Source: Betaproteobacteria bacterium (GTDB lineage: Bacteria; Pseudomonadota; Gammaproteobacteria; Burkholderiales; SG8-41). From it: 64,000 nucleotides of DNA. The stretch spans positions 3,843 through 67,842 of the forward strand of contig OMIN01000058.1 in assembly GCA_900299145.1 (NCBI GenBank), given 5' to 3'. Made by a program: the position numbers and the translations under genes. Under the pieces are notes generated by a model. The model was not told the DNA's origin, did not search any database, and saw only the letters and a program-made list of their open reading frames with translations. Below, one piece after another: positions 1-64,000 of this stretch. How positions within the stretch are numbered: position 1 is the stretch's first letter; each line of letters opens with the position of its first letter.

Positions 1-675
1 AGCGCGGTATTTAGTAAATTACCGTTCGATGCAGTGCGCGACTTCGCGCCCATTACCATCGTCATGGCATCACCTTTTTTGCTGGTAGTGCATCCGTCGC
101 TGCCGGCCAAGACGGTGACTGAGCTGGTTGCGGTGTCCAAATCGCGCGGCAACCTGTCGTATTCATCGTTCGGCCCGGCAAGCATTGCGCATTTCGGCAT
201 GGAGCTCATCATGCTCAAAACGGGTATGCGGCTCACGCATGTTCCCTACAAGGGCGGTGCGCCCTCGGCGGCGGCGCTGGTCGGCGGTGAAGTCAACGCG
301 TCGCTCGATTCGGTGCAAAACCAGCTGCAGTTTATCCGCGGCAATCGCGTGCGCGCGTTGGCGCTAGCGGGCAGCTCGCGTCTGAAATCGCTCCCGGATG
401 TGCCCACGCTGGCGGAAGCCGGCATCGCCGGTGCGGAGATCGGCGGCTGGTATGCGTTGCTTGCACCCGCAGGCACGCCCAGGGCCATCATCAGCCGCAT
501 TTACGATGAAACACAAAAAGCGTTCAAGACGTCGCCGGAATTACGCGAACGATTTGAATCCACCGGCTCCGAACTGGTGCTCAACACGCCGGAAGTATTC
601 GCCGCGCGCATCAGGCAGGAAATTGCGGAATACACCAAGGTGGCGCGCGCGGCCAATATCACGGTCGGGCAGTAG
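1..675 (+). CDS. Bug/TctC-family periplasmic substrate-binding protein, C-terminal part (5' end off window)
   Basis: Frame 1 is open from base 1; the ORF track starts at an internal M at 34. Motifs PYKGGAPS and GWYALLAPAGTP. Paralogous to five other ORFs in the window. Confidence 0.85.
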   Translation, partial: SAVFSKLPFDAVRDFAPITIVMASPFLLVVHPSLPAKTVTELVAVSKSRGNLSYSSFGPASIAHFGMELIMLKTGMRLTHVPYKGGAPSAAALVGGEVNASLDSVQNQLQFIRGNRVRALALAGSSRLKSLPDVPTLAEAGIAGAEIGGWYALLAPAGTPRAIISRIYDETQKAFKTSPELRERFESTGSELVLNTPEVFAARIRQEIAEYTKVARAANITVGQ

Positions 676-721
676 CGGTGTAATCAGCCGTGAACTGGAA
701 CCACAAAGGGCGCCCGGCGTG

Positions 722-1282
722 TCACGGATTTTCAGGTTCGAACTGAACCGTCTGCCCGCGCAGGGTGATTGAACTCGTGAGCTTGACCGGGTTTACGATC
801 AACTGTTCGGCAAAGCATCCGCCCTTGGCGTTGCGCACGAGCGCCACGATTTTCTCCATCGGCTCGTCCGAATCAATATCAAGACGGGTGTTCACCCCCT
901 GCCAGCTGCCTTTCACCGTGCCCTGCAGCACCGAGCCGGATACCTGAAAATCGAGTTCAACGTGGCAGCGCGCCTTTTTCACTTTGAGCTTCATCATGGA
1001 CGCGTACCGCGCCACCTGAGTCAGCAGTCAAAAGCCGATGCCGAGCGCGAGATAACTCATCGGCGGCGCATGCCGGTTGGTGCCGCCGATGGTGGGTGGT
1101 TCATCCGAGTAAATGGTGAAGCCGCGCGAGTTGCCTACCTTAAGATGAGTCTCGTTTTCGATCGACTCCGTATCGGCGACCAGATGCATGGCGAGGCCCT
1201 GGCTCGGCAGTTCGGGTTTGTCGGTGATGCGTTCGCCGGGCTTGGTGCTCTGCTCGGCTGCGTTTAGCGGCTTTTCAGTCAT
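722..1282 (-). CDS. OsmC/Ohr-family peroxiredoxin-like protein with in-frame TGA at the conserved Cys position (candidate selenoprotein, otherwise pseudogene)
   Basis: ORF-track pieces 1028..1390 and 722..1015 share one frame and are separated only by TGA at 1028..1030: ...GGTNRHAPPMSYLALGIGF-TGA-LLTQVARYASMM... Second family Cys lies in GGCFAEQ. ATG at 1282 is preceded by GAGGAG. The track's longer N-terminus is a TTG extension into repeat copy A. Confidence 0.6.
996..1015 (-). promoter_or_regulatory. Candidate bacterial SECIS-like hairpin downstream of the in-frame UGA
   Basis: mRNA reads UGA-CUGCUGACUCAG-GUGGCGCG-GUA-CGCG(U)CCAU. Stem of about 8 bp with one bulged U, G-rich apical loop (GGUAC if the closing pair opens). 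The loop lies about 20 nt after the UGA. Confidence 0.4.
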
Positions 1283-1380
1283 GAAGTGCTCCTCGGTTGG
1301 CAATTGCTCGCGATGCAACGGATTGCCTATAGTGGCGCGATAGACGGCTTCCGGTTCCGGCCGGGCCGTCGGCGCATGGA

Positions 1381-1405
1381 AAAAATTCAATAAAACAAAT
1401 ACTTA
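1381..1405 (-). repeat. AT-rich dispersed repeat, copy A
   Basis: TAAGTATTTGTTTTATTGAATTTTT. Lies between the TPP-enzyme stop and the OsmC-like start. Confidence 0.85.
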
Positions 1406-1498
1406 CGATAGGCTGTTATACGCCCTCCACCCTTCACTCTTCACAACTTGCAAGATTTGAAACAGCCGCTTGTCGAAGCCAGCTTCTGTTCTGCCCCA

Positions 1499-3124
1499 TC
1501 AAAGCTTCGACACGCGCGTTTCCTTGCTGGTGATAAATTCCAGCAGCGCGGGTTTGCCTTGCTGCGTTGCTTCGATGCCACGCCGGATTGCCGCCTTGAT
1601 GTCGCCCGGCTGCGTTACGCGCTCGCCGTGGCCGTCGAAGGCTTTCGCCATGTCGGCATAGTTGCCGGAGATGTCGGTCGAGCGGTATTTCTCGGTGGAA
1701 ACCGGCATCACCTTCAACTCAATCGCCATCGAGAAATTGTTTAACAGGATGGACATGATGGGTATGCGCTCGCGCACGGCGGTTTCAAAATCCATGCCGG
1801 TAAAGCCAATCGCCGCGTCGCCCCAGATGTTCATGCACAGCTTGTCGGGCTTGGCGAGCTTTGCGCCCATTGCCATGCCGAGGCCGGAGCCGAGTTGCGT
1901 GGTCTTGCCCCAGCCCATGTAGGAGAGCGGCGTGGTGGACACCCAGAACGGCGTGATCTGATCACGCGGGCTGCCGGCATCATGGGTGATGATGCAGTTG
2001 TCGCGGTCGACCGTGTGCATCAAATCCCAGATCACGCGATACGGGTTCAGCGGCGCATCGTTGCTGGTGAGTAGCGGCATCCACTGCGCCAGAAACTGCT
2101 CGCGCAGTTTGGTGATTTCAGCGACAACGGCGGAGGCATCGCGCGGCGATTTAATCGTCTGGCCCAGTTCGCCGATCAGTGCCTGCAACACCAGTTGTGC
2201 ATCGCCCAGGAGCGCCACTTCCGCGCGCACGTCCTTGTTCAGGTGATCGGGTTCCAGCGTGGCGTGCACGAATTTCTTGCCCGCCGGAAACTTGATGCCG
2301 AAGTTGGTTTCGGTGAACGAGCAGCCGATGCCGATGATGAGATCGGCATTCTTGATGAATTCATGCACCGCCAGCGGTACCGAATTGCCGCCGGAGCCGA
2401 GCGACAGCGGATGATTCTCCGGAAAGCTCGACTTGCCACCGAGGCTGGTGGTGACCGGCGCACCGAGCAGCTCCGCGAACTGCTTCAGCTCCGCCCACGC
2501 TTCCGCCCACTGCACGCCCGTGCCCGCGTAGATGACTGGGCGCTTGGCCGCGAGAATCGCTGCAGCCGCCTTGCGCACATCTGCCGGATCGGGCGCGGTG
2601 CGGGCCTTGACCACCGGCGTGTAGTCAAAATCACCGATTTCCTCCTGCCAGATATCCGTGGGCACTTCAATCAAGCAAGGCCCGCCGCGGCCGTTGCGCA
2701 ACTTGGAAAAAGCCCGCCGCAGCGCATTGGGCGTCTCCTTCGGCATCATCAGGTGTTCGGCGGATTTGCTGACGCTGCGCATGTGTAGCGCCGATGAAAA
2801 ATTCGGGTCCACGCCCGCGATGCGCCGCGCGTAGCCCTGCGGCACCACCAGCACCGGAATGTTCTCGCTGTAGCACTGCGCAACCCCGCCATAGGCGTTC
2901 TCGGCGCCCGGCCCGTGCTGCATGCAAAACGCGCCGATTTTTTTGCCCGAAGTCACGCGCGAAATCGCATCGGCCATGTGCAAGCCGATGCGCTCCTGGC
3001 GCACGATGATCGGGCGGATGTTCTGCGCCGCCGCGAATTCGATCAGATGATTCACCGGATAACCGCAGAGTATTTCCATACCCTCGGCCTTCATGGCCTT
3101 CGCAATCGCTTCGCCGACTTTCAT
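1499..3124 (-). CDS. Thiamine-diphosphate-dependent enzyme, acetolactate synthase large-subunit family
   Basis: Full-length family resemblance, including the GDAAIGFTGMDFETAV...LLNN ThDP motif. Start moved to ATG 3124 (MKVGEAIAKAMK...), preceded by GGAGG. Confidence 0.85.
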   Translation of the reverse strand: MKVGEAIAKAMKAEGMEILCGYPVNHLIEFAAAQNIRPIIVRQERIGLHMADAISRVTSGKKIGAFCMQHGPGAENAYGGVAQCYSENIPVLVVPQGYARRIAGVDPNFSSALHMRSVSKSAEHLMMPKETPNALRRAFSKLRNGRGGPCLIEVPTDIWQEEIGDFDYTPVVKARTAPDPADVRKAAAAILAAKRPVIYAGTGVQWAEAWAELKQFAELLGAPVTTSLGGKSSFPENHPLSLGSGGNSVPLAVHEFIKNADLIIGIGCSFTETNFGIKFPAGKKFVHATLEPDHLNKDVRAEVALLGDAQLVLQALIGELGQTIKSPRDASAVVAEITKLREQFLAQWMPLLTSNDAPLNPYRVIWDLMHTVDRDNCIITHDAGSPRDQITPFWVSTTPLSYMGWGKTTQLGSGLGMAMGAKLAKPDKLCMNIWGDAAIGFTGMDFETAVRERIPIMSILLNNFSMAIELKVMPVSTEKYRSTDISGNYADMAKAFDGHGERVTQPGDIKAAIRRGIEATQQGKPALLEFITSKETRVSKL

Positions 3125-3317
3125 GGAACCTCCGATGGGTGTTTTGCAGGAACTAAAATGGTTTGCCGTCTCTGCCAATTTAGCCGCTAACCCGCATAGC
3201 GTCAAACCGTCAATCACCGTGAAGCGCGTCCGCATGCCGGGTTCGCGCCCCAGCCGAAATGCCACGCTGGTATAGAATGCCTCTCAGGGGCCACGGGTTA
3301 GCGCAGGGGGTAACGAT

Positions 3318-4961
3318 ATGGATACAGCAGCAGAGGCCGGTAGCGCCGGCACCGGCGCTTCAGCGCGTCTGGATTTCGACGCCATAGTCATCGGCGCGGG
3401 CGTCACCGGGCTGTATCAGCTGTATAAGCTGCGCGAGTTGGGCGTGCGGGTACGTGCGTTCGAAGCCGGCAGCAGGGTGGGTGGCACCTGGTACTGGAAC
3501 CGCTACCCCGGCGCCCGCTTCGATTCGGAAAGCTGGACCTACGGCTACGCGTTTTCCAGAGAACTGCTCAACGAGTGGGACTGGAGCGAACACTTTGCAC
3601 CCCAGCCCGAAACCGAGAGATATCTTAATTTTGTCGCCGACAAGTTTGATTTGCGCCGCGACATTCAATTCAATACGCGCGTGACCGCCGCGCACTACCG
3701 CGAAGACACACGCAACTGGGAAATCACCCTTCACGACGGCAGCCGCCGCACGACGCGGTTTCTGGTGACCGCCATCGGCATACTTTCCGCACCGGTGATG
3801 CCGAACATTCCCGGGGTTGAGTCGTTCAAGGGCCAATCCTGCCACACGCACAATTGGCCGAAAGAAACGGTGAGTTTTGCCGGCAAGCGCGTTGGCATTA
3901 TTGGCACCGGCGCCACCGCCGTGCAGATTATCCAGACGATAGCGAAAACCGTTGGCCATCTGACGATATTTCAGCGCACGCCGAACTGGTGCGCGCCGCT
4001 CAACAACAGCAGGATTTCCACGGAAGAAATGCGCGGCATACGCGCTCGCTATGGCGAAATACTCGCGCGCTGCCGCGAAACCCCCGGCTGCTATGTGCAT
4101 TCCACTGACCCGCGCTCGACACTCAACACCACGCCCGAAGAGCGCACGGCGTTTTGGGAAAAGCGTTACGCTTCGCCCGGCTTTGGTTTCTGGCAGGGCA
4201 ATTTTCAAGACATGCTGACCGACCGCGCCGCCAACGCGCTGGCGAGCGAATTCATCGCCAACAAGATTCGTAGCCGCGTGCATGACCCGGTGGTCGCCGA
4301 AAAGCTGATTCCGAAAGACCACGGCGTCGGCATGCGCCGGCAGCCGCTGGAGACCGGCTACTACGAAGTCTACAACCAGCCCAACGTCGAACTGGTCGAT
4401 GTCAGGGAAACGCCCATCGAGCGGGTAACCGCTGCCGGCATACAAACCAGCGCAAAGGCCCACGACTTCGACATCATCATTTACGCCACCGGCTTTGACG
4501 CCATTACCGGCACGTTTGACCGCATGGATATCCGGGGCGTCAATGGTCTGAGGCTGAAAGAGGTTTGGGCCAACGGGCCGCAAACGTATTTGGGCGTGTT
4601 CGTGCAGGGCTTTCCGAACCTGTTGATGGCAATGGGGCCGCATGCCGGCCTTGGCAATTACACGCGCTGCGCGGAATACAGTGTCGAGTGGGTGACGGGT
4701 GTCATTCAATATGCGACGCAGCGCGGGCTCACCCGAGTTGCAGCGACTGCCGAAGGCGTGCGCGAATGGACCGATTACGTGCTGGGTCTGGGGCAGGGCC
4801 AGCTCATGAACGAAACCGGCTCGTGGATGACCGGCGTCAACCGCAATCTCGAAGGCAAGCAAACGCCCAGAATCATGCGCTACAGCGGCGGCCATCCGGC
4901 GTACCGGGAACACTGCGATGCGGTTGCGGCGGCGGGTTATCCGAGGCTAGCGCTGGCCTAG
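3318..4961 (+). CDS. Type I Baeyer-Villiger monooxygenase (cyclohexanone monooxygenase-like flavoprotein)
   Basis: N-terminal GAGVTG FAD fold. BVMO fingerprint FxGxxxHxxxWP present as FKGQSCHTHNWP. Second Rossmann motif GIIGTGATA. Confidence 0.9.
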   Translation: MDTAAEAGSAGTGASARLDFDAIVIGAGVTGLYQLYKLRELGVRVRAFEAGSRVGGTWYWNRYPGARFDSESWTYGYAFSRELLNEWDWSEHFAPQPETERYLNFVADKFDLRRDIQFNTRVTAAHYREDTRNWEITLHDGSRRTTRFLVTAIGILSAPVMPNIPGVESFKGQSCHTHNWPKETVSFAGKRVGIIGTGATAVQIIQTIAKTVGHLTIFQRTPNWCAPLNNSRISTEEMRGIRARYGEILARCRETPGCYVHSTDPRSTLNTTPEERTAFWEKRYASPGFGFWQGNFQDMLTDRAANALASEFIANKIRSRVHDPVVAEKLIPKDHGVGMRRQPLETGYYEVYNQPNVELVDVRETPIERVTAAGIQTSAKAHDFDIIIYATGFDAITGTFDRMDIRGVNGLRLKEVWANGPQTYLGVFVQGFPNLLMAMGPHAGLGNYTRCAEYSVEWVTGVIQYATQRGLTRVAATAEGVREWTDYVLGLGQGQLMNETGSWMTGVNRNLEGKQTPRIMRYSGGHPAYREHCDAVAAAGYPRLALA

Positions 4962-4991
4962 TCCAAACCCAATCACCAAAAAGAAGTCACC

Positions 4992-5741
4992 ATGCCGTTT
5001 TATCAGAAGGGAGATGTCCGCATCCGCTACGAAGAAGCCGGAAAAGGTTTTCCGCTGCTGCTCGTGCCCGGCGGCGGGCTGAACTCGCGCATCAGCAACT
5101 GGAAGACTGCCGTGTTCAACTCGATGGAGGTATTCAGCAACGAGTTTCGCTGCATCACCATGGATCAAAGGAACGCCAACGGCGGCGAATCCACCGGCCC
5201 CATTCCCGCAGCTAGTCCGTGGGACGCCTTTGCCGACGACCAACTCGGCTTGATGGATTATCTGGGCGTCAAACAATTTTTGTTTATGGGCAACTGCATC
5301 GGTGGCTGCTTCGCCATGAAACTGATGGAGCGTGCGCCCGAGCGCGTGAGGGGCGCGGTGCTGGTGCAAACCGTCGGCCACCATCCGCAACATCCGGATT
5401 ACATGTACAACTCCGGTCGCGACGTGTGGGCGCCGGAACTGCTGCCCAAGCGCCCCGATCTCAATCCGGCGCAGATCGAACCTTATCTGCACGCGCTTTA
5501 CCGCACGCGTCCGGAGTTCGTATATAGCGTAAGCAAGGATTTCGCGCGGTCGTGCCAAACACCGATTCTGGTTTTGCCCGATGAAACGCCAGCCCACCCG
5601 TTCGTGGTCTCCAATGAAGTGGCATCACTCTGCCCCAACGCCGATATCAGCGTGTTCCCGTGGCGCGAACCGCCGGAGTTGAAAGCGCGGACGATTGAGA
5701 AAGTGCGGCGGTTTTTGCGAGCGAACCGGTCAGCAGGATAA
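4992..5741 (+). CDS. Alpha/beta-hydrolase fold protein with Cys in the nucleophile elbow (GNCIGG)
   Basis: LLLVPGGG oxyanion-type turn. Nucleophile-elbow pattern Sm-x-Nu-x-Sm-Sm reads G-N-C-I-G-G. Lies immediately downstream of the BVMO. Confidence 0.7.
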   Translation: MPFYQKGDVRIRYEEAGKGFPLLLVPGGGLNSRISNWKTAVFNSMEVFSNEFRCITMDQRNANGGESTGPIPAASPWDAFADDQLGLMDYLGVKQFLFMGNCIGGCFAMKLMERAPERVRGAVLVQTVGHHPQHPDYMYNSGRDVWAPELLPKRPDLNPAQIEPYLHALYRTRPEFVYSVSKDFARSCQTPILVLPDETPAHPFVVSNEVASLCPNADISVFPWREPPELKARTIEKVRRFLRANRSAG

Positions 5742-5759
5742 ATCAGCAAACTGTAATCA

Positions 5760-6887
5760 ATGACAATTCCTACCGAAATTGACCCGACAACGCTCGAAGC
5801 TCTGCGCGAGAGCGTCGCCGGCGTGTTAACGGAGCAATGCGGCAGCACGGCGCTGCATGCCTTCATCGATGGCAAGACCGCGCTCGACCGCGATCTGTGG
5901 GCACAGGCAGCATCGCTCGGATGGCTCGGCTTCGGCATTGCCGAGCAATACGATGGTCTCGGACTGGGTTTGCACGGCCTTGGCATCCTGCACACGGAAC
6001 TTGGCCGCCAGGCCGCGCCGGGGCCGTATGTGGCGACGCTTTGCGCGGGCCAGGCGATTGCCGCTGGCGGCACGGAGGCCGTGCGCAAAGCCTGGCTGCC
6101 GCGCATCGCGGCCGGCGAGATTCGCGCAGCCATCCCTGTCTCGCTGAATGACAACCAGCGCATTAGACAGAGCGCCGGATTGACGTTGTCCAATGCGGGC
6201 GTATCGGGCGAGTTGCGCTGTCTGGGCTCCGCCGATGCGGCATTCCTCCTCGCCCCCGCCGGTGATGTCTGGGTTATCGTCGAACTGGCCGGAGCAGCCG
6301 GGGCCAACACGGCCCCAGTAGCCATGTGGGACCGCACGCGCGAAACCATCGATGTCAGGCTGCGAGACGCGAAACCCGCCGCCATTCTGGAAGACGCCGC
6401 GGGTGTCGCCACGGCGCTGCTGCAGGCCATGACGCTCGCGATAGCGGCAGACAGCGCCGGCGCTGCGCGATCCATCACCGAGCGCACCATCGCCTACATG
6501 AAGACTCGCCAGCAATTCGGGCAACCGATTGCCGGATTTCAGGCGTTGAAACATCGTGCTGCAGATCTCGCCACCCGTCTTGCGGTGATGGACGAACTGG
6601 TGGCGCATGCCTTGCACCGCGCGACCATGGGCGCGGTGGACGCGGAGATCTGGACATCACTCGCCAAGGCCGAAACCACGGAACACTTCGTGTTCATCGC
6701 CACGGATTGCGTGCAACTTCACGGCGGCGTTGGGTACACGTGGGAATACGATCCGCACATTTACCTGAAGCGCGCGCGGCTTAACGAAATACTGGCGATG
6801 GCGAACCCGGCGCTGCGCGACCACGCAGCCGCTGCGCTTGCCGACACCACTCGTGCCGGACATTCCGCATTGGAGTTGGGTTTATGA
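5760..6887 (+). CDS. Acyl-CoA dehydrogenase family protein (first of a coupled pair)
   Basis: ACAD-like middle and C-terminal domains (...FGQPIAGFQALKHRAAD..., HGGVGYTWEYD). The ATGA overlap at 6884..6887 couples it to the next ACAD. Confidence 0.8.
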   Translation: MTIPTEIDPTTLEALRESVAGVLTEQCGSTALHAFIDGKTALDRDLWAQAASLGWLGFGIAEQYDGLGLGLHGLGILHTELGRQAAPGPYVATLCAGQAIAAGGTEAVRKAWLPRIAAGEIRAAIPVSLNDNQRIRQSAGLTLSNAGVSGELRCLGSADAAFLLAPAGDVWVIVELAGAAGANTAPVAMWDRTRETIDVRLRDAKPAAILEDAAGVATALLQAMTLAIAADSAGAARSITERTIAYMKTRQQFGQPIAGFQALKHRAADLATRLAVMDELVAHALHRATMGAVDAEIWTSLAKAETTEHFVFIATDCVQLHGGVGYTWEYDPHIYLKRARLNEILAMANPALRDHAAAALADTTRAGHSALELGL

Positions 6888-8068
6888 GCAGCATCCTCGA
6901 AGCGAAAGACGATCTGCCCAAATTCCGCGCGGAAATTCGGGCGTGGCTGGCGGACGCCGTGCCCGCCGACTGGAAGGCGCGCATGGCCCGTGCAACCAAT
7001 GAGGAATACATCGCCGGGCAACGCTGGTGGATGGCGGAACGCCGCAAAGTCGGGCTTGCCGTGCCGCACTGGCCGGCCGAATACGGCGGCGCTGGCCTGA
7101 CGCTGCAGCACCTCATCGTGATCGCCGGCGAAATGGCGCGCGCGGATGCGCCACTTACCCGCATGTTCACCATTTCGCTGATTCATTTGCCCGGCACACT
7201 GTTTCCGCACGGGACCGAGGCGCAGAAGCGGCGTTACCTTGCCGGCGTGGCCAAGGGCGATGTGTGGTGCCAGGGCTTTTCCGAGCCCAACTCCGGCTCC
7301 GACCTAGCTTCGTTGCGCTGCCGCGCGGTGCGTGACGGCGATCGTTACGTGATCAACGGGCAGAAAATCTGGTCGTCGTATTCAATGTACGCCGACCACT
7401 GTATCCTGCTGACCCGCACCGATCCGGATGCGCAAAAACACCGCGGCATCAGTTATTTCATCATGGATATGCGCGCGCCGGGCGTCGAGGTGCGGCCCAT
7501 CCGGCAGGCCAACGGCCGCGCCGAGTTCGGCGAAATCTTTCTTACCAATGTCAGCATTCCCGCCGAAAACATGATCGGCCGTGAAAACAACGGCTGGCGC
7601 GTGGCGCAGGCGACGCTCGCCTCGGAGCGCGGCGTCATCGCGTTCGAGGGTGCCGAGCGGCAGTGTTACGAGATCGAGGCGTTCTATCGCAAGGCGCTGG
7701 CGAGCAACGCGGCTTGGCTCAATGATGATCAACTGCGCCGCGAGTTCATGGGCTTTCTCGCGGAAATGCAGGCGGGGCGGCGCATGCTGCGGCGCGTGCT
7801 GGCGGAAAGCGAAACGCCGGAAGCTTCCGCCAGCGTGTTGCCGTCGCTGGTGAAGCTGTCGGCCACCGTGTTGCGTCAGCGGATTTGCTCGTTCATGACG
7901 CGCATAGCCGGTATTGAAGGCCAGGATTTCGCGCTGCTGGCGGAGGAACCGTTTGGCAGCCCGATGTTCGATTTTCTGAGCGCGTTCTCCGGCACCATTG
8001 CCGGCGGCACCAACGAGATTCAGCGCAATATCGTGGCGGAACGCGGTCTTGGCATGCCGCGAATCTGA
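6884..8068 (+). CDS. Acyl-CoA dehydrogenase family protein (second of a coupled pair)
   Basis: WCQGFSEPNSGSDLASL motif; C-terminal GGTNEIQRNIVAERGLGMP. Confidence 0.85.
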   Translation: MSSILEAKDDLPKFRAEIRAWLADAVPADWKARMARATNEEYIAGQRWWMAERRKVGLAVPHWPAEYGGAGLTLQHLIVIAGEMARADAPLTRMFTISLIHLPGTLFPHGTEAQKRRYLAGVAKGDVWCQGFSEPNSGSDLASLRCRAVRDGDRYVINGQKIWSSYSMYADHCILLTRTDPDAQKHRGISYFIMDMRAPGVEVRPIRQANGRAEFGEIFLTNVSIPAENMIGRENNGWRVAQATLASERGVIAFEGAERQCYEIEAFYRKALASNAAWLNDDQLRREFMGFLAEMQAGRRMLRRVLAESETPEASASVLPSLVKLSATVLRQRICSFMTRIAGIEGQDFALLAEEPFGSPMFDFLSAFSGTIAGGTNEIQRNIVAERGLGMPRI

Positions 8069-8134
8069 GCGGTAGCGTCAGCTTCAGCCCCAGACCGGTG
8101 CTGAAAGCGTAGACGCGGTAAGCATCGGTCGATT

Positions 8135-8160
8135 AAAAGCATAAATAAATCATATACTTA
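8135..8160 (-). repeat. AT-rich dispersed repeat, copy B
   Basis: TAAGTATATGATTTATTTATGCTTTT. Starts at the stop codon of 8158..8832. Confidence 0.8.
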
Positions 8161-8832
8161 TAAGGTATTCTCAGTGGCTCTTGCCGTGTCCTCCGGCACG
8201 CCCAAGCGGTACACCGTCCGCCGCTGCCCGTCACAGGCGGGCGACGACTGCGCTGTGCGAATTACCCGATACGGACACGGCCCGGCGCGGCGGCCTTCGG
8301 GCGTGAGCGTGGCGTCAGCGCGTGCATCCTTAACACTACTCCAGATGCTGCCCGCTACCGGTCGGAACAGCCACATCAGATAGCCGCGGCGCGCGGCGAG
8401 TTCGATCAGTTCGTCGGCATCCGGCGCTTCGCTGACGGCGAGCGGATGGCCCCGCATGCGCAGTGCGTAAGCGCCGAACGCCTGCATGCACACCAGCGGT
8501 TCCGTGTGCTTTGCGCCGGGGCGCACGCACGCCGGCTGCTCCGCGCGCTGCACATCCCATGCGCCCATGTGCCACGCAGCCTCCAGCGTGGCCTGATCGA
8601 CGTCCGCCAGATCGTCCCAGCGGTCGTTTACCTGCAACGCGGAGCTCGGCACGGGCGTGTAGGCGACGGCCTGCGCGGATTCGACATCGGCGAGTTTTTG
8701 CTTGATGAAGCCGTGCCAGTGCAGCGTCAGTATCACCGGCGTGTCCGGGCACGGCACCGCAGCCAGCGTGACGCCCACCAGCGGCAAACCGGTGGCGGTG
8801 ATTTGCTCCTCGATGCGCTTAAGCAATTTCAT
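8158..8832 (-). CDS. Hypothetical protein
   Basis: Long ORF with GC-rich third codon positions. No family recognised by eye. Its stop codon abuts repeat copy B. Confidence 0.5.
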   Translation of the reverse strand: MKLLKRIEEQITATGLPLVGVTLAAVPCPDTPVILTLHWHGFIKQKLADVESAQAVAYTPVPSSALQVNDRWDDLADVDQATLEAAWHMGAWDVQRAEQPACVRPGAKHTEPLVCMQAFGAYALRMRGHPLAVSEAPDADELIELAARRGYLMWLFRPVAGSIWSSVKDARADATLTPEGRRAGPCPYRVIRTAQSSPACDGQRRTVYRLGVPEDTARATENTL

Positions 8833-8957
8833 GATCCGCTATCTCCTTTTCAAAATTGAACCGGTGATAAACTCGAATGCAAATTGCGTGCCGCTTTGCA
8901 GGCTTTTTTCTTTAACGGTACAAACCGCACAGCCGTTGACGCAGCGATAATGCCTTC

Positions 8958-10289
8958 ATGACTCAGGATTGGCGTACCAGCACTCGCAACCATCTGCTGC
9001 TAAACCGCAGCCGTGCCGCCGTGTGGCATCCGTGCACGCAAATGAAGCAGCACGAAACCTTGCCGCTGATTCCGGTGGCGCGCGCACAGGGCTGCTGGCT
9101 GTATGACTTTGACGGCAGGCGCTATCTTGACGCGGTGAGCTCATGGTGGGTGAATCTCTTCGGCCACAGTCATGCGCGCATCAACGCCGCACTACGCGAT
9201 CAGCTCGACACACTGGAGCACGCCATGCTCGCGGGCTTTACGCACGGGCCAGTGGTGGAGCTCTCAGAGCGCCTGTCGAAGCTTGCCGGCGGCAAACTCG
9301 GCCACTGCTTTTACGGCAGCGATGGTGCTTCGTCAGTGGAAATCGCGCTCAAGATGAGTTTTCACTATTGGCGCAACAGCGGTGAGCCGCTGAAGACCCA
9401 TTTCATCAGCCTCAAGGGCAGTTACCACGGTGAAACGCTGGGCGCGCTGTCCGTCACCGACGTCGCGCTGTTCAAAGACACTTACGCACCGCTACTACGG
9501 ACGAGCGCGCAAGTGCCAAGCCCCGACTGGCGTCTGGCGGAGCCCGGCGAGACCCCGCGTGATTACGCCCTGCGTGCCGCGCGTGCGCTTGAGGCCCACC
9601 TGCAACAGCATCACGCCACCACAGCCGCGCTGATCGTCGAACCGCTGGTGCAGGGTGCCACCGGCATGGCGATGTACGACGCGGCGTATCTCACCGAGGC
9701 GCGAGCGCTGTGCGACCGCTACCGCGTGCATCTCATCGCCGATGAAATCATGACCGGCTTCGGCCGCACGGGAACCTTTTTCGCGCACGAGCAGGCCGAA
9801 GTGGTTCCCGATTTTTTGTGTCTGTCCAAAGGCATCACCGGCGGCTATCTGCCGCTGTCGGTGGTGATGACAACCGATGCCATTTACGCCGCGTTCTACG
9901 ACGACAGCGTGACGAGAGGATTCCTGCATTCGCACTCCTACACCGGCAACGCGCTGGCCTGCCGTGCGGCGTTGGCGACGCTGGATATTTTTGAAACGGA
10001 AAATGTGATCGGGGCTAATCGCCAAACCAGCGCGAAAATCACCGCCGCGTGTGAAGCTATCGCGCGTCACCCACGCGTGCGGAACTTTCGCCAGCACGGC
10101 ATGATCTGGGCGTTTGAAGTGGACACCGATGACCCCACGTTCGCGCGCAACTTTCATCAGCGCGCACTGGAGAAGGAACTGCTGCTGCGACCGATAGGTA
10201 ACACCGTGTACTTCATGCCGCCGTACGTCATCACCGATGAAGAAATCGCCCAGCTCACGCGCGGCACGCGCGAACTGCTCGACAGCTAA
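8958..10289 (+). CDS. bioA: Adenosylmethionine-8-amino-7-oxononanoate aminotransferase
   Basis: Class-III aminotransferase over full length (HPCTQMK..., SWWVNLFGH, ADEIMTGFGRTG, LSKGITGGYLPLS). Confidence 0.85.
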   Translation: MTQDWRTSTRNHLLLNRSRAAVWHPCTQMKQHETLPLIPVARAQGCWLYDFDGRRYLDAVSSWWVNLFGHSHARINAALRDQLDTLEHAMLAGFTHGPVVELSERLSKLAGGKLGHCFYGSDGASSVEIALKMSFHYWRNSGEPLKTHFISLKGSYHGETLGALSVTDVALFKDTYAPLLRTSAQVPSPDWRLAEPGETPRDYALRAARALEAHLQQHHATTAALIVEPLVQGATGMAMYDAAYLTEARALCDRYRVHLIADEIMTGFGRTGTFFAHEQAEVVPDFLCLSKGITGGYLPLSVVMTTDAIYAAFYDDSVTRGFLHSHSYTGNALACRAALATLDIFETENVIGANRQTSAKITAACEAIARHPRVRNFRQHGMIWAFEVDTDDPTFARNFHQRALEKELLLRPIGNTVYFMPPYVITDEEIAQLTRGTRELLDS

Positions 10290-10302
10290 CGCACAGACGG
10301 CC

Positions 10303-11727
10303 ATGCGGACATATCGTAAGTATCTGTTTTTATTAATATTTTTCTGCGATGCCGCACAAGCCCAACTGCCGCCGCCGGTGGCGCAGGCACTCGCCCGCGC
10401 GGGCATTGCCGAAAGCGGCGTCGGCCTTTATGTGCACGAAGTCGGCGCTGCTGAGCCGGTGGCCGTGCATCGCGGCGACCAGCCGCTTAACCCTGCGTCG
10501 GTGATGAAACTCGTCACCACATACGCCGCGCTGGAACTGCTGGGTCCCGCGCATCAGTGGAGTACCGATCTTTTCACCGACGGCGAGTTGCAGCAGGACA
10601 CGCTCGCCGGCAATGTGTATCTCAAGGGCGGTGGCGATCCCAAGTTCACCATTGAAAATTTCTGGCTGCTGCTGCGTGCGCTGCGTGCCAAAGGCGTGCG
10701 CCAGATCCGCGGTGATCTGGTGCTCGACCGTTCCTTGTTCACCACCGCGCATCCCGATCCCGGCCAGTTTGATAACGAACCGCTGCAACCGTACAACACC
10801 ACGCCCGACGCGCTGCTCGCCAATTTCAAAACCTTCACGCTGACCTTCAAGCCGGAAGCCGATGGTAAAGCGGTCAACGTTACCGTTGACCCGCCGCTGC
10901 CGCAACTGCAAATTGTCAATCAACTCACGGTAAGCGACGGCCCCTGCGGCGGCCTATGGATGAACCGTATCAAAACGCAGGCGCAGGATGCCGGCGACAG
11001 CGCGCGCCTGACACTCGCCGGGCCGTATTCGCGCCAGTGCGGTGAACAGGCGAATTACTACAGCTTGTTGAGCCACCGCGCTTACGCTGCCGGACTGTTT
11101 CAATATTTGTGGCGCGAACTCGGCGGAACATTCAGCGGCCGCGTGCGCGAAGCCGACGTACCACCCGCTGCGGCGAAAATTGCCAGCCAACGTTCACTTG
11201 CGCTGTCTGAAATCGTGCGCGACATCAATAAATTCAGTAACAACGTGATGGCGCGGCAACTGCTGCTGTCTGTAGGCTTAACGACGGGCGCATCCGGCGG
11301 CGGCGCGCAATCGACACCTGAACGTGGCGCCCAAGCCGCGCGGCAATTCTTCGCCAGCAAGAACCTGCCGATGCAGCAACTGGTGATTGAAAATGGCTCC
11401 GGCCTGTCGCGCATCGAACGCGTCAGCGCGCGCGATCTCGGCCAGATGCTACTAAGCGCCTGGCGCAGTCCGGTAATGCCGGAATTCATGGCGTCCATGC
11501 CGCTGGTCGGTGTTGACGGCACCATGGTCCGGCGCCTGAAAAATTCCGACGTCGCCGGACAAGCCCACATCAAAACGGGCCTCATCAACGGCGTGCGCGC
11601 GCTGGGTGGTTATGTGCTGGATGCCAGGGGAAAGCGCGTGGTTGCCGTGCTACTGATCAATCATGCCAACGCGCACAATGCGAATCTGGTGCAGGATGCT
11701 TTTTTGCGTTGGGTGCATGCCCGATAG
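10303..11727 (+). CDS. dacB: D-alanyl-D-alanine carboxypeptidase/endopeptidase (PBP4 family)
   Basis: SxxK (SVMK), SxN (SNN) and KTG motifs in order. Start set at ATG 10303 (MRTYRKYLFLLIFFCDAAQA signal peptide). The upstream part of the track ORF overlaps the bioA 3' end. Confidence 0.85.
   Translation: MRTYRKYLFLLIFFCDAAQAQLPPPVAQALARAGIAESGVGLYVHEVGAAEPVAVHRGDQPLNPASVMKLVTTYAALELLGPAHQWSTDLFTDGELQQDTLAGNVYLKGGGDPKFTIENFWLLLRALRAKGVRQIRGDLVLDRSLFTTAHPDPGQFDNEPLQPYNTTPDALLANFKTFTLTFKPEADGKAVNVTVDPPLPQLQIVNQLTVSDGPCGGLWMNRIKTQAQDAGDSARLTLAGPYSRQCGEQANYYSLLSHRAYAAGLFQYLWRELGGTFSGRVREADVPPAAAKIASQRSLALSEIVRDINKFSNNVMARQLLLSVGLTTGASGGGAQSTPERGAQAARQFFASKNLPMQQLVIENGSGLSRIERVSARDLGQMLLSAWRSPVMPEFMASMPLVGVDGTMVRRLKNSDVAGQAHIKTGLINGVRALGGYVLDARGKRVVAVLLINHANAHNANLVQDAFLRWVHAR
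10317..10343 (+). repeat. AT-rich dispersed repeat, copy C
   Basis: TAAGTATCTGTTTTTATTAATATTTTT. Lies inside the first 14 codons of dacB. Confidence 0.9.
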
Positions 11728-11740
11728 CCAGGCGATAGCG

Positions 11741-13240
11741 TCAAAGACGCAGGCTGCGCCAGATATCATCCACACGTTTCTTGACGGCCTCATCCATCGC
11801 AATCGGCGTGCCCCACTGTCGCCCCGTCTCCGCGGGCCATTTGTTGGTGGCATCGATCCCCATCTTCGACCCCAACCCCGCCACGGGTGAGGCGAAATCC
11901 AGATAATCAATCGGCGTGTTGTCCGCGAACAGCGTGTCGCGGCGCGGATCGACGCGGGTGGTAAGCGCCCATATGACTTCTTTCCACTCGCGCACGTTGA
12001 TGTCGTCATCGACCACGATGATGAATTTGGTGTACATGAACTGGCGCAGAAAGCTCCAGATGCCGAACATCACGCGCTTGGCGTGGCCGGCGTACTGCTT
12101 TTTGATGCTGACGCAGGCGATGCGGTACGAGCAGCCTTCGGGCGGCAGGTGAAAGTCGACAATTTCCGGGAATTGTTTTTTCAGCAGCGGTACGAACACT
12201 TCGTTCAGCGCCACGCCCAGCATTGCCGGTTCGTCGGGCGGCTTGCCGGTATAGGTTGAGTGATAAATCGCGTTGCGCCGTTGCGTGATGCGCTCAATCG
12301 TAAAAGCCGGAAACCTTTCCTGCTCGTTGTAGTAGCCGGTGTGATCCCCGTAAGGTCCCTCCAACGCTGTTTCGTTCGGATAGATGAATCCTTCGAGCAC
12401 AATTTCCGCGGTCGCTGGTACCTGCAAATCGTGCGTAAGGCACTTCACCACTTCCGTTTTGTCGCCGCGCAGCAATCCCGCGAACTGGTATTCGCTTAAT
12501 GAGTCGGGCACCGGCGTCACCGCGCCGAGTATCGTTGCCGGATCAGCGCCCAGCGCTACCGCGACCGGATAGGGCTCGCGCGGATGCAGCAGCGCGTGGT
12601 CGCGAAAATCCAGCGCGCCGCCACGATGCGCAAGCCAGCGCATGATGACTTTATTTTTGGCAATGACTTGCTGACGGTAAATGCCCAGATTCTGCCGCGC
12701 CTTGTGCGGCCCGCGCGTGACGGTGAGGCCCCAAGTAATCAAGGGTGCAGCGTCGCCTGGCCAACAGGTTTGTATCGGTAGCCGCGCGAGATCGACCTGA
12801 TCCTTTTCCCACACAATTTCCTGGCATGGCGCGCTCGTCACCACGCGCGGCTGCATGGTGAGGATTTGTTTGAGCAGCGGCAGTTTGTCCCACGCATCGC
12901 GCAGGCCCCTGGGTGGCTCCGGCTCTTTCAGATACGCCAGTGTTTCACCGATCTCGCGCAGCTTCGCCAACGCATCGTCGCCGGGCGCGGCGCCCATTGC
13001 CAGCGCCACGCGTTTCACCGTACCGAACAGATTGCAGAGCACGGGCATGGCGTGCGCTGCCGTTTGCCCTTTTGGGTTTTCAAACAGAATGGCCGGGCCG
13101 CCTGCTTTCAGCACGCGGTCGCAGATTTCGGTCATTTCCAGCTTGGGATCGACCTCGACCGCCACGCGCCTTAACTCGCCAAGCCTTTCCAGTTCGGCGA
13201 GAAAGCTGCGCAGATCCCACAAGTATTTGATTTTATTCAA
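11741..13240 (-). CDS. ubiD: 4-hydroxy-3-polyprenylbenzoate decarboxylase
   Basis: Full-length UbiD resemblance (KY..DLRSFL..LE..GEL.R N-terminus). The only available start is TTG at 13240, two codons after an in-frame TAA, and it lies inside repeat copy D. Confidence 0.9.
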
Positions 13241-13247
13241 TATTTAA
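13220..13247 (+). repeat. AT-rich dispersed repeat, copy D
   Basis: CAAGTATTTGATTTTATTCAATATTTAA. Overlaps the TTG start of ubiD on the opposite strand. Confidence 0.8.
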
Positions 13248-13253
13248 GAATGC

Positions 13254-14225
13254 TTATTCAGGCTGTATCCCGGCATCCTTAATCGCCTTCGCCCACTTTA
13301 CTGTCTCCACGCGCGTGCGCTCGCCCAGCTGGGCTGGCGTGTGCGGGCTGGTCTCCACGCCAAATGCGATGAGCCGGTCCTTGACCTCTTTACTGTTGGC
13401 GGCGTTGTTGAGGGCCGTGTTCAAGCGCTCAATCACCGGTTGCGGCGTGCCGCGCGGGGCATAAGCCGCGAACCAAGCGATCAGTTCATAGCCTTTCAAT
13501 CCGCCGGCTTCTTCCACCGTGGGCAGATCGATGAGCGCGGTGCGCTTTAACGACGTGACCGCCAGACCTTTGATCTTGCCCGCCTTCACCTGCGGCATGG
13601 TTACCGCGAGGTCAGCGGTGAACATCATCACCTGCCCCGCGATCAAATCGGTGATGGCGTGCGGCGAGCTCTTATACGGCACCATGGTCAGCTTGATGCC
13701 TGCCATATTGGCGAACATTTCCGTCGACACGCGCTGCGAGGTGCTGGCAGACGCATACAGAAACTCGCCTGGCTTCGATTTTGCCAGTGCGATCATGTCT
13801 TTCAGGTTTTTTACCGGCAGCGTATTGTTGACCGCGACAATCAGCGGCACCGACCCTAAAAACGCGATTGGCACGAAATCCTTGTCCTGATCGTACGGCA
13901 GCTTTTTGTACAAACTCACCAGTGCGGCGTTGGTGCTGTTGGTGCCGCACAAGATGGTGTAGCCGTCGGGCGCGGCTTTGGCCACCGCCTCCGCGCCGAT
14001 CATACCGTTGGCGCCGGGGCGGTTGTCGATTACGCCAGCCTGGCCCAGTAGCTCGTTGAATTTGGCGGTGTAACTGCGCCCCACGGTGTCGGTGGCGCTG
14101 CCGGCAGCGAACGGCACCACAACGCGGATGGCTTTGGACGGGTACGACTGCGCTACGGCAGCGCAGGGCAGGCAAGCGGCCCACGCCAGCGCGGCAGCCA
14201 TGGGCATGCAACGATACGAACGCAT
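13254..14225 (-). CDS. Bug/TctC-family periplasmic substrate-binding protein
   Basis: Signal peptide, then SYPSKAIRVVVPFAAGSATD, DNRPGANG and PYKSS motifs. Confidence 0.9.
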   Translation of the reverse strand: MRSYRCMPMAAALAWAACLPCAAVAQSYPSKAIRVVVPFAAGSATDTVGRSYTAKFNELLGQAGVIDNRPGANGMIGAEAVAKAAPDGYTILCGTNSTNAALVSLYKKLPYDQDKDFVPIAFLGSVPLIVAVNNTLPVKNLKDMIALAKSKPGEFLYASASTSQRVSTEMFANMAGIKLTMVPYKSSPHAITDLIAGQVMMFTADLAVTMPQVKAGKIKGLAVTSLKRTALIDLPTVEEAGGLKGYELIAWFAAYAPRGTPQPVIERLNTALNNAANSKEVKDRLIAFGVETSPHTPAQLGERTRVETVKWAKAIKDAGIQPE

Positions 14226-14290
14226 GAAAACTCCATTAAAACTTTTGACCGGGCATCTTAACCGCTATCGTCCACGTGCGTCGAGCACGG

Positions 14291-15205
14291 CTACTTGATG
14301 ACGGGAATCATGAAGTAATAGTCGAGCGCCAGCCCGGCGAACACCGCCGCGCCCACCCAGTTGTTGTTCATGAACGCCCTGAAACAGCCGTCGCGGTCGC
14401 GGCGCCTGATCATTCGGTACTGACACGCGATCAGGGCAGCCGCCAGCGCAAGCCCCAGAAAATAAAACAGGCCCTGTTTCAAGTACAACCCCACGCCCGC
14501 CATCACCGCGAGGAACAGGCCGTGAAACACCATGGTCAGTGCCACGTCAAACACACCAAACAGCAGTGCCGACGACTTGAGATTGAGCTTCATGTCGTCG
14601 TCACGATCGACCATCGCGTACTCGGTGTCGTAGGCGATCGCCCAGAAAACATTCGCGAGCAGCAGCACCCAGGCCAGCGCCGGCACGCTGTTCTGATAGG
14701 CGGCGAACGCCATCGGAATCGAAAAGCCGAATGCAATGCCCAGATACGCCTGCGGCAACGGGAAAAACCGCTTGGTAAACGGGTACGTCACCGCCAGAAA
14801 CAGCGCCACCAGCGACAACAGAATGGTGAGCTTGTTCAGGAACAGCACCAGCGCAAACGCCAGCAGCGCCAGCACAGCGGCAAGCGCCAGCGCTTCTTTC
14901 GGATCGATCAGCTTTTTCGCCAACGGGCGACCCGCAGTACGCTTGACATGCGCGTCAATATCGCGGTCGGCATAGTCGTTCATGACGCAGCCCGCGCTAC
15001 GCATGAGCACCGTGCCCAGCACGAAGATCAGCACGATTTCCACGCGCTGGTACACCGGCGAAGCGAACCAAAGCCCCCACAACGCCGGCCACAACAGCAG
15101 CAACGTGCCGATGGGCTTGTCGAGCCGCATCAGCTTTTCGTAGGCATCCAGTCGCTGTTTGAGGGTGGGTTTGGGCGTGAGCGTCTGCGTGGGTTCTTGC
15201 GTCAT
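14291..15205 (-). CDS. ubiA: 4-hydroxybenzoate polyprenyltransferase
   Basis: Polytopic membrane protein with the NDYADRDID prenyltransferase motif. ATGA overlap with upstream ubiC. Confidence 0.9.
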   Translation of the reverse strand: MTQEPTQTLTPKPTLKQRLDAYEKLMRLDKPIGTLLLLWPALWGLWFASPVYQRVEIVLIFVLGTVLMRSAGCVMNDYADRDIDAHVKRTAGRPLAKKLIDPKEALALAAVLALLAFALVLFLNKLTILLSLVALFLAVTYPFTKRFFPLPQAYLGIAFGFSIPMAFAAYQNSVPALAWVLLLANVFWAIAYDTEYAMVDRDDDMKLNLKSSALLFGVFDVALTMVFHGLFLAVMAGVGLYLKQGLFYFLGLALAAALIACQYRMIRRRDRDGCFRAFMNNNWVGAAVFAGLALDYYFMIPVIK

Positions 15206-15816
15206 AGCGTGAGCACTCCCGGCAAGAAGACTTCAGTCACGAGTATAGGCGATTTGCCGGTGATAAACAGCGAACGGCGCGCCCACAATAGTCCGAGGGC
15301 TTCATTACGCGTGGCCTGGCGGGCCTGCCGCGCCAGCTCGTGGCCGGGGGCAAGTTTTTGCTGCCGCAGCTTCAGCCGGCGGATGCGCGGATCGGTAAAC
15401 AGCGCCGCGCCCAGCGGCATGGAACCCAGCCCACGCATCAGCCGCAAGCCAGGGCCATTCCGGCCTGGCATGAGCACGCTGTGGGCGTAGACCACAGGCA
15501 TTGCACCGCAATACAAGACCACATCGCGCGTATAGGCCATGACGGATGCGCCACGGCGGGCAAGAAAAAGCTCGTCACGATGCAGGCGGCGGCGGCCCTG
15601 AAAAATGACCTTGACTGTCATGCCGGGCGAGCGCGCCGTGATCCTTTCAGTAAGCGACCCGCGATCGGTGAGCCACGGCCGGTAACGTCCCGCAGCACAG
15701 GGCGCCAGTTGCCAGCACAGATCTTGCGGCATTCGTTGCGGGTGTTGCAGGGAGTGGGGCAGGGTCACTTGGCGGAGCCTCTTTTTGTGCGTGAGATTAT
15801 CCCAGAAAACACGCAC
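15202..15816 (-). CDS. ubiC: Chorismate pyruvate-lyase (start uncertain: GTG 15816 or ATG 15732)
   Basis: Coupled to ubiA (ATGA overlap). WLTDRGSLTERI segment and size are typical of UbiC. Confidence 0.6.
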   Translation of the reverse strand: MRVFWDNLTHKKRLRQVTLPHSLQHPQRMPQDLCWQLAPCAAGRYRPWLTDRGSLTERITARSPGMTVKVIFQGRRRLHRDELFLARRGASVMAYTRDVVLYCGAMPVVYAHSVLMPGRNGPGLRLMRGLGSMPLGAALFTDPRIRRLKLRQQKLAPGHELARQARQATRNEALGLLWARRSLFITGKSPILVTEVFLPGVLTL

Positions 15817-15839
15817 GCATCGCCGCCAGCCGGCCTGGT

Positions 15840-15910
15840 GTCCTGAGCCTGAAATTCGTAGCAGAAAGGCAGGGAAGAAAAATGCCCTCTCCGAATTTCT
15901 GACTCAGGAC
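15840..15910. repeat. Long imperfect inverted repeat between the recG stop and the ubiC start
   Basis: GTCCTGAGCCTGAAATTCG ...33 nt... CGAATTTCTGACTCAGGAC. Two 8-bp perfect blocks are separated by a 3-nt mismatch. Confidence 0.6.
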
Positions 15911-15915
15911 ACCAG

Positions 15916-18159
15916 CTATACCTTGAGAAATTCTCCGCGTCCGCCGAGCCAGCGCTGCAAATGTGCGCGCGCCGCAGCGGGGTTTTCCGCAAGCAGGGTG
16001 GTCGCCGCGTCGCGTGCGGCATCCAGAAGATCAGTGTCGGTGGCGAGATCGGCAAAGCGCAGTAGCGGCACGCCGCTTTGCCGTGCGCCGAGCAATTCGC
16101 CGGGGCCGCGCAGATGCAAATCATGCCGCGCGATTTCAAAGCCGTCGCTGTTTTCAAATATGATCTTGAGCCGCTCGCGCGCCATCGCCGACAGCGGCGC
16201 GTGATACAGCAGTATGCACGCGCTTTGCGCGGCGCCCCGTCCGACGCGGCCGCGCAACTGATGCAGCTGCGACAAGCCCATGCGCTCGGCGTTCTCGATC
16301 ACCATCAGCGAGGCATTCGGCACGTCGACGCCGACTTCAATCACCGTGGTGGCCACCAGTACCTGTACCTCGTTGCGCTGAAACGCCTGCATCACTGCGG
16401 ATTTTTCCGCGGGCTTCAACCGCCCGTGAGCGAGGCCCACCTTGAGATCGGGAAACGCGCGAGTAAGGGCTTCGTGGGTTTCTTCCGCCGCTTTGAGTTG
16501 CAGTGCTTCCAGTCCACCGCGGCCGCGCGGCTTCGCCGGTTTGGGTGAAGCCGTGGGTGCAGCCTTTGCCGCCGCCTTGGCTATTGTCTGTGGGGCATTT
16601 TCTTCGGGGTCGCCGTCACTTTCGATTTCTTCGATCAGTGGACACACCCAATACGCCTGACCGCCCGCCGCACACGCCTCATGCACGCGCACAATCACCT
16701 CTTCGCGCCGCGCGTCAGACACCAGCTTGGTGGTGACAGGCGTACGGCCCGGCGGCAATTCGTCGATCACTGACACATCGAGATCGGCGTAATAGCTCAT
16801 CGCCAGCGTGCGCGGAATCGGCGTCGCGCTCATCATGAGTTGATGAGGCTGGGCTTGGGGTTTGCCCGCGTTCGCGGATGAGGCTTGTGTACCCTTTAAC
16901 CGCAACGCCAGCCGTTGACGCACACCGAAGCGATGCTGCTCGTCGATGATCGCAAGCCCCAGCCGGTTGAACACCACGTCGTCTTCAAACAGCGCGTGGG
17001 TGCCAACCACCACCGCGACGCGCCCGGCGGATATATCTATAAGTATTTGTTTTTTAACACTTTTGTTTGTGCTGCCCGAGAGCCACGCCACGCCCACGCC
17101 CAGCGATTCCAACCACGCGGAAAACTTGCGGTAATGCTGTTCAGTAAGAATTTCCGTCGGCGCCATCAGCGCCACCTGAAAATCGTTTTCCACGCACTGC
17201 AACGCCGCGATTGCCGCGACAATGGTTTTGCCACTGCCGACGTCGCCCTGTAGCAGACGCTGCATCGGGTGTGGCCTTTCCAGATCGCCGCGAATTTGCG
17301 CGACGGCGCGCTGCTGTGCCTGCGTCAGTTCAAATGGCAAGTCCTTCAGCAGCCGGCTCACCAGCGTGCCGCGGACATGCAGCGCGGGGGCACCCATGCC
17401 ACGCCGCCGCTGGTGATGCACGCGCATCGACAGTTGTTGGGCCAGCAACTCGTCGAACTTCATACGCCGCCACGCCGGGTGCGTGCGATCCTGCAACGCC
17501 TGCTGCGACACCTCCGGCAGCGGATTGTGCAGAAAAAACACGGCGTCACGGAACTTCGGCAGCCGCTGCTCGCGGATCAACGGTTCAGGCAGCGTATCCT
17601 CAAGCGGGTCCGACGCCATGGCGCGTGCAATCAACTTGCGCAGCGTGTCCTGCCCCAACCCCGCCGTGGTGGGATATACCGGCGTCAACGCCTCGGCCAC
17701 CGGCGCGCCGGGCTGCACGATGCGATAACGTGGGTGCACCATCTCTGCGCCAAAAAACCCGTGGCGGATTTCGCCGAAGGCCCGCACGCGCACGCCGGGC
17801 GCGAACTGCTTCACCTGACTGCCGTAGAAATTCAAAAACCGCAGCGTTATCGTACTATTGGTGCCGCTGCCATCTTCAAGATGGCACACCAGTTGCCGGC
17901 GCGGCCGATACTTGATGTCGGTTTCAACCACCGTCGCTTCAATCAGCACGTCACGCCCGGCGGGCGCATCCTTGACCGGATACACATGCGTCTCGTCGTC
18001 GTAGCGCAGCGGCAGATGCAGCACCAAATCGAACTTGCTGCTGATGTTGAGCTTGGCGAGTCTGTCGAGCGTGGGTTTGCTTAAGCCCGCGAGTGAGGCG
18101 TGAGGGGTGGGGCGTGAGGGGGCGGCTCGCGGTGGATCTTTTTTCGCCTCACGCCTCAC
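15916..18159 (-). CDS. recG: ATP-dependent DNA helicase RecG
   Basis: Wedge-domain N-terminus (LHLPLRYDDET), Walker A GDVGSGKT, DEQHRFG, TPIPRT and QLHQLRGRVGRG motifs. GTG start at 18159 lies inside the heptamer hairpin. Contains repeat copy E in frame. Confidence 0.9.
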   Translation of the reverse strand: MRREAKKDPPRAAPSRPTPHASLAGLSKPTLDRLAKLNISSKFDLVLHLPLRYDDETHVYPVKDAPAGRDVLIEATVVETDIKYRPRRQLVCHLEDGSGTNSTITLRFLNFYGSQVKQFAPGVRVRAFGEIRHGFFGAEMVHPRYRIVQPGAPVAEALTPVYPTTAGLGQDTLRKLIARAMASDPLEDTLPEPLIREQRLPKFRDAVFFLHNPLPEVSQQALQDRTHPAWRRMKFDELLAQQLSMRVHHQRRRGMGAPALHVRGTLVSRLLKDLPFELTQAQQRAVAQIRGDLERPHPMQRLLQGDVGSGKTIVAAIAALQCVENDFQVALMAPTEILTEQHYRKFSAWLESLGVGVAWLSGSTNKSVKKQILIDISAGRVAVVVGTHALFEDDVVFNRLGLAIIDEQHRFGVRQRLALRLKGTQASSANAGKPQAQPHQLMMSATPIPRTLAMSYYADLDVSVIDELPPGRTPVTTKLVSDARREEVIVRVHEACAAGGQAYWVCPLIEEIESDGDPEENAPQTIAKAAAKAAPTASPKPAKPRGRGGLEALQLKAAEETHEALTRAFPDLKVGLAHGRLKPAEKSAVMQAFQRNEVQVLVATTVIEVGVDVPNASLMVIENAERMGLSQLHQLRGRVGRGAAQSACILLYHAPLSAMARERLKIIFENSDGFEIARHDLHLRGPGELLGARQSGVPLLRFADLATDTDLLDAARDAATTLLAENPAAARAHLQRWLGGRGEFLKV
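17040..17066 (+). repeat. AT-rich dispersed repeat, copy E (inside the recG CDS)
   Basis: TAAGTATTTGTTTTTTAACACTTTTGT. Its complement encodes ...TNKSVKKQILIDI... of RecG. Confidence 0.8.
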
Positions 18160-18175
18160 GTCTCACGCCTCACGC
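18089..18175. repeat. Inverted arrays of a tandem heptamer (GCGTGAG-like, about 4 units per arm) forming an ~87-nt hairpin at the ridA-recG junction
   Basis: The left arm GTGAGGCGTGAGGGGTGGGGCGTGAGG matches the reverse complement of the right arm (GTGAGGCGTGAGACGTGAGGCGTGAGG) at 24 of 27 positions. The loop is about 22 nt and contains TTTTTT. Confidence 0.75.
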
Positions 18176-18553
18176 TTCAAGAACCATCACCGCATCCACC
18201 TCCACCAGCGCATCACGCGGCAAACTCGCTACACCAATCGCCGCGCGCGCGGGATAAGGCTCTGCAACGTACGTCGCCATGATTTCATTCACTTTAGCAA
18301 AGTGCTTCAGATCGGTGAGATACACCGTGAAGCGCACCACGTCATCGAGCGAACCACCCGCGGCTTCGGCCACGGCTTTCAGGTTTTCGAACACGCGCTT
18401 GATTTGTGCGTCGATGCCCTCGACCATTTGCATGGTCCGCGGATCAAGGCCGATCTGGCCGGACAGATAAACCGTGTTGCCCGCGCGCACGGCTTGGGAA
18501 TACGTGCCGATGGCTTTTGGGGCATCATTGGTGTGAATGATTTTTTTTGTCAT
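18170..18553 (-). CDS. ridA: RidA/YjgF-family reactive-intermediate deaminase
   Basis: 127 aa. [15 protein letters not shown]...GQIGLDP...[20 protein letters not shown] is typical of the family. Confidence 0.9.
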
Positions 18554-18709
18554 GGCCTACCCGTGTTTGCGGTAATGTCGATAAGCCATCATCGCCCGAA
18601 AAAACCGCAAAATCAATCTTTTGCCGTTGCGTGTATGCGGCGTTGACGAACCCACCGCGGCGGCATACGCTTTTGCGACCTCAACTCTCAACCCGCGAGG
18701 CTCGCCGCC

Positions 18710-20047
18710 ATGCGCCGCTGGTTAGCCGTTTTACTGACGACTCTGACGGGCGCTGTGTTGGCGCAAGTGCCGCCATTGTCACTTACCGCCGTGCAATTGC
18801 GTTTTGATCCGGCATCGCTGCCGCAGGCCATGGCGGCGTACCGCCTGTGGCTCGCCAGCGGGCGCGGCGTGGCCTTGAGTGATGCCGCGATGGCGATGGT
18901 GGCGCCGGGCATATCGTTGAACGCCGCCAATCACGCGCAATACGCGCCAAGAATACAACCCATGATCGCCGCCGTCGGCAAGCGCCTTGCCGACGGCAAC
19001 GCCGACAAGGCCGAATCGGAAGCAGATGCCGCGCGGCGGTTGGGCGCGATGCTCGCTGCCACTGAATGGCAGGCGCTGATCGAAGGCGCGCGACCGGCAA
19101 ATGCCGCGGCGCAATCTTACGTGGACGCCACGCTCGCCATCGCCATGCTGACATCGGCGGGCATCGGCGAGCAGACTTCGCCCGATGCCTCGCGGCTGTG
19201 GGCGCGCGTGCGTGGTATGGCAAGCGCCTACGATCCGGCGGCGGGCAAGGGGCGTTTGCAGCCCGCGGCGTCCACTGCGGAGGCCGCTTTCGACAAGCTG
19301 AAGTCGGCTGTTGAACAAACCGTCCGCGCGCAGCGGGCGCGTTCCGCCGCTGCCGCCTTGGCGCTGGCGCGCGAGTTGTATCCGGATTACGCCAGCGGGA
19401 AGGCGCGCCAGATAGGCAGCGCGGCAAAGATCGAGGCACTGATCGAAGCTTTGCGCATGCCGGAACTCGCGCGATTTTACGGCGCGTTATGGGCCGACAT
19501 CCATGCGTTGGAAGTGCAACTGCGCGTGCATGAACTGGCCCGCGCGGCAGGCCGCCCGGAAAACTGGGACAGTGACGGTACTCGCCGGCCGCGCATGACG
19601 GAATTCATCCTGCCGCGCGTGCAAAAACTCGGTGCTGATGCGCCCACGTCAGATGCGCTGGCGGGCATGCTCACCGAACTGATTTCCGACGTGGACGCCG
19701 ACTGGATGCGTGTTGAAGCTGCCAGCGCGCGCGGTCAAAAGCTGATGCCCACGGTGGAGCGACTCATCATAGCCAGCTTCTGGCGGCGCGGCATTGAGCC
19801 CGCGCGTGCGTGGGCGGGCAACGCCTACCGCGCAGGCGACATTGCGCAGGACGCCATCAACGCGCTGCGTGGCGACCCGAACGGGCGCGATGCCGTGATG
19901 AAGCGGCTGGAACCGCTCGAGCAAAAATCGCAGCCGGTGTACGAGCGCTGGCTCAACTATCAGGTCTCACGCACGCGCGCGGCGGTGCAGCAGGTCATGC
20001 AGCGGGACACCAAGGAAATACGCGCGTTACTCGATAGTCTAAAATAG
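18710..20047 (+). CDS. Hypothetical secreted Ala-rich helical protein
   Basis: Signal peptide MRRWLAVLLTTLTGAVLAQ. No family recognised. Confidence 0.55.
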   Translation: MRRWLAVLLTTLTGAVLAQVPPLSLTAVQLRFDPASLPQAMAAYRLWLASGRGVALSDAAMAMVAPGISLNAANHAQYAPRIQPMIAAVGKRLADGNADKAESEADAARRLGAMLAATEWQALIEGARPANAAAQSYVDATLAIAMLTSAGIGEQTSPDASRLWARVRGMASAYDPAAGKGRLQPAASTAEAAFDKLKSAVEQTVRAQRARSAAAALALARELYPDYASGKARQIGSAAKIEALIEALRMPELARFYGALWADIHALEVQLRVHELARAAGRPENWDSDGTRRPRMTEFILPRVQKLGADAPTSDALAGMLTELISDVDADWMRVEAASARGQKLMPTVERLIIASFWRRGIEPARAWAGNAYRAGDIAQDAINALRGDPNGRDAVMKRLEPLEQKSQPVYERWLNYQVSRTRAAVQQVMQRDTKEIRALLDSLK

Positions 20048-20068
20048 TTCAATAAAAACATACACTTA
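20041..20068 (-). repeat. AT-rich dispersed repeat, copy F
   Basis: TAAGTGTATGTTTTTATTGAACTATTTT. Lies between convergent genes and overlaps the TAG stop of 18710..20047. Confidence 0.85.
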
Positions 20069-20115
20069 TGACTAACAAGCCATGCGGCGCCCGGCTTATT
20101 GAGCTAGTCCAGGTT

Positions 20116-20781
20116 TCATTTCAGTTTTCGCAAGGCGTCCTCGATGGCCAAGCCAAACGGCAGCACGTGCGCTTTGTTCCGATCATCACCTGAATACAGT
20201 GATTGTTGGGAAAGGCCGCGAACGACATAAAATTTCCTGGTCAAACCCATGCTCATGACTTCTGCTCCGGCCTGTCCCGTTGTGCCGGTATTGACGGCGC
20301 CTCGTGTCACTACCACATCCAGCAGATATGCCAGCAGATGCCCCTGAAAAGTATTTCTGACTAGAGAATGCGGCGGCATCATGCCTAACATGAGTTGCCC
20401 GATTCCGCCTTGACGATACGAGATTTCGGCAATCGTCATGCGTAGCTGGTCTTTGGCTGCGGGGTCTATGACGTAACAACCCGATGCGTCAATCACCGCT
20501 GTAGCCTCCCGCGTCAACGCCGGCACGTCCAGCCCCAATCCTTCCAATTGTTGCAGCAGTTGAGGTGATACGACCAGTTCAATGGCGGCGCTGCCACGGG
20601 AATATTCGCATTTCAGTGGAGACACGGGTTCAGCCACGCGGCGCTGGTCGGGAGTGGGCGGCGCAATATGCTGGAAACTGAGCTGCGCGAACGCACAGAT
20701 GTCCACCATGCATAGGATCAGCACAGCGATAGCGTGGGACAGGTTTGTTTTCCAGCGCACGGGTGCCGCTGTGAGGCGCAT
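20116..20781 (-). CDS. Hypothetical exported/membrane-anchored protein (visibly lower GC)
   Basis: N-terminal hydrophobic segment AIAVLILCMVDICAFAQ. No family recognised. Confidence 0.5.
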   Translation of the reverse strand: MRLTAAPVRWKTNLSHAIAVLILCMVDICAFAQLSFQHIAPPTPDQRRVAEPVSPLKCEYSRGSAAIELVVSPQLLQQLEGLGLDVPALTREATAVIDASGCYVIDPAAKDQLRMTIAEISYRQGGIGQLMLGMMPPHSLVRNTFQGHLLAYLLDVVVTRGAVNTGTTGQAGAEVMSMGLTRKFYVVRGLSQQSLYSGDDRNKAHVLPFGLAIEDALRKLK

Positions 20782-20799
20782 GCTTATCGTGGTTCGCTG

Positions 20800-21963
20800 T
20801 TACCCCGGCAACTGCAACACATACTTCGACAAAATATTGCGCTGTATCTCGTTAGAGCCGCCGTAAATCGTGCCGGGGCGCGAGGTATAAAACTGCGCCA
20901 TCAGATCGATTTTTTCGTCAGCCAGCGTAATTTCGTCAGCGTAGGCGCCATATTCCGCGCCCGCTTCCAGCAGCAACTCGGCGAGCTTTTGATAGGTGTC
21001 CATGGCGAACACTTTCAGCATGGAGATATCCGGCCCCAGCGCTTCGCCGCGCCGCGCCTTGTCGACATAGCGCTGATACAGCGAACCCAGGTCGTTGAGA
21101 TCCATTTTGAGTTGCGTGTAGCGGTCGACGAAACCGGGGTCGTCGAAAAGTTTTTGCGCGCGCGCCAGCGTATCGAGCTGCTCGAAGGCCTGCAGCGGGC
21201 GGCGCGGGCTGCCGATATTCAGACGTTCAAAGGTGAGCAGCCCCTTGGCAATGGTCCAGCCTTCGTTGAGTTTGCCGACAAGGTTGTCCTTGTGTGTGCG
21301 CACGTTGTCGAAAAACACCTGGCAAAATTCTTCGTGCCCGGCAATGTTGCGGATGGTGCGAAAGGTGATGCCCGGCGTTTTCATGTCCACCAGCAGAAAG
21401 CTGATGCCGCGCTGCTGCTTGACTTGCTTGTCGGTGCGCACCAGCACGTAAATATTCGTGGCGTGATGTGCCATCGAGGTCCAGATTTTGCTGCCGTTGA
21501 TAACGTAATGTTCGCCGTCAAGTACGGCTTCCGTGCGCAAGCTGGCAAGGTCGCTGCCTGCATTCGGCTCCGAATAACCCTGGCACCACACGTTTTCGCC
21601 CGAAAGAATTTTTGGCAGATACTTCGCGCGCTGTGCTTCGTTGCCAAAACGAATCAGCGTTGGCCCCACCATGGTGACGCCCTGATCGGGCATGCGGCCG
21701 ATGCCCGCGCGCTCGGTCTCTTCCCAGTAAATAATCAACTTGCCGGGTTCGAGGCCCATGCCGCCGTGTTCCACCGGCCAATTGGGTGCGAGCCAGCCTT
21801 TCTTCGACAGCGCCATCCACCACGGCTTGCTTTCCGCCCACGTCAGCCGGCGTGGCAAAAAGCGCAGGTTTTCGGGGTATTCGCTTTCAAAAAACGCACG
21901 CGCTTCCGCACGGAAGGCGTCATCGTCCATTGCGTTGTAATCCACGGCTGCGGTTGCGCTCAT
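20800..21963 (-). CDS. Acyl-CoA dehydrogenase family protein (downstream member of second pair)
   Basis: WCQGYSEPNAGSDLASL and GGSNEIQRNILSKYVLQLPG motifs. Start set at ATG 21963 after AAGGAG. Paralog of 6884..8068. Confidence 0.85.
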   Translation of the reverse strand: MSATAAVDYNAMDDDAFRAEARAFFESEYPENLRFLPRRLTWAESKPWWMALSKKGWLAPNWPVEHGGMGLEPGKLIIYWEETERAGIGRMPDQGVTMVGPTLIRFGNEAQRAKYLPKILSGENVWCQGYSEPNAGSDLASLRTEAVLDGEHYVINGSKIWTSMAHHATNIYVLVRTDKQVKQQRGISFLLVDMKTPGITFRTIRNIAGHEEFCQVFFDNVRTHKDNLVGKLNEGWTIAKGLLTFERLNIGSPRRPLQAFEQLDTLARAQKLFDDPGFVDRYTQLKMDLNDLGSLYQRYVDKARRGEALGPDISMLKVFAMDTYQKLAELLLEAGAEYGAYADEITLADEKIDLMAQFYTSRPGTIYGGSNEIQRNILSKYVLQLPG

Positions 21964-21964
21964 G

Positions 21965-23101
21965 TCACAGTGCTCCTTCAAGAATTTCGGTTTTGGCATA
22001 GCGGCGGCGGTGCGCATGGCCGTTGCCGAGCCACGCCGCCAGCACCATTGCGCGCTTCACATATAGCCCCACGTCGCAGTCTTCGGTGTAGCCGATGGCG
22101 CCATGCATCTGGATTGACTGGCGCGTGATCAGCAACGCCGCATCGGTGCAGCGCGCCTTGACGCGGCTGGCAGTGGCGGCCCGGGTTTTGGCGTCGGGTT
22201 CCCCGTCCAGAATCGCGAGACATTCACCGAGTACCGCCGAGGACAATTCCTGCTGAATGTACAAATCCACCGCACGGTGCTGCAGCGCCTGGAAACTGCC
22301 GATGGCCTTGCCGAACTGCACCCGCGTTTTCAGATAATCGAGCGTGATTTCTAGCGAGCGGCTCATGATGCCACACAGTTCCGCGCCGATGATCGCGGCC
22401 GTGTGATCGATGGCCCGCGCCAGCGATTCCGCGGCCGCCGCACCGCTATTGAGCACCTGCGCCTTCGGCACAATGACGTTGGTGAGTGTCAGCGTGCCGC
22501 TCTGGCGGCCGTCGGCCAGCGCATCGAACTGCAGCGTAGCGCCTGGGGTATCACGGGGAACCGACAACAACACCAGTTCCTGCCCCGACCGCGCCGAGAC
22601 GATATAGCCATCCGCGCTCGTTGCGCCCATGATGAAACGCTTGCTGCCGTTGACACGAAAGCCGTCGCCGGCAGGCGTGGCCTGCACGTTGATGTTGTTC
22701 ACATCAAGCGAGCCGGCTTCTTCCTGCCACGCCACGGCGGGCAGAATCTCGCCCGACACCAGCCCTTCAAGCAGCATGCCTTTGAGCACGTCGTTGCGGC
22801 TGTCGGCGAGCACGCGCACGGCGAGCACGGCTGCGGCAGTCAGCGGCTCCGGCGTCAGCGCGCGCGCGAGGCCTTGCGCGACAATGGCCATATCGCCGAG
22901 CTTAAGGCCCATGCCACCGGACGCTTCCGGCGCCAGCACGCCGAGCCAGCCGAGTTCGGCCATTTGCGTCCACACCTTGCGATCGCATTCCGGGTTGCCT
23001 TCGCGCAGCTTGCGCACGCGCGCAAGATCAGCGCCGCGCGCAAAATCCGCGACGCTGTTAGAGAGCATCGAACGGTGTTCAGTGAAATCCGGTTGAGTCA
23101 T
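21965..23101 (-). CDS. Acyl-CoA dehydrogenase family protein (upstream member of second pair)
   Basis: FGKAIGSFQALQHRAVD and MHGAIGYTEDCD motifs. Start set at ATG 23101 after GGAG; the track's TTG extension reads into repeat copy G. Paralog of 5760..6887. Confidence 0.8.
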   Translation of the reverse strand: MTQPDFTEHRSMLSNSVADFARGADLARVRKLREGNPECDRKVWTQMAELGWLGVLAPEASGGMGLKLGDMAIVAQGLARALTPEPLTAAAVLAVRVLADSRNDVLKGMLLEGLVSGEILPAVAWQEEAGSLDVNNINVQATPAGDGFRVNGSKRFIMGATSADGYIVSARSGQELVLLSVPRDTPGATLQFDALADGRQSGTLTLTNVIVPKAQVLNSGAAAAESLARAIDHTAAIIGAELCGIMSRSLEITLDYLKTRVQFGKAIGSFQALQHRAVDLYIQQELSSAVLGECLAILDGEPDAKTRAATASRVKARCTDAALLITRQSIQMHGAIGYTEDCDVGLYVKRAMVLAAWLGNGHAHRRRYAKTEILEGAL

Positions 23102-23111
23102 GCCGTACTCC

Positions 23112-23138
23112 AAAAAATTCAATTAAAACAGATGCTTA
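23112..23138 (-). repeat. AT-rich dispersed repeat, copy G
   Basis: TAAGCATCTGTTTTAATTGAATTTTTT. Ends at the RBS of the ACAD gene 21965..23101. Confidence 0.85.
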
Positions 23139-23255
23139 TAACAATGCCTCTCCGCGAGACAAAACCCGCTTCAGGGGACAGGCGCACTGTAACGAATATA
23201 ATCGCGCGGCTCAATACCAGAGTAACCCGCAATCAAACTGACATCCGAGGACACC

Positions 23256-23765
23256 ATGAATATTTCCATGTACAACGCTTCCATTCCCGTCATGATTCGC
23301 ATGCTGGGAAATCTTGAAACCATCCTCGACAAAGCGATTGCCCACGCGGGCGCACGCAAGATCGACGACGCGGCGTTTGTCGAGTCGCGCTTATTTCCGG
23401 ACATGTTCACCTTCGCGCGGCAAATCCGCGTTGCCACAGACATGGCCAAGGGCGCGGGCGCGCGGCTCGCGGGCATTGACATCCCGAAGTTCGAGGACAA
23501 CGAGAAAACCCTGCCCGAACTGAAAGCGCGCGTGCGCAAAGCCATCGACTTTCTGCAAACGTTGACCGCCGCGCAGATCGACGGCAGCGAAGATAAAGCC
23601 ATTACCCTCACCGCCGGCAAGAACACCTTCAATTTCAAGGGGCTCGATTACCTGAACGCGTGGGTGCTGCCGAACTTTTATTTTCATGTCACCACGGCGT
23701 ACAACCTGCTGCGGCACGGTGGCGTGGAGATAGGAAAAATGGATTTTCTGGGCAAGGTGCAGTAG
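23256..23765 (+). CDS. DUF1993-family protein (DinB-like helical bundle)
   Basis: Recognised from memory of the family pattern (MY..SIP......L..L...L.KA, RLFPDMF, NFYFH..TAY..LR..GV.IGK.DFLG). Confidence 0.65.
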   Translation: MNISMYNASIPVMIRMLGNLETILDKAIAHAGARKIDDAAFVESRLFPDMFTFARQIRVATDMAKGAGARLAGIDIPKFEDNEKTLPELKARVRKAIDFLQTLTAAQIDGSEDKAITLTAGKNTFNFKGLDYLNAWVLPNFYFHVTTAYNLLRHGGVEIGKMDFLGKVQ

Positions 23766-23802
23766 CCGCACCTCAAACGCTGCCCACAGCGTCACGCCCT
23801 TC

Positions 23803-24795
23803 ATGAGCACGCAGCCGCTGGTGGTGCTGTGGCGCGTGAGCGAACGCTGCAATCTGGCCTGCGCGTTCTGTGCGTATGACCGCAGCCTCGCGCGCGCCCG
23901 CCGCGAGGTCAGCTCAGCGGAGGTGCTGGCGCTGGGCGAAACGCTGGGCCGGTGGCGGCGTGAAACCGGCCGCCGCGTACTGGTCAGTTGGCTGGGTGGC
24001 GAGCCGTTGCTGTGGGCGCCGTTGGCTGAAGTGTCGCGCGTCTACCGCCAGCAGCATGATCTTGCGTTGAGTCTCACCACCAACGGCACGCGTCTGCATC
24101 GTCCTGACGTGCGTGCGTTACTGATGGCGCATTTTGCGGAAATCACCGTGAGTATCGATGGCAAGGGCGGCGTGCATGACGCCTTGCGGGGCAAGCAGGG
24201 GCTTTACGAAGCACTCGTCCGCGCGGTCCGGCAGCTCGCAGTGGAGAAGCGCGCCGCCGGATACGGGCCGTTGCTGCGCGCCAATGTTGTGCTGATGCGC
24301 GACACCATCGCCGGGTTCGCCGATTTGTGCCATGACATCGCAAGCTGGGGAATCGAGGAAATCACCTTCAATCGGTTGGGCGGCGTGGACCGGCCCGAAT
24401 TTTTCCCCGCCCATCACTTGTTGCCGGAGCAGGCCGCAGCCTTTGCGGCAAGCGTGCCGGCACTGCGCCGCGAACTGGCGAGCCGTGGCGTAACGCTGCG
24501 TGGTGCGAACAGCTATCTGGAACGCATTGTCGCCAGCAGCCGTAGTGAACGTTTGGCGCCCGGAGATTGCGCGCCGGGACGTAACTTTCTGTTCATCGAC
24601 GAGACCGGGCGTATCGCCCCTTGTGCGCACACGCCCGCTGACTACGGCATTGCGTTGAAGAGTCTAGCCCGCGAAGAGGGTATCGCTGCCTTGCCGGGCC
24701 GTTTCAGTGACTCGATGTGCCAGCGCCGCTCTGCGGCCTGCGCGGATTGCCACAGCACGCAACACCACGGTAAATTTACCGCGTTAACACCATGA
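23803..24795 (+). CDS. Radical SAM enzyme with C-terminal SPASM/twitch-like Cys cluster
   Basis: CNLACAFCAY (CX3CX2C) near the N-terminus; GGEPLL. C-terminal cysteines in CAPGRNFLFIDETGRIAPC...CQRRSAACADCHS. Confidence 0.85.
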   Translation: MSTQPLVVLWRVSERCNLACAFCAYDRSLARARREVSSAEVLALGETLGRWRRETGRRVLVSWLGGEPLLWAPLAEVSRVYRQQHDLALSLTTNGTRLHRPDVRALLMAHFAEITVSIDGKGGVHDALRGKQGLYEALVRAVRQLAVEKRAAGYGPLLRANVVLMRDTIAGFADLCHDIASWGIEEITFNRLGGVDRPEFFPAHHLLPEQAAAFAASVPALRRELASRGVTLRGANSYLERIVASSRSERLAPGDCAPGRNFLFIDETGRIAPCAHTPADYGIALKSLAREEGIAALPGRFSDSMCQRRSAACADCHSTQHHGKFTALTP

Positions 24796-24801
24796 TGAGC
24801 C

Positions 24802-25392
24802 TTGCTTGCCATGCAACACGCCGGCCCGCCGCTTGAATCGTTGACACGGCGGCTGCTTGATACGCCGCCGGAATTTTTGGCCGAGCCCAAAATTGGCTCG
24901 CGCGGCGTAGTGCACGTGGATGCGCTGCTAGGGGATGTTACGACGATGCTGGGCGAGCGAGCGCCGGCAGGCGAGCTTCGGCGATTTGCAGACCCGGACG
25001 GCGGCGCACGCAATCGACTGGCACTGGCCCAGCTGGCGGCCTGGGTTTGCGCCGATGCGTGGTTTCGCGGAGCGGGCATTGCGCCTGTACGGCTGATACG
25101 CGCGATAGACGCGGCAGCTACGGCGCTGTCGTCGCACGCACCAGCGGCCAGTTTTCTGGCGGATGGCGACCGCCGGGAAGAATTGGTACGCACGCTGCTC
25201 GCCGCGCTGGATCATCGTCCAGCCGATGAATCGATCGAACAGGCGCAAGATCGCCTGGCCAATGTTTCCAGCAGCCAGCGGCAGATTGCCGTGAGCGCCG
25301 CGCGCGGCATGGCCGAGCGGGCGCGCAAAATCCGTGAAGCGCTGGCCCGCAAGGCCGCCGAAGAATCGGCCGACAAAATGTGGCGAGAATGA
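24802..25392 (+). CDS. Hypothetical protein coupled between the rSAM and ligase genes (start TTG 24802 or ATG 24811)
   Basis: Starts 7-16 nt after the rSAM stop. Its TGA overlaps the ATG of the next gene (ATGA at 25389..25392). Ala/Arg/Leu-rich, no family recognised. Confidence 0.55.
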   Translation: MLAMQHAGPPLESLTRRLLDTPPEFLAEPKIGSRGVVHVDALLGDVTTMLGERAPAGELRRFADPDGGARNRLALAQLAAWVCADAWFRGAGIAPVRLIRAIDAAATALSSHAPAASFLADGDRREELVRTLLAALDHRPADESIEQAQDRLANVSSSQRQIAVSAARGMAERARKIREALARKAAEESADKMWRE

Positions 25393-26747
25393 CTGACCCG
25401 GACCCCACCGACGCCGATCGTCACCCGACGCTAAGCGAAGCCGGGCAGCGCATGCTTGATTACCTGGCACAGCACCGGCACGCACCGGTTTTTCGCAACA
25501 AGAGTGGCAGCCGCCTCACTGCCCATGATCTTGCACGGCTGCGCGTATTTGAGGCCGGGGTCGCCGAGGCTGGTTGCGTCGGTCAGCGCGGCGGCGAACC
25601 GCCATGGCTTGCGGATTTCGTGGCGCGTTGTTACGCCGATGTGCCGCACTACAGGGCGCGCGGCGTTGCGCCGTCTGGATTTGAAGCCATTCCCACAACG
25701 CGCCGTGCAGACCTGGCGCACGACATCACCGCTTTTGTGCCCGACAGCGTGGCGCTGGATCGGCTGATTAATTTTCGCACCAGCGGCGTGACCGGCCATC
25801 CGTTGCTGATTCCATCGCATCCGCTGGTGGCGGCGTCTTATTTGGCTTTTCACAGGCTGGCGTTGCGGCGATACGGCATTGAATTGACAGCCGGCCGCAA
25901 TGACGTGGGCGTGGTGCTGCTGGGTTATCAGCGCCAATGCTTCACCTATGTTTCGGTAATTCCGGCAATGGACGAAGCCGGCTACGTGAAGCTCAACCTG
26001 CACCCGGATGACTGGCGCAGCCCCGAGGACCGCGCGCAGTATCTCGACGCGCTGCGTCCGGAGATTTTGTCGGGCGACCCTATCTCATTTTCGGCACTGC
26101 TGGCGCTGTCGATGACATGGAAGCCGCGCGCGCTGGTCTCCACGTCGATGACCTTGTTGCCCGCGCTGCGCAACGAATTGGAGACCCGTTTCAGCTGCCC
26201 TGTGCTTGACGTCTATTCAATGACCGAAGCCGGGCCCATAGGCGTGTACGACGCGTGCGCCGGCGGACACGTGTTGCTGCAGCAACAATTGTTGGTGGAA
26301 ATACTCGACCCCGCCGGCAAACGCGTGCGACTCGGCGAGCGCGGCGAAATCACACTCACCGGCGGATTCAACTTCTGCCTGCCGCTACTACGTTACCGCA
26401 CCGGCGACTACGCCAGCCTTCAAACTCGGAGTAACGAGACTGTCTTGTGCGGACTATCAGGTCGCGCCCCGGTACGATTTCGCACGACTGACGGCGCGTG
26501 GATCAATAACAACGATGTTACCCATGCATTGCGGGCGCTGCCGCTGTGGCAGTATCGTTTGCATCAGCACGCGGACGGGCAACTGCAGTTTGAATATGCC
26601 GTAGATCGGAATATGGACATCGAAGTAACGCGCATTCTGCATGGCATTTTCGGCGCCGATCGTATGCTGGATGTCCGGCAAACCAATTTTGGCAATATCA
26701 AGGTTGTTCCTTACACGTCCGATGCGGTAAGCAACAATGGCATTTGA
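25389..26747 (+). CDS. Adenylate-forming enzyme, PaaK / CapK / coenzyme F390 synthetase-like
   Basis: RTSGVTGHP (AMP-binding loop), YSMTEAGP and RYRTGD motifs in canonical order. Confidence 0.75.
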   Translation: MTDPDPTDADRHPTLSEAGQRMLDYLAQHRHAPVFRNKSGSRLTAHDLARLRVFEAGVAEAGCVGQRGGEPPWLADFVARCYADVPHYRARGVAPSGFEAIPTTRRADLAHDITAFVPDSVALDRLINFRTSGVTGHPLLIPSHPLVAASYLAFHRLALRRYGIELTAGRNDVGVVLLGYQRQCFTYVSVIPAMDEAGYVKLNLHPDDWRSPEDRAQYLDALRPEILSGDPISFSALLALSMTWKPRALVSTSMTLLPALRNELETRFSCPVLDVYSMTEAGPIGVYDACAGGHVLLQQQLLVEILDPAGKRVRLGERGEITLTGGFNFCLPLLRYRTGDYASLQTRSNETVLCGLSGRAPVRFRTTDGAWINNNDVTHALRALPLWQYRLHQHADGQLQFEYAVDRNMDIEVTRILHGIFGADRMLDVRQTNFGNIKVVPYTSDAVSNNGI

Positions 26748-26813
26748 ATAACTGTGTCGTGGCCTGCCCGGGGCTTGTATGCCGGAAACATTCCTGCGCC
26801 ATTCAAAATCCGA

Positions 26814-29800
26814 CTACCGCCTTCCGTCTCCAAACAGTGCATAGGGCGCCCAAAAGATCGGATGCGCATATGAAAATTCCGGAGATCCCGGCCCGTCAAT
26901 GAGCGCCAGCATCGCGTCATTTAGCGCTTGCGCCCGTGTCATGTCCGGATTCTTTGCATAGCGCTCGAAAATGCCGGTCACAAGCACGCGCGCTGATTCC
27001 GATTCCACGGGCCAGTGCGTGGCCAGCAATGCGCGGCTCCCTGCATAAAAGAAACCCCGCCCCAGACCGGACAGCGCTTCAGCGCCCGCGCCGTCACCCG
27101 ACGCGGTATTGCAAGCGGAGAGCACCACCCAATCCGCGTCCAGCTTGAGTCCCAGCACGTCTTCCAGTGTTAATAGGGGTGATTCCTTTGGGTCATCAGT
27201 CTGGGTCATCGCAAGCGCAGGTTGTGTAAGTCCAGGTAGATCTCCGGGTACCAATCCATGCGTTGCAAACGCCAGTATTCGGCGTTGAGCCAGGTCTATC
27301 GACTTCACGGTGTTTCGCGTTGCGAGGGCGCCAAAGAAAACATCCTGCTTGAAATCCGCGCCCAATACGCGAGCGATGGCTTCAATTTCCTCGCGGGTCT
27401 CGGGTAGCGGCGAAAGGCTGCCATAGGAAACATAATCTACTGCTTGCCGACTGGGATCCCGCGTGGCGGCCACGCGATCGACATTGATGTTGCGTAAACC
27501 GCGGCTGCCGCCCGTTGCCGCCGGCGTCCGGCCAAACTGGGGGTCGCCAAATCCCGCGAAAGCGGTTCTAGTGGCACTGCCTTGCGGTAGTGCGCGCAAT
27601 CGCACAAAGGCATTCACAGACGGCACGTTGGCCACCGCCACTTTGCGAGCTAACCAAGGTGCTACTTTCATCCCAGATAGAGGTTGTACACCTTGATCGG
27701 CATCCGTGCCTACCGTGAAGGACTGCGTTAATGTCAAAGACAGCGGCAATTGACCCAGCACGCCATCGGCCGCGACGACCAGTGTCTTGGCGTCACGCCA
27801 GACCTGCTCGACCGGGGCGAGCAATTCCAAATACAAACGATGAGCAGCCGCGTAATCAAACTGCCGCAATACTGGTAGAGTAACCGAGCCGGGATCTAGC
27901 GTTTGTCTGAGTTTGGCTACGACAGACGCGACCTCTTGAGCAGACATGGAACTGGCGTGAAAAGCCATAGCACCAGCGGGCCTGACCGCCCAGACAAATG
28001 TTTGGCTGGCACCGGGCACGATCAACAACAGTGCTTCATCCGAGGCCAGTGATTTTCGGGCTTCGTCCAGTGCCGCCGGGCGCGGGCTGATCAAATTAGC
28101 ATAATCGGGAAACCCCTCCTCGATGCTCCGAAAAAGCTCGGCACGTTTGCCGGTCAACGCATCGACACGGGCACGCAAGACTTTTACCGCTTCCTCGCGC
28201 TCTTTCGAATCAGCAGCTGTGGCAAGCGCTAGCAATCGATCATTGAGCCCAGCAATTTCCAGTCTGGCATCTTGTTCGCCGCGAATCAAATCACTCAACT
28301 TTGGCGTGCCCGCAAGGGCGCGTGCCGCGCTCGCGGCAAGGGCGGATTGCACGGCACCGCCCAGCATCGCGTCCCCTAGCCGGAACGAATCTTCCACCAT
28401 AGCGGCGCTTTGGAAGGTTCGTGTCTGATATATGAGATCTGCATAGGCTTCAAATATTGCTCGCCGGACATGCCGCCGTAACGCGTCTTCGGCCTCTGTT
28501 TCAGTGCCGCGCCGTCTGGCAGTGAGTGCCGGTAATGCCGCCGCAAAGTAGGAAAATGCCCGGTCAGTATCACCGGTGGCAGCAAGGGCCACCCCCAACA
28601 GTCCTTTCGATTCCGCGGTCTCGTAGCGGTCTGCTCCAAGGAATCGCTCTTGCTCCGCGACAAGCGCTGTCAGCCACGCCGCTGCTTGCCGGGCGCGTCC
28701 CATCCGCAATAGCGCGAGCGCCCACGCAGGTTGCCGCTCGGTGGATTTCAGCAGAAACTCGTCTTCGGTGAGTGATTCCCGCAACTGGTCGATACGATCT
28801 ACGGCCCCACGCCAATCCAGAATTCCTATACGCGAGACTATCGCTACCTGCCGGGAATAGAACGAAAACCCGGCAGAAGCCGGCACGCCAAGTGCTTTCA
28901 TGTCGTCAACCGCTGCGTCGGCTAATGCCGTCGACTCCTGGTATCGCCCCTGGGCCACCAATACTTCACCCAGCGTTGCCAGAGCCAGCGCGGTGGAGGG
29001 TGAATTTCGGCCATAGCGATCGGCGTTGCGGACGATCATCTGGCGGCCAAGCAACTCGGCTTCTTGCAAGCGTCCCTGACGCAGGTGCAATCTGATCAAC
29101 TGCATCTGGATCAGGTCGAGCAACTGCCAGGTAACATCTTCCGCGGGCGAACGCTCGACGGTTTTGCTCCGGCTAGCCGCCAACTTTGTATCGGCCAACG
29201 CATGCGCGTGAGCTGCCTTGAGCGCCCGTTCTCCGGCCTGCACATTGCCGTCCGCCAGCAATGTATCGGCCTTGGCCCACCCCAGCATTGCATTGATCAG
29301 ATCAGTCAAACCGGCTGAGCCTACAAAGCTGCGTCCTTTGCGAATCAGCGCGTCGATACTATCCGTCTGTGTCCGGGCGCTGGAGGTATCGCCAAAGAAC
29401 GTTTGCATGCGCGCGGCCAAGCTTTGCGCCGCAATATCCTGCCCCCACCAGGCAGCGGGTGCACTTGTCACTCGGCGCACGTGAGCATGCGCCCGCGACC
29501 AGTTGCCGGCTGTCATTTCGTTGATTGATAAATCAATCAGATGTTTTGGCAGATTGTGGTCGGTCTGACTGATTTCGACCAACTTTGTACGGGCTTCTAT
29601 CACGGCTGAAAGATGGCCCAGCCGCGCGGCGGCAGCAGCCCGTTCAATTAGGTAGGCTGATTGGACTGCGACAGAAGCGTCCGAGGATGGCGCTTTACGC
29701 GAAAGCGTTTCTTGTGCTTGCGCCGTGTCCGCGGATAACGTCTGCCGCGCCAGCAAATCAAAAATATCTGCAACCGTACGTGGCTGTGCTTGCGCAGAGC

Positions 29801-29852
29801 CTGCCAGTACGACACAGAAAAGGGCGCCGAGGAACAAAGAGGCTTTGGACAC
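26814..29852 (-). CDS. Secreted TPR-repeat CHAT-domain (caspase-like) protease
   Basis: Signal peptide MSKASLFLGALFCVVLAGSAQA. Long helical-repeat N-terminal region. C-terminal CHAT His/Cys dyad context (FATHG ... LSACNTASG). Confidence 0.8.
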   Translation of the reverse strand: MSKASLFLGALFCVVLAGSAQAQPRTVADIFDLLARQTLSADTAQAQETLSRKAPSSDASVAVQSAYLIERAAAAARLGHLSAVIEARTKLVEISQTDHNLPKHLIDLSINEMTAGNWSRAHAHVRRVTSAPAAWWGQDIAAQSLAARMQTFFGDTSSARTQTDSIDALIRKGRSFVGSAGLTDLINAMLGWAKADTLLADGNVQAGERALKAAHAHALADTKLAASRSKTVERSPAEDVTWQLLDLIQMQLIRLHLRQGRLQEAELLGRQMIVRNADRYGRNSPSTALALATLGEVLVAQGRYQESTALADAAVDDMKALGVPASAGFSFYSRQVAIVSRIGILDWRGAVDRIDQLRESLTEDEFLLKSTERQPAWALALLRMGRARQAAAWLTALVAEQERFLGADRYETAESKGLLGVALAATGDTDRAFSYFAAALPALTARRRGTETEAEDALRRHVRRAIFEAYADLIYQTRTFQSAAMVEDSFRLGDAMLGGAVQSALAASAARALAGTPKLSDLIRGEQDARLEIAGLNDRLLALATAADSKEREEAVKVLRARVDALTGKRAELFRSIEEGFPDYANLISPRPAALDEARKSLASDEALLLIVPGASQTFVWAVRPAGAMAFHASSMSAQEVASVVAKLRQTLDPGSVTLPVLRQFDYAAAHRLYLELLAPVEQVWRDAKTLVVAADGVLGQLPLSLTLTQSFTVGTDADQGVQPLSGMKVAPWLARKVAVANVPSVNAFVRLRALPQGSATRTAFAGFGDPQFGRTPAATGGSRGLRNINVDRVAATRDPSRQAVDYVSYGSLSPLPETREEIEAIARVLGADFKQDVFFGALATRNTVKSIDLAQRRILAFATHGLVPGDLPGLTQPALAMTQTDDPKESPLLTLEDVLGLKLDADWVVLSACNTASGDGAGAEALSGLGRGFFYAGSRALLATHWPVESESARVLVTGIFERYAKNPDMTRAQALNDAMLALIDGPGSPEFSYAHPIFWAPYALFGDGRR

Positions 29853-29872
29853 TGCGATTCCCCGCTACCTGA

Positions 29873-30253
29873 TCACTTGACCCGAAATACATAGTTGCAT
29901 TGCCTGCTTTGTCCTTTAAAGGGGCTTTCTTTCGATGCCGGATCGTACTTCATCGAAATACCGCTATCGCGGCAGCCATCGAACGTAAAGCTGTCGTCGC
30001 CGAGCCGGGCTTCCTTCTTGCATGTGCCGCGATCGAAATTATTGATCTCAATAATGACCTTTCCTTCTTCATCGCGAAAAACCAAATGCGACCTGTTAAT
30101 CGATGCTCCGCCTCTACCACAAGCAGATTCAACATCAAATCCATTTGGGGCCAGCAATGCGTCTTTCAACTTCACTGACGACGGTCCGGTTTGTTGAGCT
30201 GACGTGGAATTCGACAACACAGCAATAATCGCCAACACATTTCTGAATTTCAT
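29873..30253 (-). CDS. Small secreted protein with four Cys, immediately upstream of the CHAT gene
   Basis: Signal peptide MKFRNVLAIIAVLSNSTSA. Four Cys residues. AT-rich codon usage compared with neighbours. 20-nt gap to the CHAT gene. Confidence 0.55.
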   Translation of the reverse strand: MKFRNVLAIIAVLSNSTSAQQTGPSSVKLKDALLAPNGFDVESACGRGGASINRSHLVFRDEEGKVIIEINNFDRGTCKKEARLGDDSFTFDGCRDSGISMKYDPASKESPFKGQSRQCNYVFRVK

Positions 30254-30480
30254 ACCCCCTCCGTGACGTGTCTATGGAAACCCGGCAAACCGCTACTGCT
30301 TTCTTCCAGTAAGCGCTGAAAGCGAAGTAGTAGAAACATAAAATAGATTCGCGCTCGCCTTAACCGACGGCACCCCAACATCTTACGCTTCCAGCATCAT
30401 GATCTGTGCACGATCATTCCGAAGATGAATTGAGACGATTCAGAGTGAAAACCACATCTACCGTGACCATGATACGCCCG

Positions 30481-31449
30481 TCATTCTGCCTTAATACCTG
30501 CTGCCCGTATTGTCTTTCCCCATTTCGCAATCTCCTCTATTAACCGCGCTGAAAATGAGTCAGGCGTATTCCCCACCGGTTCCGCCCCTTCCGCCGATAG
30601 CCGCGCTTTCACCTCCGGCAATTGCAGTGCCCGAGACATTTCGCGCTGAACGGTGATGCGTACCGGCAACAGCGTGCCCGCTGGCGCCATCATGCCGTAC
30701 CACTGCGTGACTTCGAAGCCGGGAAAGCCCTGCACAGCGATGGTGGGAATCTCCGGCAATGCTGCCATGCGCGCTCGGCTGGTGACGCCCAGTGCGTTCA
30801 CGCGCCCGCCGCGCAGATGTGGCAGCATGGTCAACGCGCTTGAAATTGCCACATGTACCTGGCCGGCAATAATGTCGGGAAATGCCAGCGCCATGCCCTT
30901 ATAGGGAATATGCTGCATGTCGATACCGGCGGCGGACTTGATCAGCTCCGCTGTCAGATGCACCAGACTGCCCTTGCCGGGCGAGGCGTAGTTGAAAGCC
31001 TGTTTGCCTTTTGCAAGCGCAATGAACTGTTGCAACGTTTTGGCGGGCACGCCGGCATTGACGGCAAACACATAGGGGTTTTCACTCGCCAGACTGACCG
31101 GGGCAAGATCACGCAGTGTGTCGTAATTTACCTTGTACAGCAGTTGGTTGGTAACGAACGTGCTCGACGAAAACAGCAGCGTATGCCCGTCTGGCGCGGC
31201 GCGCGTGGTCAAATCGACTGCAATGCTTCCGCCAGCTCCAGGCCGGTTATCGACAACGAATTGCTGACCCAGCCGCTCGGTCAGCTTTTGCGCCAGCGAG
31301 CGGCCGACGGTATCGGTGCCGCCACCCGCGGCGACCGAGACGATGACACGAACGGGGCGGTTTGGGTAGGCAGCGCCCGCACCCAGCGCCGAGTGCGTGT
31401 TGACGTAGAGCACGGTCAGCAACAGCATGCCCGTGCAACGTGGCCGCAT
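30481..31449 (-). CDS. Bug/TctC-family periplasmic substrate-binding protein
   Basis: AYPNRPVRVIVSVAAGGGTD, DNRPGAGG and PYKG motifs. Start set at ATG 31449 (AAGG RBS); the track start is TTG. Confidence 0.9.
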   Translation of the reverse strand: MRPRCTGMLLLTVLYVNTHSALGAGAAYPNRPVRVIVSVAAGGGTDTVGRSLAQKLTERLGQQFVVDNRPGAGGSIAVDLTTRAAPDGHTLLFSSSTFVTNQLLYKVNYDTLRDLAPVSLASENPYVFAVNAGVPAKTLQQFIALAKGKQAFNYASPGKGSLVHLTAELIKSAAGIDMQHIPYKGMALAFPDIIAGQVHVAISSALTMLPHLRGGRVNALGVTSRARMAALPEIPTIAVQGFPGFEVTQWYGMMAPAGTLLPVRITVQREMSRALQLPEVKARLSAEGAEPVGNTPDSFSARLIEEIAKWGKTIRAAGIKAE

Positions 31450-31490
31450 GTCAACCTTGCAACTTTGCAACGTTTCAACTTCCCAGCTTT

Positions 31491-32915
31491 TCAGCCTTTT
31501 AGCGCCTTCGTAATGTGCTCAGCGGCCCGCATGCCGAATGACACACCCTTGATTAGCCCGCCGACGTAGCCACCGCCGTTCGAGCCGCCTTCCAGTCCGC
31601 CCGTGGTGGCACCCACCGCATACAAGCCTTCGATCGGCGCGCCGCGCGTACTCATCACGCGCGCATCGCCGTCGGTGAAAATGCCACCGAACGTGTAGGT
31701 CATGCCCGCACACAGCGGCACGGCGTAGTAAGGCGGCTTGTTCACCGGCGAGGGCACTATGGGTTGCACGCTGCGCGTGGGCGCAAGACCTGCGGCTTTG
31801 CCTTGAGCGAGCGCTTCGTTGTAACCACGCACCGTGGCTTCAAGTTGCGCGGCGGCGATGCCGGTTTTGGTGGCCAGTTCCGCCAGTGTGTCGGCCTTGA
31901 TGATGGTGCCGCCCGCGTTGGCCAATTGCGGATTGGCAGGGATGCGTGCGGTGCGGCCCGGCCCTTCCCAGATGGCTTGGTCGAGGATGGCCCACGTGGA
32001 AAGCGGATTAGCGAGCCGCGCGATGGTGTTGGCAACGTAAACACCGCCCAAGCCTTCGTCGACGAAGCGTTCACCCGCGTCGTTGACCACGATGCCCACG
32101 GTGCCAAGCTCATCGAGTTGCGGGTAAGGCCACACCTTGTCATTGGTGAACGAATCTCGCGATAGCATGTGCCCGTAAAAATATTTGAGTTCTGAAAATC
32201 GCGCGCCCAGTTCGCGCGCCATGCGCATGCCGTCGCCAATGCCGGTGCCCGCGCCGCGCGTTTTGACTTTGGCGAAATCAATGCCCATGTGCTCACGCAC
32301 CAGCGCCGGGTTGCCCTGGTAGCCGCCGTCCGCAAGGATCACCGCGCGGGCGACGAATTGTTGTTTGGCCGCGCCGCCGTTACCGCTATTGTCCCCCGCT
32401 TCGACCCCGATGCACTGGCCTTCCTTTTCCATCAACGTGGAGGCGGGTAAGCGGAACATCTTGCCGCCGCGCTTTTCCAGATTTGCCACCAGTTGCCGCA
32501 GCGTGACATCGGGGCCGCGGCCCTTCCAGTCCAGCCCCGCTACGATGGGACGCGGGGGCGCCAGCACGTGCTGCTGCCATACGATGTTGCCGACACGGAT
32601 GTATTTCGCGCCTTCAGCTTGCAGCCAGTCGATGGCGCGGCCCGCCGTGTTGGCGAGCGAGCGCGCCAGTTCCGGATCGGCTTTGTTGTTGGTGGCGTTA
32701 TTGATCACGTCGAGCAGTTTTTCGGCGGGATCCTTGGCATTGTGCATGGCGATGTGCAGCACGCCGCCGGAGTAGCGTGAGTTGCACAGGTATTGCGGGC
32801 CATCGCCACGCTCCAGCACGGCGACTTTCAGGCCCTGTTGAGCCGCCCGGTTGGCGGCGGAGAGGCCGGCGATGCCACCGCCCACCACTACAACATCGAA
32901 TGCGTCGTTACTCAT
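31491..32915 (-). CDS. FAD-dependent oxidoreductase (fumarate reductase / 3-ketosteroid dehydrogenase-like flavoprotein)
   Basis: DVVVVGGGIAGLSAA dinucleotide fold. C-terminal GLYAVGATTGG FAD motif. Confidence 0.75.
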   Translation of the reverse strand: MSNDAFDVVVVGGGIAGLSAANRAAQQGLKVAVLERGDGPQYLCNSRYSGGVLHIAMHNAKDPAEKLLDVINNATNNKADPELARSLANTAGRAIDWLQAEGAKYIRVGNIVWQQHVLAPPRPIVAGLDWKGRGPDVTLRQLVANLEKRGGKMFRLPASTLMEKEGQCIGVEAGDNSGNGGAAKQQFVARAVILADGGYQGNPALVREHMGIDFAKVKTRGAGTGIGDGMRMARELGARFSELKYFYGHMLSRDSFTNDKVWPYPQLDELGTVGIVVNDAGERFVDEGLGGVYVANTIARLANPLSTWAILDQAIWEGPGRTARIPANPQLANAGGTIIKADTLAELATKTGIAAAQLEATVRGYNEALAQGKAAGLAPTRSVQPIVPSPVNKPPYYAVPLCAGMTYTFGGIFTDGDARVMSTRGAPIEGLYAVGATTGGLEGGSNGGGYVGGLIKGVSFGMRAAEHITKALKG

Positions 32916-33012
32916 TGTGTTTCACGGTTCCAATTGCGAATGAACAGAGATGGGCAAGATTGTAATCCAGCGACCTGCTAGACTTGCCGCACCCTTGAAT
33001 TCGGAGTCCATC

Positions 33013-33747
33013 ATGTCATTTTCCGGACGCATCGGGCTGCTCGCGCCCTCGTCAAACACCACCGTCGAACCGGAGTTTTACCGCGCTCTGCCGCAAGGCG
33101 TTTCACTTCACACCGCGCGCCTGCCGATCACGCAGGTCACGCCGGATTCCATCGGCAAGATGGCCGATTCACTGGATGTTGAATCAAAACTGCTCGCCAC
33201 CGCTGATGTGGACGTGATTATATTGGGCGCCACCGCGCCGAGTTTTTTGAAGGGGCTGGGCTACGACCGCGAAGTCAGCGAGCGCATCACGCGCGTCACC
33301 GGCAAGCCGGCGACCACGACTTCCACAGCACTGCTGGAAGCGTTCAAGGCGCTCGGCATTTCACGCATCGCGCTCGGCTCCGCGTACAGCCCGGAGGTCA
33401 ATGGCATCTGCGCGAAATTCATCGAAGCCAACGGTATCAAAGTGGTGGCCATGGACGGCCTTAACGTTGTCGACAATCTGCAAATAGGCCGGCTGGATGT
33501 GCAGACTGCTTATGATCTTGGCAGGAAAATTGATTGCCCCGAAGCCGAGGCCATTGTGCTTGCCTGCACCAACTGGAAAAGCATGGCCATAATCGAGCGG
33601 CTGGAGCGGGACTTGGGCAAACCCGTGTTGTCGACGTCGCAAGTGAGCATCTGGGGTGCGCTGAAAAAAATCGGCTTCAGCGGCAGTATCGCTGGCTATG
33701 GAAAATTGTTGCGCATGTTCCCGCAAGCGACACAAAAAGCCGGTTAA
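33013..33747 (+). CDS. Asp/Glu/hydantoin racemase superfamily protein, maleate isomerase / arylmalonate decarboxylase-like with a single catalytic Cys
   Basis: IGLLAPSSNTTVEPEF N-terminus. First catalytic position reads GATAPS (no Cys); second reads ACTNW. Start at ATG 33013 after GGAG. Confidence 0.65.
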   Translation: MSFSGRIGLLAPSSNTTVEPEFYRALPQGVSLHTARLPITQVTPDSIGKMADSLDVESKLLATADVDVIILGATAPSFLKGLGYDREVSERITRVTGKPATTTSTALLEAFKALGISRIALGSAYSPEVNGICAKFIEANGIKVVAMDGLNVVDNLQIGRLDVQTAYDLGRKIDCPEAEAIVLACTNWKSMAIIERLERDLGKPVLSTSQVSIWGALKKIGFSGSIAGYGKLLRMFPQATQKAG

Positions 33748-33773
33748 AAATATTGTTTGAAAACAGATACTTA
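33746..33773 (-). repeat. AT-rich dispersed repeat, copy H
   Basis: TAAGTATCTGTTTTCAAACAATATTTTT. Spans the stop of 33013..33747 up to the Bug start at 33778. Confidence 0.8.
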
Positions 33774-33777
33774 TGAC

Positions 33778-34749
33778 ATGCCTATCCTAAAACAACTGGT
33801 TATGTGCGTGCTGCTTGCGGTGGCCGCGACTGCGAGTGCCCAGCCCTTCCCCACCAAACCGATACGCATCATCGCGCCGTTCCCACCCGGTGGCAGTGTC
33901 GATTTCACCGCGCGCGTGGTCGCGCCCAAGCTCGCCGAATCTTTGGGGCAGCAAGTAGTGATCGACAATCGTTCGGGGGCATCCGGCAACATCGGCAGTG
34001 AGTTGGCGGCGCGTGCCGCGCCTGATGGATACACACTGCTCGCGAACACACTGCCTTATGTAACCAACGGCTTTTTGTATAGCCGCATGGCGTACGACGT
34101 CACCCGTGATTTCGTGCCCCTTTCCGTGCTGGCGTCTTCGCCCGCGATGCTGGTGGTGCATCCTTCGGTGCCGGTGAAATCAGTGCGTGAGCTGGTGCAG
34201 TTGGCGAAGAACAAACCGGGCATGTTGAGCTATGCGTCATCCGGCCCGGGCAGCAATCACCATATCGCGGGCGAGCTGATTAACTACCTCGCCAAAGTTG
34301 AAATCGTGCATATTCATTTCAAAGGCGGCGGGCCCGCGGCAGTGGCCAATCTGTCGGGTGAAGTGGGCCTGAACTGGCCCAACGTGATGCAAGCGGTGCC
34401 CTTCATCAAAACGGGCCGCATCCGCGGGCTGGGTGTCACCAGCGCCAAGCGCTCGAAAGCCACGCCGGATGTGCCCGCCATTGCCGAATCCGGCGTCGCA
34501 GGATTGGAGGGCTACGACTTCACGCCGTGGCAAATCATGGCCGCGCCCGCGGGCACGCCTGCGACGATCGTGGCGTTGCTCAACGAACATCTGGTGAAAG
34601 CTATGCGTTCGCCCGAGGTTGCGGACCGCATGGCGCGCGATGGCGCCGACGTCATCGCCAGTTCGCCGGAGCAGGCGGCCAAACACGTGCAATCGGAACT
34701 CGACAAATGGCGCCGCGTGATCAAGGAACGCGGCATGCGCGCGGAGTAA
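33778..34749 (+). CDS. Bug/TctC-family periplasmic substrate-binding protein
   Basis: Signal peptide, then PFPTKPIRIIAPFPPGGSVD and DNRSGASG motifs. ATG 33778; the track's TTG extension reads through repeat copy H. Confidence 0.9.
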   Translation: MPILKQLVMCVLLAVAATASAQPFPTKPIRIIAPFPPGGSVDFTARVVAPKLAESLGQQVVIDNRSGASGNIGSELAARAAPDGYTLLANTLPYVTNGFLYSRMAYDVTRDFVPLSVLASSPAMLVVHPSVPVKSVRELVQLAKNKPGMLSYASSGPGSNHHIAGELINYLAKVEIVHIHFKGGGPAAVANLSGEVGLNWPNVMQAVPFIKTGRIRGLGVTSAKRSKATPDVPAIAESGVAGLEGYDFTPWQIMAAPAGTPATIVALLNEHLVKAMRSPEVADRMARDGADVIASSPEQAAKHVQSELDKWRRVIKERGMRAE

Positions 34750-35729
34750 TGGCGGCGGCTTTGGTACTTTTAGTGCCGTGGGTGTTATCGGCAATGCAGG
34801 GTGCGGCTTACGCGCAGCCCGCGCCTGCGCCATCTTACCCGTCGCGCCCGCTGCGCATGCTCATTCCCGCAGGCGCTGGCGGCGGCGTGGACACCGTCGC
34901 GCGCCTGGTGGGTGCGCAGCTGGCAACCGCGCTCGGCCAGCCGGTCACCATGGACAACCGGCCCGGTGCCGGCACTATGCTCGCTTCCGAACTCACCGCC
35001 AAAGCGCCGCCCGACGGCCACACACTGTTAATGGTGACCAGCAGTCACGCCATCAACGCCGGCATCCACAAAAACCTGCGCTACGATCCGGTGGAAGATT
35101 TTTCAGCCATCGGCTTCGCCGCGACGTTGCCGTTTGTGCTGGTGATACACCCCAGCGTGCCAGCGAAATCCGCACGCGACATCATCGCGCTGGCGCGGCA
35201 GCATCCGGGCAAACTGTATTTTTCGTCGGCAGGCGCGGGCTCGGGTACGCACCTCGCGTTCGAACTCTTTGCCGCACTGTCGAAAATCAGCGCCGTGCAT
35301 GTGCCTTATAAGGGCGGCTCGGCGGCGCTGGTGGATCTGGCGGGCGGCCACGTACAACTGATGTTCAGCAATGTCATCAACTGCATGCCCTATGTGCGCA
35401 ACAAGCGGCTCATCGCACTGGGCATTTCCACGCCGAAGCCGTCACCGCTGTTTCCGGGCCTGCCTGCGGTGGCGGAATCCGGCTTGCCGGGCTATGAAGC
35501 CGACACGTGGTACGGCGTGCTTGCGCCGGCGCGCGTGCCCGCCGACATCGTGACGCGGCTGAATCGCGAGATCAATGCCATTCTGCGCACAGCCGACGTG
35601 CGTGAAAAGCTCGCCGCACAAGGCGCTGAAGTTGCTGTCAGCACGCCGGAAGAATTCGCGGCGCTGATGCGCCGCGAGATTCAAAAGTGGGGCAAAGTTA
35701 CCAGTGGCTTGAAGCTGCAGCTCCAATAA
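34749..35729 (+). CDS. Bug/TctC-family periplasmic substrate-binding protein
   Basis: TAATG overlap with the preceding gene. MAAALVLLVPWVLSAMQGAAYA signal peptide, SYPSRPLRMLIPAGAGGGVD, DNRPGAG and PYKGG motifs. Confidence 0.9.
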   Translation: MAAALVLLVPWVLSAMQGAAYAQPAPAPSYPSRPLRMLIPAGAGGGVDTVARLVGAQLATALGQPVTMDNRPGAGTMLASELTAKAPPDGHTLLMVTSSHAINAGIHKNLRYDPVEDFSAIGFAATLPFVLVIHPSVPAKSARDIIALARQHPGKLYFSSAGAGSGTHLAFELFAALSKISAVHVPYKGGSAALVDLAGGHVQLMFSNVINCMPYVRNKRLIALGISTPKPSPLFPGLPAVAESGLPGYEADTWYGVLAPARVPADIVTRLNREINAILRTADVREKLAAQGAEVAVSTPEEFAALMRREIQKWGKVTSGLKLQLQ

Positions 35730-35737
35730 CCTCGATG

Positions 35738-35764
35738 TAACTATTTGTTTTTAAGGGAGAATTT
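35738..35764 (+). repeat. AT-rich dispersed repeat, copy I
   Basis: TAACTATTTGTTTTTAAGGGAGAATTT. Contains the RBS of the aldolase gene. Confidence 0.7.
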
Positions 35765-36562
35765 ATGAGCCGATTGTTCGAGAAGCTGGCCGCGGGCCAG
35801 ATGGGGCTGGGCGTATGGATCAAGGGTGGTCCGAGCTGGGTGCCAACCATCGCGCGCGCCGGTTTCGATTTCATACGCCCCGACATGATGTTCTCCGCCA
35901 TCGATTGGCGCGAGCTCGATCACATCAACCGCACCGCGCAGGCCGTGGGCATTACCACGTGGGTGCGCGTGCCGGCGAACCCGTGGCTCGCCGGCAACGA
36001 TTCGCTGCAGGTCACGGTGGATGTGCAACGCGCGTTCAGTCTCGGCATTCCCTTTGTTGGCGCTTCGATTGCCTCGGCCGCGCAAGCGCGTGCGTGTCTG
36101 GAAGTGTCGCAGGACTGGCATCGCTCCGGCGCGGGCGAGTATCCAAACTCGAATGAAACCTTTGCCGCCATGCACAAGAAGGAAGCCGACGCGGCGGTGT
36201 TCGTGCCGCACATCGAAGCCGGCAACTCGGTAAAGGAAATCGACGAAATCATCGCGCTCGACGGGCTGCGCGTCATCATGCTGGCGATGACGGATTTATC
36301 CAAAGCCATCACCCTGCCGTTCGAATACGATCACCCGGAATTGTGGCGCGCGGTCGACCGTATCGTCTCCAAATGCCACGCGCGCAACATCGTGGTGGCC
36401 GCCAACATGGGCTATGCCTTCACCACGCCGCCGCAAATGCGCGATCGCGTCAAACGCATGCACGAACACGGCATCCGCATTTGCCTGATGCAGGGTGCAG
36501 ACGTGATGCTGGAAAATCTGGCGAAAGCGGTGCTGGCGGACGTGCGCGGGGCGCTGGAGTAG
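35765..36562 (+). CDS. HpcH/HpaI-family aldolase / citrate-lyase beta-like
   Basis: Size and pattern fit (G.W....P......A.AGFDF...D..FS). The RBS GGGAGA lies inside repeat copy I. Confidence 0.65.
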   Translation: MSRLFEKLAAGQMGLGVWIKGGPSWVPTIARAGFDFIRPDMMFSAIDWRELDHINRTAQAVGITTWVRVPANPWLAGNDSLQVTVDVQRAFSLGIPFVGASIASAAQARACLEVSQDWHRSGAGEYPNSNETFAAMHKKEADAAVFVPHIEAGNSVKEIDEIIALDGLRVIMLAMTDLSKAITLPFEYDHPELWRAVDRIVSKCHARNIVVAANMGYAFTTPPQMRDRVKRMHEHGIRICLMQGADVMLENLAKAVLADVRGALE

Positions 36563-36590
36563 TGCCTCGAAAGCGCCCCGTGTCACCCGG

Positions 36591-36800
36591 CTATGTTTTC
36601 GCTTTTGCTTTCGCGTTCGCCGTGACTTTCGCCTTGCTCTTAATTCGGCGTATCACCACGGCAGCGGTCACCACGGCCGCCGTCAGTAACGCATAGTCCC
36701 ACTCGTGAAAATGTAATGCCGCTGCGCTATGGCCGGTGTGCGCTAGCGCTTCACCGCTGGCCAGTATTGCGGCGATCAGGATTTTGTTGATTTTGTGCAT
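36591..36800 (-). CDS. Small exported His-rich single-TM protein at the 3' end of the urease operon (mini HupE/UreJ-like N-terminus?)
   Basis: GAGGGG RBS. Signal peptide ...ASGEALA followed by [15 protein letters not shown], one TM helix and a Lys-rich tail. Overlaps the ureG 3' end by 25 nt. Confidence 0.45.
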
Positions 36801-37438
36801 GGCAACCCCTCGGTTTCGATAAAGCGTATAACGGTATCCAGATTTTTGCCGGTCTTAAGGTTAGTAAAGACAAACGGTTTTTCCCCGCGCATTTTTTTCG
36901 CGTCGCGATCCATCACCTCGAGCGATGCGCCCACCATCGGCGCCAGATCGATTTTATTGATCACCAGCAGATCGGATTTGGTGATGCCCGGCCCGCCTTT
37001 GCGCGGTATTTTATCGCCGGCGGCGACGTCGATCACGTAAAGCGTCAAATCGGACAACTCCGGACTGAAGGTCGCGGCAAGGTTATCACCGCCCGATTCG
37101 ATGATAATGAGGTCCAGCGCCTCGAAGCGGCGATTCAGCCGCGCCACGGCTTCGAGATTGATTGACGCATCTTCGCGGATCGCCGTGTGCGGGCAGCCGC
37201 CGGTTTCAACACCGATAATACGCTCCGGCGCCAGAGCCTCGTTGCGCACCAGAAACTGTGCGTCTTCCTCGGTGTAAATATCGTTGGTAACGACGGCGAT
37301 ATTGTATTTGTCGCGAAGTGCGCGACACAGCGACAGCGTCAGCGCCGTTTTGCCGGAGCCGACCGGGCCGCCGATGCCGATGCGCAAGGGTTGCAATGGT
37401 TGCAAGGATTGCGGGGGTAGTGTGGCGTTTGTATTCAT
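36776..37438 (-). CDS. ureG: Urease accessory GTPase UreG
   Basis: GPVGSGKT P-loop, ETGGCPH, ESGGDNL motifs. Confidence 0.95.
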
Positions 37439-38139
37439 GAGCGGAACAATCTGCTGTATTGCGTTTCGTGTTGGCTGGAGAGCATTGCGAAATGCGGCGC
37501 GAAATTACCGAGTTCGCCGTCGGCAAGTGTGACGGCCGTCTGCGCCACTGCGTCGAGCCGCGCGCCCAGCGCGAGCAATATTTTTTGCCCGTTGGTTTGG
37601 CCCAGCGGCACGGCCTTGAGTGCAGCCATCACCTGATTCTCGAGCCAGCTCCACAGATAGGCAGTGAGCGCAGTCGTCGGCTCGATTTGCCATTGGGTGG
37701 CAGCACAGGCGTACGCTGCGGGATATGCCGGTTCATCAAGCGATTGCAATTGCTTGAACGCAGTTGCGCAGCCATCACCAGCATCATCGAGTTCATGTAA
37801 CAGCCGCGCCAGCGAATAACCCATTTGCACGGTTTCCGCGCGCAACTCGGCGGTCTCTCGGCTGGCGAGAAACAGCGCGTTCCAGTGTTCGACAGCGGCC
37901 AAATCCTTTTGCGCCCACGCCTGCATCAGCCGCAGCAGCAACGGTGCTTCCATGGCGGCGACGGAGAGTTCCAGCACGTCACCTATCCATGTTTGCGCGC
38001 TGGCGGCGTCGCTCACAATGCCGGCTTCAACGGCAGCCTCCAGACCCTGCGAATAGCTGTAGGCACCCACCGGCAGCGTGGGGCTGGCCAGTTGCAGCAG
38101 GCGGGCGAGACGAGAATTTCTTGTGGCTGGAACAATCAT
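37435..38139 (-). CDS. ureF: Urease accessory protein UreF
   Basis: [21 protein letters not shown] signature. Position between ureE and ureG. ATGA-type overlap with ureG. Confidence 0.9.
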
Positions 38140-38148
38140 AACTATTTG

Positions 38149-38175
38149 TTTTTATTAAATTTTTTCATACTCGTG
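38149..38175 (+). repeat. AT-rich dispersed repeat, copy J
   Basis: TAACTATTTGTTTTTATTAAATTTTTT. Fills the ureE-ureF junction on the antisense strand. Confidence 0.9.
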
Positions 38176-38655
38176 AATGCGGCCTATGTGCGTGCCTTCG
38201 GTGCCGTGATGATGGCCGCTGGTGTGACTGTGGTTGCCATACGCGCCCGCCTCCGGCTCGAACGGCGCGAGCATCGGCTTCACTGTCGCACCCAACCCGT
38301 GCAGCATTAGTGCCAGCACATGATCGGCGGCGATGCGCAAAAAACCGTCGCCCACCTGTACCGGCACATGGCGGTTGCCAAGATGGTATGCGGCACGCGC
38401 AAGTGCCGTGGCGTCGGCGCATTCGATATGCAGCACGTCTTCGGGTTGCGCAATCACCTCGACAATACGCCCATCGCTCGCCAGCAATTTATCACCGCCG
38501 CGCAGAATGTCACCGCGCGGCAACAGCAGCCAGGCATCCTCGCCATCCGCGAGCTTCGTGCGCAAACGGCTTTTCCGCCGCAGATCGAAAGGCAACTGCA
38601 GTCGCGCCTGTGCGGCTCGGCTGTCGTTCGAAAGTTTGCCTGTCAGCTCGACCAT
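38155..38655 (-). CDS. ureE: Urease accessory metallochaperone UreE
   Basis: AYHLGNRH motif and His-rich C-terminus ([10 protein letters not shown]). Start ATG 38655 overlaps the ureC stop (TGATG). Confidence 0.9.
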
Positions 38656-40352
38656 CAGAATAAAAAATACCGTTGCGCCATTGGCAGCAGCTTGGCGGGC
38701 TCGCACACCAGCAGTTCGCCATCGGCGTGCACTTCATAGGTTTCGGCATCGACGGTAATCTTCGGCTGCCAGTCGTTATGCACCATGTCTTTCTTGCCAA
38801 TTTTGCGCACGTTGCGAATGGCTTCGAGGGGCTTCATCAAGCCCAGCTTCCGCACGGCGGGGTTTTTCAGTGCGGCTTTGGAGACGAAGGTTAGCGACGT
38901 GTTCAGCGCCGTGCCAAAGCTGCCGAACATCGGCCGGTAATGCACCGGCTGTGGCGTGGGAATCGAAGCATTCGGGTCACCCATGGCGGCGGCGGCGATC
39001 ATGCCGCCCTTCAGAATCAAAAACGGTTTGACGCCGAAAAACGCCGGCTTCCACAACACCAGATCGGCGAGCTTGCCCGATTCGACCGACCCCACCACGT
39101 GCGAGATGCCGTGCGCGATAGCCGGGTTGATAGTGTACTTCGCCACGAAACGTTTCACGCGCGTGTTGTCGTGTTGCTTCGGATCGCCTTTGAGTGAACC
39201 GCGCTGCACTTTCATTTTGTGCGCGGTCTGCCAGGTGCGGATGATGACCTCGCCCACGCGGCCCATCGCCTGCGAGTCGGAGGACATCATCGAAAACGCG
39301 CCCAGGTCATGCAGAATGTCTTCGGCGGCAATGGTTTCCTTGCGGATGCGCGACTCGGCAAACGCCACGTCTTCCGCAATCGCCGGATCGAGGTGGTGGC
39401 ACACCATCAGCATGTCCAGATGCTCGGCAATGGTGTTCACCGTGTACGGCATAGTCGGGTTAGTCGACGACGGCAGCACGTTGGCTTCGCCGCACACCTT
39501 GATAATGTCGGGCGCGTGGCCACCACCTGCGCCCTCGGTGTGAAAGGTGCAGATGGCGCGGCCCTTCATCGCCGCCACCGTGGTTTCGACAAAGCCGGAT
39601 TCGTTAAGTGTGTCGGTGTGGATCGCCACCTGCACATCCATTTTGTCGGCGACTGAAAGACAGTTGTCGATGGCCGCCGGCGTGGTGCCCCAGTCCTCGT
39701 GCAGCTTCAGGCCGATGGCGCCGGCGTCAATTTGTTCCTTCAAAGGTGCGGGCTGGCTGACGTTGCCCTTGCCGAGAAAACCGAGATTCATCGGGAATGC
39801 ATCGGCCGCACGCAACATCGAATGGATGTGCCACGGCCCCGGCGTGCAGGTGGTCGCAAACGTGCCGGTGGCGGGGCCGGTGCCGCCGCCGATCATGGTA
39901 GTCACGCCCGACATCAGCGCCTCTTCGATTTGCTGCGGGCAAATGAAATGAATGTGCGTGTCGATGCCGCCGGCGGTGACGATCATGCCTTCGCCGGCAA
40001 TGATCTCGGTGGCCGCGCCGATGGGGATGGTGATCGCGGGTTGGATATCCGGATTGCCGGCCTTGCCAATTTTCCAGATGCGGCCCTTTTTGATGCCGAT
40101 GTCGGCCTTGACGATGCCCCAGTGGTCGATGATCAATGCGTTGGTAATCACCGTGTCGGCAACTTTCGCCGAGGCGAGCTGGCTCTGCCCCATGCCATCG
40201 CGGATCACCTTGCCGCCGCCGAATTTCACTTCTTCGCCATAGGTGGTGAAATCTCTTTCGACTTCAATCCACAAATCGGTGTCGGCAAGCCGCACCCGGT
40301 CGCCGGTAGTGGGGCCAAACATTTCGGTATAGGCCTGGCGGGAGATTTTCAT
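38655..40352 (-). CDS. ureC: Urease subunit alpha
   Basis: Full-length match to urease alpha ([39 protein letters not shown]). Confidence 0.97.
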
Positions 40353-40392
40353 GTTGATGTCACCTTGGATTCGTACTCGCCGCTCACCATTC

Positions 40393-40420
40393 CGTCGTTC
40401 CAGCGAAAGCTGGAACGACG
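40393..40420 (-). other. Perfect 12-bp stem / 4-nt loop hairpin in the ureB-ureC spacer
   Basis: CGTCGTTCCAGC-GAAA-GCTGGAACGACG on the plus strand (loop UUUC in the mRNA). No following U-tract, so it is not a classical terminator. Confidence 0.7.
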
Positions 40421-40436
40421 AGGGGGACGCAAATAA

Positions 40437-40742
40437 TCATAAGCGTCCCATGATCTTTCCAGCAAAACCAAACACCTTGCGCCCGCCCGCCAGCGCCACC
40501 AGCTGCACCGTGCGCGACTGCCCCGGCTCAAAGCGTACCGCCGTGCCTGCCGCGATGTTCAACCGATAGCCGCGCGCCTTTTTGCGGTCAAACTTGAGCG
40601 CCTCGTTGGTCTCGAAAAAGTGGTAGTGCGAGCCGACCTGTATCGGGCGGTCACCGCTGTTGGTGACTGCCAACGAGACGGTTTTGCGCCCCACGTTGAG
40701 TTCGATGTCGCCTGCCGCCGCCTGCATTTCACCGGGAATCAT
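40437..40742 (-). CDS. ureB: Urease subunit beta
   Basis: MIPGE...[16 protein letters not shown] signature. Confidence 0.95.
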
Positions 40743-40761
40743 GATTGGCTCGGTAATGATA

Positions 40762-40789
40762 TAAGTATTTGTTTTTATTTAATATTTTT
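40762..40789 (+). repeat. AT-rich dispersed repeat, copy K
   Basis: TAAGTATTTGTTTTTATTTAATATTTTT. Fills the ureA-ureB junction on the antisense strand. Confidence 0.9.
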
Positions 40790-41090
40790 AAATTATCGGG
40801 TTGTGCACCGTGACCAATTTGGTGCCATCCGGAAACGTCGCTTCAATCTGGATTTCAGGAATCATTTCCGCCACCCCCTCCATCACGTCATCGCGGGCGA
40901 GCAGGGTCGCACCCCAGCCCATGAGTTCAGAAACGGATTTTCCGTCACGCGCGCCTTCCATGATCGCGGCGCTGATAAATGCGACGGCTTCGGGATAATT
41001 CAGTTTCAGGCCGCGTGCCTTACGCCGCTCCGCTAGCAGACCAGCGGTGAAAATCAGCAACTTGTCTTTTTCTCTGGGCGTCAATTCCAT
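40788..41090 (-). CDS. ureA: Urease subunit gamma
   Basis: [35 protein letters not shown] signature. Confidence 0.95.
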
Positions 41091-41110
41091 TGGCGTTCCT
41101 TACGTGCTGC

Positions 41111-41983
41111 TTATGTGTTCCAAATGCGCGGTACGATTGCCGGCCGTCCCATGAGAACGGGCCGCAGCAACTGCCACAATGCCACGAAATAGCTTTTTGC
41201 CGCCTCGCTCGAATGCCCCAGATAGCGCGCGACCAGCAGGCCCGGCAACCGCGTAACCGCCGTGTCGCCCGATTTCGCCGTGACCGCGCGGCATGCATTC
41301 AGATCGAGCGCTTCCGGATTTTCCGTAACGGCAATCAACGTGCCACACACGCTATTGCCGCTTAACCCCGCCGCCGATTGCATCAGCAAGCCGCCAGCGT
41401 CGATGCGCGCTCGTTCCAGCCAAAGCGGCTTGCCGCCACGCGAAACCCGCACGCTGGCGTGGCACTGCCCACGCGTAAAGCGCTCGCCTGATCCCGAGCG
41501 GCCAAGGCACAACACGTCCCAGCCGATGTAGCTCGCGCCTGGCGCGAGTTGAACCTCGGTGTCCGGTTGCGCCAGCGCGCCGTCATACACAATGGTTTCC
41601 TGCGGCAGATATTCGAGGCACGCGCCGGTTGCAACCACAAAGTGGTTGTACTGCCGTGCCCATGCGCCGGCGGAACGGTACCACTTGGCCGCGCCCGGCG
41701 TGGTAAGCAGTGCGTGCGCCGCTTCGCCCACGCGGACATCGACTTCGAGGCTGTCGCCACCGGCAATGCCGGCCGGCGGATGCACGATGATGTTGTGACA
41801 CACCGCATCGCCTTCAGGATAGAGCGCCTTTTGCACCACCAGAGGGCCATCGTGTCGGCGCCTGGCAAGCACGGTGCGCGCTCGGCCTGCCTGGTCACGT
41901 TGCGCGTATTCGAGTGCAAGGTGCGCGCGCCAGCCTGCGTTGCTGGCGGCCGCGTTGGTAAAAGGAGGATCGGCAATGTGCAT
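41111..41983 (-). CDS. ureD: Urease accessory protein UreD/UreH
   Basis: Position ahead of ureA. Pattern fits (L.......G.T.L.....GPL.VQK.LYPEG....H..I.HPP.G..GGD). Confidence 0.85.
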   Translation of the reverse strand: MHIADPPFTNAAASNAGWRAHLALEYAQRDQAGRARTVLARRRHDGPLVVQKALYPEGDAVCHNIIVHPPAGIAGGDSLEVDVRVGEAAHALLTTPGAAKWYRSAGAWARQYNHFVVATGACLEYLPQETIVYDGALAQPDTEVQLAPGASYIGWDVLCLGRSGSGERFTRGQCHASVRVSRGGKPLWLERARIDAGGLLMQSAAGLSGNSVCGTLIAVTENPEALDLNACRAVTAKSGDTAVTRLPGLLVARYLGHSSEAAKSYFVALWQLLRPVLMGRPAIVPRIWNT

Positions 41984-41990
41984 ACGGCCA

Positions 41991-42683
41991 TCATACCGCC
42001 AGCAGCGCCCTCACGTCGTTTTTGTCCATATCGGCGCCAGCGCCGCGCGCGATGATTTCGCCGCGCTCCATGACCAGATACTGATCGGCCAGCGAGCGTG
42101 CGAAATCGTAATATTGCTCGCACAACAAAATCGACATGTCGCCGCCGGCTGCCAGCGTGCGGATGGCGCGTTCGATGTCCTTGATGATCGACGGCTGGAT
42201 GCCTTCGGTCGGCTCGTCGAGTATCAGCAGCTTCGGGTTCATTGCCAGCGCGCGGCCGATCGCCAGTTGCTGCTGCTGGCCGCCGGACAAATCACCCCCG
42301 CGGCGTTTCATCATCTGCCTTAAAACGGGGAACATTTCATGAATGCGGTCGGGCACGCGCGCGCCGCGCGGCCGCGTGGCGAGCCCCATGTCCAGATTTT
42401 CGGCGACAGTCAGCCGCGCGAAAATGTCGCGCCCCTGCGGTACATAACCCAGTCCTGCGCGTGCGCGTTCATAAGGCGCGGCATGAGTAATGTCCTGGCC
42501 GTCAAAAGTAATGGCGCCGCTTCTAACCGGCACCAGTCCCATCAGCGATTTGAGCAGCGTCGTCTTGCCCACGCCGTTGCGGCCCAGCAGCACGGTGACT
42601 TTGCCCGCGGGCGCCTCAAACGCGAGATCGCGCAGGATGTGGCTGCCACCGTAGTACTGATTGAGACCTTGCACTGTCAGCAT
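41991..42683 (-). CDS. urtE: Urea ABC transporter ATP-binding protein UrtE
   Basis: Branched-chain LivF-like ATPase (GRNGVGKTT, LSGGQQQ). Last gene of the urt set. Start ATG 42683 after GAGGG. Confidence 0.85.
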   Translation of the reverse strand: MLTVQGLNQYYGGSHILRDLAFEAPAGKVTVLLGRNGVGKTTLLKSLMGLVPVRSGAITFDGQDITHAAPYERARAGLGYVPQGRDIFARLTVAENLDMGLATRPRGARVPDRIHEMFPVLRQMMKRRGGDLSGGQQQQLAIGRALAMNPKLLILDEPTEGIQPSIIKDIERAIRTLAAGGDMSILLCEQYYDFARSLADQYLVMERGEIIARGAGADMDKNDVRALLAV

Positions 42684-42696
42684 GTCAGCGCCCTCA

Positions 42697-43554
42697 TCAC
42701 CGGCCCAAGTAGACTTCAATCACTCGCGGATCGTTCTGCACTTCATTCATCGCGCCCTCGGCGAGCACGCTACCTTCGTGCAGCACCGTCACCTTGCGCG
42801 CAATTTTGTCCACAAACGCCATGTCATGTTCCACCACCACCAGCGAGTGTTTGCCGGCCAGCGTCAGAAACAGTTCAGCGGTGCGCTCGGTTTCATCATC
42901 GCTCATGCCGGCGACCGGCTCATCGAGCAGCAGCAGCCTGGGTTCCTGCATTAACAGCATGCCGATTTCGAGCCATTGCTTTTGCCCGTGTGATAACAGG
43001 CCCGCCAGGCGATCGGCGCTATCGGTGAGGCGGACGAGCGTCAGCATCTCGGCGATGCGGTCACGCTCGGCGCTGGACAGCCGCGCAAACAGCGTCTTGC
43101 GCACGCGCTTGTCGGCTTTCATCGACAACTCCAGATTCTCGAACACCGTATGCTGCTCGAAAATGGTTGGCTTCTGAAACTTGCGGCCGATCCCGGCCTG
43201 CGCGATCTCGACTTCAGAATATTGTTTTAAATCAATGGTTTGTCCAAAGAACGCAGTGCCGGAGTCGGCACGCGTTTTGCCTGTGATGACATCCATCATG
43301 GTGGTCTTGCCCGCGCCGTTAGGGCCGATCACGCAACGCAGTTCGCCCACGTCGATGGACAGGGACAAATTGTTAAGCGCCTTGAAGCCGTCAAAGCTCA
43401 CGCAAATGTTGTCCAGGTACAGCACCACGCCGTGCGAGGTGTCGAGTTGCCCGGGTTTTAGCACACGGCCGTAAGACGACGCTGCATCGTCCATGGCCTT
43501 GCGCCTGTGACGCTCCGGGATTTCCACCGGTGGCGGCCACATCCATGCGGTCAT
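42697..43554 (-). CDS. urtD: Urea ABC transporter ATP-binding protein UrtD
   Basis: LivG-like ATPase (GPNGAGKTT, LSHGQKQWLEIG). ATG 43554 overlaps the urtC stop (ATGA). The rest of the 517-aa track ORF is an out-of-frame read across urtC. Confidence 0.85.
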   Translation of the reverse strand: MTAWMWPPPVEIPERHRRKAMDDAASSYGRVLKPGQLDTSHGVVLYLDNICVSFDGFKALNNLSLSIDVGELRCVIGPNGAGKTTMMDVITGKTRADSGTAFFGQTIDLKQYSEVEIAQAGIGRKFQKPTIFEQHTVFENLELSMKADKRVRKTLFARLSSAERDRIAEMLTLVRLTDSADRLAGLLSHGQKQWLEIGMLLMQEPRLLLLDEPVAGMSDDETERTAELFLTLAGKHSLVVVEHDMAFVDKIARKVTVLHEGSVLAEGAMNEVQNDPRVIEVYLGR

Positions 43555-44651
43555 TTTCCACTCCGTGATTTGTTGAGCAGGCCGACGATGCCTTGCGGCA
43601 TGAACAGCGTGACCAGGATGAACATCATGCCCAGCACATACAGCCAGTATTCCGGAAACACCTGCGTGAAAAAGCTCTTGGCGCCGTTGACCACGCCCGC
43701 GCCGGCGATGGCGCCAGCGAGCGTGCCGCGGCCGCCCACCGCCACCCAGATGGCGATTTCTATCGAGTTCGCCGGCGACATTTCGCCAGGGTTGATGATG
43801 CCGACCTGCGTTACATAGAGCGCGCCAGCAATGCCGCATAGCACCGCGGAAAGCGTCCATATAAAAAGCTTGTAGTGCAGTGTGTTGTAACCGCAGAACA
43901 TCACGCGCTGCTCGGCGTCGCGGATGGCCGCCAGCACGCGGCCAAATTTGGAGGTCACGAGATAACGGCCAAGCAATAAGGTCGCGATCAGCACCGCGCC
44001 GGTAAGCGTGAACAGTACCATGCGCGTTTGCGGCGTGGTGATCGGAAAGCCGAGAATACGCTTGAAGTCGGTGAAGCCGTTGTTGCCGCCAAAGCCGGTT
44101 TCGTTGCGGAAAAAAAGCAGCATCGCGGCAAAGGTCAAGGCCTGCGTGATGATCGAAAAATACACCCCTTTGATGCGCGAGCGAAATGCGAAGTAACCGA
44201 ACACGTAAGCCAGCAATCCTGGCACGGCCACGGCGAGCAGCAGCGCCCAAGCAAAGCTGTCGCTATTCCACCAATGCCACGGCAGTTCCTTCCAGTCGAG
44301 AAACACCATGAAGTCGGGCAACTCGGCGCGGTACTGCCCGTCGCGGCCGATCTGGCGCATCAGATACATGCCCATGCCGTAGCCGCCCAGCGCGAAAAAG
44401 AGGCCGTGGCCGAGCGACAGGATGCCGCAGTAACCCCAGATCAAGTCCATTGCCACCGCGACAATGGCGTAACACATGATTTTGCCGATCAGCGTTACCC
44501 AGTAGGCCGACAGCTGTAGCACGCTGTCCGCGGGCGCCAGCAGATTCAGCATGGGGAATGCCACGAACAGCACGCACCCCGCCGCCGCCAGCGCTGACCA
44601 GCCGCGCGCGCCGTACAGCAGTGTGAAGGTTGATGTTAGAGGCCCGCTCAT
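43551..44651 (-). CDS. urtC: Urea ABC transporter permease UrtC
   Basis: LivM-like polytopic permease. ATG 44651 overlaps the urtB stop (ATGA). Confidence 0.85.
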   Translation of the reverse strand: MSGPLTSTFTLLYGARGWSALAAAGCVLFVAFPMLNLLAPADSVLQLSAYWVTLIGKIMCYAIVAVAMDLIWGYCGILSLGHGLFFALGGYGMGMYLMRQIGRDGQYRAELPDFMVFLDWKELPWHWWNSDSFAWALLLAVAVPGLLAYVFGYFAFRSRIKGVYFSIITQALTFAAMLLFFRNETGFGGNNGFTDFKRILGFPITTPQTRMVLFTLTGAVLIATLLLGRYLVTSKFGRVLAAIRDAEQRVMFCGYNTLHYKLFIWTLSAVLCGIAGALYVTQVGIINPGEMSPANSIEIAIWVAVGGRGTLAGAIAGAGVVNGAKSFFTQVFPEYWLYVLGMMFILVTLFMPQGIVGLLNKSRSGK

Positions 44652-46231
44652 GTTTCCACCGAGCGCCCTTTCAGCGCAAACATGCCCTGCGGCCGCTTCT
44701 GGATAAACACGATGATGAACACCAGCACTGCGATTTTGGCGAGCACCGCGCCCGCCCACGATTCCAGCAGTTTGTTGGCGAAGCCCAACCCGAGTGCCGC
44801 GTAAACCGTTCCCGCCAGTTGTCCGACGCCGCCCAGCACTACCACCATGAAAGAGTCAACGATATAGGATTGGCCCAAGTCGGGCCCCACGTTGCCGATC
44901 TGCGACAGCGCGCAGCCCGCCAGTCCCGCGATGCCGGAACCCAGCCCGAACGCCAGCGTATCCACGCGCGCGGTGGGCACGCCCACGCAAGAAGCCATGC
45001 CGCGATTTTGTGTCACCCCGCGTATAAAAAGCCCCAGCCGAGTACGCGTCAGCAACAGCCACACGCCCGCCAGCACCGCACCGGCAAACGAGACAATGAC
45101 AATGCGGCTCCAAGGCAGCACCACGCCGCTCATGATCTCGATGCCGCCCGACATGAACGCGGGGTTCTCGACCTGCACGTTTTGCGCGCCGAAAATCGTA
45201 CGTACGGCCTGTATCAGCACCAGACTGATGCCCCATGTGGCGAGCAGGGTTTCTAGCGGCCGTCCGTACAGCCAGCGAATCACGGTGCGCTCAAGCACCA
45301 TGCCGACCAACGCGGCTACCGCAAACGCCACCGGTACGGCGCACAAGAGGTACCAATCGAACACAGAGGGCATATGCGCTTTAAACAGATTTTGCACCAC
45401 GAAGGTGGCGTAGGCCCCGATCATGATCAATTCGCCGTGGGCCATATTGATTACGCCCATCAAGCCGTAGGTAATGGCAAGTCCGAGTGCCGCGAGCAGC
45501 AGTATCGAACCCAGACTGACGCCGGCGAAAAGCAGTCCCGCGCGCTGGCCCCATGCCAGCCGTTTGTCGATTTGTTTCAGGCTATGCTTCGCTTCCAGTT
45601 TAACGTCGGGATCGGTCTCGTCTTCCAACACCGATAACAAGAGCGGCTTGGCATTGCCACCGCCGGATGTGCCGAGCGTGCGCACGGCCGAGAGGCGGGT
45701 TTTGGCGTCGCCGGCTTTCAATTCGAGTGTCGCGGCAATTTGCGCAAGCAGCGCGCGAATGTCCGTGTCGCCCTCTTTTTCCAGGGCCTTTTTCACCAGC
45801 GGCAGGGCGCTGGCGTCTGCACTGGCTGACAAGGCTTTGGCCGCCGCGAATCGTTGGGCGCGATCGGGCGATACCAGTTGCAAGGTCGCCACAGCGCCCT
45901 GCGCGGCGTTGCGCAGGCGGTTGTTGGCCACCACGTCTTCGCGCTCGGCCGGCAGTGCCGCCAGTTTTTCGCCGGTCACCGCGTCCACGGCGCTACCGCC
46001 CTTGACGATCAGCACGCGCTTGCCGGCGACCTGCAAGTCGCCCGAGGCCAGGGCGTCGAGAACTTCCACCGCCCGCGCATCGCCTTCGGTAATCAATGCG
46101 GCGATTGCCTCCAGGCGTTCTTCCCCGTCGCCGAGCGCGAGCTTTTCCACGGCAGCGCGATCCAGCGCCACGGCATGGGGCGTAGCGCACACAATGAGGG
46201 CACTTAACAGCACCAGAATAGTGAATTTCAT
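44648..46231 (-). CDS. urtB: Urea ABC transporter permease UrtB with a ~230-aa exported N-terminal helical-repeat extension
   Basis: C-terminal LivH-like permease. The N-terminus has a signal peptide (MKFTILVLLSALIVCATPHAVA) and repeated ...A..AL....D..A...L helical units. Confidence 0.85.
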   Translation of the reverse strand: MKFTILVLLSALIVCATPHAVALDRAAVEKLALGDGEERLEAIAALITEGDARAVEVLDALASGDLQVAGKRVLIVKGGSAVDAVTGEKLAALPAEREDVVANNRLRNAAQGAVATLQLVSPDRAQRFAAAKALSASADASALPLVKKALEKEGDTDIRALLAQIAATLELKAGDAKTRLSAVRTLGTSGGGNAKPLLLSVLEDETDPDVKLEAKHSLKQIDKRLAWGQRAGLLFAGVSLGSILLLAALGLAITYGLMGVINMAHGELIMIGAYATFVVQNLFKAHMPSVFDWYLLCAVPVAFAVAALVGMVLERTVIRWLYGRPLETLLATWGISLVLIQAVRTIFGAQNVQVENPAFMSGGIEIMSGVVLPWSRIVIVSFAGAVLAGVWLLLTRTRLGLFIRGVTQNRGMASCVGVPTARVDTLAFGLGSGIAGLAGCALSQIGNVGPDLGQSYIVDSFMVVVLGGVGQLAGTVYAALGLGFANKLLESWAGAVLAKIAVLVFIIVFIQKRPQGMFALKGRSVET

Positions 46232-46245
46232 TTTTTTCCGCGCAT

Positions 46246-46276
46246 AAAAAGGGAGCCTGAATCAAGCCCCCTTTTT
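46246..46276 (-). terminator. Intra-operon attenuator/terminator hairpin after urtA
   Basis: mRNA reads AAAAAGGGGGC-UUGAUUCAG-GCUCCCUUUUUA (6-bp stem with one G-U pair, followed by a U-run). A second perfect 7-bp hairpin GGCGGAG-N6-CTCCGCC lies at 46283..46302. Confidence 0.55.
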
Positions 46277-46314
46277 GTGCACGGCGGAGATTACGCTCCG
46301 CCGGTGCTACAAAA

Positions 46315-47625
46315 TTACTTCTTCGCGGCAGGCTTCTCCGCCATCAGTGCAGGCTCGTCCTTCTTCTTGTCGTTGCCGGGGATGAACGGGCTCCATGGCT
46401 GCGCCTTGACCGGGCCCTTGGTTTTCCACACCACGTTGAACTGGCCATCTGCCTTCACCTCGCCGATGAACACGGCTTTGTGCAGGTGGTGGTTCTTTTC
46501 GTCCATTTTCGAGGTGATGCCAGAAGGCGCGGTGAACGTTTGACCGCCCATCGCGGCAGCGACTTTGTCGGTGTCGAACGATTTGGCTTTTTCCACCGCC
46601 TGCTTCCACATATAGATGCCAATGTAAGTCGCTTCCATCGGATCGTTAGTCAGTGGCTTGTCTTTATGGCCAGCGATGTTCTTGGCCTTGGCATAAGAGG
46701 CCCACTTCTTGGTGAACTCGTCGTTGGCGGGCGCCTTTATCGACATGAAGTAGTTCCACGCGGCTAGATGGCCTACCAGCGGCTTGGTGTCGACGCCGCG
46801 CAACTCTTCTTCGCCCACCGAGAATGCGACGACCGGGACGTCAGTTGCCTTAAGTCCTTGATTTCCAAGCTCTTTATAGAAAGGGACGTTGGAGTCGCCA
46901 TTGATTGTGGAAACCACTGCGGTCTTGCCGCCCGCAGCGAATTTCTTCACGTCAGCGACGATGGTTTGATAGTCGCTGTGGCCGAACGGCGTGTACTTCT
47001 CGTCGATATCCTTGTCTGCAACGCCTTTGGATTTCAGGAACGCGCGCAGAATCTTGTTGGTGGTGCGCGGATACACATAGTCTGTGCCCAGCAACACCCA
47101 GCGCTTGGCGGCGCCGCCTTCCTTGCTCATCAAGTACTCGACAGCGGGGATGGCTTGTTGATTGGGCGCGGCGCCCGTGTAGAACACGTTCCTGGAGATT
47201 TCTTCGCCTTCGTATTGCACCGGATAAAACAGCAGGCTGTTTAATTCCTCGAACACCGGCAGCACGGATTTGCGCGACACCGAAGTCCAGCAACCAAAGG
47301 TAACCGCAACTTTATCCTGCGAAATCAACTGCCGAGCCTTCTCGGCAAACAGTGGCCAATTCGATGCCGGGTCGACCACCACCGGTTCGATCTTCATGCC
47401 CATCACGCCGCCCTTGGCATTGATTTCGTCGATCGCCATCAACGCCACGTCTTTCAGCACGGTTTCGCTGATCGCCATGGTGCCGGACAGCGAGTGCAGT
47501 ATGCCGACTTTAACCGTCTTGGCTTGCGCAAGCGCATCCGGCGCGTGAACGCCCACGGCAGCGGCCACGGCCAGCGTACTGGCCAGCGCTGAAAATCGTT
47601 TAAGAAATGATCTGCGGTGAAACAT
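46315..47625 (-). CDS. urtA: Urea ABC transporter substrate-binding protein UrtA
   Basis: Tat-like signal (RRSFLK), Leu/Ile/Val-binding-protein fold. First gene of the urt-ure array. Confidence 0.9.
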   Translation of the reverse strand: MFHRRSFLKRFSALASTLAVAAAVGVHAPDALAQAKTVKVGILHSLSGTMAISETVLKDVALMAIDEINAKGGVMGMKIEPVVVDPASNWPLFAEKARQLISQDKVAVTFGCWTSVSRKSVLPVFEELNSLLFYPVQYEGEEISRNVFYTGAAPNQQAIPAVEYLMSKEGGAAKRWVLLGTDYVYPRTTNKILRAFLKSKGVADKDIDEKYTPFGHSDYQTIVADVKKFAAGGKTAVVSTINGDSNVPFYKELGNQGLKATDVPVVAFSVGEEELRGVDTKPLVGHLAAWNYFMSIKAPANDEFTKKWASYAKAKNIAGHKDKPLTNDPMEATYIGIYMWKQAVEKAKSFDTDKVAAAMGGQTFTAPSGITSKMDEKNHHLHKAVFIGEVKADGQFNVVWKTKGPVKAQPWSPFIPGNDKKKDEPALMAEKPAAKK

Positions 47626-47702
47626 GTTGCGTTACCCCCTTAAGGAAAAGTTTTGAGGACTCGCGTCTGGAGCCATGAAGTTCATGAGTGCCTGGTTGAT
47701 AA

Positions 47703-47718
47703 AGCACGACTCATGCCA
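47703..47718 (-). promoter_or_regulatory. Sigma54-type promoter (-24/-12) upstream of urtA
   Basis: The minus strand reads TGGCAT-GAGTC-GTGCT, i.e. GG-N10-GC spacing of the TGGCAC-N5-TTGC consensus. It lies about 75 nt upstream of the urtA ATG. Confidence 0.6.
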
Positions 47719-48010
47719 ACGACGCGTGACGGGGGATGCCGTCTGCCCGATCGCAGTGGCGCACAGACGGGAGGCATCCCAACCCATCGATAAGCGAACA
47801 CCAAATCGCCGCATGAAGATTTTTCATCTATCTGATTTGTAAGGAGTTTTTAATGAGACTGACGGAGAAATTCGGCAGTACGCGTCCGTGACGGCTTAAC
47901 GGGAAAAAATTTTCAGCACAAAAGTTGCGCACCCAGTTCGCACCGAAATTACGCCAATGCATTTGGAATGCACCAGATTGGGATGGCTCTGACATCCCGC
48001 GTTTCGGGCG

Positions 48011-48027
48011 GGCACCGTGGTTGTGCA
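48011..48027. promoter_or_regulatory. NtrC-like enhancer half-site pair between the divergent sigma54 promoters
   Basis: GGCACC-GTGGT-TGTGCA versus consensus TGCACC-N5-GGTGCA. A weaker site, AGCACA-AAAGT-TGCGCA, lies at 47905..47921. The palindrome TGCAT-N5-ATGCA lies at 47958..47972. Confidence 0.3.
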
Positions 48028-48150
48028 TTCGGCGAAATTCTGCTGCCTGGTTCCCGAAAAATCCGCTTACGGCCTTCCGGTCAACACGAATGCTCATGGA
48101 ATTTTTGACGGCACTCGTAAGTTCGTGCATCGCCGGTGAAGTGATCGCAG

Positions 48151-48166
48151 TGGCATGAAAGGTGCT
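48151..48166 (+). promoter_or_regulatory. Sigma54-type promoter (-24/-12) upstream of the porin gene
   Basis: TGGCAT-GAAAG-GTGCT, with the same half-sites as the urtA promoter. It lies about 80 nt upstream of ATG 48245. Confidence 0.55.
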
Positions 48167-48244
48167 CTGCATATTTTGGTGCGCAGTACGCACGCATCCT
48201 TTGAAGCATCAAATCTTTTTCATAGCCAAACTAAAGGGGCAAAA

Positions 48245-49471
48245 ATGAAACTCGCGGCGCGATCACGTCCGTTATCAAAACCAAACAATTCACTGCGTGG
48301 CAAAACAGTGCGCAATCTGCTCGCGCTGGCCGTGCTCGCCACAACGCAAGGCGCTTTCGCCGGCGCTGAACTGAAGATCAGCGACGATGCCAGTGTCAAT
48401 CTCGGCGTGGGGCTGCGCACCAGCTACACCAGCACGGAACGTGGCGCGCCCAACGGCACCTCGCGCTCGAGCGATTTCAATCTGGAAAATATCCGCCTCT
48501 ATATGAGCGGCCAGTACGGCAAGGTCATCAAGCTCACGTTCAACACGGAGCGCACGGGCGGGCCGGCCGCCACCGGCGGTGACAACGTGCGCGTGATGGA
48601 TGCGATTGCGCAATTTGAGTTCATGCCCGAATTCAATGTGTGGATGGGCCGCATGCTGCCACCGAGCGACCGCGCCAATCTGTATGGGCCGTTCTTTGCG
48701 TTGCCGTGGTCTTATCCCGGGGTCGCCTCCAATTACCCCAATCTTGCCGTCGGTCGCGACAACGGTGTCATGGTTTGGGGCAAGCCGTTTGGCGGCAAGC
48801 TGGTGTATTCGGTGGGTGCGTTTGAAGGTCACAACAAAAATGCGGCGTTATCGGGCGGTTCCGATCGCCTGCAATATTCCGGGCGTGTGGCGTTGAATCT
48901 GCTGGAAGCCGAACCCGCGCCCGCGCACTACACGGGCGGCTGGTACGGTGGCAAGGATCTGTTCACCGTGGGGTTGGCTACGTCACGCCAGTCGGACGGC
49001 GTGGGCAGCGCAACCCGCAAAGGCAGCCTGAACATCTGGAACGCCGATTTGCTGTTTGAGAAAAAACTCAGCGCCGGCGTGCCGACGCTGGAAGGCGCTT
49101 ACTATAAGTACAACCTCGGCGCGGTGGATTGCGGCTCCGGTGAGCCTGGCGCGGTGGGCTGTCCGGCGGTATTGCCTACGGGTGACAATCTGGGCGGGCA
49201 GGTCGACGGCAAATCGTATTTACTGGGCGCTGCGTGGATGTTCCCGCAACAAATCGGTTGGGGAAAATTCCAGCCGTTTGTGCGTTACCAGAAGTTCAAC
49301 CGCTCAGTGAGCAGCACCACCAGCAAGGCGACCGATGTTGGCTTGAACTACATCATCCGCGGTCCGAACGCGAAAATTTCGCTGATGTATACTAAGTTCA
49401 ACGACAATCGTCTGGCGGTCGCGGTGCGAGATACCGACATGTTCACACTGGGCGTGCAGTTGCAGTATTGA
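48245..49471 (+). CDS. Outer-membrane beta-barrel porin-like protein, possibly a short-chain amide/urea porin (FmdC-like)
   Basis: Signal peptide ending TTQGAFA. Alternating beta-strand pattern. C-terminus ...FTLGVQLQY. Divergent from urtA. ATG 48245 follows AGGGG. Confidence 0.55.
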   Translation: MKLAARSRPLSKPNNSLRGKTVRNLLALAVLATTQGAFAGAELKISDDASVNLGVGLRTSYTSTERGAPNGTSRSSDFNLENIRLYMSGQYGKVIKLTFNTERTGGPAATGGDNVRVMDAIAQFEFMPEFNVWMGRMLPPSDRANLYGPFFALPWSYPGVASNYPNLAVGRDNGVMVWGKPFGGKLVYSVGAFEGHNKNAALSGGSDRLQYSGRVALNLLEAEPAPAHYTGGWYGGKDLFTVGLATSRQSDGVGSATRKGSLNIWNADLLFEKKLSAGVPTLEGAYYKYNLGAVDCGSGEPGAVGCPAVLPTGDNLGGQVDGKSYLLGAAWMFPQQIGWGKFQPFVRYQKFNRSVSSTTSKATDVGLNYIIRGPNAKISLMYTKFNDNRLAVAVRDTDMFTLGVQLQY

Positions 49472-49664
49472 TATTGCTGGCGCTATTGCTGGCGTAATTG
49501 CCACGCGGCTGCCCGCATGACCGAATCGTGCGGGTAACCGCGACAAGTGGTTTGCCAATTCCTTTACAGCTTTGCCGTGCTTTCGCTTTCGTTCAGGCGT
49601 GCGCCCTTGCCGCCATCCCGGCCAGTGTTGTGTGTGGTGCATGACGCCTTCTCCGGGCCGCCCA

Positions 49665-49690
49665 TAAGTATCTGTTTTTATTGATTTTTT
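49665..49690 (+). repeat. AT-rich dispersed repeat, copy L
   Basis: TAAGTATCTGTTTTTATTGATTTTTT. Intergenic, between the porin and CMD-family genes. Confidence 0.9.
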
Positions 49691-49861
49691 GCGGGATGCT
49701 GGGCATGGGTTCCTGAAAGTGCCGGCGTCGCCGCCACACGATCCTGCGGCAGTGCCGTTGATTGCAGTGCTACGTGCCGATGCGCGACGGTGTGTTGATC
49801 CCGCCGCAGTCGTGTTAACTTCCTCCCTCCGCAACTTTTCGAAATTTTTCAAGGACACACT

Positions 49862-50449
49862 ATGGCCGGCCGCCGTTTACCTCTCATTCCCGTCGATAAA
49901 CTCAGCACCGAGCAGCGCAAAGTATATGACTCGATACGCGGGGGGCCCCGCGCGAAGCTTGCCAACTTTAGCGGTGCCGCGCCAGGGCCGCTGGGCGGGC
50001 CGTTTAACATGATGTTGCGCAGCCCCGGCATCGGCAATATCGTGCAATCGCTGGGCGGCGAAATTCGCTTCAATTCCTCGTTGCCCGCCAAGCTGAATGA
50101 ATTTGCGATTATTGTCACCGCGCGCTACTGGACGTCGCAGTACGAATGGCATGCGCACTGCCGGCTGGCGATCGAAGCCGGGCTGGATCCGGCCAAGGCA
50201 AAAGATGTAGCCGAGAATCGCCGCCCGGCCAACATGGATGCCGCCGAAGCCGCCGTCTACGATTTCTCGCACGAACTGCATACGAAGAAAAGCGTGTCAG
50301 ACGAAAATTACCAGCGCGTGCTGGATCAATTCGGCGAGCGCGGCGTGTTTGATCTCGTGGCGGTCAATGGTTACTACTCGCTGGTGTCGATGATCCTGAA
50401 CGTGGATCGCGCGCAGTTGCCGGAAGGCGTACCGCTGCCGTTGAAGTAA
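49862..50449 (+). CDS. Carboxymuconolactone decarboxylase (AhpD-like) family protein
   Basis: CMD-family helical core with an EWHAH segment; size about 195 aa. Confidence 0.7.
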   Translation: MAGRRLPLIPVDKLSTEQRKVYDSIRGGPRAKLANFSGAAPGPLGGPFNMMLRSPGIGNIVQSLGGEIRFNSSLPAKLNEFAIIVTARYWTSQYEWHAHCRLAIEAGLDPAKAKDVAENRRPANMDAAEAAVYDFSHELHTKKSVSDENYQRVLDQFGERGVFDLVAVNGYYSLVSMILNVDRAQLPEGVPLPLK

Positions 50450-50475
50450 GTTACAGGGCCAAATGCGGAGGCGTT

Positions 50476-51453
50476 GTGCGAAATGTATTGACTACGGTGT
50501 TTGTTCTTGCGAGCGGCGCGTTAAGCGTGGGATACAGTAGCGCGGGCCACGCGCAGACGTTTCCCACCAAGCCCATCCGTTTCATCATTCCCACCGCTGC
50601 TGGCGGCGGTTCCGATCAGATCGTGCGTTTCCTCGGCAACCGCTACACCGCCGCGTGGGCGCAGCAGATCGTGGTGGATAACCGGCCCGGCGCGGGCATG
50701 GTGATTGGCATCGACCTCGCATCGAAAGCCACGCCCGACGGCCACACGCTGGTGCTGGTGAATCCGTCGCACGCGATCAACGCCACGCTGATGGCGAAGC
50801 TACCGTACGATCCGGTGAATGATCTGATTCCCATTTGCGTGGTCGCTACGCAGGCGTTCGGGCTGGTGACGCCCAATTCGCTGCCGGCGAAAAACGTCAA
50901 GGAGCTGATTGCACTGCTGAAAACCAAACCACGCGGCTATTCGTTTGGCTCATCGGGGCCGGGCTCGGCCTCGCATCTCGCAGGCGAAATGTTTCTCGGC
51001 ATGACCGGCACGGAAATGGTTCACATCGCTTACAAGGGTACGGGGCCGGTGCTGACCGATCTGATACCGGGGCGCCTGCAGATGTACATCAACCCGATGC
51101 TGGCGATTATCAATCAGGTGAACGCGGGGCAGTTGCGTTTGCTTGGCGTAACCTCCGCCAGGCGCGTGGCGTCGCTGCCCGATGTACCCACGGTGAGCGA
51201 GGCCGGCGTGCCGGGGTACGAGGCGACGTCGTGGTACATGGTGCTGGCCCCCGCCAAAACGCCCGCGCCCATCATCAACCAGATTCATCGCGAAACAGCC
51301 AACGCGTTAAAGGCCAAGGACATGCTCGATATGCTGGCCAAAGGCGGGACCGAAGCGCTGGGCAACACACCCGCGGAAGCGATGACGTTCCTGAAATCCG
51401 AAATCGCAAAGTGGGGCAAGGTGATCCGCGACGCGAAAATTACCCAGCAGTAG
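50476..51453 (+). CDS. Bug/TctC-family periplasmic substrate-binding protein
   Basis: GTG start after GGAGG. FPTKPIRFIIPTAAGGGSD, DNRPGAG and AYKGTG motifs. Confidence 0.9.
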   Translation: MRNVLTTVFVLASGALSVGYSSAGHAQTFPTKPIRFIIPTAAGGGSDQIVRFLGNRYTAAWAQQIVVDNRPGAGMVIGIDLASKATPDGHTLVLVNPSHAINATLMAKLPYDPVNDLIPICVVATQAFGLVTPNSLPAKNVKELIALLKTKPRGYSFGSSGPGSASHLAGEMFLGMTGTEMVHIAYKGTGPVLTDLIPGRLQMYINPMLAIINQVNAGQLRLLGVTSARRVASLPDVPTVSEAGVPGYEATSWYMVLAPAKTPAPIINQIHRETANALKAKDMLDMLAKGGTEALGNTPAEAMTFLKSEIAKWGKVIRDAKITQQ

Positions 51454-51483
51454 CCGCCAGGGGCGCTGACGGGATGGGTTTTG

Positions 51484-51514
51484 TAAGTGTCTGATTTATT
51501 GGATATTTATTTTA
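51484..51514 (+). repeat. AT-rich dispersed repeat, copy M
   Basis: TAAGTGTCTGATTTATTGGATATTTATTTT. Shares the 5' flank TGGGTTTTG with copy N. Confidence 0.75.
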
Positions 51515-51769
51515 CGGCTTTTGTGACATAGTGCCGTTTGGCCCATGTTGGCCGCGCGAGTCCGCGAGCCGCAGCGGTTAGAATACGCCGCCCGAATTGC
51601 CGGTATGGCCCGTATGAATTGCGGGATGCTTCAGAAAGTATGTCAGTTGCCGATAGAGGACCATTGGGAACGATAAGCCACAAAACATCCGCACAGGGCG
51701 CAAAAGGGCGCGGTAGGCACAAAAAGAGCCGGGTCTTTCGATTGAGTAACGCCGTATAAAAACCGAAAA

Positions 51770-53722
51770 ATGTCCGTTCAAGATAATCATGGTTTTGGTT
51801 TGCCCGGTTCGGCGAGCCGGCCGCTCCAGCAAACCTTGCGCACGGACGAAATGACGCTGATTCAGAGCGTCAGCGATCATGGACTGATGGCGCAGGGCGT
51901 GTCGGCGGCGATTACTGCGTTGACGTTTATTCACGCCAATACGGTGTCGCCAGGTCTGGCGCACGTGATGACTTGGCTGTTCTGCATGTTCTGCGCGGTA
52001 GGCCTGCGCTATGCCCTGCACGTCGCCTACAAGCGCGTGCAGGCCGATCTGAAGGCCGACCGTCACTGGGGCCACATCGTCGCCATCAGCAATGGCCTGA
52101 TCGGCGCGTGTTGGGGCTGGGCCGCATATGCATTTTTTTATGGCAATCAGTCGGGCGTAGAGCTGACGTTGATTTTGGCGCTCACCGTCGCGGCGGCGTC
52201 TGCGCAGACCATTTCGCCCACGCGCGAGACGCTGGCTGCACTGCTGTTGCCCATGTTGGTACCGTTCATCGTGAATCTGATGATGATCGATCCAATGAAG
52301 TTTGCGGCGCCCGCTGTGTTGGCGATCGCGCTGATGTTGACCTTGTGGTACAGCCTGTCGCGCTATCGCATGCTGCTCGCGGCGAGCATCGACGGTTACG
52401 AGCGGCGCAGCGCCTCGGATGCCGCCATGATACGCGGCGCTGAAACTGCCAATCGGCTCTTCGCACAAGTGGTAACCGAGCGCGAACGCGCGGAAGCGGA
52501 ATTGAAAATTGCCAAGCAGGCGGCCGACGACGCGAATCAGGCGAAGGGCGATTTTCTCGCGTATACCAGTCATGAAATCCGTACGCCTTTGACTGCGGTG
52601 ATCGGTTTTTCCGATGCGCTACTGGCCTCGCCGCAGAATTCCACGCACCGCGATTACACGCGCCGCATCAAGGGTGCGAGCACGCGCTTACTGACGCTGA
52701 TCAACGACCTGCTTGACCTGTCGAAAATCGAAGCGGGCAAGCTCAACATTGAATACACCGACCTTGAATTGCGCCAGCTTGTCGACGAGGTGGTGCGGGA
52801 GCAGGAGGTGAAGGCGCGCGAAAAGCAGGTGAACCTCGAACTCGCTGTCGAAGCCGATGTGCCCGACGCTTTGGTGGGCGATTCGCTGCGGCTGCGGCAG
52901 ATACTGCTCAATCTGATCGGCAATGCCATCAAATTTACGCCCGCCAACGGCACGGTATCGACGCGGGTGCGGCTGCTTTCCATGACCGATGGCGTACCGC
53001 GCCTGGCGTTTTCCGTCACCGACACGGGCATCGGCATTCCAGCCGACCGCTTGCCCGCGATGTTCCAGCGCTACACGCAGGCCGAAGCCAGCACCGCGCG
53101 CAAGTACGGTGGCACGGGGCTGGGACTGTCGATTTGTAAATCGCTGGTGGAGCTGATGGAAGGCAAGATCGGCGTCAACAGCGAATCAGGCAAGGGCTCC
53201 GAATTCTGGTTCGAGTTGCCGTTCAAGATTTCCGAAGCGGCCGACATGGACAAACGCTTCGACACGCCACCCGCCATGCCCGCGGTTGCCGGCGCGGCAG
53301 CGGCTCCCGCCGCCGATGCGCCGCCGTTCAAGGGCATGCGCGTTCTGGTGGCCGAGGATAACGACAACAACCAGATGCTGATCGAACTGCTGCTTGCGAA
53401 GCAGGGCGTGGAGGCGGTAATCGTCGGCGACGGTACGGAGGCGGTGGAAAATCTGCGTACCAATACGTACGATCTGGTATTTATGGACCTTGAAATGCCG
53501 ATCATGGGTGGCATTGAGGCCGTGGCTAAGATACGCGAGTTCGAGGCGCCACTGGGCCGCCATACCATGATCGCGGCGCTGTCGGCGCACGCGCCCGAGG
53601 ACGAGCGCGATCACTGTATCGCGGCGGGCATGGACGATTACATGATGAAGCCCATCGACGTGAAAGTGTTGCTTGAGTTATTGCGTAAATACGCCCCGGC
53701 AAGCCTGCGCGAAGGCACATGA
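51770..53722 (+). CDS. Hybrid sensor histidine kinase / response regulator with polytopic N-terminal sensor
   Basis: About 6 TM segments. H-box SHEIRTPL; N and G boxes ([22 protein letters not shown]). C-terminal receiver ([10 protein letters not shown]...[10 protein letters not shown]). Confidence 0.9.
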
Positions 53723-53806
53723 CTACTTAAAACCCTGACATTGGGTTTGTGTTTTGTTTACAATGCGCGCTTGCCACGCAGGAATGATTGCCGCTGAAAT
53801 GGCGCC

Positions 53807-55456
53807 ATGAGAGAACAGGTTCCCGTCGATAAGCTCGCTATAGGCATGTTCGTGGCCGAACTGGACAGGCCATGGGTTGGCACGCCGTTTTTAATCCGGG
53901 GCTTCGTGGTCGAGACCGAGCGCGAGATTCAACAGCTTCAGCGCGTGTGTAAACATGTGTTCGTCGAACGCAGCCTGTCGACCGGCGATCAGTTCATTGC
54001 GGAGAAGGTCGAGGCGAAAGTCGCGGTGCAGCGCGTGCGTGCCGAGCCGCAGGCCAAGATTTACAAGGACAAGAGCGACGGGGCGGATAACGCCGAAGGC
54101 GGCGGCCTGATCGGCAGCATTGGCAAGATTTTCAAGTCGGCATTTTCCACCGACGGCGTGCCGCCGCCGGAAGAACCTCGCGCGCCGTCCCGCGCCGCGC
54201 CGGTGCGCGAACGCGAACCGGTCATCACGTTTTACAAGGACCAGGAGCCCGCCAAACGGCCCAAGCCGCAGGAAGTCTCGGCTGTGCGCGAAAAAGGCAT
54301 GAGCAGCGAAGAACGTGGCTATATCGAACAGGCCCTCGATCCCGAAGCCACGGTCAAGGTGTACGCCGAAAAGGAATCAGGCGGCTTGTTGGGCAAGCTT
54401 ACCCGGCTGCTCAAGGTCAGCGCCGAGGACAAGAAACTCGTCGAAGCCAGCCGCGCGGTGGTGGAAGAAAAGCCGGTCTACGTCGACCAGACCACCATCG
54501 AAGATGAAATTCCGATGGCGCAAGCGGCCGCACAAAAAGTCGAGACGGTCGTGCAGTCGGTCATTGCCGATCTGAACAAAAACAAAACGCTGGAGTTGGA
54601 CCGAGTCAATGAAGCCGTGGGCTGGATGGTCGAATCGGTGGTGCGCAACCCTGACGGCATGGTGTGGCTGACGCGTCTGAAAAGTGTCGACGCCTACACC
54701 TACGATCACGGTTTGAACACCGCGATTTATCTCATTGCCTTCGGCCGGCATCTCGGTCTGCCCGAAGACCAGTTGCAGACCATCGGCACAGTGGGTCTGA
54801 TGCAGGATGTCGGCAAGATCAAACTGCCGCGCGCGCTTCTTGAAAAAACCAGCAAACTGTCGGCAGCGGAACTGAAGGTGTTTCAGAGCCACGTCGGCCA
54901 CAGCATCACCGTGGTGTCGAGTTCCAGCGATTCCACGCCGGCGTTGCTCGATGCCATATCGCAGCATCACGAGCGCTTCGACGGCAGCGGTTACCCCAAG
55001 GGCCTCGCCGGCGACCAGATTTCACAACTGGGCGGCATGGCCGGGCTGGTGGATACGTACGCCGCGCTGATCAGCGCGCGTGCCTACGCGCAGCCGATAT
55101 CCGTGCAGCAGGCGCTGCACCAACTGTATACTAGCCGCGGTCAGGCATTCAGAGGCGACCTGGTGGAGCAATTCATACAATGCGTGGGCGTGTTCCCGGT
55201 GGGCAGTCTGGTTGAGCTGAACACCGGCGAAGTCGCGGTAGTGGTGTCGCAGAATCGTTCGCGGCGCCTGAAGCCGCGCGTGATGCTGGTGCTTGACAAG
55301 GACCGTCAGTCGTATCCCTCGCCCATCATGCTCGATCTGATCCTCGATCCACCATCACCTAATGGCGAGCCGTATCGCATCGTACGCGGCCTGCAGGCGG
55401 GCATTTACGAGCACGATCCGGAGAAAACGCTGGCCGCGCTGATGGAGGCGAAGTAA
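53807..55456 (+). CDS. HD-GYP domain c-di-GMP phosphodiesterase-like protein with DUF3391-like N-terminus
   Basis: HD region (...YDHGLNTA...MQDVGK...) and HHERFDGSGYPKGL. Confidence 0.85.
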   Translation: MREQVPVDKLAIGMFVAELDRPWVGTPFLIRGFVVETEREIQQLQRVCKHVFVERSLSTGDQFIAEKVEAKVAVQRVRAEPQAKIYKDKSDGADNAEGGGLIGSIGKIFKSAFSTDGVPPPEEPRAPSRAAPVREREPVITFYKDQEPAKRPKPQEVSAVREKGMSSEERGYIEQALDPEATVKVYAEKESGGLLGKLTRLLKVSAEDKKLVEASRAVVEEKPVYVDQTTIEDEIPMAQAAAQKVETVVQSVIADLNKNKTLELDRVNEAVGWMVESVVRNPDGMVWLTRLKSVDAYTYDHGLNTAIYLIAFGRHLGLPEDQLQTIGTVGLMQDVGKIKLPRALLEKTSKLSAAELKVFQSHVGHSITVVSSSSDSTPALLDAISQHHERFDGSGYPKGLAGDQISQLGGMAGLVDTYAALISARAYAQPISVQQALHQLYTSRGQAFRGDLVEQFIQCVGVFPVGSLVELNTGEVAVVVSQNRSRRLKPRVMLVLDKDRQSYPSPIMLDLILDPPSPNGEPYRIVRGLQAGIYEHDPEKTLAALMEAK

Positions 55457-55475
55457 GCTCAGCGCGTGGGTTTTG

Positions 55476-55501
55476 TAACTATTTGTTTTAATTGGTTATT
55501 T
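55476..55501 (+). repeat. AT-rich dispersed repeat, copy N
   Basis: TAACTATTTGTTTTAATTGGTTATTT. Lies 20 nt after the HD-GYP stop. Confidence 0.75.
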
Positions 55502-58500
55502 CCCGGCGTCCAGTGTCAGCGCCGTGGCGATTTCCGCGGGTTTGTCTGCTTTCACCTCGGCGGCGGCCTTGCTGCCAATACGCGCTTCTTCAAGGCCAGC
55601 CGTGGTTTTGAGATGACTCAGGATCGCTGAACTGCGTTGCGCCGCCAGCGCCGTCAACGCATCTTTGGCGAGCGGCTGCAATTCAATTACCTGATTGAAC
55701 AGCGCTTCCTAGAATTGGCGGTCGGGGCTGCCGCGCCCCACGAGCGCCAGCGCCGGGTTGACCCGGCTCACCGGCTTGCCGGTGGCTTTTTCGTGTGTGG
55801 CCCTGAATTTGTCTATGCCGTCTTTGCCCACACGTTCTTCCATCATGGCCTCAATCGCACGCTGCGTTTTGGCGTTGTCGAAATTTACCAGCACAGGATC
55901 TTCTTCGCCCGTGACCTTGATGCCTTGCCGCTCCGCCAGTGCGCGCCGCGCCGCCGATGCGCGCAACGCCGCGCCGTCGTGACGCGTATCGTAGCGGCCT
56001 TCCACCAGCAGCTTGAGTTGTGGCCGCTGCTTTAGCACACCAGCGACGCGCGCGAGTTTTTCCCGCTCCGGCGGCGTAAGCAGTGCGCGGCCTGCTTCAA
56101 AAGCGATGGCGTCCATTTTCTCCGCGCCACCTCCGAACAGCGACGCCAGCGCCCGAAACGGTGCGGTGACGATATTGGTCAGCACGGTGCGAATCGCCTG
56201 CCACACCAGATGTCCATAGGCGAATTCCGGGTTGTCGACATTGCCGCGCACCGGCACCGACAGATCAATCTTGCCGTTGGAATCCGTAAGCAGCGCAATC
56301 GCAAGGTCCAGCGGCAGATTGATGGCCGTCGGGCTATCCACGCGCTCGCCCAGCGTGAACTGTTCTAGCAACACCTTGTTCTCGCCCTGCAACTGGCTGT
56401 TGTTTAACTTGTATTGCAAGTCCAGCGATAATTTGCCGGAGGCGATACGGCGCCCGGCGAACGTCGCGCTGTAGGGCGTGAGCGGTGACATCGCCACGTT
56501 GCGGAAATTCACCGCGATATCGGTGAACGCTTTCGGCTCGAACGGATTTAACGTGCCACCAATTTGCGCCTGTCCGAACTCATCCACGCGGCCTTCGAGC
56601 TTCACGCCCGCGCGCGTGCCTGGCTGACTGGAAAGCCCGGTAATCGTGCCATTGAATTCCCGTATCAGCGCTGCAAACGGCAGCACCAGGCTTTGATCGG
56701 CAAAATCCAGTTCACCGTTGCTGACATTAACGCGTTCGATACTGAAATTGAACGGCGCTTCGCCAGCCGTGGTATTGGAGGCTGCCGGCGTTGGCGTCGA
56801 AGCTGTTTGTTCAGCCGCGTCGGCAGACTTGCGAAGTATGCCCGCGAAATTGGTGCTTTTGTCCCTTGCAATGGCGATCTTGCCGCTGGGTGCGGTGAGC
56901 CGCACGTCCTCAATACGCGCCGCACTATCCAGCTGTATGCCTTCGGCAAGCAGCCCTTTTAGCGCTACCAACCGCTCGTCGCCACCTTCCGGGTCCAGCC
57001 GAAAATCATCCAGCCCGGCGCTGCCCGTATATAACGCACGCCCGGGGCTTTGCCTTGCCCACTCCATTCGATCTGTCCGGCTGCGTGCGCCGCGCCCGAC
57101 ACCAGTTTTAGCGTGGTGTACTTTGCCACCACGCCCGCCAGCGGCAACAAGGCCACGTTGCGCGCCTCAACCTTGAACGACGCGCGCTGTTCGGCGGTGG
57201 AGGCCGTACCCTGCGCCCGCAACGACGCGCCCGGTGCGGGCGCTGGCGCGTTGGTGGCCGTAGCGCCGGCGGCGGCAACGCGCACATCCTCCAACGCGGC
57301 ATTGCCGTTGTAACGAATGCCGGCGGCCTTGCCGTCGCCGTTCCAGTCCAGTTGCCCGCCAACCTGCGCCGTGCCAGCTGTTAGTTTGAAGCCGGATTGC
57401 TTTTCGATGAGCGCTGCCAAAGGTAGCAGGGCGATGCTGTTGGCGTCGAGCTTGATGCTGGCGCGTTGTTGCGACGGTGTCACGTTGCCGGTCGCGCGCA
57501 GCGTGCCGCCCTGTTTGATTTGCAGAGCCGCTTCAAACGGCATCGCGTTCTTGCCACTGCTGTCGAAATTTTTCGCAGCGAAGCGCAGGCTTTGCACATC
57601 CAGCGCGAGCGGCGTATTCGCACCCAGATCACGAAACGATGCCGTGCCATCCACGACTTCGATGGCGAGAATTTCCGCGCTGATCGAATCCGGCTCGGGC
57701 GGCCTGGGTCTTCGCGCAAACGCCGTGGCCAAATTGATTGTGCCGCTCGCGTCGCGCACCATAGCCGTGGCCGGTTTGCTGATCTTGACTGCGTTGGCAA
57801 AAAATTTCTTTTGCGCCAGATCGAAATTGCCACCGGCAAGATTCGCCGACGCAAGCGTCACGAGACTCTCTTTTGCGCCCGCTGAAGAAATCCGAATGTC
57901 GGCTACGTCGACCGTAATATTTTCGACGTTCGCCGTCACTTGCGCACCAACCGACGCCTTGACGCTGGTGCTGGCGGCGGCGCGCGCGATGTCCACGGTC
58001 AGCGGTTGCACGAAACCCTGATCGATGACGCGCAGGCGCACGTCTTCGGCCTTGACACTATCGATGGCAAATTGCCACGGAGCCACGGAGGCAGCCTGCG
58101 CGGCAGCCGGTTCGGTGGCGGGTTTCTCGGCAGTCGGCTTCGCACCGCCAGCCGCCACGAGTTGCGCCCAGTTGTTGTCGCCTTTGGCGTCGATCAACGT
58201 ATTGGCGGCGATCTTGTTCAAGGCAAGTTGCGCAAACTGAATTTTGCGCTGTGCAAGATCAAACGTGCCGCCGCTGAGCGCCAGTTCACCCGCAGTCAAC
58301 GCCGTTTCCGCCACACCTCTTTGTCTAAGCGAAACATCCGCAAGATTGAACGTTATCGCGCTGGCTGACGCCGCAAGTTTGCTGTCCGCGTAGCGGGCAT
58401 CGTACTGCAGCGACAGCCCCGCTTGCCCGCCCGGTTCTTCGATGCGCAACTTATCCTGCACGAACTGCCACAGCGTGGTGAGCTTCACGGACTTCACTTC

Positions 58501-59166
58501 GATCTGGCCTGCCGATGCAATGGGCGCGAGTGATATCGCGCCGCGCCAGCCGAGCGTGCCGCCCGCAGGCAGCCTGGCCGTTAGCGTATAGTTGCCGCGT
58601 TGATCTGGCAGTGTCGACAGATCGTGCAACTCAAACGCGATGGGGTCCAGCGTCGCTGCTGCGGGTTGCGCCAGCGCCTTGTCGGTGAACGCTACGCCGC
58701 CATCCTTGAGGACAAACTTTTCCAGCAGCAGGCGCGGCAGGCCTTCGGATTTTTCAGGCTTGGGTTGAGTTTCCTTCGGCAGCAGCCGCGCGAGATTGAG
58801 AGCGCCGTTTTCGTCCGCTTCAAGATTCACTCGCGGCCGCTCCAGCGCAATCTCCGCGAACGTCCAGGCACGATGTATCAGACTGCTCGCTTCGAAATCG
58901 ACGAAAAGCCGGTCGAAGGTAATGGCCGGCTTTCTGCCGCCGGCCTCGGTGAGCGTAAAGTTGCGCGCATCAATCGTGAACAGAAACGGATTAATCACGA
59001 CTTCGCCCACTGAGCCGGTGGCGTTGAACTTGCGCTGGAGAATCTCCGGCAGCTCGCGCTGGATCCACCATGGCGCTACGACGAAGCCGCCCAGTGCGTA
59101 GAGCGCTAGTGCAGCCGCCGCCGCCACAAACGGCAGCGACACCAGAAATTTTACAAAGCGCGCCAT
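55496..59166 (-). pseudogene. DUF748/AsmA-like giant exported protein disrupted by one frameshift and one in-frame TAG
   Basis: Three co-linear ORFs. The frame switches within TATATA at about 57028..57033: ...GQGKAPGVRY | TGSAGLDDFRL continues a repeat unit seen earlier as GDGKAAGIRYNGNAALEDVRV. An in-frame TAG at 55709..55711 (RQF*EALFNQ) splits off the last 61 codons. Confidence 0.65.
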
Positions 59167-59220
59167 GAAGTATTTACTCGCGCTTTCATTCTACTGCGAA
59201 TTGCTGCAGAACTACCCGAA

Positions 59221-60147
59221 CTACTTTTTGTCGGACTCCAGAATAGCAAATCCGGCCTGCAGCGCTTTTTCGATGCGCGCTTTTTCCTGCGCAATCGATT
59301 CATCCGTCCACGGCCAGAAACCGTGTTTGGCTTTCATGCCAACATGGCCACGCTCCACCATTTCGCGAAAAAAGGGCGGCGGTGCTTTTTCGTTGTGCAG
59401 TTCGGGATAGAGTGAAGTAGACACCGCGTAGTGCGTGTCCCAGCCGGACATTTCTTTTTGCCGGAACGGGCCGCAAGCCACGAAGCGAAAGCCGAAGCCG
59501 TAGCGCACGGCGGTATCGATACCCTCGGCGGTGGTGACGCCATCGTGAATCATCCACATTGCCTCGCGCATCAGCGCAACTTGCAGCCGGTTGCCGACAA
59601 AGCCCGGCACATCCTTGTTGACGCGGACTGGCGCCTTGCCGACTTCGTTCATGGTTTGTTCGAGCTTGGCGGCTACCGCCGGGTCTGTGGTGTCGGCGCT
59701 CACCACTTCCACCAGCGGCACCAGATGCGCTGGCATGAAAAAATGCAGTCCCGCCATGCGTGACGCGGTTTTCAAGCCCTGACTCACCGAACCAATTTTG
59801 AAATTTGAGGTATTGGTAGTGATCGGCGTATCGGGCCGCACCAGCGTTTCGAGCTGCGCAAACAGTTTTTGTTTCAGCGGCAAATCCTCGGTGACGGCTT
59901 CGATCACCAGATCAATGCCCTGCCAGGCGATGTCGCCCAGCCGCGCGTGCACGGCTACGTGCTTCGCGCACGCCGCGTCCGCGTTGATTTTTTTCAGCCC
60001 CGCCGTCAGCCGCGCACCCAGCGCATCGCGTGTTTTTTGCGACGGGCTCATCACGTGCACACGCCAGCCCCTGGCCGCGAAAACCGTGGCGATGTCGCCG
60101 CCCATGATGCCGCCGCCGATGATCGCGACTTGTGAAACCTGAGACAT
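59221..60147 (-). CDS. 3-hydroxyacyl-CoA dehydrogenase family protein
   Basis: N-terminal VAIIGGGIMGG NAD fold. HBD-type middle and C-terminal domains. Confidence 0.8.
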   Translation of the reverse strand: MSQVSQVAIIGGGIMGGDIATVFAARGWRVHVMSPSQKTRDALGARLTAGLKKINADAACAKHVAVHARLGDIAWQGIDLVIEAVTEDLPLKQKLFAQLETLVRPDTPITTNTSNFKIGSVSQGLKTASRMAGLHFFMPAHLVPLVEVVSADTTDPAVAAKLEQTMNEVGKAPVRVNKDVPGFVGNRLQVALMREAMWMIHDGVTTAEGIDTAVRYGFGFRFVACGPFRQKEMSGWDTHYAVSTSLYPELHNEKAPPPFFREMVERGHVGMKAKHGFWPWTDESIAQEKARIEKALQAGFAILESDKK

Positions 60148-60198
60148 ACCGAATACTCCCGTAAAAATGCGAAAAAATAGCGCCGCCGTAGCAGCGCT

Positions 60199-60224
60199 AT
60201 TTTATTAATTAAATCAGATACTTA
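60199..60224 (-). repeat. AT-rich dispersed repeat, copy O
   Basis: TAAGTATCTGATTTAATTAATAAAAT. Lies between the methyltransferase stop and the HBD start. Confidence 0.8.
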
Positions 60225-60245
60225 TAATTATCGTTGATACGGAGA

Positions 60246-61058
60246 TTACCGGGCACGCGTAGCGCTCCACTTACCCGCGCTCGCCCCTTTCACCGTGCCT
60301 TCCATGCGGTCGCCAGAAACACGGCCGCTGTATTCCCGGCCATCAACAGAAAAGCTGATCACATCGCCGCGCAGGCTGGCGCTGGTGATGGCCTTGCCGC
60401 CCGCGCTGCCGGACACTTTCTGGAATTCCTGTTTCAACGAAAGATCGCCCGCGCCGCCGCCTTCGATGCGCCAGTTGCCCTCCACCTTCGCCGGCACCAC
60501 CCAGAAGTACGCGGTGCGGCCCTCGACATTCGCGGTCTCGTCCGCCTCCCATTCGCCCATGGTGAACGCGTGCGACACCACGCGCGTGCCCGGCTTCATC
60601 CCCAGAATGATCGGGCGCAACTTCAGATTCAGGCTCGGCAGCAGATACAACGTGATCACCGTGGCGTTGCTGAAATCCGTTTTGAAGATATCGGCGTTGA
60701 TAAACTTCACCTTGCTGGCGACGCCCTCGCGCTGCGCACTGCGGTTCGACAGCGCCACCATATCCGGATTGAACTCGACACCCGTGGCATTCGCACCGCG
60801 CTTGGCCGCGGCGATCACCGTGCGTCCGTCGCCGCTGCCCAGATCAAAGTGAATGTCCTGCGGCGTAAGCTTAGCCATGTCGAGCATTTTGGCAATCAAC
60901 TCATTGGGCGTTGGCACCCAAATCACGTCTTTGCCTTCCTGACCGACGCTGGGTTGATATTCCTTGTCGCCGTATTGCTGCGCTGCCGCGCCGAAGTTTA
61001 GCGTGAACGCTGCAGTCAATGCGAGCGCTGCGAAAATTTTCTTGAAAATTAGAGACAT
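60246..61058 (-). CDS. Class I SAM-dependent methyltransferase-like protein carrying an N-terminal signal peptide
   Basis: MSLIFKKIFAALALTAAFTLNFGAAAQ signal-like N-terminus. Motif I DLGSGDGR, then GVEFNPDM and NADIF. Confidence 0.65.
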   Translation of the reverse strand: MSLIFKKIFAALALTAAFTLNFGAAAQQYGDKEYQPSVGQEGKDVIWVPTPNELIAKMLDMAKLTPQDIHFDLGSGDGRTVIAAAKRGANATGVEFNPDMVALSNRSAQREGVASKVKFINADIFKTDFSNATVITLYLLPSLNLKLRPIILGMKPGTRVVSHAFTMGEWEADETANVEGRTAYFWVVPAKVEGNWRIEGGGAGDLSLKQEFQKVSGSAGGKAITSASLRGDVISFSVDGREYSGRVSGDRMEGTVKGASAGKWSATRAR

Positions 61059-61173
61059 GGAAAACCTCTCGGAGAATGAAGAAAGTCTAAACGAAAGCCA
61101 AGGGAATGCGGGCAGAGGCGACTGAGAGAACAGCTATTATGCCTTAAGGCGAAGGATTGACTCACGCCGCACG

Positions 61174-62526
61174 TTAAGTGCGCACTAGCGACATCAGGTC
61201 ATTTACACTCTGCAACGTTTGCAGATTTTCCACAAGATCAACAACCCGATCCGCCCTTGCGGTATCAATTACCCGGCGTGCGCACGAATGAAATTTCTTC
61301 ATCCGCTGCTCACGTGTCAGCGGATTGCCCACCCAGCCGGAGAGTTTGTCGACGCGTTGTGTCAGCACGCGGCCGTCGGTAAGGGTGACGGTCATGTCGA
61401 TATGCATGCGGTCGAAGTCGTTGGGGATTGCATCGTCCATGATGAGCGTCACTTTCGGCAGCAGGGCTTCGACGTCGGGCGCGAAGCGGCGCGCGTTGTC
61501 GAAGGAGTCGACGGTGATTTCGCCGTCGAGCAGCGCCACCGCCGTGGTGTATTGAATACTGAATTTTCCGTCGAGGCCGGTCTTGGGCTGCGGGCGGTTG
61601 ACGTATTCAAAGCGCGGAGAGCGCACGTCAACTTTCGCGATTTGTTCAGGCTTGATCTGATGCTGTTCGCGCAGCGCCAGCGCGGCGTCGATCGGCCGAT
61701 GGGTGAAATAATTGGACGGATGTTTTTTGAACCCTACCCCAGGATCGACCATGCGAAACGGTGCGCCGAAGTTGTCGACGAGTAAATGCGGCTCGGCGCG
61801 GCCGAAGAGAAACGTGTCGAAAAAGCCCTTTGGTCCGAACACATCGGCCGCACCCGTAAAGCCCATTTGTGCCAGCACCGCACATTCCACGCCATTGCGA
61901 GCGGCGTGGCCGGAATGCGACGACTTGGTCATGCTGCCAGTGTTGATCGAAATGCTGCCCGCGCGCGAACCGGCAATGCCGAAGGCCATCAGCATTTGTT
62001 CCCGCGCAAGATCGAGCATCTTGCACGCGGCAGTGACCGCGCCGAATTGCCCGGTGGTGCCTGGCTTGTGAAAGCCGGACCCGGTTTCCAATCCCGTAGA
62101 AGCCATGCGCATGCGGCCCTGCACTTCAAACGCCGCCACCAGCGACTCGATGATTTTTTTGCCGCCGAGGCCGTGATGTTCCGCAATCGCCAGAATTGCC
62201 GGCAGCGTGGGCGAAGTCGGGTGATTCAGCGGATACCAGGTGTTGTCGAAATCGAGCGCATGCGCCATGGTGCCATTCGCGTAAGCGGCGCTGATCATCG
62301 AGGTTTTGAAGCCGCCCGCGATCACTGTCGCCTGCGGATTGCCGCCGCAGTCTTTTACATATTGCGTGACGATGCGGCCCAGCCCCAGCGGCTCGGTGGC
62401 GCCGGCGAGCATCACGGCGATGCCGTCGAGCACGCAGGCTTTGGCCATGTCAATGGCGGCGGGCGGCAGCGTGTCGTATTGAACCGCGCGGATTTTATCG
62501 ATGAGGGTTTCGGTGATGGTTGCCAT
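61174..62526 (-). CDS. MmgE/PrpD-family protein (2-methylcitrate dehydratase-like)
   Basis: Full-length family resemblance (KACVLDGIAVMLAG..., HALDFDN, GSMTKSSHSGHAARNGV). Confidence 0.85.
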   Translation of the reverse strand: MATITETLIDKIRAVQYDTLPPAAIDMAKACVLDGIAVMLAGATEPLGLGRIVTQYVKDCGGNPQATVIAGGFKTSMISAAYANGTMAHALDFDNTWYPLNHPTSPTLPAILAIAEHHGLGGKKIIESLVAAFEVQGRMRMASTGLETGSGFHKPGTTGQFGAVTAACKMLDLAREQMLMAFGIAGSRAGSISINTGSMTKSSHSGHAARNGVECAVLAQMGFTGAADVFGPKGFFDTFLFGRAEPHLLVDNFGAPFRMVDPGVGFKKHPSNYFTHRPIDAALALREQHQIKPEQIAKVDVRSPRFEYVNRPQPKTGLDGKFSIQYTTAVALLDGEITVDSFDNARRFAPDVEALLPKVTLIMDDAIPNDFDRMHIDMTVTLTDGRVLTQRVDKLSGWVGNPLTREQRMKKFHSCARRVIDTARADRVVDLVENLQTLQSVNDLMSLVRT

Positions 62527-62683
62527 GGTTGTCTGTTTGAAAGTGCCGATCAGCGAGTGTCAGCTAGCAAAAGTCAGTCCGCCCTCGCCCCCGAATGTTT
62601 TGCCATTGCCGCGTAGTCGGGCTGTGCAAAGGGAGTTGCGCAACTAACATCCCTATCTTGGCGATCGCTCAAGGGGATACTCG

Positions 62684-62709
62684 TAAGTATTTGATTTTGT
62701 GGAATTTTT
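62684..62709 (+). repeat. AT-rich dispersed repeat, copy P
   Basis: TAAGTATTTGATTTTGTGGAATTTTT. Intergenic, upstream of the PrpD-family gene. Confidence 0.8.
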
Positions 62710-62765
62710 ACAAGCATTGATTATGCTTTTGTGAGGCATTGTAACCGAGGCACTGTGCGGCGCCG

Positions 62766-63383
62766 CTACCCGCTGGCATTCACTGCCTGAACGAAAATCA
62801 CTTCGCAGCTGCCTTGCCCCGTGTCATCGCGCGTCATCGAACTGCGCCAGCTCCAGCCATCTTTCGCTTTGATTTCCACCAGATAGCCCGAGAGCTTGAC
62901 GATTTGTCCCTTGCGAATCTTGCCCAGCGCGCGCGCCACGCCCGCGTCGGCGGGGATCAGGTGCATGTTGGCGCTGGAGGTTTCAATCTCTCGCGGGGGT
63001 ATGGGCGGCTCGCCTTCAAAGCGCCAGTAGTACCAGCGGTTGCTTTGCGAAATCGACAGCCGGTCGCTCACCGGCGGCTCACTCATGCGCCCCCAGCCGA
63101 AGGCAATATCCAGCGGCGACAAATCAGACTCGCGGCCCATGCGATAGTCCGTTACCGAGAGCGCACGCGCGGTCAATCCGAACTGCGCGAGGGTTCTGAG
63201 TTCGTAGCCGTTCATGGAAAACACGTGTGGCCGTGCTATTGAATCCTGACGCGGCGCTTCGCGTTCCGAGCCCGCCGACACCACGGCCGGTGGCGGTGCT
63301 TCCACGACCTGCGGCGGTTTGGTGCGGCCGAACGTGAGCCAGAGTCCGGCCAGAATTGCGCCGCCGATCAATAGTCTTTTCAT
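62766..63383 (-). CDS. Hypothetical membrane-anchored protein
   Basis: Start set at ATG 63383 (MKRLLIGGAILAGLWLTF TM anchor). No family recognised. Confidence 0.5.
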   Translation of the reverse strand: MKRLLIGGAILAGLWLTFGRTKPPQVVEAPPPAVVSAGSEREAPRQDSIARPHVFSMNGYELRTLAQFGLTARALSVTDYRMGRESDLSPLDIAFGWGRMSEPPVSDRLSISQSNRWYYWRFEGEPPIPPREIETSSANMHLIPADAGVARALGKIRKGQIVKLSGYLVEIKAKDGWSWRSSMTRDDTGQGSCEVIFVQAVNASG

Positions 63384-63568
63384 GCTTTTGCTCGTTTCTT
63401 TCGACACTGAATTACGGTGAAGGGTGTCACGAGCGGACAGATTAGAATAGGCATGGCACGACGGCAAGCCAGACATCATGGCTTCCGGCTGTAAATTGCC
63501 GTACCGTTTTACCGCCTCTCCTTAAACATTTTCCCTTTTTTGACGCGTCAATAGAAACGCCCGGCAGC

Positions 63569-64000
63569 ATGAATTATTTCACCCAATTGCGCGGCCTGAT
63601 GATCGAAGTCATGTTGCCGCTGGGCCTGCTGGTGGCGGCGGGCGCGTTGTGGCCGCGCCTGTTTGCCGACGCGCATACCGACGTGCTGCGCACGCAACTG
63701 AACCGGATGGCGATGTATGTGTTCTACCCGTGCGTTTTGTTTGCGGTGGCGGCTTCCACGCCAATCACGCCGGCGCTGTTGTCGGTGCCGCTGCTGGTGG
63801 GCATGGGCACGCTGCTATCGGGGGCGTTGTTGTACTGGCTGCTCTATCGCACGCCGTTGGGCAGGAAACTCTCCGACCCCACGCGTGCGGTGCTGGTGAT
63901 TGGCGGGATGTGGGGTAACACGTTCAACATCGGTGCGCCGGTGCTGGTATTCTTTTTCGGCCGCGATGCCACGCGTTACGCGATATACAACGACGTGTTG
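63569..64000 (+). CDS. Auxin-efflux-carrier (AEC) family membrane transporter, N-terminal part (3' end off window)
   Basis: Frame 2 is open from ATG 63569 to the window end; it is absent from the ORF track because it has no stop. Hydrophobic AEC-like N-terminus MNYFTQLRGLMIEVMLPLGLLVAAG. Confidence 0.6.
   Translation, partial: MNYFTQLRGLMIEVMLPLGLLVAAGALWPRLFADAHTDVLRTQLNRMAMYVFYPCVLFAVAASTPITPALLSVPLLVGMGTLLSGALLYWLLYRTPLGRKLSDPTRAVLVIGGMWGNTFNIGAPVLVFFFGRDATRYAIYNDVL

Follow-up and report, generated by a model that had tools for sequence, protein, structure and literature searches.

The window, as we call the whole stretch of 64,000 nucleotides (64 kb) analysed here, carries an OsmC-like gene on its minus strand which is interrupted by an in-frame TGA (Table 1). 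From the start codon at 1282 to the end at 722 the sequence forms a single reading frame of 187 codons including the terminal TGA and codes for 186 amino acids on read-through. The TGA at codon 85, which is preceded by 84 amino acids, is the sole interruption of this frame. The peptide reads ...PPMSYLALGIGF directly before and LLTQVARYASMMKLKV... directly after this codon, the left flank being quoted also in the longer form ...RHAPPMSYLALGIGF in front of LLTQVARYASMMKLKV. Gene callers break the gene into two ORFs of 84 and 91 amino acids. In the initial annotation it had been proposed that the two ORF fragments are one frame cut only by the TGA, and direct reading of the minus strand confirms this. 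The second cysteine of the family, which had been described as intact within GGCFAEQ, is likewise present as Cys156.

The orthologues of the gene share its start M-x-E/D-K-P-L-N, and since they start at the same motif the start codon is well placed. A promoter scan of the region 500..1700 did not reveal a sigma-70-like promoter, and the lone terminator-like site found in this region lies inside the gene and on the wrong strand.

Table 1 Features of the OsmC-like gene in the window
Feature	Position	Strand	Remarks
Sec-type OsmC-like gene	722..1282	minus	ATG 1282..1280, terminal TGA 724..722; 186 residues including the predicted Sec85
In-frame UGA, predicted Sec85 (U-L-L-T motif)	1028..1030	minus	UGA-C context; TGA kept in relatives; Cys column in homologues
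Cys156 TGC codon (GGCFAEQ), presumed resolving cysteine	815..817	minus	aligned with the second Cys of 3CJE (GCFLEQ) and 2ONF
Shine-Dalgarno-like GAGGAG	1289..1294	minus	6 nt 5′ of the ATG; sequence inspection
SECIS hairpin core, columns 13–36 counted from the U of UGA	995..1018	minus	RNAalifold consensus, conservation, covariation

The OsmC-like protein and the position of codon 85

With the stop replaced by Cys, the protein matches the Pfam model PF02566 (OsmC) with 47.8 bits (cutoff 27.5, E = 2e-12) and the NCBIfam model NF041052 (OsmC_like_Se, "OsmC-related (seleno)protein") with 164.1 bits (cutoff 95), the latter over the model positions 4–144 of 144. A search of the protein against the sequences of solved structures returned OsmC-family chains only. 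In the alignment the column of codon 85 is the first conserved Cys of the PDB chains 3CJE, 2OPL, 9WO1, 2ONF, and 1VLA. The same column is occupied by Cys in the full-length homologues P0001–P0004 and P0008 (...GIGF-C-LLTQVARY...). The earlier placement of the TGA at the first catalytic cysteine of the OsmC/Ohr proteins is thus confirmed by the PDB chains as well as by the Cys-containing homologues. The protein search also returned fragments which either end with ...GIGF or begin with MMK..., and we take these to be what gene callers produce from Sec-type genes. Both Cys156 and the threonine T88 of the UxxT motif (U85-L86-L87-T88) are invariant in the two alignments A1 and A3.

For a structural view we used an AlphaFold model of the Cys-type homologue P0001, which is 64% identical (mean pLDDT 75). 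The top 47 PDB matches of this model are all OsmC/Ohr structures, and the cysteine equivalent to Sec85 sits in a long central helix formed by residues 74–94. Ahead of the OsmC domain there is a strongly conserved N-terminal motif, S-T-x-P-G-E-R-I-x-D-K-P-E-L-P (about 1282..1130, minus strand), which is found in the Sec as well as in the Cys forms. This N-terminal extension is covered by no position of a Pfam or NCBIfam model, and within it residues 1–18 of P0001 are poorly modelled (pLDDT < 50). In a weak alignment (E = 0.03) the glutamate of the P-L-E motif of 1VLA, the OsmC protein of T. maritima, falls on Ser76, a residue which is variable in the Sec OsmC-like family. As this glutamate is aligned with a variable serine, the catalytic mechanism may differ from that of Ohr/OsmC. 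To our knowledge, no member of the Sec-type OsmC-like subfamily has been characterised biochemically.

Conservation of the UGA codon and of the downstream hairpin

A scan of species-representative genomes yielded 11 loci with 71–91% identity, comprising Betaproteobacteria/Burkholderiales MAGs, one Tectomicrobia MAG, and others. All 11 have TGA at codon 85; TAA or TAG at this codon is found in none of them, nor is there any other disruption of the gene. The nearest of these copies reaches no more than 91% protein identity. In metagenomes 80 loci with 83 gene copies were found, which reach down to about 50% protein identity, and again TGA is present at codon 85 in 83 of 83. Genomes and metagenomes taken together, the TGA is conserved in all 94 related gene copies. 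In total, the comparison draws on 95 Sec-type copies together with 5 Cys-type homologues. It had been considered that close relatives might carry TGC and no conserved hairpin; instead, relatives with 85–91% identity keep the TGA together with the hairpin. In the window and in 81 of the 83 metagenome copies the UGA is followed by C. The gene of the window itself, with its TGA, was recovered from six independently assembled metagenome samples with 0–1 mismatches over 561 nt, and all identical copies of it that were recovered come from metagenome assemblies of freshwater.

The region downstream of the TGA shows the substitution pattern of a coding sequence. Pairwise comparison of 12 genome sequences, which have nucleotide identities of 68–93% to each other, gave 0.128, 0.080, and 0.452 differences per site for the codon positions 1, 2, and 3 downstream of the TGA and 0.115, 0.068, and 0.417 upstream of it. 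As the divergence at the three codon positions is similar on both sides, both halves of the gene are under the same coding constraint.

Some organisms carry more than one gene of this type. At one locus (L071) two Sec-type OsmC-like genes lie in tandem (319..864 and about 1130..1670), both having a UGA and a SECIS of their own. Two different paralogues are found on one short contig (L020). In addition, a Nitrospinaceae MAG has an ORF (P0005) that opens directly behind one UGA and continues without a stop up to the next, which points to a fusion of two domains containing two Sec residues.

The hairpin GUGGCGCG-GUA-CGCGUCCAU starts 13 nt 3′ of the UGA. We built an RNAalifold consensus on 21 distinct sequences, in which column 1 is the U of the UGA. 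The consensus pairs are 13-36, 14-35, 16-33, 18-32, 19-31, 20-30, 21-29, 22-28, and 23-27, which gives an upper stem of 6 bp and an apical loop of G24, U25, and A26 (1007..1005, minus strand). U17 (base 1014, minus strand), which does not vary, bulges out of the 5′ strand as a single base. Several of the pairs vary among the sequences: the pair 18:32 is U-A in nine sequences and G-C in eight, the pair 19:31 is either G-C or G-U with a G19-U31 wobble in the window, and the pair 20:30 changes once from C-G to U-A (in L035). In the consensus hairpin 96.8% of the cells are paired, and none of 500 shuffles matches either the observed pairing or the observed covariation score. When the partner strand is slid out of register the pairing collapses. 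The fold of the single sequence (48 nt from the UGA) has an energy of −14.2 kcal/mol against −12.1 ± 2.5 kcal/mol for shuffles (z = −0.85) and hence no excess stability. Since the single-sequence energy is like that of the shuffles, the significance of the hairpin comes from the comparative data only.

The initial annotation had already given the sequence of the hairpin, its start after the UGA, and its GUA loop, and these points hold. Its register does not, as U31 pairs with G19 and it is U17, on the 5′ strand, that stays unpaired. The earlier fold, in which U31 bulges from the 3′ strand, was dropped because the in-register consensus accounts for every class of sequence. The assignment of the hairpin as a bacterial SECIS element is borne out by the consensus over columns 13–36, by the G and U in the apical loop, and by conservation at the RNA level. 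A search of the region 600..1400 against Rfam gave only matches at chance level, with no SECIS family among the matches returned.

The hairpin region has the most conserved nucleotides of the whole gene. Of 175 codon columns, only 12 show no nucleotide difference among the 12 genome sequences, and nine of these lie within codons 85–98. The longest invariant run, with L011 excluded, has 25 nt, begins at nucleotide 268 of the gene, 16 nt after the U of the UGA, and covers the hairpin. The third-position divergence of codons 86–98 is 0.125, that is about 3.5-fold below that of the remainder of the gene (0.42–0.45). The Cys-type genes code for the same peptide LLTQVARYASMMK with other synonymous codons (for example, GTC GCA CGT TAT GCG TCG or GTC GCC CGG TAC GCC AGC), and no common hairpin is found in the Cys-type genes which encode LLTQVARYASMMK. 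Given that these genes specify the same peptide with scrambled codons, the frozen synonymous sites go with the UGA rather than with the protein. The comparative set is a clean natural example of SECIS constraint on synonymous sites, and it yields a SECIS model which is consistent in register and very close in geometry to that of fdhF.

Gene content of the window and search for the selenocysteine machinery

Neither selA, selB, and selD nor a tRNA-Sec was found in the 64-kb window when it was searched with ARAGORN and Rfam and when the 40 larger ORFs were searched with Pfam for SelA, SelB, and SelD. The search could be extended with a 58.5-kb freshwater metagenome contig (L097, SRR1514963 / PRJNA254927), which has 3 mismatches to the window in 11.3 kb and runs about 9 kb past its left edge. 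This additional part contains groES/groEL and a prophage-like pair of HTH and M78-peptidase genes; sel genes are absent from it as well (about 73 kb examined in total). As a rule, sel genes do not lie near most selenoprotein genes, and therefore their absence from the window is weak evidence. A scan of the window in all frames for coding stretches joined by a TGA returned only the OsmC-like gene besides the trivial in-frame ureB-ureC junction.

ARAGORN reported a 91-nt "tRNA-Ser(cga)" at 680..770 (minus strand), which overlaps the 3′ end of the OsmC-like gene. A tRNA-Sec-like reading of this site was dropped, as its anticodon differs from UCA. With Rfam there is no tRNA match here, either at the gathering score or at E ≤ 10, and the site holds a T-loop-like palindrome, GGTTCGAA. 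The ARAGORN prediction is almost certainly a false positive.

The window is very dense in TctC genes of the tripartite tricarboxylate transporters, with at least seven of them. Genes of the TctC/Bug family are located at 34..675, 13254..14225, 30481..31470, 33757..34749, 34527..35729, and 50476..51453, and a further one at 10608..11582 of the contig L097. A high density of TctC/Bug genes is typical of Burkholderiales. TctC genes flank the Sec-type OsmC-like gene in most of the related loci, including distant ones. Because TctC genes are so abundant in these genomes, this flanking may be due to chance and we do not draw a functional link between TctC and the OsmC-like protein. The adjacency of the neighbouring gene for a ThDP enzyme to the OsmC-like gene is kept only in near-identical contigs.

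Further genes of the window may be mentioned. Two overlapping ORFs in differing frames, 55709..57067 and 56965..59166 (both on the minus strand), match the positions 19–591 and 575–983, respectively, of the 1037 positions of the DUF748 profile. The region 55709..59166 looks like a single large gene of the AsmA/DUF748 type with a frameshift, which would be due either to a real pseudogene or to an assembly error. At 39920..40203 (plus strand) there is an Rfam match of 123 bits to the Helicobacter "5′ ureB sRNA", which lies antisense to the gene of the urease alpha subunit (38655..40352, minus strand). This match is probably due to the conserved coding sequence of the urease and not to a real antisense sRNA of the organism. 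In addition, the minus strand encodes at 26814..29852 a protein of 1012 amino acids with TPR repeats and a C-terminal CHAT (caspase-like protease) domain. In the approximately 630 bp 5′ of this gene (29853..30480) there is no ORF of 150 amino acids or more.

Reading of the locus and comparison with known systems

We suggest that the frame from 1282 to 722 is very probably a genuine selenoprotein gene of the OsmC-like type (COG1765/YhfA-type, UxxT), in which UGA85 is read as Sec with the help of the conserved SECIS element. The selenoprotein reading of the initial annotation is upheld by the position of the TGA in the Sec/Cys column, by the TGA in 94 of 94 related copies, by the coding constraint downstream of it, by the covariation in the hairpin, and by the NF041052 score.

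The single sequence alone would also be compatible with a nonsense pseudogene, in which a TGC-to-TGA mutation has killed an ordinary Cys-type OsmC gene, and the split into two called ORFs as well as the lack of Sec machinery in the window would suit such a gene. This alternative, which had been raised together with the selenoprotein reading, is rejected by the comparative data and has to be regarded as extremely unlikely. The other copies, which come from several phyla, have the TGA at the very same codon and are devoid of TAA, TAG, frameshifts, and extra stops; substitutions are dominated by third positions downstream of the TGA as they are upstream; the synonymous sites are frozen exactly over the hairpin; and with pairwise nucleotide identities as low as 68% the relatives are not one clonal sequence. 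That the TGA is spurious and stems from a sequencing or assembly error has a probability close to nil. The apparently frameshifted DUF748 gene might be taken as a sign that the assembly contains errors; nevertheless, the TGA is shared by the six independent metagenome assemblies and by all relatives.

Two further explanations accept the TGA as real. In one of them gene and SECIS are intact, the genome has lost its Sec machinery, and only the peptide of 84 amino acids is made. Such a relic would agree with the failure to find selA, selB, selC, or selD in the region examined and with the lack of a second selenoprotein gene in the window. However, the window covers only a small part of a genome and linkage of sel genes to a selenoprotein gene is the exception, gene and SECIS are free of decay and identical across six samples, and the close relatives retain UGA and hairpin, which makes this explanation quite improbable. 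In the other one the UGA is recoded without Sec, for example through near-cognate read-through by Trp or Cys, or the two halves are made separately and assemble. UGA-C is a weak terminator in E. coli, which would favour read-through, and an ATG follows shortly after the UGA (MMKLKV), from which the second half could be started. On the contrary, the hairpin is conserved and has the geometry of a SECIS element with the bulged U17 and with G and U in the loop, and the UGA falls on the column which holds the redox-active Cys in this family. Just 5′ of the internal ATG the sequence shows no evident Shine-Dalgarno motif, and the OsmC fold continues across the break. We consider recoding without Sec, including separate synthesis of the halves, as highly improbable.

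With UGA85 read as Sec, the events at the ribosome can be proposed by analogy with the SECIS of E. coli fdhF. Translation would continue at UGA85 instead of stopping there. The hairpin with the bulged U17 in the mRNA would bind SelB carrying Sec-tRNA(Sec), and SelB would bring Sec to UGA85 as the ribosome arrives. The binding of SelB and the incorporation of selenium at this codon are inferred from the geometry of the hairpin and from its conservation. In the protein, Sec85 would take the position of the first (peroxidatic) Cys in the long central helix and Cys156 the second (resolving) position. The selenolate of Sec85 could then attack a hydroperoxide or another oxidised substrate, and Sec85 and Cys156 might form a selenenylsulfide which would be re-reduced by a thiol donor. 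Judging from the homology with the two-cysteine OsmC/Ohr proteins, such a peroxidase-type chemistry of Sec85 and Cys156 is the most likely one.

A more far-reaching interpretation would be that the Sec OsmC-like subfamily is not a classical Ohr/OsmC hydroperoxidase but a selenium-dependent oxidoreductase with another substrate or partner. The frozen SECIS could then be a specially tuned SelB site of high efficiency, shaped by the combined constraints on protein and RNA or spread by horizontal transfer. This interpretation draws on the lack of the aligned catalytic glutamate, on the strongly conserved N-terminal extension, on the tandem and fused copies with several Sec residues, and on the SECIS of 25–27 nt which is nearly frozen across phyla. 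We regard it as rather unlikely.

Since standard gene callers report the gene as two hypothetical ORFs, the selenoprotein is easily missed or labelled as a pseudogene. Recognising the Sec OsmC-like gene marks the organism as a likely user of selenocysteine. The practical value of our analysis lies in the correct annotation, and the current view of Sec decoding or of OsmC proteins is not changed by it.

The Sec OsmC-like family is already known and curated (NF041052), and the gene is an ordinary member of it. Among the 15 selenoprotein families which Zhang, Fomenko and Gladyshev introduced in 2005 from the Sargasso Sea is an OsmC-like protein that has the UxxT motif and a predicted SECIS (PMC1088965). 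The OsmC-like selenoprotein recurs with the motif UxxT in the GOS selenoproteome (PMC2398784), it appears in the study of the Olavius symbionts (PMC1976440), and the UxxT form is included in reviews of 2022 and 2026 (PMC9312934, PMC13188914). The statement in the initial annotation that OsmC-like Sec proteins had been reported from metagenomic selenoproteome surveys was thus correct, and so was its view that the gene does not represent a new family. The family described in 2005 has the same domain, the U-x-x-T motif, Sec at the position of the first Cys, and a predicted SECIS directly 3′ of it. It was first seen in marine metagenomes, whereas the copy in the window is from a freshwater betaproteobacterium (Burkholderiales-like); nothing essential differs.

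In the SECIS of E. coli fdhF the upper stem–loop begins about 11 nt after the UGA, U17 is bulged on the 5′ side, and G23 and U24 of the loop make contacts to SelB (PMC8659212). Both elements lie within the coding sequence and have in common the stem–loop about 11–13 nt after the UGA, the bulged U17, and a G and a U in the loop at about positions 23–25. They differ in the upper stem, which has 6 bp in the window and 4 in fdhF, and in the loop, which is GUA in the window (GGUAC if the closing G-C pair opens) and GGUC in fdhF. The lower stem of the window hairpin is short with two to three pairs.

The two-cysteine organic hydroperoxide reductases of the Ohr/OsmC type (PDB 1N2F, 1QWI, 1VLA) share the fold of the Sec protein. 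Their redox positions are equivalent, with the first one on a long helix and the second one at the start of a later helix. The identity to the protein of the window is 11–22%, and the first redox residue is Sec here and Cys there. In addition, the glutamate of 1VLA is aligned with Ser76, and the protein of the window has an N-terminal extension beyond the OsmC model. The closest solved relatives of the protein, 3CJE and 2OPL, are proteins from structural genomics.

Follow-up and report, generated by a model that had tools for sequence, protein, structure and literature searches.

Described IHF sites and uptake sequences

The RIP/RIB elements of E. coli, about 100 per genome, are IHF sites that lie within BIME-1 clusters, which consist of REP palindromes. 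The IHF sites of Neisseria Correia elements and of IS/Tn ends are carried along as passengers on mobile elements that have inverted repeats and target duplications. The repeat family analyzed here, carried by a 64-kb stretch of DNA (the window), resembles RIP/RIB in consisting of dispersed extragenic repeats of apparent IHF type that lie between genes and within operons without a known regulatory target. It differs from them in having no flanking REP palindromes or other repeats, in being roughly ten times denser than their count implies, in also occurring in coding sequence and in its orthologous conservation across species. With Correia elements it shares repeated, putatively IHF-type sites in a betaproteobacterial lineage, but in contrast to these elements and to IS/Tn ends, the site is here the entire element and is not mobile. 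Rickettsia palindromic elements are in-frame repeats within genes. The extended Haemophilus uptake signal sequence (USS) is a core followed by two T-tracts, and both USS and the Neisseria DUS are reportedly biased towards genome-maintenance genes.

Canonical IHF sites have four sequence elements, kinks spaced by 9 bp and a size of 34-35 bp (PMC1874591; bioRxiv 10.1101/382655). BIMEs have been discussed as possible organizers of topological domains (PMC6907758). The motif of the present family appeared in no paper in the literature that we searched.

A family of 16 near-identical AT-rich elements

The sequence TAAGTATYTG(T/A)TTTTATTGAWWTTTTT is present in 16 copies in the window, about one per 4 kb. 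A search for the core TAAGTATYTGWTTT, tolerating up to two mismatches, gave 17 matches in the window, compared to a mean of 0.24 in 100 dinucleotide shuffles, none of which reached 17. All 16 copies listed in the original prediction were among them; the 17th match, at 46851, falls in a CDS, has no T-rich tail and most likely arose by chance. A profile HMM trained on 183 copies recovered exactly the same 16 copies and nothing else. The dispersed family is real. The predicted strands and coordinates were correct for 15 copies, while the copy placed at 38149 actually starts at 38139. Three possible degenerate copies (8838, 47826 and 53737) were not recovered by the HMM at E ≤ 10, and only the one at 47826 looks, by eye, like a decayed half-copy.

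A frequency matrix built from 155 copies showed an element that extends over about 36 bp, has sharply defined edges and is set in unrelated flanking sequence, with an additional AT-rich shoulder at element positions -8 to -1. Within the core, just two positions had two states: 0 (T 0.97, C 0.03) and 7 (T 0.79, C 0.19). The 16 window copies contain about 36 bits of information, roughly three times the 13 bits that a site occurring once in 4 kb would require, and their spacing is more even than expected by chance (P=0.002).

The copies have no fixed orientation relative to genes, as had been proposed: 6 are sense, 5 antisense, 3 convergent, 1 divergent and 1 lies in a CDS. Numbering them along the window, copy 1 (1378..1405, minus strand, TAAGTATTTGTTTT-ATTGAATTTTTT; profile HMM score 16.0 bits) occupies the spacer between a TPP-enzyme gene (stop 1499) and a small minus-strand gene (start about 1283), and copy 12 (49665..49692, plus strand) that between porin O/P and CMD-family genes, each sense to both its neighbors. 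Copy 11 (40762..40789, plus strand, TAAGTATTTGTTTTTATTTAATATTTTT) sits antisense to the urease operon, between ureA and ureB, which are 45 nt apart. Copy 14 (55476..55503, plus strand) is found 3′ of the stop codon of an HD-domain gene (55456), with a DUF748 gene converging on it.

Many copies adjoin start codons (copies 3, 7, 8, 9 and 10, and one in the related locus L010), several of the neighboring genes (at copies 3, 8 and 10) have no Shine-Dalgarno sequence, and the element is AT/U-rich. These features are what one might expect if the element were a signal for transcription or translation (a promoter, UP element, terminator, leader or site of ribosome loading) or acted at the RNA level. 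Copy 3 (10317..10344, plus strand, TAAGTATCTGTTTTTATTAATATTTTTC), which has the top profile score (25.0 bits), lies between the stop codon of a class-III aminotransferase gene (10289) and the ATG of an S13 peptidase (PBP4-like) gene (10350). Copy 7 (23111..23138, minus strand), in the divergent spacer between acyl-CoA dehydrogenase and DUF1993 genes, is immediately 5′ of the GGAG-N7-ATG of the dehydrogenase gene. Copy 8 (33746..33773, minus strand) fills the 30-nt spacer between an Amdase-family stop codon (33747) and a TctC ATG (33778), antisense to both. Copy 9 (35738..35765, plus strand, TAACTATTTGTTTTTAAGGGAGAATTTA) has an intact core, followed in place of the tail by the Shine-Dalgarno sequence and ATG of an HpcH-family gene. 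Copy 10 (38139..38166, plus strand), antisense to the urease operon, covers the final four ureE codons and the stop codon, a 15-nt spacer and the initial base of the ureF start codon (ATG).

However, proximity to start codons is expected anyway because the spacers are short, and the near-equal numbers of sense and antisense copies, together with the three at convergent gene ends, fit poorly with a signal of this kind. Promoter- or terminator-like matches coincided with none of the five copies in the 30-50 kb interval, six folded copies had no hairpin in common, and the element matches no Rfam family. The conserved recG copy, which lies on the non-coding strand and 1.1 kb into the gene, also argues against such a role, which we therefore consider very improbable. 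Promoter and terminator identities were rejected on the grounds of mixed orientation, the lack of coinciding matches and the lack of a hairpin, in line with the original dismissal of terminators and of a single promoter type; a known RNA was rejected because there is neither a shared fold nor an Rfam family.

Copies originate in place and are conserved between species

In the syntenic relative L117, five of the six window copies compared have an orthologous counterpart, the motif forming a conserved island amid diverged spacers. This is the case for copies 3 and 7, the remainder of the copy 7 spacer having diverged. Orthologous positions persist across species at 80-90% protein identity and beyond.

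Copies can overlay the ends of genes, as seen for ureE/ureF above. Copy 2 (8133..8160, minus strand, TAAGTATATGATTTATTTATGCTTTTAA), a core and HMM match located between a convergent gene pair, terminates the gene at 8158-8832 with its own TAA, and L117 has a copy at the same place. The gene at 18710-20047 ends with a TAG in the tail of copy 6 (20041..20068, minus strand), which is also located between convergent genes. The reverse complement of copy 4 (13220..13247, plus strand, CAAGTATTTGATTTTATTCAATATTTAA), antisense to TctC and UbiD genes, likely encodes the UbiD N-terminus, (M)NKIKYLW, with the same arrangement in L117, L118 and L119.

Copy 5 (17040..17067, plus strand) confirms that a copy is tolerated within a conserved CDS. 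It lies in the minus-strand recG gene (15916-18159), where it encodes ...KSVKKQILIDI... in the lysine-rich linker of RecG, the length of which is unchanged compared to E. coli RecG. The copy is kept at the DNA level in 26 orthologues with a local amino-acid identity of about 65-83%. These 26 use rare AAA, ATA and CTT codons and altered residues at this place, whereas the codons of the remaining 54 are ordinary, GC-rich ones. Copies also alter coding residues in the L117 aminotransferase, the UbiD N-terminus and the ureE C-terminus, and those in CDSs are equal-length substitutions that add no length. Thus, copies originate in place by substitution, without insertion, and orthologous positions are held against GC pressure. 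The recG copy in 26 orthologues and the orthologous copies in L117 indicate that selection acts on a DNA-level element.

These properties also bear on the alternative that the family is a small mobile element or copied repeat (MITE-, REP- or RPE-like) propagated by gene conversion or by a transposase. In its favor, copies within a genome are very similar even at positions that no binder obviously needs, copy 6 belongs to a 2.2-kb segment (18554-20799) missing in L117, and the Rickettsia elements offer a precedent for in-frame repeats inside genes. Yet equal-length substitution and conserved orthologous positions are not what such a repeat would leave behind. The flanks are random up to the edges of the element, flank-to-flank complementarity does not exceed that of the control (p=0.54), and no flanking direct repeats or target-site duplications were found at the window copies. 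A MITE, already discounted in the original prediction, was rejected given the absence of terminal inverted repeats, hairpin and target-site duplication, and we regard spread by any mobile mechanism as the most improbable explanation of those weighed here.

Restriction to one clade and the uptake-signal alternative

The family extends beyond the window: scanning one genome per species for an exact 18-mer gave at least 115 loci, and about 85 of the 115 loci listed belong to some 30 GC-rich Burkholderiales/Betaproteobacteria MAG species. In recG-anchored metagenome loci, AT islands number about 2 per 10 kb in the motif-bearing clade and 0.11 in sister lineages; 552 kb of sister GC-rich lineages gave no profile match, no strict IHF consensus match and only 6 AT islands. 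The family is thus essentially limited to one clade of uncultured Burkholderiales MAGs, with mostly vertical inheritance. Single occurrences of the full-length consensus were seen in the cultured Burkholderiales Limnobacter, Corticibacter and Comamonas. Lineage dialects differ at four positions within the core, GTAT in the window's lineage and here called N4, which vary inside one single locus in distant clade members.

The main rival to an IHF-type site, and the other reading offered in the original prediction, is an uptake signal of a naturally competent clade, like the Pasteurellaceae USS or Neisseriaceae DUS. Motif-preferring uptake and homologous recombination would then drive the sequence to high copy number wherever it is tolerated, and the phased T-tracts would aid DNA kinking as uptake begins. 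As far as the accounts in PMC1626085 and PMC2346458 extend, USS/DUS and the family appear alike in clade specificity, kb-scale density, use of both orientations, dialects, even spacing, in-place origin and tolerance in some genes, and the extended USS in having a core followed by phased AT-tracts. The family nevertheless has a different sequence, AT-rich in a GC-rich genome, and its motif also fits the site of a known DNA-bending protein.

An uptake signal would be consistent with dense copies in both orientations, even spacing, an information content about three times that needed for site recognition, vertical inheritance and dialects within one clade, and substitution-born copies that enter CDSs at the cost of altered residues. 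The core followed by two T-tracts is reminiscent of the extended Haemophilus USS, and GC-rich viral contigs seldom contain the motif. Moreover, the sole deep in-CDS copy of the window is in recG, the only genome-maintenance gene identified there. Known uptake sequences, however, are common in CDSs, as opposed to about 1 in 16 copies here, although this low share could be due to an AT-rich motif in a GC-rich genome. The freedom of N4 in distant members is looser than in known USS/DUS cores, and no comEA, comEC, pilQ, minor pilin or dprA gene was found within the 64-kb window. The literature searched reports no uptake signal for Burkholderiales outside the Neisseriaceae. Finally, the in-register match to all four IHF elements and the IHF-type degeneracy described below would have to be coincidental. 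An uptake signal would account for the population-level features (clade restriction, dialects, spacing, in-place origin and a copy in a recombination gene), but these do not separate it from an IHF-type site, and we judge it rather unlikely.

The element matches the anatomy of IHF sites

The original prediction had likened the geometry of the motif to that of strong IHF sites such as H′ of lambda attP, and the lambda record bears this out. The H′ site is at 27750-27776 of NC_001416 (AAAAAAGCATTGCTTATCAATTTGTTG), and the family reverse complement AAAAATATCAATAAAAACAAATACTTA aligns to it without gaps over a 27-nt register: A-tract at 1-5/6, AA or TT step at 10-11, (W)A.CAA at 15-20, N4 at 21-24 and TTR at 25-27. 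The reverse-strand body reads AAAAA-TAT-CAA-TAAA-AACAA-ATAC-TTA, with two AA steps 9 bp apart as in lambda H′; the asymmetric layout and extent of about 35 bp are also shared. The variable core positions 0 and 7 correspond to the R positions of TTR and WATCAR, which are degenerate in the IHF consensus. WATCAR-N4-TTR, an E. coli/lambda consensus that may not be that of this clade, is perfect in 4 of the 16 window copies, and ten others deviate at the T only. The perfect copies are copy 4 and copy 16 (62684..62711, plus strand, TAAGTATTTGATTTTGTGGAATTTTTAC; in the spacer separating two minus-strand genes and antisense to both), each with WATCAA, and two with WATCAG. The latter are copy 13 (51484..51511, plus strand, TAAGTGTCTGATTTATTGGATATTTATT), between a TctC stop codon (51453) and a hybrid histidine kinase gene, and copy 15 (60197..60224, minus strand, TAAGTATCTGATTTAATTAATAAAATAG), which has a weak tail and lies in a co-directional spacer upstream of and sense to a 3-hydroxyacyl-CoA dehydrogenase gene.

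With modest confidence, we propose that the family is a clade-wide set of near-optimal, full-length IHF-type bending sites. The binder may be the host IHF or a close member of the heterodimeric IHF/HU family of DNA-bending proteins. The A-tract would be clamped against one flank of the protein and the TTR element against the other, two prolines would intercalate at the AA steps to kink the DNA, and the WA(T)CAR element and four unconstrained bases would complete a strong site in register. Each site would thus be folded into a bend of about 160 degrees, giving a fixed bend node every 2-10 kb of chromosome. Such nodes would be placed wherever 36 AT-rich bases can be tolerated: spacers between genes or between cistrons, whatever the orientation, the ends of genes and the RecG linker. 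We infer an architectural role, for example in nucleoid compaction or domain organization. The 36-bp extent with sharp edges fits an IHF footprint, and a broadly conserved binder would predict the single consensus copies in Limnobacter, Corticibacter and Comamonas. By our own tally, the four IHF elements, if each nearly invariant, would account for about 29 bits, the same order as the 36 bits observed.

The family departs from canonical IHF sites in several respects. About 89% of copies have A for the consensus T (AAACAA rather than WATCAA), and N4 and the inter-kink bases (TTTTTATT), which are not expected IHF contacts, are nearly fixed within a lineage. Conservation of N4 had been raised as an objection to IHF; it holds in the window's own lineage, but not in distant clade members, where N4 varies freely. 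Near-identical sites number in the hundreds to thousands per genome, compared to a few regulatory or recombination sites in known IHF examples, and they are unlinked to promoters or recombination sites. The excess of information is also expected from molecular drive, which counts against IHF, and an architectural role gives no reason for the location in recG, with larger spacers nearby. Neither ihfA nor ihfB was found in the window or the compared loci. To our knowledge, IHF is universal in Proteobacteria, yet the sister lineages lack the family; IHF alone would therefore be insufficient and a clade-specific factor needed besides.

This clade restriction could instead point to another sequence-specific protein particular to the clade and outside the IHF/HU family, such as a lineage-specific nucleoid-associated or domain-boundary protein, or to a two-protein site, in which case the likeness to IHF sites would stem solely from a common requirement for DNA that is AT-rich and bendable. 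The excess information would suggest more base-specific contacts or a second reader, as would the near-invariant non-IHF positions, the systematic deviation at T and the shoulder outside the IHF consensus. We consider this of low probability, since no candidate protein was found, IHF fully explains the asymmetric 36-bp layout (YAA-N4-YTG, AA steps 9 bp apart and a distal A-tract), N4 is free in distant lineages and single consensus copies occur in distant cultured genera. Overall, the original interpretation is partly supported, its nucleoid-protein reading being clearly strengthened by this sequence-level match. The E. coli genome has roughly 3000 occurrences of the cognate IHF motif, about one per 1.5 kb (PMC6907758), and the density of the family is within one order of magnitude of this value.

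A dense family of evenly spaced AT islands

With up to two mismatches allowed, the core TAAGTATYTGWTTT has 17 matches in the 64-kb window. The mean chance expectation is 0.24, and none of 100 dinucleotide shuffles reached 17. All 16 copies listed in the original prediction are among these matches and its coordinates hold, except for the copy placed at 38149, which is off by ten and starts at 38139. The 17th match (46851) falls within a coding sequence and lacks a T-rich tail; it is most likely due to chance. A profile HMM built from 183 copies recovered exactly the 16 copies from the window and nothing further; the three degenerate copies proposed earlier are absent from its matches.

Ten copies lie on the plus strand and six on the minus strand, a split that is uninformative about replication-strand bias, as it comes from a single window. 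Every copy is conspicuous as an AT island against the GC content of the window (56-64%), and 16 of the roughly 17 strongest AT islands are motif copies. The copies are also more evenly spaced than chance would predict, the smallest gap between two of them being 1.9 kb (P=0.002 vs. random choice among 33 spacers). Acquired DNA lacking the host signal may account for the longest copy-free stretch (23139-33745, 10.6 kb), which has a slightly lower GC content (0.58) and contains the gene for a 1012-aa CHAT-domain/TPR protein (26814-29852).

We derived a frequency matrix from 155 copies, taken from the window and related loci. Information content goes up at -8 and down at +28, giving an element of about 36 bp made of three parts: an AT-rich shoulder (-8 to -1), the nearly invariant core TAAGTATYTG(T/A)TTTTATT, and a G-A-W-W stretch followed by a T-run at positions 22-26. 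It is asymmetric and non-palindromic. That it might be a piece of a larger repeat is ruled out by an information content at background by -9 and +29. As noted in the original prediction, the copies have neither hairpin potential nor flanking repeats: six folded copies have no common hairpin, direct repeats are not in excess, and complementarity between the two flanks is no different from that in mismatched controls (p=0.54). The information content of the copies is about 36 bits, while 13 bits would specify the sites. One copy, in the ureA-ureB spacer (40762, plus strand), is bracketed by an 11-bp inverted repeat, GGCTCGGTAAT ... ATTATCGGGTT (40747-40803; fold z = -3.9). No such bracket occurs at the other copies, and this one is either a local feature or chance.

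Copies overlap coding ends irrespective of orientation

A gene map based on ORFs and Pfam shows that the window encodes ordinary metabolism, with many TctC/Bug receptors, acyl-CoA dehydrogenases, ubiA, ubiC and ubiD, recG and a urease-urt cluster. Eleven of the 16 copies lie in co-directional spacers (6 sense, 5 antisense), three between convergent gene ends, one in a divergent spacer and one inside recG, consistent with the earlier claim that orientation relative to genes is not fixed. Both copies inside the urease operon are antisense to it. Some copies run into coding sequence. The copy at 38139 overlays the last four codons and stop codon of ureE and the A of the ureF ATG, those at 8133, 20041 and 33746 overlay the stop codons of three other genes, and that at 13220 overlays the likely UbiD N-terminus, (M)NKIKYLW, which is motif-encoded in four species. 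The motif is a DNA-level, orientation-independent element and not a transcription or translation signal.

The possibility that the motif acts in transcription, translation or as an RNA is largely excluded, and we consider it very improbable. Neither orientation nor position is fixed among the 16 copies, and no -35/-10 or stem plus T-run consensus was matched at the five copies in the 30-50 kb region; together, these data rule out a sigma-70 promoter or an intrinsic terminator. A structured RNA is ruled out by the lack of a fold common to the six copies and of any Rfam family matching the motif (Rfam 15, gathering score, over the window). The sole Rfam hit in the window, 5_ureB_sRNA (39920-40203, plus strand, 123 bits), is antisense to ureC (38655-40352), encoding the urease alpha-subunit, and probably reflects conservation of urease coding sequence more than a real sRNA.

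Some features of the gene map deserve mention in their own right. UbiD appears to start (13238-13243) with a motif-internal TTG in the window and the metagenome locus L118, and with an ATG in two further loci, L117 and L119. The genes at the copies at 10317 (PBP4-like), 33746 (TctC) and 38139 (ureF) have no recognisable Shine-Dalgarno sequence, and their start codon directly follows the AT-rich motif. A DUF748/AsmA-like gene (55709-59166, minus strand) is split into overlapping ORFs (56965-59166 and 55709-57067) covering Pfam profile positions 19-591 and 575-983, respectively; this looks like a frameshift, resulting from a pseudogene or from a sequencing or assembly error. Lastly, at least eight genes for TctC/Bug-family periplasmic receptors are found in the 64 kb, including those at 34-675, 13254-14225, 30481-31470, 33778-34749, about 34800-35729 and 50476-51453, an abundance typical of Alcaligenaceae- and Comamonadaceae-like Burkholderiales.

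The family is restricted to one clade

Scanning one genome per species for the exact 18-mer returned at least 115 loci. Among the matches listed, about 85 loci came from some 30 GC-rich MAG species labelled Burkholderiales or Betaproteobacteria, and all the MAG loci in this set have the full consensus ...TAAGTATTTGTTTTTATTGAWWTTTTT. Close relatives carry one copy per 3-4 kb. Cultured members of Limnobacter, Corticibacter and Comamonas have single full-length copies that share no neighbouring gene.

We also compared 80 orthologous loci from a RecG-anchored metagenome scan, in which sampling is independent of the motif except at recG itself. The 26 loci with the recG motif (322 kb, GC 0.62) gave 21 profile hits, 63 AT islands (1.96 per 10 kb) and 57 matches to YAA-N4-TTGWTW, vs. 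0 profile hits, 6 AT islands (0.11 per 10 kb) and 5 matches in the 54 loci without it (552 kb, GC 0.65); the strict IHF consensus has no match in these 54 loci. In a RecG tree with the motif columns masked, motif-bearing genes group into a large monophyletic clade plus a second, small one. The tree and the distribution indicate an old family that is specific to this clade and has been passed on mostly by vertical inheritance. Different lineages have their own dialects within N4 (GTAT, GTTG, GTGG, ATAG, CTAA, GTGA and others).

Copies are maintained as DNA and arise in place

E. coli RecG aligns through the recG copy without a gap. In the 26 motif-bearing orthologues, the segment is 51-65% AT (AAAAAAA..GATAAAAAACAA..ACTTA...ATAT) and encodes KK(S/T)xKKQxLxxI with the rare codons AAA, ATA and CTT, whereas in the other 54 its AT content is 17-46% and its codons are of the ordinary GC-rich kind, specifying RKxEKRxALAxVA. 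Local protein identity is 65-83%, where synonymous sites are expected to be saturated; the DNA sequence of the recG copy must therefore itself be maintained.

The L117 locus (RecG 80% identical) is syntenic with the window from 8 to 24 kb and has orthologues of five of the six window copies in this region. Where spacers can no longer be aligned, the motif stands as the conserved island; conservation at orthologous spacers had been put forward as a check on the family. The sixth copy (20041-20068) lies in a 2.2-kb segment absent from L117. This segment (18554-20799) is an indel, given the otherwise conserved synteny, and holds two convergent ORFs without a Pfam match (18710-20047, plus strand; 20116-20781, minus strand); it brings its own motif copy, between the two ORFs. 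In the L010 locus, a copy adjoining the gene at 62766-63479 was rejected as an orthologue, since the neighbouring gene differs.

L117 has an additional copy (14192-14224) inside a class-III aminotransferase gene, where it reads LEIFVQNQILTKNRQ vs. LDIFETENVIGANRQ in the window, at equal length. It encodes QNQILTKN in the same frame as the recG copy (CAA ATA CTT = Q I L), at a place where the window shows just a partial AT patch (9985-10009). Copies within coding sequences have the same length as their orthologues without the motif, indicating that they arise by substitution in place and not by insertion. Such same-length substitution argues against a mobile repeat of the MITE, REP or RPE type, as do the lack of terminal inverted repeats, hairpins and target-site duplications and the random flanks. 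Repeats of this kind are largely excluded, and mobility is the least probable of the explanations considered here. The earlier dismissal of terminators, MITEs and a single promoter type is upheld by the orientation, fold and flank tests.

Each copy resembles a complete IHF site

Four elements, contained in 34-35 bp, make up a canonical site for the DNA-bending protein IHF: WATCAR; TTR; a pair of steps, usually AA, that are spaced 9 bp apart and mark the points of proline intercalation; and, in the opposite half, an A-tract 4-6 A long (PMC1874591; bioRxiv 10.1101/382655). The H' site of lambda attP, confirmed in the lambda record as AAAAAAGCATTGCTTATCAATTTGTTG, aligns without a gap to the reverse complement of the family, AAAAATATCAATAAAAACAAATACTTA, in agreement with the H' geometry invoked in the original prediction. 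On the reverse strand, the A-tract is at positions 1-5/6 (AAAAAA in H', AAAAA in the family), the first kink step at 10-11 (TT vs. AA), W-A-x-C-A-R at 15-20 (TATCAA vs. AAACAA), N4 at 21-24 (TTTG vs. ATAC) and TTR at 25-27 (TTG vs. TTA). The T-run at motif positions 22-26 thus supplies A1-A5 in the same register as in H'. The kink steps, A10-A11 (motif T16 0.86, T17 0.83) and A19-A20 (motif Y7, T8 0.99), are exactly 9 bp apart, at the positions where H' has TT and AA, and the asymmetric extent of about 36 bp is close to the 34-35 bp of a canonical site.

Over the 155 copies, TTR is present in about 100% (TAA or CAA on the motif strand) and CAR in about 98%, with W and A also in place. The sole systematic departure from consensus is at the T of WATCAA, where about 89% of copies have A and about 10% have T. 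In the window, 4 of the 16 copies match WATCAR-N4-TTR perfectly, 10 differ only at this T and 2 carry T in place of R. Two positions in the motif core alternate between two states, and these are the R positions of the consensus; the dialects fall within N4, so the pattern of degeneracy fits IHF. The best-supported reading, and one we find on balance probable, is that each copy is a predicted full, near-optimal target of an IHF-type bending protein, in which case the clade would keep a set of these targets at even intervals along the whole chromosome. IHF bends its specific, high-affinity sites by about 160 degrees. At one copy per 4 kb, the family comes within an order of magnitude of the density in E. 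coli, for which roughly 3000 occurrences of the cognate IHF motif are quoted, or about one per 1.5 kb (PMC6907758).

Three observations keep our confidence in IHF-type sites at this level. Sister GC-rich lineages, presumably also possessing IHF, have no such family; there is almost no variation within a lineage at positions not expected to be read by IHF, the excess information described above; and nothing accounts for a site kept inside recG. A clade-specific binder other than IHF seems unlikely. A search for ihfA and ihfB, aimed at their DNA-contacting residues, found neither gene in the window and about 190 loci. The family differs from each of its closest known counterparts, namely single IHF sites such as H', the RIP/RIB elements of E. 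coli (IHF sites within REP clusters) and the USS/DUS uptake sequences, in being bare (no palindromes), non-mobile, dense, conserved across species and partly coded into proteins.

If the copies are IHF sites, specific bending sites that form a blurred picture in E. coli would be visible in this clade as a complete, hard-wired set of evenly spaced AT islands of about 36 bp, conserved across species and set in a GC-rich chromosome. The long-debated architectural role of specific IHF binding would become testable by comparative genomics, ChIP and Hi-C, and the recoding of protein ends and of a linker within RecG would attest to how strong selection for a DNA-shape signal can be.

An uptake signal as an alternative

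The motif could instead be a DNA-uptake signal spread by molecular drive. The three observations that limit the IHF reading are also what such a drive would yield: clade restriction, dialects, excess information, origin in place, even spacing and intrusion into genes, including a recombination gene. Two traits of USS and DUS are shared by the family: strong over-representation at the kb scale on both strands (16 in 64 kb vs. 0.24 expected) and a family-level phylogenetic restriction with dialects. Against this, competence genes, which the original prediction had suggested looking for, were not recognised among the ORFs and Pfam matches of the 64-kb window, a result that applies to the region covered; the same map revealed no IHF genes. 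We regard it as improbable that the motif is the uptake signal of an unrecognised, naturally transformable and mostly uncultured clade of Burkholderiales MAGs. Such a signal would add a third, independent family to the known uptake sequences, with a borrowed IHF U-turn geometry. DNA might be pre-bent or protein-bent at the motif for entry through the secretin, and molecular drive would explain why the copies hold excess information, come in dialects, originate in place and include one in recG. An uptake signal could also be combined with IHF-like geometry. Sequence-specific DNA uptake would then extend to a new group, known mostly from environmental metagenomes, with a bearing on gene flow in communities.

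The motif sequence (queried as ten 14-mers) occurs in no paper of the literature searched, and keyword searches of this literature turned up neither a description of a family of this kind nor one of uptake sequences from these bacteria. Under either reading, the clade can be recognised by the motif, a simple genomic marker of high specificity, and annotators should beware that it overlays start and stop codons.

Matches in viral contigs

The exact 18-mer has 110 matches in viral contigs, only five of them in GC-rich contigs, where none has a convincing full-length tail. A phage origin of the motif is ruled out, the remaining viral matches being chance occurrences in AT-rich phages. Several viral contigs of about 43-47% GC (e.g. 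L198, L200, L218, L221, L243, L252 and L273) share a separate conserved sequence, cccccTTTAAGCTAAGTATTTGTTTTTATTGATGTTAATCAATATCCATAAT. It contains the 18-mer yet represents a phage element unrelated to the motif, and may be a promoter or regulatory region.

Follow-up and report, generated by a model that had tools for sequence, protein, structure and literature searches.

The closest described parallels to the locus studied here are systems in which a dedicated, non-enzymatic protein carries an important C-terminal residue, namely the amino-group carrier proteins (LysW/LysX/LysK, Vzb22), which employ the gamma-carboxylate of a C-terminal Glu, and the pearlin carrier peptides (TglA/TglB/TglG), whose C-terminus is loaded and which a protease unloads (PMC9303977). 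These carrier systems share with the fuller versions of our locus an adjacent ATP-dependent ligase gene, tailoring enzymes and a peptidase (PMC9303977), and, like LysW, the candidate carrier here usually ends in a Glu. The individual parts differ throughout: the ligase is an ANL, PaaK-like enzyme here versus ATP-grasp (LysX/ArgX) or PEARL enzymes there; the candidate carrier is a 193-aa helical protein of unmatched fold versus a zinc-ribbon protein of ~55 aa (LysW) or a peptide (pearlin); and the candidate peptidase is a HExxH-VWA protein paired with MoxR, absent from the window, versus the M20 peptidase LysK. No component of LysW-type or pearlin systems has sequence homology to any part of the cluster, and a LysW-type system proper, with its zinc-ribbon carrier, ATP-grasp ligase and M20 peptidase, was rejected. 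To our knowledge, carrier systems described so far rely on ATP-grasp or PEARL enzymes for ligation and never on ANL enzymes. Pup-proteasome tagging (Pup, PafA, Dop, Mpa) is alike in logic only, in that a protein with a C-terminal Glu is encoded beside a ligase, and in that both it and the full clusters here have an AAA+ ATPase and a hydrolase. Pup is a disordered protein of about 64 aa that ends in GG[QE], PafA and Dop are glutamine-synthetase-like, and, unlike the Pup system, our cluster has no proteasome genes.

Within the window (the whole 64,000-nt stretch of DNA that we analysed), an initial annotation had drawn attention to a translationally coupled operon of three genes, and this observation was confirmed, with all three open reading frames real and on the + strand. 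These are a radical SAM (rSAM) gene (23803..24795; 330 aa, with a core and a four-Cys twitch-like auxiliary cluster domain) that ends in a TGA at 24793-24795, a middle gene (24811..25392; 193 aa, all-alpha), and a gene for a PaaK-like adenylate-forming enzyme of the ANL superfamily (25389..26747; 452 aa from its ATG). The ligase start overlaps the middle-gene stop in an ATGA at 25389-25392, which we read directly in the sequence as the annotation had. Its 6-nt gap and 196-aa middle protein have to be revised: homologues of the middle protein are 193-195 aa long with N-termini MQH.. or MNR.., and 193 aa is also the length obtained by independent gene calling on identical metagenome contigs, so that the gene starts at ATG 24811 rather than at the alternative TTG at 24802, and the gap to the rSAM gene becomes 15 nt.

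Upstream of the rSAM gene, at the previously noted distance of 37 nt, lies a DUF1993 gene (23256..23765, + strand; PF09351, 204.6 bits), and at the other end 66 nt separate the ligase gene from a convergent CHAT gene. With spacings this short (37 nt, 15 nt and a 4-nt overlap), the intergenic gaps of the operon leave no space for a precursor-peptide gene, in agreement with the earlier failure to see one. The sole promoter match ahead of the trio, a sigma-70-like GGGACA-16-TATAAT (23175..23202, + strand) matching at 10/12 positions, lies 5' of DUF1993, so a single transcript spanning DUF1993, rSAM, middle and ligase genes is likely from sequence, promoter-like sites being weak evidence in a region where 2 were found versus 1.3 expected. 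DUF1993 itself is outside the conserved system: it lies upstream in 4 of 84 loci, all in the window's own clade (L005-L008), where it is syntenic and 86-93% identical versus 62-77% for the trio. The trio has the native composition ascribed to it, with a GC content of 62-66% against 55-67% in neighbouring windows.

Comparison with related loci showed the trio to be a reduced yet functional form of a bacterial gene cluster that is widespread but undescribed. Full clusters have 6-8 genes, usually in the order MoxR AAA+ ATPase, a 335-aa protein of no known family (X), HExxH-VWA protein, rSAM (in some), middle protein, ligase, PnuC (in some) and a NadR-like NMN adenylyltransferase/riboside kinase. 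Among 85 sequences, we counted MoxR in 68, X in 72, HExxH-VWA in 74, rSAM in 35, the middle gene in 85, the ligase in 82, PnuC in 36 and the NadR-like gene in 66. The constant core is the pair formed by the 193-aa helical protein and the PaaK-like ligase, whose genes adjoin, usually overlapping, in 83 of 84 related loci (tblastn matrix). The rSAM gene is an optional accessory module directly upstream of this pair and does not define the system: it is present in 36 of the 82 scorable loci and absent from 46, with at least 9 changes (gain or loss) on the ligase tree. The three genes of the initial annotation do, then, co-occur elsewhere (36 loci).

The accessory genes have recognisable features. 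MoxR is an AAA_3 protein, and two genes downstream of it the HExxH-VWA gene encodes ~600 aa with an invariant HEIGHH in its N-terminal domain and a DxSGS MIDAS motif in its C-terminal VWA domain; the NadR-like protein is full-length with HxGH and Walker A motifs intact, and PnuC scores 63 bits, above its NCBIfam cut-off of 42. None of the MoxR, X, VWA, PnuC and NadR-like genes occurs within the 64-kb window, which marks the window as a reduced form, its lineage (freshwater Burkholderiales) retaining only rSAM, middle and ligase genes. The window still belongs to the cluster in having a middle homologue with the ADKWxRE-type tail followed directly by a PaaK-like ligase, both aligning end to end. 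Carriers comprise at least about 300 species-representative genomes from Burkholderiales, Verrucomicrobiota, Gemmatimonadota, Acidobacteriota, Myxococcota, Desulfobacterota-type lineages, Chloroflexota and Sphingomonadales, patchily distributed over these many phyla with modular gain and loss. The system is uncharacterised and unnamed: we found no paper describing it, no Pfam or NCBIfam model for the middle, 335-aa and HExxH-VWA proteins and no literature on them, and none of the three trio genes reaches a curated family cut-off at equivalog level. The annotators' inability to place the trio in a named rSAM system is thus shared by NCBIfam equivalogs, PADLOC models and the literature that we searched.

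The trio genes are functional and under purifying selection, with dN/dS of 0.11-0.30 across five genomes and hundreds to thousands of homologues for each of the three proteins. They evolve faster than their flanks (amino acid identity 62-77% versus 85-94%; dN/dS 2-4 times higher). Together with the patchy multi-phylum distribution, the modular gain and loss and the attached NAD salvage genes, this faster evolution could fit a conflict or defence role in NAD sensing or manipulation, in which MoxR-VWA would be the regulatory chaperone pair; MoxR-vWA pairs are reported from conflict systems (PMC7159879). We nevertheless consider a defence role very unlikely. When eight proteins were compared with PADLOC-DB v2, the only match was a generic one of the rSAM core to pVip (44.8 bits, residues 7-121), with no model matching the middle, ligase, MoxR, X, VWA or NadR-like proteins; no relatives appeared in the viral contigs or phage records searched, no effector or toxin domain was recognisable, and the locus combines purifying selection with a syntenic housekeeping context. 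Full clusters do resemble MoxR AAA+/VWA chaperone pairs, whereas the window lacks both genes, and a MoxR and metallopeptidase-vWA pair in group 2.2 jumbo phages has the same fusion architecture as the HExxH-VWA protein here (PMC7824862), but neither the middle protein nor the ligase had a relative in the viral contigs and phage records searched.

For the ligase, motifs and profiles together identify a genuine ANL enzyme that is distinct from PaaK. ANL enzymes are defined by motifs A3 (T/S-G-T-T-G-x-P), A5 (Y-x-x-T-E), A7 (Y-R-T-G-D) and the A10 Lys, and the window protein has TSGVTGHP (25779-25802), YSMTEAGP (26214-26237) and YRTGD (26394-26408), with FRTSGVTGHP, YSMTEAGP, YRTGD, GR.P and K..(Q/P)YTSD conserved across its family (20 homologues). 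It scores 27.5 bits against PF00501, just below the gathering cut-off of 29.9, and a profile search of the PDB places it in the ANL superfamily through PaaK (2y4o, E 2e-15), the best PDB sequence matches being the PaaK entries 2y4o, 2y27 and 9s3l. The ANL fold and core motifs are common to it and the PaaK-like ligases (PaaK, NatL2, AjiA1, BagE, the DVU_1553 family, F390 synthetase), from which it differs in a P-loop (TGTTGHP) without the usual Lys, a longer conserved N-terminal region, and its coupling to the 193-aa protein (83 of 84 loci) with no paa context. The best NCBIfam match is the DVU_1553 family (NF045666), at 84.6 bits versus a cut-off of 300.

Homologues of these proteins carry the names "phenylacetate-CoA ligase", "CapK" and "AdoMet-dependent heme synthase" in their source records, as would be expected if the locus encoded ordinary metabolism, that is, a phenylacetate-CoA ligase or CapK with a heme-synthase or MoaA-like rSAM. 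We give this reading next to no credence. The phenylacetate-CoA ligase PaaK was rejected as an identity for the ligase (TIGR02155, 37.2 bits versus 646.3), as was coenzyme F390 synthetase (TIGR03335, 13.1 versus 458.7), while the earlier assignment to a PaaK-like, adenylate-forming enzyme stands; the AhbD and NirJ models give the rSAM 56-66 bits versus cut-offs of 500-515; and no paa, heme or capsule genes lie nearby, paa genes being absent from the window and across all 84 loci. Apart from the middle, 335-aa and HExxH-VWA families, the genes of the cluster go under the wrong names of phenylacetate-CoA ligase, CapK or heme synthase, and even without any carrier chemistry the cluster defines a new ligase-partner pair and corrects a widespread annotation.

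The first gene belongs to the radical SAM superfamily, as originally proposed (PF04055, 49.6 bits, cut-off 29.5), with the CX3CX2C motif CNLACAFC (23848..23871, + strand; residues 16-23) providing ligands for the SAM-binding [4Fe-4S] cluster and with C16, C20, C23, GGEP, C176, C256, C274, C313 and C316 invariant. Its auxiliary domain had been described as SPASM/twitch-like, of which the twitch half survives. A SPASM domain has seven Cys (CX9-15GX4C ... CX2CX5CX3C ... C) and two auxiliary clusters, whereas twitch enzymes have a truncated C-terminal domain, whose 3-4 Cys serve one auxiliary cluster, and a SkfB/BtrN/BlsE-like fold. Only four C-terminal Cys are conserved here (C256-X12-G-X4-C274 ... 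C313-X2-C316, 24568..24750, + strand; invariant in 17 diverse homologues), a fifth, C306, not being conserved among homologues, so that SPASM membership was rejected; no SPASM match was found in NCBIfam, nor in Pfam at E <= 0.1. The domain is accordingly assigned to the twitch type and predicted to bind a cluster. The N_Twi_rSAM model matches weakly, below family level (41 versus 170 bits). The AF2 model (pLDDT 85.9) has SkfB (6efn, TMq 0.71) and then BlsE (7vob) as its best folds, with CteB, SuiB and anSME also among the top ones. Like the twitch rSAMs SkfB, BlsE, BtrN and MoaA, the protein combines CX3CX2C with a short four-Cys C-terminal domain; it differs from known twitch enzymes in its identity below 22%, an extra invariant Cys176 and its optional place in its own system.

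These folds bear on whether the rSAM modifies the middle protein, in the manner of RiPP maturation, by a cross-link, an epimerisation or formation of a protein-derived cofactor, with the ligase acting before or after. The genes are adjacent and coupled, the closest fold is that of the RiPP maturase SkfB, models of the PapB, YhhB and MftC type match weakly, and the highly conserved segment of the middle protein could be a modification site. Still, we regard this as quite unlikely. SkfB carries an RRE, whereas our rSAM has neither an RRE nor another N-terminal peptide-recognition or leader-binding domain and opens directly with the rSAM core; together with the four-Cys twitch domain, this weakens the analogy to peptide maturases (PqqE, MftC, anSME) drawn in the initial annotation. 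Every NCBIfam maturase cut-off lay at least fourfold above the score obtained, the best score being 72 bits versus 395 (TIGR04053), and the equivalogs for RiPP or cofactor-precursor maturation were rejected (PapB 63 versus 340, MftC 52.5 versus 265, anSME 46 versus 349). The middle protein is unchanged in the 46 of 82 loci without an rSAM gene, and no residue in it or in the ligase discriminates loci with the rSAM from those without. Its predicted structure is a confidently folded protein of 193 aa rather than a peptide. Sactionine-type rSAM maturases usually use Cys as the donor residue; the middle protein of the window contains a single Cys and lacks Tyr, and its conserved tail has no Cys.

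The middle protein has no family in Pfam or NCBIfam, as the annotators had suspected, and its AF2 model (all-alpha, pLDDT 88.7) found no fold match in the PDB or BFVD, nor did its profile in the PDB. Its relatives (583 homologues, 691 cluster representatives) are all standalone proteins of about 195 aa. What distinguishes the family is the C-terminal tail, IREALARKAAEESADKMWRE-COOH in the window (25330..25389, + strand), a near-invariant stretch of which the last ~20 residues are conserved at every position (alignment A1) and which is predicted to continue as a helix from the protein body rather than to be floppy. The usual form is ...ADKWxRE-COOH, the window version being ADKMWRE; among 265 full-length members, 259 (98%) end in E or D and 250 (94%) in R[ED]. 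In the reduced clade, the tails are identical save for one R-to-K change in proteins that are only 62-77% identical overall. Such a tail, ending in a free Glu, lends support to the earlier suggestion of a scaffold or substrate role for the middle protein.

We tentatively favour, as plausible if not yet probable from the sequences, a conserved core pair with an accessory rSAM in which the helical protein would act as a dedicated carrier, or other partner, presenting its near-invariant tail, with the free Glu, to the ligase. The ligase would spend ATP on activating a carboxylate as an acyl-adenylate, whether that of the terminal Glu, as with amino-group carrier proteins, or that of a small acid positioned beside it, and would then couple the activated carboxylate to an acceptor. 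The rSAM, having no peptide-recognition domain, could perform an optional radical tailoring of the group that is attached or accepted. Where the cluster is full, release or remodelling of the loaded protein may fall to the HExxH-VWA protein with MoxR, and PnuC together with NadR may provide a pyridine nucleoside or nucleotide; the window lineage would have kept ligation and tailoring alone.

The pyridine-nucleotide genes open another reading, in which the cluster is a small-molecule pathway towards a cofactor or metabolite derived from a pyridine nucleoside or nucleotide. Here the ligase would adenylate a small carboxylic acid, the rSAM or the NadR-like enzyme would make or tailor its nucleoside or nucleotide partner, the part of a chelatase or metal-insertion chaperone (CobST/BchID, NorQD or Lar-like logic) would fall to MoxR together with the HExxH-VWA and 335-aa proteins, and the middle protein would be a non-catalytic subunit or regulator. 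We rate this as possible but unlikely on balance. In its favour, PnuC scores above cut-off and an intact NadR-like enzyme accompanies 66 of 85 clusters; the rSAM, which lacks an RRE, has the nucleoside-sugar enzyme BlsE as its top PDB match by sequence; every characterised PaaK-like enzyme among the PDB matches uses small acids; and MoxR-VWA pairs commonly serve metal or cofactor insertion. Every scorable locus, moreover, has at least one of the rSAM and NadR-like genes (44, 12, 21 and 0 loci for the four combinations, the last being neither gene), a pattern that ignores kinship and is open to NadR being encoded elsewhere in a genome. Against it, NadR and PnuC act on the amide forms, in which no carboxylate is free, selection maintains the trio in the window lineage with no NadR, PnuC, MoxR or VWA genes nearby, and the exact C-terminus of the middle protein, fixed in 98% of members, would go unexplained.

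A free C-terminal Glu conserved beside an adenylating enzyme could point to new protein-carrier or protein-tagging chemistry, and the cluster might connect NR/NAD salvage and MoxR-VWA chaperones with radical SAM chemistry in a new way. The most novel version of the preferred core-pair reading takes the 193-aa protein to be a new carrier or tag whose Glu is activated by the ANL enzyme and joined to a cargo or target, with the twitch rSAM and/or the NadR-like enzyme tailoring a pyridine-nucleoside-related cargo and the MoxR-driven HExxH-VWA protein unloading it; we consider this version doubtful. We know of no ANL-type adenylating enzyme that loads protein C-termini. If this version is true, carrier-protein-assisted biosynthesis or tagging would have been invented independently for a third time, LysW/AmCP and pearlins (or Pup) being the earlier two.

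Several observations count against the carrier idea, besides the class of the ligase. The window lineage has no release peptidase within 64 kb, a carrier alone leaves the pyridine-nucleotide genes unexplained, and the tail is predicted as a helical extension of the protein body. Three of the 265 members end in ..REW, one residue longer, and still lie in a complete cluster with ligase (L091), so that a strictly terminal position is not required of the Glu. Alternatively, the acidic residue at the free C-terminus could serve as a MIDAS ligand of the VWA protein; the tail is kept in the reduced clade though no VWA or MoxR gene lies nearby.

The three plus-strand ORFs proposed by the initial annotation, and every motif it quoted, were found in the window sequence. 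These comprise a radical SAM (rSAM) gene (23803-24795, +, 330 aa, TGA stop), a middle gene (24811-25392, +, 193 aa from ATG) and a ligase gene (25389-26747, +), whose ATG at 25389 overlaps the middle-gene stop ending at 25392, so the ATGA overlap described earlier is real. The 6-nt gap assigned to the rSAM-middle junction needs correction: it assumes a TTG start at 24802, but the start is the ATG at 24811, leaving a 15-nt gap, because homologues are 193-195 aa long with N-termini of MQH.. or MNR.. and genes called separately in identical metagenome contigs also come out at 193 aa. The trio has a GC content of 62-66%, and neighboring windows range over 55-67%. A DUF1993 gene (PF09351) does lie 37 nt upstream, and the sole promoter-like site ahead of the trio, itself weak evidence, sits upstream of this gene; we rule out DUF1993 as a system component, its synteny being limited to the window's clade. 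Rfam searches of the window region and seven full clusters returned no riboswitch or other RNA element upstream, ruling out control of this type.

We evaluated the gene neighborhood across genomes. In a scan of one genome per species the middle protein had at least 298 relatives, of which 80 loci were retrieved, and exact look-ups added four more. Cultured carriers include Paucimonas lemoignei DSM 7445 (middle protein EDC30_11097), Massilia sp. Root418 (locus tag ASC94_28895) and Janthinobacterium. Carriers include Oxalobacteraceae and other Burkholderiales, Verrucomicrobiota, Gemmatimonadota/Longimicrobium, Acidobacteria, delta-proteobacterial lineages, Myxococcota, Chloroflexi, Lysobacterales and Sphingomonadales. 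Searching 85 sequences by tblastn with reference genes and all ORFs of ten reference loci, we found the middle protein in all 85 and the ligase in 82, accompanied by a ~600-aa HExxH-VWA protein (74/85), a ~335-aa protein we call X (72/85), a MoxR-type AAA+ protein (AAA_3, ~526 aa; 68/85), a NadR-like protein (66/85), PnuC (36/85) and the rSAM enzyme (35/85), all counts being inflated by about 30 Janthinobacterium genomes; no further conserved gene emerged beyond these eight. The expectation that the trio co-occurs in other genomes was borne out, with rSAM, middle and ligase genes together in 36 of 82 scorable loci, and rSAM presence changes at least nine times on a neighbor-joining tree of the ligase. 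The constant unit is thus the middle protein plus the ligase rather than the trio: these two form an obligate pair, the rSAM enzyme is an optional module, and the full system pairs MoxR with HExxH-VWA and also has genes of pyridine-nucleoside salvage. A conserved small gene between the pair was ruled out at the three loci with wider spacing (L030, L040 and L047), where the extra length comes from a lineage-specific membrane ORF in one case and from assembly frameshifts in the other two. The membrane ORF (151 aa, a predicted membrane protein, L030 10564-11019, from a Desulfuromonadales MAG) marks the only locus in which another gene separates the two.

The middle protein was previously described as belonging to no recognizable family, and it indeed has no match in Pfam, NCBIfam or PADLOC. 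Its homologues (583 by word-indexed search; 691 representatives at 50% clustering) are all standalone proteins of ~195 aa, and its confidently predicted structure is all-alpha with a long C-terminal helix (pLDDT 88.7), for which Foldseek found no relative in the PDB or BFVD (best E 0.7-0.9). Profile searches of the PDB gave zero matches for the middle, 335-aa and HExxH-VWA proteins, and hhalign detected no kinship between the middle protein and the other two families. Conservation in the middle-protein family peaks in its last ~20 residues (IREALARKAAEESADKWxRE), and the protein terminates exactly at the end of this tail. Among 265 full-length middle proteins, 259 end in E or D (250 in R[ED]), three carry one extra Trp (..REW), one of them in a complete cluster with its ligase (locus L091), and the last three have unrelated C-terminal sequences that may be frameshifted calls. 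The tail reads ADKMWRE in 5/5 genomes when the window is compared with its nearest relatives (L005-L008), despite 23-38% overall difference in the middle protein.

As the initial annotation had it, the third gene encodes a PaaK-like adenylating enzyme, in that it belongs to the ANL superfamily as a distant PaaK relative (profile match E 2e-15) with A3, A5, A7 and A10 motifs conserved among homologues. Orthologues carry the public names 'phenylacetate-CoA ligase', 'AMP-binding', 'CapK' or 'hypothetical'. Such database names are almost certainly wrong: curated cut-offs exclude PaaK (37 bits against 646), F390 synthetase (13 against 459) and the DVU_1553 family (85 against 300), and likewise CapK for the ligase and heme synthase for the rSAM homologues.

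Given a fixed acidic C-terminus and a coupled neighboring carboxylate-adenylating enzyme, the simplest reading is that the middle protein is a partner or carrier of the ligase whose tail would enter that enzyme, an interpretation we hold tentatively and at somewhat less than even confidence. Its closest known logic is that of amino-group carrier proteins, which join their cargo to the gamma-carboxylate of a C-terminal Glu and later release it by hydrolysis, and the pearlin carrier peptides follow a similar logic (PMC9303977). In carrier fold, ligase class and candidate peptidase the system falls outside the LysW type.

The rSAM assignment stands (PF04055, 49.6 bits), and no NCBIfam equivalog was reached, the best model giving 72 bits where 395 are required. 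Comparing 17 diverse orthologues, we found C16/C20/C23, C176, C256, C274, C313 and C316 to be invariant, with a C-terminal pattern of C-X12-G-X4-C ... C-X2-C. Of the SPASM/twitch-like auxiliary domain suggested earlier, the twitch part holds, with four conserved cysteines, whereas cysteine conservation rules out SPASM, whose seven-Cys pattern is missing; the domain is of the four-Cys twitch type, predicted to bind one auxiliary cluster. Structural comparison of an AF2 model (pLDDT 85.9) ranked SkfB (TM 0.71) and BlsE first, with CteB, SuiB, DesII, viperin and anSME next. The rSAM core begins right at the N-terminus, leaving no leader-peptide recognition domain. The enzyme sits within the rSAM superfamily and twitch class and outside the SPASM proteins and RiPP maturases, and its likeness to twitch enzymes with small substrates is as great as that to peptide maturases. 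Lacking a peptide-recognition domain and bearing this resemblance, it would tailor the cargo or acceptor of the putative carrier. That it instead modifies the middle protein seems improbable, as no residue of that protein separates loci with and without rSAM; nor did any ligase residue track rSAM presence and so hint at its substrate.

We further assessed the accessory genes of the full clusters. In the ~600-aa protein, an HEIGHH (HExxH) site in the N-terminal half is invariant and the VWA domain at the C-terminal end contains a DxSGS MIDAS motif; Pfam scans of all members of this and the 335-aa family returned only weak VWA_2 matches (9/16 members). MoxR plus metallopeptidase-vWA pairing was noted earlier in jumbo phages (PMC7824862), to which we liken the MoxR and HExxH-VWA genes here. 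PnuC scored above its NCBIfam cut-off; the NadR-like protein aligned full-length to TIGR01526 below cut-off (148 bits) and retains GKFxPLHRGH and GGESSGKT motifs. With such genes present, a small-molecule or cofactor system offers another explanation, possible but on balance unlikely, in which the substrate of the ligase may be a small acid and the middle protein its subunit, and MoxR, VWA and X may together insert metal, in the manner of a chelatase, into a pyridine-nucleotide-derived cofactor. Separately, the middle-protein tail may serve as MIDAS ligand of the VWA protein. Where flanks were adequate among loci L002-L084, 12 loci had rSAM only, 44 NadR-like only, 21 both and none neither, a complementarity also inflated by the Janthinobacterium genomes (raw Fisher p 1e-5, ignoring phylogeny, and NadR could sit elsewhere in the genome) that suggests their roles may be interchangeable in part. 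A few kb from some full clusters we also observed a DRAT (dinitrogenase reductase ADP-ribosyltransferase) gene (L091, 13653-14510) and genes for NADAR, an NrtR-like Nudix regulator and two ADP-ribosylglycohydrolases (L004, 14013-18168), NAD-/ADP-ribose-related neighbors that are not conserved across loci and may be coincidence.

The gene set is absent from Pfam 2025, NCBIfam release 20 and PADLOC v2, and full-text literature search found no published description of the combination, in keeping with the earlier failure to match the trio to a named rSAM system. A role as a conflict system is very improbable, and the cluster corresponds to none of the known defence systems modelled in PADLOC v2. 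We class the system as a putative adenylation and carrier-type one with a MoxR-VWA accessory, and it contains three protein families lacking any description.

The window organism, an uncultured freshwater bacterium found on 16 metagenome contigs, carries a reduced version: here and in L005-L008 (Burkholderiales MAGs) only DUF1993, rSAM, middle and ligase genes are present, with no MoxR, X, VWA, PnuC or NadR-like gene within the 64-kb window or those loci. Against L005-L008, amino-acid identity is 62-77% for the trio and 85-94% for most flanking genes (75-94% overall), and dN/dS is 0.11-0.30 and 0.04-0.18, respectively, trio values being 2-4 times those of the flanks. The trio is thus under purifying selection yet evolving faster than its neighbors, and it is a maintained, functional unit. 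No relatives turned up in viral contigs and phages gave just two weak ligase matches, ruling out a phage or mobile origin.

Downstream, the ligase ends 66 nt from the end of a convergent gene for a 1012-aa TPR+CHAT protein (-; PF12770, 158.8 bits). Ahead of it is a 126-aa ORF (29873-30253, -) whose N-terminus resembles a signal peptide; the two genes together span 26814-30253, and GC drops to 48-53% just upstream of both (29500-30499). Present in all identical metagenome contigs and missing from the syntenic L005-L008, the two look like a lineage-specific insertion beside the trio; the CHAT-TPR gene, missing even from these relatives, is ruled out as a system component. Two ORFs without Pfam match (18710-20047, +, 445 aa; 20116-20781, -, 221 aa) lie between recG and an acyl-CoA dehydrogenase pair in a stretch whose GC falls from 68% to 51%, and they may be a second small insertion, having no counterpart in L005, L007 or L008, where the recG-dehydrogenase distance is shorter. 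The window also holds four paralogous TctC/Bug-family periplasmic receptor genes (13254-14225, 30481-31470, 33757-34749 and 34527-35729; mutual identity 35-42%), as is typical of Alcaligenaceae/Comamonadaceae-type Burkholderiales.
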